DNA of 35,645 nt from Intoshia linei (taxonomy: Eukaryota > Animalia > Orthonectida), in contig LWCA01000264.1 in the NCBI GenBank assembly GCA_001642005.1, positions 1 through 35,645 of the forward strand, written 5' to 3'. The translations under genes were made by a program, and so were the position numbers. Position 1 is the stretch's first letter. Each line of letters starts with the position of its first letter. Below are positions 1 to 35,645 of this stretch, in pieces. Below the pieces are notes generated by a model, which was given only the letters and a program-made list of their open reading frames with translations, had not been told where the DNA came from and searched no databases.

Positions 1-311
1 TACAGTTCCATCTAATACAATTTTTCGAGTATTAGGTTTTATCGCAAATTTTCAAAAATTAATTATTCCATTGACCATTCATCGAATTTTTATTGATAAC
101 TCTAATTTTTTTTTTTTAAATTTAAACAAGTATTAAAATTATAAAAAATGTACAATCTGATAAGATTTTAAAATCACAAACATTTTAGTCAAAATTATAA
201 CTAAAAAACTAATATTTAGAAAAACTTGAAAAACGTCAATTTTTATCAACTTTAAAAATCCTTGTTTTTATTGAGATTAATATAATTTTAAATTATTATA
301 ATTTTTCCTAG

Positions 312-3300
312 AGTATTGAAAAATTTACGAACCAATACAATGTTTTACAGCAGTCTTTACAAACAGTTAATTGTTTGACTAAAAACTCTGGTAATTGTTT
401 GATTTAAAAAACTATATAAACCCAGTTTCCCTACTTCAAAAGCGAATCTATCATATTCCTAAATACTCTTCGGGCCGAAAAATTTTTGTAAAATGGTGGC
501 CTGATTTTTTCAAATTGAGCATTTCAAAAAGTATATACTATACTTATACAGTCAAACCTCTATAATGTGAACCCTCTGTAAAGTGAACTTTTTTAAGAAT
601 GCACAACAAAAAATAATTTTGAGTAAATCAAAATGATTTTTTATAATTAAAGTGAAATTCTAATTGATACTATACACTTTTTATACAAAACGTACATTTT
701 TAATTTTTTCATTTATACAATATGAACAACGAAAATTTAAACAAAAAACAATAAACCTATGAAGAAAACTCAATCTTTTCTTAATTTTATGATCCAGAAC
801 TCTCTCCTGTTAACAATTTTGATGAAAAAAAATTGAAAACATTTTTTATGGTTAATAATCCAGAAAAATTATCTATTGTGTGGACTTTAATGCAGGAAAT
901 AAGGTCTAAAAAATCGATAATTATCTGAAATAACTATTTACTTTGGGTTAACTAAAGAAAAAAATAATAGATTATGATTAGAGTAGAAAAAAGCGAGTAA
1001 AGTTAGCAAAATGCTATTTTATTCAATAATAATTGACATCTGTTCGTTTTAATAAAAATGTTTTATGATTGCTCGGAATGTGAAACTGTGTGTTTTTCAT
1101 TTTATAGTGCTCCAAATTTTCAAAATATACTCGCTTTTTTGTGTCTACTATATAAGTTTATACCAAAAATGAAATTTATAATGCAATGAAAAATTAACAA
1201 ACATTTCAGTATATTTTAGTGAATCGTTTATAATATATTATGAAAAATTAATAAATAAACTTTAATTGTATGGTTACTATGTAACTATATTTTTTGTTCA
1301 TTATTTCTGCAATCATGAACACTCAAATACAGTCAATTATGTTCTATATTAACATGAAGGGACCAGATTTTGATCATGTTCATAATATACTGTAATATTA
1401 ACATATAGGAATGGCGATAATAATATAATTAACAGTTTCGAAATGTTTAATCAATGTTTGTTCAAACTAAATTGTCGTGTTCATATTAATCTGAGTTCAT
1501 ATTCTAGGATGTTCATATAGAACAGATACGACTGTAATTGAGTCCCAAATGTTCAATTAGTAAAGGGTTGACTGTAGTATATATTATTGAATATCATAAC
1601 TATTTTGTATGATAAATTTAAAATTTATAATGTCAAGTTAATGCCTTTCCAGGTGCAAGGTACAATGCCCTTGTGTACCTTGTACTCCTTTTAGTAAAAT
1701 TAACTTTTTATAAAAATTACAACTATTTTTCGAGAGAATATAGTATTATGTATTATTTTCAATAAAATTAGCAATATTTTTTAAATTTAGAAGTCATTTG
1801 CTTATATGCAATAAAAAGCGATGGAATTAAAATTATTTCGAGTTTACTAAATAACTTATCCATAAAAACAGACATGTTTATAGCTGTCGGAATTTTATGG
1901 AATCTATTAGGAAATGCAAATCTGAATGACGCACTAATCCATTTTAATACTCTAACTTGCATAAAGTAACAAACTTGTGTGCCTTAATCTAAATGATAAT
2001 ATTTAGTGAATTACAGACATCCTTTATGAATCAATTGTATTTATTTCACAGCCAAAGTGAGCGTGAATTGAGGAATGATATTTTATCAATAATTACAATC
2101 ATTAGCAAATTCAAATTAAAAAATAGAATTGTTGATACTGGGCTTTTAGAAAAGCTTTGCCTCGTCGCTTCTTTTGAAGATAGTATATTTTCATTTATTA
2201 TAATTATACATATAATAATATATGTATATAATGTAATAATAATAATTTTTAATAATGAATATCAAAATATTTGAATTTAATTTTAAAACATAGACAATAC
2301 AAAACACCCGTTAACCGACCGACTGAACTTAAAGAACAATTCTCAAGATTTTGAAATGCGTCGGTTAATTTTGTGTATTATTTGCAATCTTGCATCGGAT
2401 ACATCGGCTCAATCTGTAATTTTAGTAACTTAAAATAACATAAATATAACAGTACGGTACTTGATAAATGTTAAATTAAGTCATTACTTACGTCATTATA
2501 ACTTTTTTACTTATTTATTACTTATTATAAATACAAATATAATAATATTGAACTTTTATTTACATTTTGTTAATATTTTTATTTAGGTAATATCAAATAG
2601 TGGAATGATTAAATCATTATTACATTACTTTACTAATCCAACGACTATAAAAGACAATAAAATATCAACCCATTCATTAAATACTTGGAGTGATTCAATG
2701 TACGAGGAAATACAATTACAATCTTTAAATACCATTGCTCTCTTATCAAATAATGTCACATTCGCTCAAAAATTTATTGACAATAATATTACTACAATGT
2801 TGATGATTTTCCTCAATTGGTGCACCACACAGGGTTTTTTTTAAATTATCTTTAAGATTTTAAGATATAAAAATTACATATATAAATTCATAATATAATG
2901 CTATTAAATCTAATTTAAATTATAGATGGATGCAAGAGCTTTGGGAATGATTTTCATGCAAAAGGAGCCAAGAATACAAATTTGGCGCACATAAAACAAG
3001 CCTTACAAATTATCAGAAACATTATAATTAGTAGTCAAAATTTTGGCTTAATATTTTGCGATGAAATTTGTGATCAAGGCTTAATACCCATTTTAATAGG
3101 TAATGGTGTATTAAATGTTTAATTTGATGTAAATTTTAATACGTTTCAATTAGATTATTTAAATAAGCAACAAACTGATAAATTAGAAACATCATTACAA
3201 ATAGAAATCAAATACGATATTTTGCTAATTTTATCAATCGTATGTCAAGATAATAGCAATAATAAGGTATAAAATTCACATTTATGTTTATTTTTTTCAT

Positions 3301-6300
3301 TTCATTATTTAGATAATGTTTGGCAATGCTGGATGTGATATTGTTATACATAATATGCAACTTGACGAACAAAAATTGTATAGTGGTTTGGGGTATTATA
3401 AACTACTTATTGCTACAATTGGAGCTTTATGGTTTTTTATTGAAAATATAATCATTTTACATTTCATTTCCAGGTCTTGTGTAATAAATTGTTATGGTAA
3501 TGAAAGTTATTTCATCGAAAGAGGTGGAGCAAGAATTATGATGAATTTATTGGAGGTAAAAATTTGTCGATTTATTTGATTGCATTTATAAAACTTTAGA
3601 AAATTGATAAATCGCTTCATAATATTATACTGGGTTGCCTAACGGATTTATGCAACAATCCTCGCGTTTTTACGCATTTATTGAGTTGGAAAGGAAAAAA
3701 CCGTATAACTGCGGCACATCTTTTTTGTCAGCTGTGGCGACAAGAAGAAACGGTTATGCAAGTTATACGTGATGAAAATGGAAAAATTAGTGGTTTACTT
3801 ATGTTTTCTTTAACTTCTTAAACTGACGCTTTGATGGTTAAAAAAACATTTGAGCCTTTTCAATAATATCAATAATAATATATTGTTACTAGGTTGACTG
3901 TTATGTACTACGTAAAACAGCACCTAGCTGTGCCGAGGGACATTTTTTGAATTCAGAATTAGAATTTTAAATTTAAAAATTGCGTAGCAATGAAAAAAAT
4001 TCCGAAGGAATAAATGATATAGATTTTCACCCATATTTTTTTATTGGAAATGTGTAGACGTTCAATACACATTTTTTTTAAAATTGTAGGATCAATATTT
4101 ACATTTTCAATTTTTATTTTAATTGATTTATTGAAAAATATTGATTGATAATACATTAAAAATTATTTTTCACCGGGAATGCGAAAATTTTTGGGGTTAA
4201 ATTATTTCACATTTTTTGTTTTAATAAAATATTTCAAAAAAAATATATATCAATACTAAAATACTTTTTCGACCGTGAAGGCGTCACTTATTCAGATTGA
4301 AATTTTTTGTGTGTTAACAAGATTAAAAAAAGGGTAATTTGGGGTTTTGGCCTTGAAGATATATTTTTTTTAAATTTAAATTTATGATTATATGTATGAT
4401 TTTAAAATCTGTATCAGAGTGTATATTTTTTTAAATTCTAGAACTCATAATATTTTCAAAAAAAGAAAAATTGGGCTTTTTGACCCGTAAAATGTCAGTT
4501 TGGGAGGTCGAAATTTATTTTGCTAACATCCGGAAAAAAATGTAATTGAAAGGTGGATTTTATAAAATTCTAAGACTGGTAGTTATTGAAATAAACGGTA
4601 ACACACACAGACAGTATATTATATAAGTAAGGATTATTATTGTCGAAATTCTAAAAATTCTCCAGGGCGTAACAACTTTTTTTCTGACTCCAGAAATGAA
4701 AATGGAGCAATCATCATTTAGTGTGAAATGACCGGTTTCAAGTAAAAAATAATGCTACCCTTGATATGAAAAATTTGACAATAAAATAATTATAAATATT
4801 AATCAATACAAAATTAGATTGTGTACAACCAATAATTGGAAAATACCAAGTAAATTCTGAAATTGTTTCTTTGCAGTCAAATAAAAAATCAAATTCTATT
4901 ATTGACGTTTCTGATAACATTAGATCAAAAATCTATGCATTTTTCTCAAGAGTTGGTATACTACCATAATTATTTTATTTTCATACATTTTATGTAATTT
5001 TAGGATATCAAAATTTGTTTGGATTGACCATGACTGATCGAATGACTTTAGAAATTATTAAAAATTATTTAGATTTTAAGGTACATTGCAAATACACACT
5101 GTGTATTACACTGTATGATATTAAATATTTTTTATAGAAAGCAGAAGTTTTAGAGGAAGTTGAAATTGAAATATGCAGAGAAGAACATTTAGAAATTGTT
5201 GAAGAACCGGATAGAGAAATATTGGAAGCAATGAAATTAATTTCTATAAATAAAACTGAAAAAATTATGCAAAATCAAAGTATCATTCTAAAAACCAATC
5301 ATCAACAAGAATTGAACCAAGAAACTGTTTTATACCAAAAGGTAATATTATATCAGTATATTGTATTTGGCAATCTGATTTACGAGGAACGTGGTTCATG
5401 ACAAAATTTATTGGCCACCATAATTTAAGTTAGGATCAGATCTCAATATATACTACCGATACTGCCTTCGTGGCCTCGACCAAATTTTTTTTGTGTGTAT
5501 TCACTGGATATAACTGTAATCAACTGTAATTTTTTTTAAATTCTAGGACTATTTTCATTTGTTAAAAAAAGAGAAAGCTGGGGCCTTGATCATGAAAATA
5601 CACTATTTGAAGTTGCCATTGTTTATAATGGTTATGATTTTAAAAACTATCCAAGAATTTATCCTAACTTATATAATATGCTGTCTGTGTGTGTGACTTT
5701 ATTGAAATAACTACCACTCTTAGAATTTTTTAAAGACCACATTTCAATTACAGTTTTTTCCGGGATGTATAATAAGATCAATTTCAACCTCCCAATTTCA
5801 CAGCTTACGGGTCAAAAACTCCAGTTGTCCCTATTTTTGAAAATCAAACGAGTTGGAGAATTTAAAAAAATATATACGTTGATACGGATTTTGAAATCAT
5901 AAACATACCCATAAATTTAAATGTAAAAAAATTATATCTTCAGGGCCAAAACCAAAAATTACCCTTTTTCTTTTAGTGTAAACAGCCCTAGAATTTCAAA
6001 AAATTTACAGGTGGTACAGTTGTATCCTTTTAACACACACAAAAAATTTCAATCCAAATAAGTGATGACTTCACGGTCAAAAAAGTATTTTACTATTCAT
6101 ATATTTTTTTTCCGGAATATTTTATTAAAAAAAAAATGTAAAATAATTAATGATTCGAAAATTAAATAAAAAGATTATTCTGATAGAGCTTATTCCAGTT
6201 GATATAAATACAAAATTTAAATCCCAGAAATCTACGAATTCCCGGTGAAAAATAATTTTTAATATATTATCAACCAATATTTTTCAAATATTTCGAATTA

Positions 6301-9300
6301 AAATAAAAATGAAAATGCAAATTGATCCTACAATTTTAAAAATAAATTGTGTATTTTACGTCTACACATTTTTAATGAAGACATATAGAGTACAATACAG
6401 TCAAGCTAGTATTGTATAATATAATATGTGCCGTTTTTGTAGATTACCTTCTGCAAAATATATTAAAAAATTTTAATTTCATATGACTTGCATGACCCAC
6501 ATGTCTAGTGCATAATTTTCACTTTACATTACGAGTTTGTCAGAATGCATGAACCCGAAGGGTGAGTAATTTTTTTTACTATTTAGTCTATTAAATCAAA
6601 ATTTCAATTTTTGCATGTTGAAATATATAAATAATTTATTTTCAAAAACTTTATTATTTAACGATATTATATTATAGATTATTCTATGCACTATTCTATA
6701 CACTGATATATGGTTTCTATATTAACGCGGTAATAGAAAGTAATTATTCTCTGAACATTACAGTGCGTAGAAAGTAAATTGATGTTCTTATATGAACCAA
6801 TGAAAATGAAGAATTCTTCTCACTAAACTGTAAAATTAATTCGCATCCCACCAGATAAATAATATACATTAATAAATTTGTATACAATTATATATACCCT
6901 TACGAGACAATTTTATGTTTACAAAATTCCATAAAAAGCGTAGAATTTTGTTTGCCAAAAACTTCGTTGATTTAGGTCAAAAAATTTAATACAATAAAAC
7001 TAATAATTTTATTGATTCACCAGCAAACCTTTCCCTTGTTTTTTTGATCACATGAGGTCTAGCATTATCTTGTTAAAGGCAAAGCTAGGAACTATGTTAC
7101 TTAGTTGAGTAAATACATATTATAATAAAATTTGTTGATAAGAATCGCTATTAACAATATGGTCCAATTTCCTAATCATAACTTTCTCGCAAGATGTTAA
7201 ACAACCCCAAATCATTATGGATCCACATTAAAATGCTTATTTTCGGAGTTTTACTGGTTTTCACGAGATGAATTCCTTAAGGGTCCGTAAAATAGTTGCT
7301 ATTGAAGGAGCACATCGCATACGGGCAGCAAAGGATGTGGATGTAACAACCCTTCCAGATTTTTGCACCCCATTAGTAAATTTTTTAATTGCTTTTTGAA
7401 TTTTTTCTTTTTTTAAAGTTGTAATTCGCTTCGATTTGATTGGGATTTATTCATTTGAAATGTTATAAATTGTTGTAAATGAAACATTGCTGGTTTTTGC
7501 GATATTTACCTTTTCGATACCATCCCTCAAATATTTTTCTATTAATTTTGTAATATTATTTGAAAGTGTCATTTGCGATACTGAAAACTGTTTAAAAACA
7601 ATTATTTCTTAGGAAATCCGAGTTTATTATGTTTTCGATAGTTTTGCAAAATTGGTAAGACGTTCAAAGTAACAAAATAATTAATAACTTCAATTTCTAC
7701 AACATTTTTCAGTTTTTTTTTTATTTTTTTACCAATGAAAGATCTTGCCAAATCGTTTAATATATAATAATTTTTTATATATAAAAAATTGAAAAATATA
7801 GCATGTAGTTTAGATTGATTTATATCTATTGCAAAATTTCTGCGGGGGAGTATATATTTATACACTATCGGAAACAATACTTCTATTTGCACATCTACGT
7901 TATAGTACAGATTTCGTTTTTCAACGGGACAATGCGTCCATCCATACTTCTAAGCTGGTATAAACGTGGTTTAAAGATAATTCTATTGATGTAATGGATT
8001 AGCCATCAAAGTCTCCTGACTTAAACCCCATTGAAAATCAATGGGGAATTTTGGCAAGGTCCGTATATAAAAATGGCAGACAATTTGATAGCATTAATCA
8101 GCTGACTCAGCTTATATTCAAAAAATGGGAAAATATCCATAAAGATGGTATTTAAAACTTACTGACTTGGATGAAGAATAGATGTCTTGAAGTTATGGTG
8201 AATGAAGAGGAAAAACACATTAAATTGTATATAACTTATTTTTTATTTGTTGGACCTAAGTTTATTTCGCGGTTAATTGTCGATTTTCTGTGATAACTTT
8301 TCATAGAAAGGTGATGATAGCAAAATAATGGTATGACCAATCACACTATTTATTATTTTTATTTAATGGATATGAAATAATCATGAAAATTAATTTTAAT
8401 AAACAAAAAAATAACAAAAAACAGTTATGCTTATCTTTATTTGTCGCACTCTTTATTTAAATATATATTTTGTTCTGGTAGAATTAAAAATGTGCACCCT
8501 CGTCAGAGCTAGGATGGTGTTTGTACGAGGTACATAACAGTCACGCTAGTATTACATTTAATAAGTAGAAACCGTAACGTATTTAATTGCGGACAGTTTT
8601 TTTTAGTTATATTTCAAGGAGACGGTGACCGTACATATTTATATAATTATAATTGAAAGCTTGCTGCAAATATCTATGGTAAAAACCGCACATACAAAAC
8701 CGGCATACATGAAATAATTATAATTGCATACCAATGAAAATACAATTGTATTTTTAGATACTATTGATATTAATTGATACAAGTAGAACCTGAGATAAAA
8801 TTTACGGAATCAGTGAATTATAAAAGATCTGTAATTAAGTTATCATTAGAGCAACCCGAAAGTTGCAAGAAAGTGACAGAAAAGTTGAAAAATGAAAAAA
8901 TAAATAAGTTCTTATATAAAAAATTAGTAAAAAAACCTGCATTTATGTTACAGAAAGTTGAATTTAAGTTGACAAAATTTACCGAAATTTGCAATTGGTT
9001 GTCTAGTTATTATTTTTTTTATATAATTGTTGCACTTTTTAGATGTTAGCCAAAATATATATATTAGTTAGTTATTGTCAATTTTAGTTAAAGTCTATTT
9101 TTCACAGAAGAGCTAGTGAATTTTTTCGTTTACCAGATAAATGTGAGAATTAAACAATACCGTAAAATTAATACTTTAAATAGATCAAAATACCATTATA
9201 TCAAAAATGATGATTTTATGAAGTATATTTATATTTTTAATAATATATTTGGGTATTATGAAAATTACCCCATTAATAGTGTTATGGACTATATGGATAT

Positions 9301-12200
9301 TACACTAATGCATAGTTGCAATAATAAATAAAAATGAACAGTCTCGATTACTTCGTACCATACATAAGTACGTAATTATAATTGTTTAATATGTGCCGTT
9401 TTTGTAAATTATCTTCTACAAAATATATAAAAAATTAGTATTTTATTTATCTTTCACATATATAATAGTCGATGTATAATACATATATTATATATTGTAT
9501 AATATAATATGTTCCGTTCTTGTAGATTACCGGCTGCAAAATATATAAAAAATTTGAATTTTATTTAGCCTTTACATATATAATATTGTGTGTAATACAT
9601 ATACATTAGGGTGATTCACTATACTATCAAATAAAAACTATTCTTGAATATACGTCCCATTTCATTTGTAAATCAGTGTAGCATAATTTTTTTTTTAAAT
9701 TTTGAACTTACTCCCTTCTTAATTTATTTTTTATTTCTTTGGAGGTTTAACATGTTTTTTGTACATTTTTTTAAAATTCAGTTCTATCTTAATTATTATT
9801 TAAAATCTTTAACCCAACTATAGATAAACCTCAAATTAATTTCATAAAAACCATAATTTCAAAAATTGCATTAAATTGAATTGTAGTGGAAGGTAAATAT
9901 TAATAAAAAAACATTTTAAAAAAGGTAAAAATAGGGATCGAGGTTTAAATCACTTTTTCTAGTAAAGAAAGCGAAAACCCTACAAAAAATATTAACTTAT
10001 TGTAAATCTTTATTATCATTATAATGATAATTATCTAAATTGAAATAAATCATCTTATGGATTGTTGGATAATCGAAAATTACAAGGTCTAAAAAATATT
10101 TAATAGATAATGAATAACAAAATGCTTATGGAAGAGTCAACTCGACTATGGACCGAATTTGTTAAACGAACATCAAATCACACCTATCTTACCGTAATTT
10201 AAATAATGCATGTTTCGTTATACATAATAATTATTTAGATGATGCGAGAAATACAATTAAATGAAGTTAAAAATACAAATTTATCCAGTATACCTTATGG
10301 AGAGTAATTTTAATTTATACAAATGTTTACTTTATATTAATTATTTAGTATCATAATCATTATCAATAGGTGACCTGTAACCCATTTTAAAATTATGGGT
10401 AATGAAGGAATGTATTTGCAATTTAATCTCATAAAAACATGTATCACATACATGCTACATCAGTGTTTCTCAAATGGGGATTCACTAGATAAAACATATA
10501 GTTTTCTTTTTTATATTATGATATTGGTATAATGATAAATAATAATATAGCTTAACTGTACGAAGTACAGTCTTGGTACAATGACGAGGTCTTAAAATTA
10601 AAAAATTGAAACCCTGTTTAAAATTTTTATAAAAAAATCCCCTCAAATCCTCTTATAAATTTTCCAAAAAAAATTTCCAAATATGACACTACAAAAAACT
10701 ACTCCAAAATGGTACAACCTTTAATTGTAGAACCGTTAATTTTTTTGTTAAAAAATAGTTTCAAAACAAAAAAAAATTAATACTAAAGTGATTTTTGATT
10801 GTAAATGCGTCGCTTTGTCGAATTTAAATTTTTTTGAATGGATATGTTAAGTGGTGGATATAACTGTATCAGCTGTAATTTTTTTTAAATTCTAAGAATA
10901 TTTTCATTTTTTAAAAAAAGGTAATCTGGGTTTTGACTATGAAAATGCACTTTTTTGGGGTTGCCATTTATGATAATACTTATGATTTTGAAAATCATTA
11001 GAATACATGTTTTATAAAACTTTAGGATGTATTTTATTTTTAAAATAAAGGGTAATTTGTGGTTTCATCATAAAGATGTGCGTTTCTGAGGCTGAGATTT
11101 ATCATAATATTAATGATTTTAAAACGCATCCAAGAATTTATGTTTTATTACATTTTTGGGTTGATTTTATTTTTTAAATCAAATGGAAAATTGTATTTTT
11201 TGAACCTGAAGAAGTCAAATTCGGAAACTAAAAAATAAATATAAATACGCCCTGGGAAAAACTGTATTAGAAATTTGGTATTTTAAATTATACGACTGTT
11301 AATTTTTTAAATATACAGTACATAGACATTAAATTTTATATAAGTAAAGAAAGGATGAAAATGTATTATGCGTAATGTCAAATTATTTGACTAAAACATT
11401 AAAATGTTTAATTGTAAATAATTTAGTCTTCATCGACATGAAACTATGATTCCAAATTCAAACGTCACGGTATTTTTAATTTAAAATGCTTTTTACTATT
11501 GACAAATCATATTTCATCAATACTAAAGTTATCAAAAACGGTCATAAATCACACAGCACAAAAAATGTATAAGCATTTCCTTTAAATTAAAGTTTAACGA
11601 GATATTAAGCGCTTTGATAGTTATTTTTGACCAAAACTTTCTACAATGGATATATCAGTGTTATTTAACATATTACACATTATGTATACAAAAAATACCT
11701 CAAATATGCGCGAACACTAAAATATAACATATTTTTTATAGTAAAAATTATAATAATGGAAAAAATGTTTAAATTAGTAAATATATAATAATAAAATTAA
11801 ATATCATAAATAGGTCATTATTCATAGATTTAACATCTCTATCAATAACGATTCGATAAAAAATATAACTCAAACTCTCTTCAATGTAATATACAATTAG
11901 TTTTACATTTTCGATTTAATTAACCGTTTTTGAGTGTTTATGATTTAATCTATGAAATAATGTTAATACTAACTTAAAATATATTAACAGGCATTTGTCG
12001 GAAAGCATGTAAAAATTGAAAGTACACCTGTAAAATATCTTGGAGGAGCTTTGAATAATTATGATAGTATCACTGGAACAATGAAACCACAACCATTGAA
12101 TAACCAACAACATTCAAAATGTATAAACACATCAAGTTCTACTGAAAATTCAATAAAATACGATTCTTCTACATCTGAATCCAAAGTTGAAGCAATTTAG
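312..12200 (+). CDS. CFAP69: Cilia- and flagella-associated protein 69 (armadillo-like), 5'-partial, 17 exons in window
   Basis: Exons 312-390, 1791-1965, 2007-2182, 2294-2415, 2587-2833, 2926-3099, 3154-3266, 3313-3431, 3474-3555, 3600-3792, 4818-4955, 5004-5080, 5138-5341, 10107-10193, 10239-10303, 11828-11885, 11991-12200 splice in frame at GT-AG. Motifs ILWNLL, RELRNDIL, EEIQLQSLNTI, LYSGLGY, LWRQEE..RDENGKI, DVSDNIRSKIYA, YLDFK, WTEFVKRTSN and ESTPVKYLGG are colinear with CFAP69 as I recall it. Exon 11828-11885 is the least certain. Confidence 0.92.
549..1574. mobile_element. Non-autonomous pogo/Tigger-like (Tc1/mariner superfamily) element
   Basis: Left end TA|CAGTCAAACCTCTATAATGTGAAC and right end GTTCAATTAGTAAAGGGTTGACTG|TA are imperfect terminal inverted repeats flanked by TA. 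It fills most of the CFAP69 intron 391-1790. Confidence 0.65.
1330..1534. mobile_element. MITE nested in the 549-1574 element
   Basis: TA|CAGTCAATTATGTTCTATATTAACATG ... ATGTTCATATAGAACAGATACGACTG|TA: inverted repeats of about 25 bp with TA duplication. Confidence 0.7.
3889..4633 (-). mobile_element. Non-autonomous Helitron-like element, copy A
   Basis: On the minus strand it starts A|TCCTTACTTATATAATATACTGTCTGTGTG and ends ...CAGTCAACCTAG|T, i.e. TC...CTAG inserted between A and T with no target duplication. It is homologous to 5662-6409. Confidence 0.75.
5480..5661 (-). repeat. Internal fragment of the Helitron-like family
   Basis: GGATATAACTGTA...AATTCTAGGACTATTTTCATT...GTTGCCATT is similar to 10856-10990. 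Confidence 0.6.
5662..6409 (+). mobile_element. Non-autonomous Helitron-like element, copy B
   Basis: A|TCCTAACTTATATAATATGCTGTCTGTGTG ... CAGTCAAGCTAG|T. It is an inverted homologue of copy A (e.g. TTCCCGGTGAAAAATAATTTTTAAT vs ATTAAAAATTATTTTTCACCGGGAA). Confidence 0.78.
6850..7572 (-). pseudogene. Decayed Tc1-family transposase
   Basis: Minus-strand translation gives an HTH-like N-terminus (MTLSNNITKLIEKYLRDG..NIAKTSNVSFTTIYNI), then GSIMIWGCL, VNSDSYQQIL and (frameshifted) QDNARPH. It has stops and an internal deletion. Confidence 0.75.
7910..8222 (+). pseudogene. Decayed Tc1/Tc3-like DD34E transposase, C-terminal part
   Basis: DFVFQRDNASIHTSKLV*TWF...MD*PSKSPDLNPIENQWGILARSVYKNGRQF. There are 34 residues between the second catalytic D and E, and three in-frame stops. 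Confidence 0.92.
8485..8549 (+). repeat. Isolated 3' terminus of the Helitron-like family
   Basis: CCCTCGTCAGAGCTAGG...GTACATAACAGTCACGCTAG|T matches the 3' end of copy A (CCCTCGGCACAGCTAGG...GTACATAACAGTCAACCTAG|T). Confidence 0.7.
9381..9608 (+). repeat. Two tandem copies of a ~118-bp unit; further partial copy at 6411-6484 and inverted partial copy at 8693-8731
   Basis: AATATGT(G/T)CCGTT(T/C)TTGTA(G/A)ATTA...CAAAATATAT recurs near 6423, 9388 and 9506. TACAAAACCGGCATACATGAAATAATTATAATT at 8693 is a near reverse complement of 9368-9406. Confidence 0.75.
10725..11350 (-). mobile_element. Helitron-like element, copy C (3' end not seen)
   Basis: Reverse-complement similarity to 21775-22395 (CGTTTCTGAGGCTGAGATTTATCATAAT vs ATTATCGTAAACTCAGCCTCAGTAAACG). 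The 5' end reads TCTTTACTTATATAAAATT on the minus strand. Confidence 0.65.
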
Positions 12201-12323
12201 AAATTGAATAATTAAATTTACATAATTTAATAATAAATATTATGATTATATAATTGAATATCTTTCATTTTGATCGGGTATCAATTATGCGGCCCGTAAT
12301 GTAAAATGTAAACTTCCATTTGT

Positions 12324-12337
12324 GTTACCATGGAAAT
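12324..12337 (+). promoter_or_regulatory. Candidate RFX X-box upstream of CFAP57
   Basis: GTTACCATGGAAAT matches the X-box consensus GTTNCCATGGNAAC except for the last base. It lies about 350 bp before the ATG of a ciliary gene. Confidence 0.55.
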
Positions 12338-12689
12338 TAAATAAACCCTGTACTGGTTTTGGCTCACTTTCAGGCAAATTTATGGTAAGTAAAAAACCGA
12401 TTCACGATTAAACTAATATAGACGCACTAATTTAATAATTTAAATTTATTATTTTGATTTTAAATTTAACTCGCGTGAAAATTCTAGAAAAAATGAAAGC
12501 ATCAAAAATATTGACCACAAAACTAAATAAATAATAAAAATATCAACATTTTAATTGTTTTAATTAAAAGAAACTGATTATGAAAAAGATTATTGTCACG
12601 GTTTTTCTGTTGTAGTAGCAATAATGTATGTCCGTTAAAACCAAGTTACTCTAAACAAATATTTTAGAAAAACATATTAATTAATACTA

Positions 12690-15600
12690 ATGTCGATGGC
12701 TATATCCACAATGTTCTACCAGTATGGTATACTGGGAGAATTGCAAGGAAATATATTTTTCATGGATGAGTCAACTGTGATATACCCGTCCGGCAAAAAT
12801 GTAATATTGCACAATATAGAAATGCACTCACAAAAATTTATACCATTGAATGAAAAAATGACTAGTATTAATGCAATGGCCATTAGTCCAAATAGACGTT
12901 ATTTGGCCGTATCAGAAACTTTACCAGATAGGCCAATTATATCAATTTTCGATTTACACACGTTAAGAAAGCGAAAAATATTATCCACTATTGAAATCAC
13001 TTCTAAAAATATAATCAGTATAGCTTTTTCCCCAGATTCTAAATACATACTTGCTCAAAGTGGTGAACCCGATTGGATGCTTGTCTATTGGATATGGGAA
13101 AAATCAAAAATATTAGCAACCATAAAATCTTGCACTCAACCAAATTGTTTTGTTAGTCAGGTACCAACACATTAAATTAATATTACCATTTTTTAATTAA
13201 AAAAATTAGATTAGTTTTAATCCACAAGATAATACTCAAGTGTGCATTATTGGTCAAGGCGTGTTTAAAATATATAGATATAATGAAAATGCTTTTAAAC
13301 AAGTCTCATTTCAAAAAATTGAAATTCAAGAATTTACATGTCATTCATGGTTGGCTGATGATCGACTCGCAATAGGAACGTTGACTGGAAAAATTTTAAT
13401 TTTTGACTGTGGTGAGTTAAAAGTTGAATTGGATTGTACAACTATGAGCGAATTGGAAGAGTAAAAAATTTTTAATGTTTTTAAAATGATTGTTAGGAAA
13501 CAAGCAAAATTATTAGATACTTTTGCTCTAGGTACCGGTCAAATCAATTTTATTATGGCGTACGGTAAATCACTTATGGTTTCTTGTGGGAATGGACTTA
13601 TTCAATACTTTGAAAAAAGTGAAATAAAAGATGGTATCAATTATAGACGAGGCAGGCAGTACATTGTAATTTTATTCATTTCAATTAAAAATTTTTTGAG
13701 ATGATAAATACCCTCGTGGTTATGACGTAACGTTCAGAGCCGAAACTACTAAGCTTGAGGTCATCCAAAAATTCAAATTGTCCCATTTTTTTTGCATACC
13801 ATGCATCGTGTCGTATGGCCCCTAGCTTCCTAGGCTCTTGGCTGAGGGTTTTAATTTTAATATACCAAATATTTATGATATTCAATAATATATTATTTTT
13901 CAATACTCAATTTGGAAAAATGAGACCCAAGTTTACCAAACTTTTGTCGAGATCGCAAATAGAGGTATCAGGTATGATAGATTTTCCACTGATAACAAAT
14001 ACGAATCTATTTATATTTATGATTATCGATATTATACTATTGCAAATAATATTTTTAAGATACCGAAAGACACTACAAACTATGATTCATCATCTAATTT
14101 ACGACATAATATCAATTCCATTGGGCTCAGTCCTCAAGAAAGTTTATTTGTTTGTTCAACAGACACGAAACAAATTTTTACAGCTCAATTCAGTACGACA
14201 GATATTGCGAAGGTACATTGTATTTTTGTTATTCTATAAGTTTATAACAGCCAGCCACATTGTGGCTGTTACCCAATTAATATAATATATAAATCATAAA
14301 GTTGTTGCAATTATATGCGAGAAAATAAAATGTATAAAAAATCGTCGAAGCTTTTATATAATTTAGTCATGCACCTTTCATATTTAGCATTTTAAACTTT
14401 TAGATGGAGCAATGTCATGTGTCATATCTCTCTGAACAATTCCATTCAGCAATGGTTACTGGACTAGATATGTGTATTAGAAAGCCCATGATAGCGACAT
14501 GTTCCACAGATAGATCGATTCATATATGGAACTTTGAAACATGGTATACTTTTTTTATATCCGTATACAAAATTAATTAATGTACATAAAATTGAAATTA
14601 AATCCAAAATTCAAATAAAATAAATTTAAACTTAAATTAAATTTGAAAATCAATAGTTACTAAAAGTTTTAAACTATTAAATTTTTAAAAGATCAAATTT
14701 TAATTTTATATATTAAAAAATTGCTTTTTGAATTAATTGTAAAAGAGTAAAATATTCACTAATATACGTTTTTTCATAATGAAAATATCAATTACTTGGT
14801 TGAATAAACTGTGATGAAATAAACTATTTTTTAAAATCTATACTATTGAATTTTAATTAAAATTTCAAAATATTGGGCTATGAAATGGTAATTTACGTTT
14901 TTGATCGTAAATATGCACATTTCTGATATTAAAAATTGTGGTAAGACGTTCAATAAAAAAACTGTCTTAGTATTTGAGTCCTTTCAAGTTATAAGTCTTT
15001 AATTGTTTTAAATAACTGCTTATATATATATTATGTATATATTATTATGCTATAACATTGAATTAAGGTATTACGTCAATGAAATAAATTTGTCGTGATA
15101 TCATGTATACATTCCAGATTGCTTTTTTAACAGTGAAGACGTCCATTTCAGATATTTGAATCTCATAAAAATGGGATGAAAAATGAAAAAGTTATTATTA
15201 TAGAATAATACCATGCTTAGTTTTCACGTTACATTTCTTTAAATCATTTTAAAAAATAAAATTATGGTCAAATGAGACTATACTATGATTTTTATCACAT
15301 GTTGAAAGCCAATGTCGGTTCTTTTTTATATTTTGGTAAGAGCTACTTCGTTAATATGCATAGTATGTTGGGTTTTTAGTTGATAATTATAATTATAGGG
15401 AAAATAATTAAAATAATAGAACCACATAAGTTTTAAATTAAACACGTTTTTAGGTTGCGACGTTGTGAATTATACATCTCTAATCATACTTTTAGCTGTT
15501 TGGAACATTTTAAAAGCTTTGCGGAAGAAGCATTTAGCATTGCCATTCATCCAAGTGGGTTATACATCTGTGTTGGATTCAGTGATAAGTTACGATTGAT

Positions 15601-18600
15601 GAATATTCTCATAGATGACATACGTACATTTTTAGAAATACCGATCAGAGCATGCAAAGAAGTAATATTGAATATAATTCAAAAAACAGTGACCTATCTT
15701 GGTTTTGTCGCCTATGATTATTAAAATTTTAAAATTTCATATATGTACTATAATCTTATACTTATAATCTACTCGAAGAACATTTTGAGTCATACACCAA
15801 TCATTTCCCAAAAACATACTTTTCAAAAGAAGTGGGCCACACATAATCTAGAAATTTTTTTTAATAGAAGTCTGTTAAAATCTGTCTAAATATTACATTT
15901 ACTGAAAAGAGAAAATCAGAAAGGTTGCCAATCCCTCATCGACAGTATACAATGTATAGGATACACTAGGGGTGGACAAAATTTTTAATATCAAACGTAC
16001 CCCCTACCACCCGATAAGCAATTTGAATACCTTCAATTTGCACCAAATAACACTTCACAACTCTTTAAAAACCCTCGGACAATGCCTCTAAAGTTTTGAA
16101 CGATGTATCGCTCACGTAGCTAATATTTATGAATTTTTTTTAAACTTTTTATTGATTTAACTTTTTTTTTAATTTTAAAATGGTTATTTGTAATTAATTA
16201 ACATTTGAAAGAATTATATTAACGCATACATACGATATTGGAGAGATTAATCATCATTTTTATCAAATTCACTTGTAAAATAGTGTCAAAATAAATTTAC
16301 ATGCCGTAACGAGATAGTTGAATGTGAATAATACATTTTACTGATAATAATTAGCATGATATGATCCAGCGAGATATTAACAAAAATTTCAAACCAAATT
16401 GTATTAATTATTCTAAATTCTCAATTTTTACATAGTTCCCATATGCCCATGAGATCTAATTTGCTAGTCCTGAATTATGAGGTTAATTAGGACCTAATAA
16501 ATTGTAAATTTAACAAAAATATCCTGTATACTTCAAAATAAATTAGATAATTAATTTTTTAAATGGGTCACCCTCAAAAATTGGTGAAAAACATTTAATT
16601 TTTTTATTTCGCTTGATAAAATTAAACTTGATCTAGTTATTAACTTGCCACACCTTAATTTTAAATTATATTCATCTGTTATTCAATCATCAATTATGAC
16701 GATTATTCATAACTATGAAATTAACTATATGAAATAATATCATAATGTTCAATTATTCAAATTTTGAAGTGCTTTGCCCCAAAGGTTTTTAAATCCATTT
16801 TGAATTACTTTTTTCAGATTGTCAGTATTTAACTCTCTCTTTATCGTACGTGGGTATACTTTTGTATTTTCCAAAAAAAGTGCAAAATTCACACCCCCAG
16901 TATACACTGTATGGTGTATGTTAAAAATGGATAATAAAAAATTACTTGATTTTTATTCTGATTTACTCATTTGTTAATTATTTTAAATTTAGTGTAGTTT
17001 CAGCAACGGAGGTCATTTATTTGCAGTTGTAAGTGGAAATTTGGTTCAAATTTTTTCCAGTACAAGTTACCAAAATATAATGAATTTGAAAGGACACAAC
17101 GGTAAAGTAAAAGACATAAAATGGAGTATTGATGACACAAGACTTTACACGTGTGGCATGGACGGAGCAATATATGAATGGGAAGCTAGTACTGGAAAAA
17201 GACTTAGCGATTCCGTTTTAAAATCTTGTAGTTACAATTCAATTTGTCTAGGAATAGATGAAAATGCAATTTATGCAGTTGGAACGGATAGAAAATTAAA
17301 AAAAATAATGGAATCTCAAGTAATAAACTAATTAAACAATAATTATGTTCATAAAAAACGATATGCATTATTATGTTTAGATTGTTCGTGAAATAAATTT
17401 GACTGATGGTATGATGACATCGTTGGTTATAAGTAAATCTGGCAGAATGATGTTTGGTGGAATGGATAATGGCTCTTTAAGAATTGTCAAATTTCCATTA
17501 ACAACACCAGTAGAGTGGACCAATGTTCAGGCTCACAATAGCAAAATTGTTAAGGTAATCCTTACCTACAATATATATAACGGAATGTTTGTGTATGCCT
17601 TCATAATCACAATTTATCAATAATTTTATGTAGTAGTGCCGAACATACGGTACCTCTAGACCCCTCTCCGGAATCTCAAAGAAATTTTGGTATGGTGGGG
17701 ACCCCATTTTTCCAAATTGACTATTAAAAAAAATGTACTTGAGATATCATATGATAACTATTTTGTGTAATAAATTTAAAATGTAATGCCCGGAGTTTTG
17801 GATAGTTGACTACGGCTGTATGACACTACGCATCGTTGGCAAAAAAAACTTAGGCCATATTTTTAATTTTCGAATGACATCGAGTTTGATAGGTTCAGAA
17901 AAAATCGAATTGTATACTATTTTAAAAAATTTCATTTCATTTCTTTATCTTTAAATCTTTAAAAATAATTACTTTCTATTTCTTCTATTCTCATTTTCAC
18001 AATTAAATATGAAAAAATTCAATGAAAATAAATGTAAATTTAAATTAAATAGGAAAATCAATAATTATAAAACGTTTTAAACTAATATTACATCAAATAA
18101 ATTTTCACTCATTTTACTTTTATAAATAAGAATATTTTAAAATTGAATTTTACAGTAAGATTAAAAAATAAATAATTAAAATGGTTTTTTCCGGTTGAGA
18201 AATTAGCACATACAATTTGATAAATACAATGTATTTCGTACTATCTTACTGATAATCCAAAAATATAGGTTTCAATTTTAGAAAATAAAAGTTGATCAAT
18301 TTGCAGCGTATTTGATTTAAAACATTTAGTAACTATGGATTTTCAAATTTAATTTAAATTTTAATCTGATTATTATTATTAGACTAATTACTAATAATTA
18401 GTGAATTATATGTTCAATTTTATTTTTCTAAAAATAAAAAGATAAAATAAAATATAAAAAAGTGCTTTTTTTAGTATTTAATAACTTTAAATATGTTTCA
18501 AGATATAATTTAATTTTTGTAGTTGAAAATATCATTTGACGATCAATATTTAACAAGTGTGTCTGACGATGCAAGCGTCATTATTTGGACAATTCATGAT

Positions 18601-20724
18601 AGAGAAGGAAGGAAAATTAAAAAAGAAAAAGAAATACCGTATGCGGAAGAAATTTTAATAACAAAATCAGATTTACAAGAAAAGGTAAATTTAATAATAG
18701 TACTTGATAATCATTTTAGAATACTTTAATGTGTGAATTAAAAGTACGAGTAGAAGAAATGAAAATGGAAAATGAATATCAAATTAGATTGAAAGATATG
18801 AGTCATAATGAAAAAATGCAAGAATTGACAGACAAATTTATAATGGAGATGGAATCTCTCAAAACCAAAAACCAGGTTAAATTATATTATATAACGATTT
18901 TTATTTCAACAGGTCTTGAAAGGCGACAAAGATAAACAAGAACTGACACACACCGAAACAATAAACGAACTTGTAGAAAAAAATACTAAAGAATTTCATG
19001 AATTGGGTATTTTTAAACATGATTTCATTAGAATTATGATAATTGAACATTTAAATGATGTATCTTTAATTTAGAAACTGCAAACAATCAAAAGTTAATG
19101 CTGGAATATGAAAAATTACAAGAGTTGCAATCCAAGTCACAAAGAATGCAAGAAGAATATGAATGGCAGCTTAATGAAGTAGAAAACAGTCGAAAAGCTG
19201 AAATTGAGAAATTTACTCAATTTTATGAATCCAAAGTGAAAGAAAAAACGGTACAGCTGGATATGGCACACGACGAAGCAAAGCAAAAAAGTTTAGAATA
19301 CGAAGAAACAAAAAAACAAATTGAAGAAGATGCTGACCATGAATGCATAGATTTAAAAAATCGATATGAACGAAGATTAAGAGAAGAAAAAGAAGCCAAT
19401 GTTAAATTGAAAGGAGAATTTAGCATTATCAAAAAAAATGTAATTATAATTGAAAATGTATAGATTGACCAATTTAGTCATTAAGTCTACAAAAAGCCAT
19501 TGATGACCATAAATCTGAAATTAAAAATTACATGAAGGACATTAACAAACTTAATATAAACATTAAGAATCTAGAAAAAGATATTTCAGGCTTAAAAAAA
19601 GAAGTTGCAGAAAGAGATGAAACTATACAAGACAAAGTAATACATTAATTAATTAAAATGTCAAGATATTTACATTTAAACCAGGAAAAAAGAATTTATG
19701 ATTTGAAAAAGAAAAATCAAGAACTCGAAAAATTCAAATTTGTATTGGATTACAAAATAAAGGAATTGAAAAAACAAATTGAACCTAGAGAAAATGATAT
19801 AAAGGAAATGAAGGAACAAATTCAAGAGGTAAACAAATGATTACATTAGATTTTACAATAATAATTGAACATTTTAAGATGGAAAGTGAACTAGAAAGAT
19901 TTAGTAAACAAAATGAATCGTTAATCATGCAAAATGAAGCAAGTCGGGAAAAGTTGTCTGCAAATGAAAAAGAAATTCGCAATGAACGCCAAAAAGTTTA
20001 TTATAAAAAAATAAAAATATTTATTTATTTCAATTTTTTAGATACGTGACGCTCAATTGGTCGTAAAAAGATTTAGAACAGATTTGCATAATTGTGTCGG
20101 ATATATACAATATCCTCAATTATTGAAAGACGCCGTTAGAGCAATGAACACTAAATATCAAAGTCAATCTGAGAATCAATCAGCCGCTATTGATGGCGAC
20201 ATACAAAAAGAATATGCCAGACAACATGAACATTTAGGTTTTAATATTATCCATTGTGATTTATAATAAAAATTAGAACACAGTGTGACTTCAGTGCGTA
20301 AAAAATTGAAAAAAGTGACGGCCATGCATAAATTAGACAATGTACGCATAATGCAAGAAAATGTTAGCCTTATTCGAGAAATTAACGAATTGCGCAAAGA
20401 ATTAAAGGTAAATCTGAACATTAAATGTATATTGCTAGATTTCACGTATAAGAGTGCACGACCTTGAAGCGGCTTTAGGGTTACATAGAAAGGCTAATCG
20501 GCAAAATGCAAACGAGATTTTAGCTCAACTAACTAAATCTAATAAAAATGCAATTCTCAAGTATTTTAATTTTTTAAATAAACGCAATTTTAAAATTCAG
20601 ACACAAATTACAAGAAAAAAAAAATTTGATTGAAGAACAAAAAGAACACATTGAAAGACTTTCTAAAATAAACCAAGATAACGAAGAAAAAATTAAAAAC
20701 AATGTAATTGTAAACAGTTCATAA
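12690..20724 (+). CDS. CFAP57: Cilia- and flagella-associated protein 57 (WDR65); WD40 repeats plus long coiled coil, 19 exons
   Basis: Exons 12690-13160, 13210-13460, 13497-13665, 14060-14212, 14404-14543, 15496-15661, 16993-17319, 17381-17554, 18523-18684, 18720-18875, 18913-19006, 19075-19439, 19478-19636, 19685-19828, 19879-19995, 20042-20237, 20277-20407, 20439-20560, 20601-20724. Motifs [85 protein letters not shown] and [17 protein letters not shown]. Confidence 0.97.
15962..16904. mobile_element. MITE-like element with long imperfect terminal inverted repeats
   Basis: Left end TACACTAGGGGTGGACAAAATTT...GTACCCCCTACCACCCGATAA. Right end (reverse complement) TATACTGGGGGTGTGAATTTT...GTATACCCACGTACGATAA. 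Confidence 0.55.
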
Positions 20725-20762
20725 TAGTATCAAATTTAATCAATTTGTATATTAAACATAAA

Positions 20763-23700
20763 TCAAGTTAATAATTTGTTTGCTTTCGTATAAAGAGAAT
20801 CAACAACCTCGTTGAATCGATTAATTATGGTTAGGCAAGTTTCATATTCAGAATCCTTACTGTCTTTGTCAATAATTTCCAATATCCCAACCTTTTGATC
20901 AATTATTCCTATTTAAACAAAAATTAATGCACGAATGATGATATATAAAAGGGTAATGCCAAAATTACCATCAAGTTTCTTGTCCAAAATCATCTTTGAC
21001 AAGTGACGTTCAATGTCCTTCTATTTTAATTTTAGAATAAACAAAATAATAAATTACAGTAGGTAGATTAATCAATCCAGCAATATGAGAAATCTAAATT
21101 TAATTCATTCACCCCTTGATAATAAAAATAATAAACCTGAACAAAGGAAAATGGTTCCACCAGTTTAATCAAATTTTGTTCCATCATATGAGTATACAAA
21201 ACTTTTAAATGTGTTTTTATCACCACATCTTGGTCCAATTCTTCCTTGTGGTCGTCAAGCACCTAAAATTTACAAAATAATACACATTTTAATAAGATAA
21301 CAGAGATAATGATGGATAAGAAAAATAATATTCCGTCCACAATGTTTAATATTATTTACATTTATATCACTCAAAATTATAACCTTTTGAAAATCAAAAA
21401 GAGATCGATTTTTAGCAGCTTGGGCAATTCTTTTCATGGCTTCAATATGTTTTCCAGCATATTTTAATGCCATTTTCCCTGATATAATCGACATAACTTC
21501 CTTAGAGCTAAAATTTGAACAATAAATTAAAAAGGCATTTAATAAATCAAGCGAATAATTATCTATCTAATTCTGACATTCAAAACGGGTAGTTGCGAAT
21601 TTTTTCAGTCATTTTTATTTTTAACTTTTTTAATTAAATTATTAAAAAAGAAAATCCCATCATAAATTAAAAATGTTGTAATAAAGAAATTAATGAAGAT
21701 TATGAAATATCATGTGGTCGATTTTAAAGTTCAAAAAATGTGTTAATACCTCTATGGATCGGTGTTCAATGTTATCGTTTACTTATTTAAAATTGAATAT
21801 CCATGTGTTACCGTATATTTAAAAATGTATCAGTCGTAGAATTTCAAAAAGCCAATTTCGAATAATTTTTTGCAGTGGACATTAATATCTATTTTTCAGT
21901 TTCCGAATTTGAGTCCTGCAAGGTCATAAACCAAATGTACCCTTTTGTTTAAAAATAAAATTAACCGAAAAATGTAATAAAACATAAATTCTGGGATGCA
22001 TTTTAAAATCATTAACATTATCGTAAACTCAGCCTCAGTAAACGCACAAATTCATAGTCAAACCACTAATTACCCTTCGTTTTCAAAATGAAACATGTGC
22101 TAAAATTTTATAAAACATAAATTGTGGGATAGTTTTTAAAATTGTAAAAATTATCATAAATGGCAACCTCAAAAAAGTTTAAAATTTATAAAAAAATACA
22201 AAATAGAAATTCAATCTGGCAAAGTGACGCTTTCACAGTCAAAAAAAAAACTTTAGTATTAATTTTTTTATTAATTAACAAAAAATTTAAAATGATTAAC
22301 GGTCCTACAATTAAAAAAAGATTATTATCATACAGCTTATTGTCATATATATTATATCCAATTGACATAAATATAGAATTTCAACAAGATACATATAGTA
22401 ATTGTGATTTCCCGGGAAATGACAAAAATCAAAAACCGGAAAATTTAATGTTTAATTTCCTAAGATAAATAAAAATTTTTATTCATATATAATATAGAAG
22501 CATTAAAAAAAATTTTAGAGACCTTAATTAAGTTTAGAAACAAAAAGAAATTTAATTAATGAAATAACACGAATCTAGATTGAAATTTACAAATTTAATT
22601 AGAAAAAAATTTATTTATTTTAGATTATTGAAAAAGTGTCTCAAAACACACATAATATTGATAGATTCGTCTTTTAAACGCGTTCTACGTTTTGTAATGA
22701 AAAAAAACGCAGTAGAAAAATTTATAGTTATTAAAATTTATTTTTAAAATTTTTACTTAGGTTGAACGGTTATAGGGGCTTCCTTTAATTTTAACAATCT
22801 TGATGATAGCGTTCCAATTCGTAATAACTCATAATATTTTTCAAAATAATATTGGGAAAAAAGGATAATTCCCTTAAGCGTTAGTAATTTGTGGTTGGAA
22901 TAAGAGGTTTTTAAAAAAAGTATTGGAAACAGAATATTTTTCCATTAAAGGCTGGAAAATTATATTTTTTATTTGTGGTTTGATAAAGTGCATTTTTTTC
23001 ATAAGATTTCGTAATCTCGGATTTTTGAAAAAAATATCCGTGTAAGTCAATTTTTCCATGAGGGCTTGAAATGGTATTTTTGATTAAATTTTATTAGTAG
23101 TGGGATTTTTGAAATGGTATATTTTATATATTATAATTTATAATAATCATATTTTCATGGTAATAACAAACATAAATCAAATACAGGTATGTCTCAATTT
23201 TTTTTCGGGAAATCCCGGGAAATCGTAAAAATCTCGGGAATTTTTATTCTTTATTTTATTTAATTTTAAATTTTATTTATATCTAAATTTTCAGATTAAT
23301 TATAAGGAATTCAGCCCTCATTAAAATCATAAATAAATGAGCTAGAACTGAATTTAAAAAAACAAAATGTACCCAAAAATATAGTAAACACCATAGCTAT
23401 ATAAACCAACTCAAATCCTATAATACTTTAAAAAAATTGTTTCATATCTACCTTAACATTTCTATATTAATTTAAATAATTGCATTTAAAGGATGGTAAA
23501 TATACAAAAATATTAACCTTGAAAATTCTGCCTTCGGTAGAATTATGTAATGTTTGTACAAACTACATAACATAATAGCTAGTATCTTATAAAAAAATAT
23601 ACCTTTCACTCATAATCTTCGACATCAACATATACTTTAAGCATGTCATGGCATTTAAGTGGTTAATGGAATCGTATCCTTCAAAAGCTTCATAAAAATA

Positions 23701-25218
23701 AGAATACGCAGTTTTAAAGTCATTTTCCTCGGTAGAATGCAAAATTCCTACATATTAAAAATATAAAATTAATTGAAAACCTGATTGCATATCCAAAGAA
23801 GCTTGTAGTCGTGGAGGGCAATATATACCATTTGCTGTTGTTCTACCGCTTGTTAGAGCACCTCTAAATTCATTAAAAATTTAATTAAAGTTCATAAAAT
23901 TATATAATACATATCGTTACAAATATTCAAATAAAGACAATGGAAGAACATTTCCTTATTTTAACTGTCCTATAAATTCACTCACGTGAAATAAAAAGGA
24001 ATTGGGAACAGTTTGACACGAGTAAAATGTTTCATTATTTGAAAAAAAATCTAGATAATTATACACCTATATAAATTAGCGGCATCAAATAAGGCTATAG
24101 ATTTCAAATGTTAAAAACGTACAATTGAAAATGAAATAAACAGTCAAATCTACAAAACGGAAATTTATAAACAAAATAAAAACCTGGATTTGAGAAAATT
24201 TCCCAAATGATAATAAATTTTACTCAGAGACAATTGAACTTGCACCAGAAGCGGCTTGTCGTCCAATTTTTTCAATTCAACTAATAATTTATCACCTAAA
24301 TTGATAGAAAATCAAAGTTACATTAAAAATTACCCAATTCAATTCCATTTTTAAATTGCTTCAAATTCAGATACAGTTCAATCAACTTTGACTAAGAAAA
24401 TTAAAAACGTCATTTTATATAAATTACTTGCAAAGTATTTCGCAAAAAAAAACGTTTTTCATTTTCAGCCCATTTAATACATTCGAGACAAATATCCACC
24501 TAATGTAATGATAAACATAACTGATATTAGTCTAAAATATAGTCATTTAACCAGGACCGTGGAGAGAGGCCTTATATATTAATTTAATAATATGTAACGT
24601 TGGAAATTTTTTTCAAAATATTATTATTAAAAAAAAAGTTTTTATTACATCATAATTAAAATACGGAGTGACAAATATAATATAAAAATTAATAATAATT
24701 ACTTCATATCCAAATTTTTCAGTAATATCCAATAAATCATTCAATAGACAACGTATCAATTTAGCTGCTTTGGGTTTACTAATTTCTTTGAGAAAAGGCC
24801 GTATAAATTTAATTAAATTTGCCAAAGCTATTAAAATGAATTAATTTTGTAACCAAAATGAAAATTAAAAATTAAAAATAAAAAAATTATAATTGCAAAC
24901 ATAACATAACTATGACAAGATTCACTAAAATTATCGCTAAAATTGTACAACTAAAATCTACAGTAGTTACCTTATCGGCTCCATAACGCGGTAATGATTA
25001 CAATAAACGTAAAAAGATTACACTCAGTATCTTGGCGTTTTGAATAAAGTTTTGAAAGTTTAAGAATATACTTTTCTTTTTGTTTGGCAGATAAGTCTGA
25101 TTTATTTGTTGTTTCAGAGGTGTAAACTATTTACCAAATTAAAATAAAACTTTTTCAAAATACCATTATTCTTTAAAAAGTCAAGCTCTTCATCGGTAAC
25201 GGTAATGATATCCAACAT
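20763..25218 (-). CDS. PSMD11: 26S proteasome non-ATPase regulatory subunit 11 (Rpn6), 13 exons
   Basis: Exons 25218-25164, 25126-25022, 24827-24703, 24499-24428, 24391-24334, 24295-24184, 23863-23781, 23747-23603, 21507-21384, 21262-21137, 21093-21058, 21020-20969, 20908-20763. Motifs [81 protein letters not shown] and VVDSLYTKA. Confidence 0.97.
21775..22395 (+). mobile_element. Helitron-like element, copy D (3' end not seen)
   Basis: Begins A|TCGTTTACTTATTTAAAATT and shares internal blocks with copies B, C and 34815-35005 (ATTAACGGT.CTACAATTAAAAAAA; AAGTGACGCTTTCACAGTCAAAAA). Confidence 0.68.
22396..23245. repeat. Probable MITE with clustered CCCGGGAAAT subterminal motifs
   Basis: TTTCCCGGGAAAT near 22408 and TTCGGGAAATCCCGGGAAATC...TCTCGGGAATT at 23204-23242. 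True termini are not resolved. Confidence 0.4.
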
Positions 25219-25992
25219 TTTTAAATTTAGTCTGAAATTAAATCAAGTAATTTTAACAAAAATTTATTGAATATCTATAGCTTTTGTTTAGTCATTAAAA
25301 TATAATAAAGTAAATTTAAATTTATTGACACGTAATTTGTCAAAATTATAAAGTAAAAATATTAACATTGATTTAACATTAACATGCAATGACATTTTTT
25401 TATTTTTTATAAATAAATTTTTAACATTGTGAATTAAAATTATGATTCATAATTTATATTTTAAAATTTAATCGTTAATATTATTATTTGAATCCCCAAT
25501 AACCTCAGTAACAATCATTGTTACAATTCAACATTTTTGCAAAAATATTTATGTAAATTTATCTTGAACGAAACAACAATTTTGTATGATACAACACAAA
25601 TATACCAAACTTCATTTGAACGCTATATAAAATATCAAGCAATGTGTTGATTAAATCAAATCTAAACAATTTTTATGGTATTGACTGAACAAAACAATAA
25701 GGCGTTACTACAAAGCTGTAGTGTACAACTGTAGAGTAATTAAAATACCACACAAATTTTCTTGCTACCGAAAGCTGCACTCATCTACCGAGTCTAATAG
25801 CAACATTACATCAATGTATCGTTTTAGAAACCAACTAATTACATTTTACACTTAGTTTAATATCGTCAATTTAAAATCCCATTATCACTACTTATTCCGA
25901 CAACGCATTTTCATTATAGTTAAATATCGCTCAGTTATTTGACATTTGATATTAAATTATTAAAATAAATCACTTTTACTGATAAACTATCA

Positions 25993-28519
25993 ATGACAAA
26001 ATATGAAAAAGAATCTCAAATGTCTGATAATAAAATAATTTGTAATGGTGAATACGACGAATCACATGGAGTCGAATCGAATGCAGAGGTAATTTGACTT
26101 TGCTTTGAATATAATTTAATTTTAGCCAAACGAGCCGATTCGTTTCTTCAATTCTGATGAATACGACGAGTCACATTCTGTAAAAACTGAAAGTGAGCAA
26201 GTTAAAATATTAAAAATGAAACGTTTGTTTTTTGGGTATACTTTTATAATATGTTTAGGCAAAAAGAAGTCGGAATTTGTGAGAGCTGGTGATATTCAAG
26301 GAAATAGAGGCACCGATACATTGGAAAGTTTAGTAACGTACATCAATGGAGGTGATTTAGAAGTAGTTCCAACAACAAAAGTGAACAAAAAGAAGAAGAA
26401 AAGTAAAAATAAAAAAATAAAAAGCTCAGTTACTGCACCTGTTCTAAATCAAGATAAATCCATCGAGAAAGTAAGTAATTTTACTGAATTGAATACTCAA
26501 CCACAAGTTGCGGTTGAAATTAAAGAAAATGTAATAAATATCACTGAGTCTACTAAAAATGATGAATCTGAATGGAGTACTTGTTTTAACAAGAAAAAAC
26601 GAAACGAAAAATTTGAAAAATCCAATATCGGTATTGATCAAAGAAAAAAGACGAATGTGCTTGGAAAACCGGTAAAAAAACAAAAAATACAAGTGCATCA
26701 AGATAAAAAGATATTCAAATATCAAACTAAAAAAATTGACCAAAAACCCACCGTCAAGTCAAGTCAAATAAATGGGTTTAAAAATAAATTACCAAAAAAT
26801 AAACCTCTATCTCAACCTATACCAAAATCAAAATCTACCGATGAACATAAATCTCAGAATCTAAGCCTTCCAGAATCTGATGAATACAATGTAACTGTTT
26901 TTGACGTGGAAAAGTACAAAAGAGATATTGAAAAATCCTCGAGTGTGCAAATTAAAATTATGGAAAATGATTATAAACGTGAAAAAAACTGTGAAAGGTT
27001 CAACAGTAATCATTATTCAAACATTGATGCTACTGATTATACTAATCAAAGTAATTGCAATAATTATGCTCCAGAATATCAATATTTTTATGCACCTCCA
27101 AATCTATACGATCAAAATATGAACATCTGCCCGGTTTATTATCCTTTCCAGAATCAATGGTATCCTCCCACCAACCAAGTTTATATGCCAGCATTTGGTT
27201 ATTACGATCCGATGTGTGGTGGGTATGTTTCGTGTAATTTTTTCAATAATTTAAATATTTAATCGATCAGCTCAGTTTAAAAATAATACTCTGCTAAATA
27301 TAAACAATTCTTCAATATCATTGTATTTAAATGTCATGAATAACAATGGCAATGAGTTTATGATATAATTATTCATAATTAAGTCCTTGTTATTTATCAG
27401 TCTAGAAGTGTCGAATTAATTTAAAAGTTTAAATACAATTATATTTTTATGTTCTTGATCTGAAGTAGGGATCGGTAACCTTTTATTCGATTTGGGCCAT
27501 ATTTTAAAGTACAAAAATCTTTCTGGTAACTAGTATAAAAAAATTTTTTTCGATACTACTAAATTTTTAATCAAATTAAGACATCTTAATCTTGCGTCTT
27601 ACCCCACTTTATTTTCTACTGTATTTATAAAAAACTTTATTTGCTCTTTATGTATTGTAGTTCTCTACGGTGTTTTTTTAATAACCTTTTCAATTTTTTT
27701 ATAGAATATCCCCCTAAGCCCAATATGTATCGTTCTACTTAACTCACTTTCTTCAAAATTCAGTTTTTATAGTTTTTGATTGTACATTAAATATTTCCGA
27801 TGAATAACGTCTGGCCATTCTTAGTCTGAAAGTCGCTGGTATATTTATCTTGTATTTTATATTCTATGCTAAATTTTTCAGATATTTTTGTTAAAGTCAT
27901 AAATACCAATAATTAAGAATTTTCCTAGGGTCACTGGTAAGTTTAAAGTATCTTTCGTTCGGCCGAACACCACTCTTAAAAATTATGATAAATATCCTGT
28001 TGCGAATTTAAATTTTAAAAATATAATTTAGATCAAAATATGAATCCTGCCTATATAGATCCAAAATTTTCACAACAAATCATCATGTCTAACGGACAAC
28101 CTGTTGAACAATTCAACAGTATTCCTATTAATCAACCTCTCGCTTTCAACGATGCCAAAACTCAAAATCATCTGAACGATAAAGTGGAACCAGACTCTCA
28201 TCCCAAAATTACAGCTACTGTTACCGAAAATATAGTCAATCAAATTGACAATGTCAATAATAAAATTGAAGAAATGAAAATTAACACCAAAACTGAAATA
28301 AATCACAATGAATCCAAAGTAAAATCTGTTAAAATTATGGCAAATGACGTTATGATAAATCTTTCAAAATCAAATGAAATTTGTAGTGAATTTTACCATA
28401 GCCACGTTCCATACTGCTCTAGTAAATTATATAATAGCAATGCAATCAAATGGAAATCTCTAAAATCCCAAATAAGCGATTCAGGAAATGTAGTTAAATA
28501 CGATAAAAACCAAATGTAA
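25993..28519 (+). CDS. Uncharacterised, largely low-complexity protein (Lys-rich middle, Tyr/Pro/Asn-rich segment)
   Basis: Proposed exons 25993-26088, 26126-26222, 26259-27233 and 28032-28519 join the 348-aa and 159-aa ORFs in frame. The long open frames in very AT-rich DNA support coding. Boundaries of introns 2 and 3 are not homology-anchored. Confidence 0.7.
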
Positions 28520-28633
28520 ATAAAATGTGTTCAACTACACAGTGTTAATAAAATTGTAAATCCTTACGATATATTTATGTTAATTATAGTTTGATTAAAT
28601 AAACAATTGATAAAAGTACTTTTTAATATCGAC

Positions 28634-31600
28634 ATGTTGGCGATGAAGTATCTCGTGTTTGTTATTTTTATGGTTGCGCTAAAATTGCTCAAAGTCAAAA
28701 ATCGATATTTGTTGGCTTTAATTTGTAGTCTTTTAACTACAGGTTTATTTTTATTTTTTTTACTAATTTTAAATTAGACGGTATAATTAACTTTCAAAAA
28801 TCTATTTTCAAACCGCATATTGGCAATTACAGTTTGCCGGTTCCTTCCTATCTCAAATTGGAAAGTTTTTACATAAAAACTGCAGACAATGAAAATTTAC
28901 ACACCTTTTTCATACCAAGTGATGTATCTAGATCGGAAAAGGAAAATAACAGCCCTACGTTGGTGTATCTTAGTGGAAATGCTGGTAGCATTAGATCCAA
29001 GTAATTGTCGTATTGTTTAAAAACAACTTTTATAGCATTTGGACAACTGAAATTTTGTATAAACTTAAAATATTTAATATTTTTATGATTGACTATCGTG
29101 GATTTGGGTTGAGTACTGGTGAACCATCCGAGAAAGGTAAAATTAATAATTATAAAGTAATTTCAATAAAATTTATTTTTTTCTTTGTTTACATTGCAAT
29201 AAATTGGTTAAATTAGGTTATGAAGGATTTTCACTACAATAATGTATCTAATAAATTTATAAAATATAATTTTTATCGTCAATATACATTAGTGTTTTAT
29301 AACTGTGGGGTAAGCCCACAAGTTGATCTGAATGAAATTTATTGGAGTTGTAAAAACTAGGTTAATTTTGTACAATACTAGCTTGATTGTTGTATACTTG
29401 GTACAAATAGCAGCTAGTTATGTCAAGGGCAACATTTTTATTTTTTAATTGATTTTAAGTTTTTCAAGATGTGATTTATGATAATACTCAAGATTTTAAA
29501 GACTATCCAAAATTTATGATTTATAAAATGCTGTGACTTCATTTTTAAAAAAAAACCTAATTTGGGGGTTTGACGGTAAAAGTGAAGATGGTTGATATTT
29601 ACGAGAATAGTAATGGTATTAAAACTTCTCTCAAAATGTATGTTATTAAAAATTCTAGGATTGATTTGATTATTTATTAACAAAACAAACAATTTGGATT
29701 TTGATCCTAAGGGAATTAATTTCTGAAAATAAATTAACTATTATAAATTGGGTGTTTTTAAATCTAGAACTTAATTTTATAATTAAACGGTAGTGGACAG
29801 ACATAAAATTATATATAAATAAATAATTCCCATATGTCATACGGTATGACTCATACCTAATATTACAAAAATATATTATAGTTTTTATAGTTGTACTGAC
29901 CACTAGTTCGACCCTACATGTCACCCATTGTACCATAAAAAATATTCCTTGATATAAAACGTTTAAAAATTTCAATAATTAAAATAAATTATAGTTTTAC
30001 AATAAAGCATCTCAAATCAATATTATCAATAACGTCACATTTTTTAATAATTATAAAGGAAACGGTAAATATACAAAATATACATTTGACTTTTAGGTAT
30101 GATTGAAGATTTAAAGGCAGCACTTTTGTATTTACAAAAATACGATATTTTGAAAAACAAAAAAGTGGTTATTATGGCTCATTCATTAGGTGGCGCTGTC
30201 TTAATCAGCGCATTAAATTCAAATTTAAAATGCTGTGATAAAAACATTGTTTTAATCACAATAATAAATACATTCTCATCTCTTAGAAACATTGCTATCA
30301 GAATTTATGGAGATTTTTTGCGACTTATCAATTATTTGCCTAATGTGATGCTATTAAACAAGGTATCAAAAACTAATTATAAACAAAATAAATTAATAAA
30401 ATTCAAACCTTCCATATAGAACATTCCATAAAATATACAATGTACTTACATGGACATTTCAGAATTATTTTAAATTTTAGCCCTACAGACTGTGGTTTCC
30501 AAGTTATATACCTTCGTAATCCACTTTTCATCAAAATCATTGTGTAAATAACACAATTTTTCGTTCGTACATGTCACCTCAACACGATCGGATGCAGAAC
30601 TCTAATGTGTACCCAGCAAAAAATTGAAAACGAGCTATAACATTTCACAGTTGGTCAGTTATATCAGTTTTTTTTTACCCAAACAACTTTTTTTCTTAAA
30701 TATGGACCATTTATTTGCAAATCATATACTATAGCAGCGATTCCCGGTTGGGGTCCCAGAGCCCCATGGGGCTTAAAACTATATGCCTGGGTGACTGTGA
30801 GATTCAAATAAAATATAGACAAATTTTTATCAATTTTTGTTTATTTTTAATACTCATAGAGCAGTGGCTCCCAAAGTGGTCAACAGGAAATTCTAGGTGG
30901 TCACAAGAAAAATTTTATTATTATTAGTGAACGTAAATATCATTTTATAAAAATGAAGATAAAATTTACTGAATAACGTGATAATTTTCACGTGGGTTAA
31001 ATTTAATCTATGTAACGACTTGACTTAGTTCGATAGTCGTTCCCAGAACCGAACCTAGCAAGCTCGTGGCTACTCCTAAAATGAAAAATAGCTCCTTAAA
31101 AAAATTTGTAAACGAATTATAATGTCATATAACCCTATCCACCTCTTAAGACTCTTGAGTTGACATTTTAAATTTAACTCACAAATTAATTGATTTCAAA
31201 AAAAATTTTAATGCTCAATTAAATAAATTAAAGCCCCATTTGATCCATTGAGATCCATCGGTAGAAGGGTCTCGGATACGGTAGGTTCGGCACTGGTAGT
31301 TCGCCATAATTATGTTCGAAATGAATAATTTTTTTAATTACGCTATTGAAGCTACCATGTCAAAATTAATGTTACATTTTTGATTTAAGGAGGAATAATA
31401 AAAAAATATAAATATTACCTTAGTGACGTGTTCAGGATTAAGGGATTTAAGGAATTTATCTTAAAGCCTAGACGACTACATTATTATTTTAAAAAATCCC
31501 ACCGTTAATAAGATACCATAGGCATAAGTATAAAATACCATTTTAAACCGTCAGAAAAAATCGACTTTTACCTATATTTATTGAAAAAACCACTTAAATA

Positions 31601-33320
31601 TCTTCTTTGTCAATATTTTTTTGAAAAACACATTTTACCAAATCTCATGAGAAAAAGCTTAATTTTTTAATAAAGGTTTTATATTTCATGTTTCCTTTGG
31701 GATGCAAAAAAATAAAATGGGAATATTAACACTATTTCAATCGGGAACCACTTGTACTATTGTAATGATTTGTAGTAGGCACTATGGAGTCCTGATTATT
31801 CGAAAATTTGAAAAACCGGTTATTGAATAATTCCGGTTATTTGAACAACGATTATCCGATTAATCAAAATTTAAAATTTTTAACATAAAATTCAATCATA
31901 ATCAAAAGAGAATTTAATCTTGTTTTTACATCCAAAATTAATTTCAATTTTTTTTTATGTATCAAATAACATAGATTTGTAGACAGTAATTTTTTACATA
32001 TGATTTGCGAAATAATCTCACAATTTTTCGAATTTTTGATAAAGTTTCATAAACTAGAGAATGTATGATATTTTTGTCACTATTTTCTTCAGATGTATCA
32101 TTAAATGAATATTCACTATTAGAATTAGAAAATAATGATTGATTGATTGCGGTTATTCAATATGATACATAACACACAACTAAGTGTATCGTATGGGAAA
32201 AACAAGTTTGATGTAAACAAGGTACTATCCTTCATAATTTCATCATTACACTGAATTCATCAGTTGTGGCACAAACGATTTCTTTATTTATGTTAAATCC
32301 AAATTCTAACATTTTTTCCTTAACAATTTGTACACATTTCTCTGATTTGGCCGATCCAGAAATTCTGATCAAACCTGTATTATATATTTTAAGTCTTGTA
32401 TGAATATTTATATTCATGTAATTTCGATTATTAATTCCAGTATATTCATCAAGAGTGAGACTGAACATGGTTTTATTTTGTAAATCTTGAAAAATTAGAC
32501 TATTTGATATACTTATGAAATTTTTGAAAATCCGATTATTGTAAGCGATTAATCGAATATCATTCCCTAGTAGGCACTCAACACATGAGATTTTAACTAT
32601 TTTAATATTTTCTTGTTCGCTAAAATGATTTAATTACTTCCAACTGCGGCCTAAGGAAAGAAGTTTAAGAAACACTGGTATAGAGTCTGAGAATTACCAC
32701 TACTACAAATTATTAATTTATCTAATTTTTAGTTTGACACTGTTAATATCATTGAAAACATTAAAATTCCAATATTATTTTGTTCCAGTATTAATGATGA
32801 TATTGTACCTCATGATATGATGACTACATTATACCAAGTAATTTTTTATTATTATTTTTATATATTGATAATTTGGTTATGGAATGGTCCCTAAATTCTG
32901 TAGTTTACATTGTAGACTGTACGACGTACAGTATTACGAGCCGAAGTATAATTCAAAATTTTATTTAATTTATTAATGAGCTTAAATAATATGGCATAAG
33001 TTATATTTATTAACATGTAAAAAATGTTTTAATATTAAAAATTGATCTATACTCTATGAAGTTCCCGTATTTTTTTGTTTGTCAGATACGGGCCATACTC
33101 CCGTGCAATCTTAAAATTTGAATAAAATGACAAAACTCTACATTGTACACACACAATGTAGTATAGCTTTATATCAGTGTATAATATACAATATATACTT
33201 TAGATTTCTAAAAGCAAAGAAAAAAAAATAATAAAGTATGAAAATTCAAACCATGTAAATGTATTAACGGAACCAAGCTTTCTGAGTGATGTAATACAGT
33301 TTTACAACAGAGTAAAGTAA
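28634..33320 (+). CDS. ABHD13: ABHD13-like alpha/beta hydrolase with N-terminal hydrophobic anchor, 6 exons
   Basis: Exons 28634-28742, 28778-29000, 29036-29136, 30097-30362, 32733-32837, 33204-33320. Motifs PTLVYLSGNAG, IDYRGFGLSTGEPSEKG, AHSLGGAV, NTFSSL, PILFCSSINDDIVP and NSNH give a Ser-Asp-His triad. Subfamily assignment (ABHD13 vs ABHD12) is from memory. Confidence 0.8.
29378..29825 (-). mobile_element. Helitron-like element, copy F (internally deleted)
   Basis: The minus-strand 3' end ...CCCTTGACATAACTAGCTGCTATTTGTACCAAGTATACAACAATCAAGCTAG|T matches the family terminus. The 5' region reads TTATATATAATTTTATGTCTGTCC. Confidence 0.65.
31044..31295. mobile_element. 252-bp MITE with 8-bp target duplication (hAT-like)
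   Basis: CAGAACCGAACCTA ... TAGGTTCGGCACTG inverted ends; flanks GTCGTTCC / GTAGTTCG. A related end (AGTGCCGAACATACGGTA) occurs at about 17635. Confidence 0.65.
31783..32569 (-). mobile_element. Internally deleted hAT transposon with transposase remnant
   Basis: Perfect 8-bp duplication GTAGGCAC (31775-31782 and 32570-32577), subterminal CGATTAATC/CGATTA repeats, and minus-strand FSLTLDEYT...NINIH...GLIRISGS...IVCATTD followed by CFSHTIHL (hAT CxxH motif). Confidence 0.88.
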
Positions 33321-33395
33321 TTAACGGGGAAAAATTGCAACAAGGAATAATACGAAATAATTTAATACAACATATTGTAAAAATAAAAATAAACA

Positions 33396-34789
33396 TCATG
33401 TCCAAGGGTAAAATAATGAAAACAGTACAGTTCCAATGATATGATAGGTTAAAAAATACAAGCCAATTATTTTACGACAAAAATGTGATTTTTCGTACAA
33501 AATGGCACAATACAAGTAAACCAGTGGACAAGCAGAGCAAATCATTCTTGTAATAATCTAAATGTAAAATTAAATATATAAGAAACAATATAATACTATA
33601 ACAATACAAGAAACATAATATAAACCTGAATATGTGCAAATAAAGCAATGAAAATGGCAATAAAAACAATATGTGTAATGTGAACAAGATGACATTTTGT
33701 TATAAAATCAATAGTTTTAGTTTTGAAGCATTGCTTTTGTTTCGTTTTCAGAAACGTATAATGAATCCAATAGTACACTATTATTGTCAATAAAATATAC
33801 ATGGGTGCTGACAACAAAAAGTTTCCAATTTGAGTAAGTTTATACATGTAAAGAAATCCTACATTCCAGTATTTAGTTTGCAATAATTTATAAAAGTTGA
33901 TGTAATTGTTGCAATTAATAATAGAATTCAACTGTGGTCTACACGCCCATAAACGAATAAAATTAAAGTAGATACAGAGAGGCAAAATCATTAAAAATAA
34001 AAACAAAAAAATTAATAAAATAATTGTCAACATTTTTTTGATATCAACATGAAAAGCACAAGTCTGTAAACATTTGTGTATTTGTGATGTACGCATTTGA
34101 TAATGTACAGTGAATACTTTGAACAATGAAAAAAATAAAAATCCCAAATTTATCATTCCGTTTGATCGACATATTATACAAATTGACATGAATAATGCAA
34201 TAAAAATCAAATGTTTATATATTTGAAATTTAAAAGTCTTTTTTAAATTTTCAGGGTTTACTGATACAAAATTTTCAGTTACGCATTTTTCCAGTAAATG
34301 AATCTCATGTAGCAAATTTAAAACAGTATAAAAATATAGACTTTCAGAATAACATGCACTGAAGAATATACTTGCTGGATTGAAGCAAAACAAAAATGCA
34401 GCTTTGTATGCCAATTTTTCTAATTCGTTTTTTTCCAAATTCGTTTCATCCTTTAAAATGTTTCGAGTAAAAATGTATAAAAGTCTGGCAGAATACACAA
34501 AAATTATATTGTTGATTAATACTGCAGAAATAATTATCAAGTCTAAATTTGGCCATTTTAAGGGATTTAAAATAAATGAAGTATATCTAAAAATTAATGG
34601 AGCAAATGGATAAAATACAAAATGATAGTCAAAGGTGTATGAGTTTGTTGCAATGTAAATGAAATATTGCCCATCCCAATTGACATAACCTTTGAATAGA
34701 ATTTTCACTAAAAAGGATTCATTAAAATTGTAGTTTCCATATTTGAATGCGTCTGCATCATGAAATGGGAACGTATTGATTGAAATAAA
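33396..34789 (-). CDS. PIGV: GPI mannosyltransferase 2, 5'-partial
   Basis: Exons 34789-33626 and 33557-33396. Motifs WDGQYF, FYPFAP, FNPASIFFSACYSESL, RSNG, YWNVGFL, NFLL, HIQIITR and C-terminal PWT*. The short first coding exon was not found in the window. Confidence 0.95.
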
Positions 34790-34814
34790 CTAAAATTTAC
34801 AATGATAAATAAGC

Positions 34815-35005
34815 ACTTTAGTATTCACTTTTTTTTATTTCGAAAATATTTTTTTAGAACAAAAAATTTTGAATAATTAACGGTTCTACAATTAAAAAAA
34901 TAATATATTATTCTGATACAACTTATTCCAGTTGATATAAATATAAATTTTCAACACCAGAAATATACGCATTCTACGACACTGGTGAAAAATAATTTTT
35001 AATAT
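34815..35005 (+). repeat. Internal fragment of the Helitron-like family
   Basis: CTTATTCCAGTTGATATAAATA...GGTGAAAAATAATTTTTAATATA is shared with 6189-6266. Confidence 0.7.
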
Positions 35006-35645
35006 ACAGTCTAAGTCCTTATTAAATGAAAATTCTATAATTTCGTTAATATGGATTTTTCACCATAGTAATACCCTTTTTTTAAATAAACACCATTAAA
35101 CGGTCAAATTTTTGTGATTATGAGTTTTTGAATAATACACGACGAAGTAATGTACACTAAACATTATCAACGGGGTCCATGGAAAATTTTATAGATTTTA
35201 TATTATTTACAGAAATAAATAATAATATTTCCGCCACGATAGTAATTATTTCTTATTAACACCATCTAATTTACTTGTCTATTAAAAATTTGATAAAAAA
35301 TGTAATAAATTGATTCCTAATTCTTAACAAGATTAGTTTATATTTATGATAGTCATTAAAAATAGATTCTAGAGATTTAGAGATAAAATTTTTAAATAAA
35401 AAATAATAATTTAAAATTTAATATGAAGTGGCCAGAAAAAATACGTACTATCAATTTTAGTTTATTAGGTGTTAAATGTAAAATCAAAACTACTTATCTA
35501 TGATGACGAATTAAAATTTTTGGCTTAAATAGTGTGTCCATAAGTAATCTTAAATACCATAGATAATTTTAGTCAATATTTTACTTGTAACTTTTCACAT
35601 TCTTAATAAAGTGAAGTTTTAATAAATTTATATTTTATAAAAACA

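Follow-up and report, generated by a model that had tools for sequence, protein, structure and literature searches.

The window analysed here, a 35.6-kb stretch of the genome of the parasite Intoshia linei, holds a CFAP69-like gene, a CFAP57-like gene, PSMD11 (Rpn6), a two-exon gene, an ABHD13-like gene and a PIGV-like gene, which contribute 12, 18, 12, 1, 3 and 1 donors, respectively, to a sample of 47 drawn entirely from this window. For each pair of neighbouring exons all frame-compatible GT-AG pairs were listed and one was then chosen. In PSMD11, ABHD13 and PIGV the choice followed continuity with the human orthologues, which served only to guide the joining of exons, and in CFAP57, CFAP69 and the two-exon gene it followed acceptor quality, intron AT content and a retained open frame. 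Competing solutions exist at about six of the 47 junctions, and in a few long introns small exons may have been missed.

Donors are given below by the first intron base, with a slash at the exon-intron border. The enumeration in the CFAP69-like gene (391..5347, forward strand) placed them at 391 G/GTAATT, 1966 A/GTAACA, 2183 A/GTATAT, 2416 T/GTAATT (or 2425 A/GTAACT), 2834 G/GTTTTT, 3100 G/GTAATG (or 3106, 3108 or 3117), 3267 G/GTATAA, 3556 G/GTAAAA, 3793 G/GTTTAC, 4956 G/GTATAC, 5081 G/GTACAT and 5342 G/GTAATA, the acceptors for 391, 3793 and 5342 being uncertain. The CFAP57-like gene (12681..20724, forward strand), which encodes WD repeats and then a coiled coil, has donors at 13161 G/GTACCA, 13461 A/GTAAAA, 13666 T/GTAATT, 14213 G/GTACAT, 14544 G/GTATAC, 15662 A/GTAATA (or 15707), 17320 A/GTAATA, 17555 G/GTAATC (or 17591), 18685 G/GTAAAT, 18876 G/GTTAAA, 19007 G/GTATTT (or 19060), 19440 T/GTAATT, 19637 A/GTAATA, 19829 G/GTAAAC, 19996 A/GTTTAT, 20238 G/GTTTTA, 20408 G/GTAAAT and 20561 A/GTATTT. 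The eleven introns lying from 18685 to 20600 measure 31-68 nt, and for most of them there is one sensible solution.

PSMD11 (20766..25218, reverse strand) was resolved into 13 exons, with donors, each numbered by where the G of its intron falls in the window, at 25163 G/GTATTT, 25021 T/GTAATC, 24702 A/GTAATT, 24427 A/GTAATT, 24333 G/GTAATT, 24183 G/GTTTTT, 23780 G/GTTTTC, 23602 G/GTATAT, 21383 G/GTTATA (or 21359), 21136 G/GTTTAT, 21057 T/GTAATT and 20968 G/GTAATT. The two-exon gene (25993..27262, forward strand) joins 32 aa to a 378-aa open frame across a 37-nt intron (26089 G/GTAATT). The ABHD13-like gene (28743..32891, forward strand), whose motifs GNAG, DYRGFG and HSLGGA are in keeping with the ABHD13 family, gave 29001 A/GTAATT, 29137 G/GTAAAA and 30363 G/GTATCA, its last introns lying outside the count. 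The single PIGV-like donor (gene 33399..34789, reverse strand) is 33625 G/GTTTAT, joined to an acceptor at 33558, and exons upstream of 34789 are likewise outside the count.

The genome sequence is very AT-rich (26% GC in the stretch used for ab initio calling). Over about 120 kb, a gene finder based on dynamic programming, which scored codons, openness and intron composition, returned mostly false introns and shadow genes, as did an enumeration of ORF pairs with composition and acceptor filters, so the numbers from both were excluded. Pentamer enrichment at ORF ends gave no contrast (the base rate of 'ORF-end-like' GT was 9.5%), and a Pfam search of exons outside the window, one by one, yielded nothing beyond a p450 exon, an RRM and a UQCC domain, which is not enough to fix junctions.

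Of the 47 independently placed donors, 26 have T at +5, 18 have A, three have C and none has G, in good accord with the original prediction, which had tallied 30, 19, 3 and 0 over 52 introns. GTAAT is the commonest pentamer (18/47, against 21/52 in the earlier count) and GTAATT the commonest hexamer (11/47). The claim that GTAAT gathers where the exonic -1 G is missing, put before at 15 of 20 such donors, was borne out as well: it is found in 11 of the 16 donors without -1 G and in seven of the 31 with it (Fisher p = 0.0038), and, when only junctions with a single solution are kept, in 8/13 vs 3/25 (p = 0.0026). These counts support two observations, that the donors bear no sign of selection for +5 G and that GUAAU stands in for GURAG where the -1 G is absent. 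Intron interiors contain 6.6% G, so that 0/47 at +5 taken alone gives p = 0.04; pooled over +3 to +6, G appears once in 188 positions (p = 4e-5), and from +7 to +11 in 18 of 235. The U12-type donor (A/G)UAUCCUU was matched by none of the 47 window donors.

That T at +5 takes over the compensatory part of G, as had been proposed, finds support in one class of donors only and fails for the sample as a whole. Over all 47, T at +5 (55%) is no higher than at +6, +7 and +8 (25, 26 and 28 of 47, or 53-60%). The pooled excess thus fails the refutation test set out with the proposal, and any excess is limited to the class without -1 G. The 31 donors with -1 G lean toward A only at +3 (22/31) and are otherwise little constrained up to +6, with A and T at background level both at +4 (14 and 14) and at +5 (15 and 14). 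The 16 donors without -1 G, on the other hand, have A at +3 in 15, A at +4 in 13, T at +5 in 12 and T at +6 in 10, with no G at +5. GTAA is found in 13 of these 16 and in 12 of the 31 with -1 G (p = 0.007), and after GTAA the donors without -1 G carry T in 11 and A in one, which departs from the local T-rich composition (p = 0.02) and from the genomic ratio of GTAAT to GTAAA (453:600; p = 0.0007). Among GTAAW donors, those with and those without -1 G show no significant difference in how T and A are divided (Fisher p = 0.15).

A C-to-A change in the U6 ACAGAGA box had been suggested as one cause. The two U6 genes detected (G000:C2452; 112.8 bits) have the canonical box, with the region AUACAGAGAAGAU / AUACAGAGAAGAUUAGC / AUACAGAGAAG the same as the Rfam consensus, and neither shows this or any other change in it. 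A re-pairing of U6 with +5 U through such a change is refuted for these two genes, has nothing counted in its favour and is scarcely credible. Nor did a domain-level search of the genome point to a loss of METTL16, LUC7 or U1C, as it detected METTL16-like, LUC7 and zf-U1 (U1C-type) domains.

The U1 genes present a more varied picture. A covariance model of our own, run on the genome, recovered 12 U1-like genes, three of which retain the canonical arm (ACUUACCUG / ACUUACCUGG), so that U1 has not been rewired as a whole. The predicted C-to-A change does exist, in one gene (G000:C2786:17038-17196), with exactly C4 changed to A (arm UCAAUUACCU) and an Rfam U1 score of 74.3 bits, over the gathering threshold. 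Its predicted arm AAUUAC (AAUUACCU) complements GUAAUU exactly, and GUAAUU is the hexamer most often seen among the window donors; 18 single changes are possible in ACUUAC, and the one observed yields this complement. The other eight U1-like genes carry AAUUUAC or AAUAUAC arms: seven have AAUUUACGAC-type or AAUAUACGAC arms, and one has the AAUUUACUUUU arm, which is all A/U and the complement of AAAA/GUAAAUU.

The C4-to-A gene differs from the nearest canonical copy at 31 sites, yet only one of its 38 base pairs is lost, and at three pairs both partners have changed in a compensatory way. When all 12 genes are taken together, pairing is seen in 89% of paired cells, against 34-47% in slid-register controls, and 20 of the 38 pairs have changed on both sides; the U1 fold is maintained across all 12 by compensatory changes. 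An alignment of six genes lets one read the Sm site AAUUUAUG together with the loops GAUCA..AAG and AUUGCAC, the U1-70K and U1A loops being intact in these six and altered in some class IV copies; most of the 12 retain the Sm site. A promoter-like motif, (T/A)GAATA(A/T)ATTATG, stands at a fixed upstream distance in 10 of the 12, and a 3'-box-like A(A/T)AGA follows about 12 nt downstream in most; the C4-to-A gene has the upstream motif of the canonical genes as well as the 3'-box-like one. We also considered the divergent genes as U11 and rejected this, the sole Rfam match at E <= 0.01 being U1, with none to U11.

Laid against the 16 donors without -1 G, the canonical arm never forms more than four consecutive pairs, the C4-to-A arm forms six on seven donors, and the AAUUUACUUUU arm forms at least six on eight. 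The most numerous variant class, AAUUUACGAC, matched few window donors, and the C4-to-A variant has one gene compared with three for canonical U1.

Our leading interpretation, to which we give a probability of about 0.45, is that the donor code has shifted toward A/T and divided into two classes, with the GUAAUU class read by a variant U1 and U6 left fixed; splice signal and U1 reader may thus have shifted together. In the first class, about two thirds of donors, AG/GU would be followed by nearly any A/T-rich sequence, and the hold would be mainly on the exon side, where -1 G and -2 A are expected to contact U1 C9, U10 and U5 loop 1. The second class, without -1 G, would require a strong intron side, with GUAAU(U) replacing the GURAG of other animals. 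Since U6 is unchanged, the +5 pair with its ACAGAGA box would have been given up. U1 paralogues with A/U-shifted arms would have been added alongside the three canonical genes, the C4-to-A paralogue presumably reading GUAAUU donors and the AAUUUACUUUU arm perhaps assisting donors whose last two exon bases are both A, as natural counterparts of the suppressor U1s made in the laboratory. The variant U1s would then be transcribed, built into snRNPs and put to use on the window donors. A fuller version would have a panel of U1s, in which ACUUAC serves AG/GU, AAUUAC serves /GUAAUU and AAUUUACUUUU serves AAA/GUAAA, with U6 fixed and the variants acting as natural suppressors that co-evolved with the genome-wide drift in base composition; this extension we hold only tentatively, and the odds are rather against it.

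The same data can plausibly be explained by A/T drift and a relaxed donor alone, a reading only slightly less likely than the leading one. Very short introns would then be marked by GU, by A at +3, joined by A at +4 where the exon lacks its -1 G, and by a U-rich start, +5 would be unconstrained and its T would mirror the local U-richness of intron starts, the readers would be canonical U1, U5 and U6 with proteins such as TIA1/NAM8-like or LUC7 factors, and the variant U1 genes would be minor or have other roles. The level T content from +5 to +8, the even A and T at +5 in donors with -1 G, and a robust compensation located at +3/+4 all agree with it, as do the three canonical U1 genes, the canonical U6 and the LUC7 and zf-U1 domains. 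Candidate donors of short introns outside the window, with provisional junctions, include several A/GTAAA, about as frequent as GTAAT, and human variant U1s are scarcely expressed or active (PMC10870369). Drift alone, however, does not lead one to expect 11 T against one A after GTAA in donors without -1 G, nor a G content at +3 to +6 under the intronic background, which is not neutral. It also sits poorly with variant genes that keep their fold through compensatory changes and carry promoter-like motifs, and with a single arm change, out of 18 possible, that happens to complement the top donor hexamer.

The pattern could also have been produced by intron placement, if GTAAT-like sites had been picked among several GTs, inflating GTAAT and hiding GTNNG. 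Automatic placement without homology indeed proved unreliable, a shortest-intron rule would have failed for roughly every second PSMD11 junction, and the ambiguous junctions noted above leave some room for such a bias. Two independent placements nevertheless agree closely, both with no G at +5, and a plausible +5 G candidate is absent from all junction lists examined. In the orthologue-guided PSMD11 alone, +5 is T in 10 of 12 donors and GTAAT is found in all four without -1 G, and the association of GTAAT with the missing -1 G holds in the single-solution subset. We regard an artefact of this kind as improbable.

The two-class code with a variant U1 can be compared with several known systems. 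In the two-class architecture of AG//GUNNN and NN//GURAG donors, the +5 G of the intron-side consensus pairs with U6 C42 and U1 C4. The window donors resemble it in that those with -1 G tolerate nearly any intron sequence and the others need a strong intron side, and in that about two thirds fall in the AG//GU class. They differ in the intron-side class, which here is GUAAU(U) and not GURAG (+5 G 0/16, +5 U 12/16), and since the U6 C that pairs with +5 G is unchanged, the published model of U6 ACAGA pairing cannot explain the GUAAU class.

U1 arms that co-evolved with donors have been described in Entamoeba (ACAAAC, with GUUUGU) and Mastigamoeba (ACGUAC), and Physarum has a standard and a modified U1 together (bioRxiv 10.1101/2022.06.08.495308). 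As in these protists, the altered Intoshia arm is Watson-Crick complementary to a donor that departs from the standard, and, as in Physarum, standard and modified arms are both kept. Intoshia, however, is an animal, its genes have some five introns each, and the altered base is number 4 of the arm, opposite +5, whereas theirs are numbers 5 and 6. It also has at least four different arms side by side, and the matched donor is one class among several instead of a near-universal consensus. Nor has the arm been replaced genome-wide as in Entamoeba, three genes keeping ACUUACCUGG. The human vU1 or U1-like genes are similar in being U1 paralogues in which the fold and the snRNA-type flanks are preserved while the 5' arm is altered in some (PMC3561869; PMC10870369). 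Their expression is below 0.001% of canonical U1, few are active in splicing (PMC10870369), most showing no activity when assayed, and their arms do not follow the donor consensus of the genome, unlike the C4-to-A arm of Intoshia, which complements the commonest donor hexamer of the window. A laboratory suppressor U1 with a change at position 4 restores pairing with a +5-mutant donor (Zhuang and Weiner 1986, cited in PMC11732430). The likeness is close, a single base change at position 4 with pairing restored at +5; that U1 was engineered and bench-tested, whereas the Intoshia variant is a natural candidate.

The U1 recognition arm and the +5 G rank among the most conserved parts of the animal splice code, and to our knowledge matched changes of U1 and donor have so far been reported in a few protists only. 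If several U1 arms truly serve different donor classes, core recognition could diversify through gene duplication under mutational pressure. Such a genome would also offer a natural test of the shares of U1 and of U5/U6 in donor choice, which are still debated, and gene prediction in genomes of this kind would improve, since standard donor models penalise such sites. The avoidance of G from +3 to +6 may reflect selection against a second GU beside the donor, in a setting where GU and an A/T-rich sequence would make up nearly the whole donor signal. Even if the variant U1s were idle, Intoshia would still be an animal in which +5 G is avoided, beyond being merely unneeded.

The window, contig G000:C1938 in full, belongs to an assembly of 41.6 Mb in 3520 contigs, has a G+C content of 26%, and carries animal-type genes with many very short introns; Intoshia linei introns have a published median of 57 bp, at about five per gene (PMC6543705). 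Automatic intron calling failed at this base composition, and placement was therefore done junction by junction. Neighbouring exons were anchored by six-residue strings from the translations, and a script enumerated all frame-compatible GT-AG pairs, recording for each candidate the intron length, A+T content, flanking peptides, and both splice-site contexts. Junctions of PSMD11 (minus strand), ABHD13, and PIGV were picked for protein continuity with the human orthologue. For CFAP57, CFAP69, and an unnamed two-exon gene (25993-27262) the choice rested on the acceptor (a T/A run followed by TAG or CAG), the A+T content of the intron, and a reading frame kept open; the Pfam search was run on single exons. 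We placed 47 donors, 46 of them with an acceptor (median intron 52 nt, 29/46 at most 70 nt). In the junction lists the chosen acceptors are nearly all TAG, less often CAG and rarely AAG, preceded by a T/A run, and in phase-0 introns the acceptor TAG is at the same time the in-frame stop after which the open frame of the following exon starts.

The loss of G at +5 and the GTAAT pattern are real in the window donors. Both had been claimed in the original prediction from 52 introns, GTAAT especially where the last exon base (-1) is not G, and our independent placement agrees. The +5 base is T in 26/47 donors (30/52 in the earlier count), A in 18/47 (19/52), C in 3/47 (3/52), and G in 0/47 (0/52). 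GTAAT accounts for 18/47 (21/52), being found in 11 of the 16 donors without -1 G (15/20) versus 7 of the 31 with it (6/32), an enrichment with Fisher p = 0.0038 over the 47 donors. Junctions with a single sensible solution give 8/13 versus 3/25 (p = 0.0026), and in PSMD11 alone, where placement was guided by the orthologue, +5 is T in 10/12 and all four donors without -1 G are GTAAT. The top donor hexamer is GTAATT (11/47). The sole GTAAG candidate at a plausible junction, CCAA/GTAAGTAT (L007:2891-2940, minus strand, in another stretch of this genome), would begin an intron of ~50 nt near the U6 genes and is an unvalidated one of three competing solutions.

Against the intron-interior background taken from 17 seed introns (A 0.42, T 0.43, C 0.08, G 0.066), 0/47 G at +5 has p = 0.04 taken singly. 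Over +3 to +6 there is one G in 188 positions (p = 4e-5), as against 18/235 at +7 to +11, so that G is avoided at these positions, beyond being unselected. The pooled excess of T at +5 that had also been proposed falls by its own refutation test, since T is as frequent at the positions downstream (55% at +5; 53%, 55%, and 60% at +6, +7, and +8). Real structure emerges once the -1 base is used to sort the donors into two groups. Those with -1 G (n=31) have A 22 and T 9 at +3, A 14 and T 14 at +4, A 15 and T 14 at +5, and A 9 and T 15 at +6, and those without it (n=16) have A 15 at +3, A 13 at +4, T 12 at +5, and T 10 at +6. In the latter group the base after GTAA is T in 11, A in 1, and C in 1, a split of T over A with p = 0.02 when the expectation is the local T/(T+A), 0.61, and p = 0.0007 when it is the genomic GTAAT:GTAAA of 453:600. 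This T-specificity is suggestive, not settled, because several A/GTAAA donors occur among unvalidated short introns outside the window.

A C-to-A change in U1 and/or U6 had been put forward as the cause. For the U6 ACAGAGA box this is refuted, as the two identical U6 genes, on contig C2452 (112.8 bits, Rfam), both have the canonical AUACAGAGAAGAUUAGC. METTL16, LUC7, and U1C had been named as possible losses; METTL16-like, LUC7, and zf-U1 domains are all found in the genome, giving no sign of protein-side loss, and protein-level relaxation of donor reading is not needed, though it may apply. The U1 part is supported in so far as a gene of the kind predicted is present. An Rfam search of the genome gave four U1 genes above threshold, of which three keep the canonical recognition arm ACUUACCUGG; the fourth (G000:C2786:17038-17196), 4.7 kb from a canonical copy, reads UCAAUUACCU-AAGC, with exactly the predicted change (C4-to-A) plus the loss of G11, and looks maintained.

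With the first six U1 hits as its input, our own covariance model retrieved 12 U1-like genes in the genome, every one at E <= 1e-26, with the arms ACUUACCUGG (3/12), AAUUACCU (1/12), AAUUUACUUUUGC (1/12), AAUUUACGACUGC and close relatives (6/12), and AAUAUACGACUGC (1/12). U1 was the sole Rfam family matched by the divergent genes at E <= 0.01, with no U11 match, which rules them out as U11. Several are clustered, three at C2162:31321-35153 (arms AAUUUACAAAUGC, AAUUUACUUUUGC, and AAUAUACGACUGC) and three at C3240:32710-53378. Other eukaryotes have a conserved AUAC at the U1 start; the canonical copies here start UUAC or UCAC (L029:1501-1512, L030, and L031, at G000:C2786:21790, C504:4674, and C1710:32127). 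Since the A at position 3 is the only purine near the start common to 12/12 genes, mature U1 RNAs may start there.

The variant U1 genes, which may be expressed, bear the marks of maintained genes. Of the paired cells in the 12 genes, 89% are standard pairs, versus 34-47% in slid-register controls, and 20/38 pairs have changed on both sides. Between the C4-to-A gene and the canonical copy closest to it there are 31 differences, about as many as among the canonical copies themselves (35-36), yet the gene retains 37/38 pairs, with three double compensatory changes. Canonical copies show 0-1 differences in the 5' arm, indicating that the arm is normally frozen. An upstream motif, (T/A)GAATA(A/T)ATTATG, stands at a fixed distance in 10/12 genes; it is degenerate at C3240:34803-34959 and missing at C2162:31321-31475, a copy that may be dead. 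Most of the 12 also share the Sm site and, downstream, an A(A/T)AGA motif. Six aligned genes have intact U1-70K and U1A loops, which are altered in some class IV copies.

Fit between arm and donor was counted as consecutive pairs running through +1 and +2 on the 16 donors without -1 G. The canonical arm reaches at most four on all 16, and the AAUUAC core of the C4-to-A gene reaches six on 7/16. The AAUUUACUUUU arm makes at least six on 8/16, its U run pairing with A-rich exon ends (-1 A in 11/16, -2 A in 10/16), and AAUUUACGAC, the most numerous variant arm class, matches few. Among the 18 single changes possible in ACUUAC, C4-to-A alone yields the complement of GTAATT. These matches suggest that the C4-to-A variant U1 could read GUAAUU donors, to which we give a probability of about 0.45. 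Plain drift, with +5 relaxed and the variant U1s idle, is a serious contender, only slightly less likely; variant U1s also exist in human, where their expression is very low and most show no activity (PMC10870369), and this is our chief ground for caution about a variant U1 role.

Donors have been divided elsewhere into AG//GU-anything and a strong-intron class, GURAG, the latter recognized via pairing with the U6 ACAGA box (PMC11732430). The window donors split likewise, but their strong-intron class is GUAAU and U6 is unchanged, and thus the definition by GURAG and U6 pairing does not describe that class. For a reading of GUAAUU by the C4-to-A U1, the nearest precedent of matched arm and donor is in protists, namely Entamoeba (ACAAAC with GUUUGU) and Mastigamoeba, with Physarum having standard and modified U1 together (bioRxiv 10.1101/2022.06.08.495308). 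No account of donor sites or snRNA variants in orthonectids turned up in the searchable literature.

Most window introns >900 nt are explained by copies of a short repeat, some inverted, lying within long introns and between genes (4160-4620, 5700-6060, 11049-11235, and 21899-22110; also L026:960-1390, elsewhere in the genome). They have no obvious coding role and are probably MITE-like; their translations have strings in common, among them 'ICVSEAEI..NDFKT..PRIYVL' and 'KNYIFRAKTKNYPF'. Between CFAP69 and CFAP57 lies a Tc1/mariner-type transposase remnant (7232-8290), split over several frames, whose open frame at 8003-8152 reads '..PSKSPDLNPIENQWGILARSVY..'. Two open frames are antisense within introns, one of 102 codons that begins with ATG (22160-22468, plus strand) in the 2.1-kb PSMD11 intron (23602-21508), and one of 133 codons, which may be a nested gene (32232-32633, minus strand), in the 2.4-kb ABHD13 intron (30363-32732).
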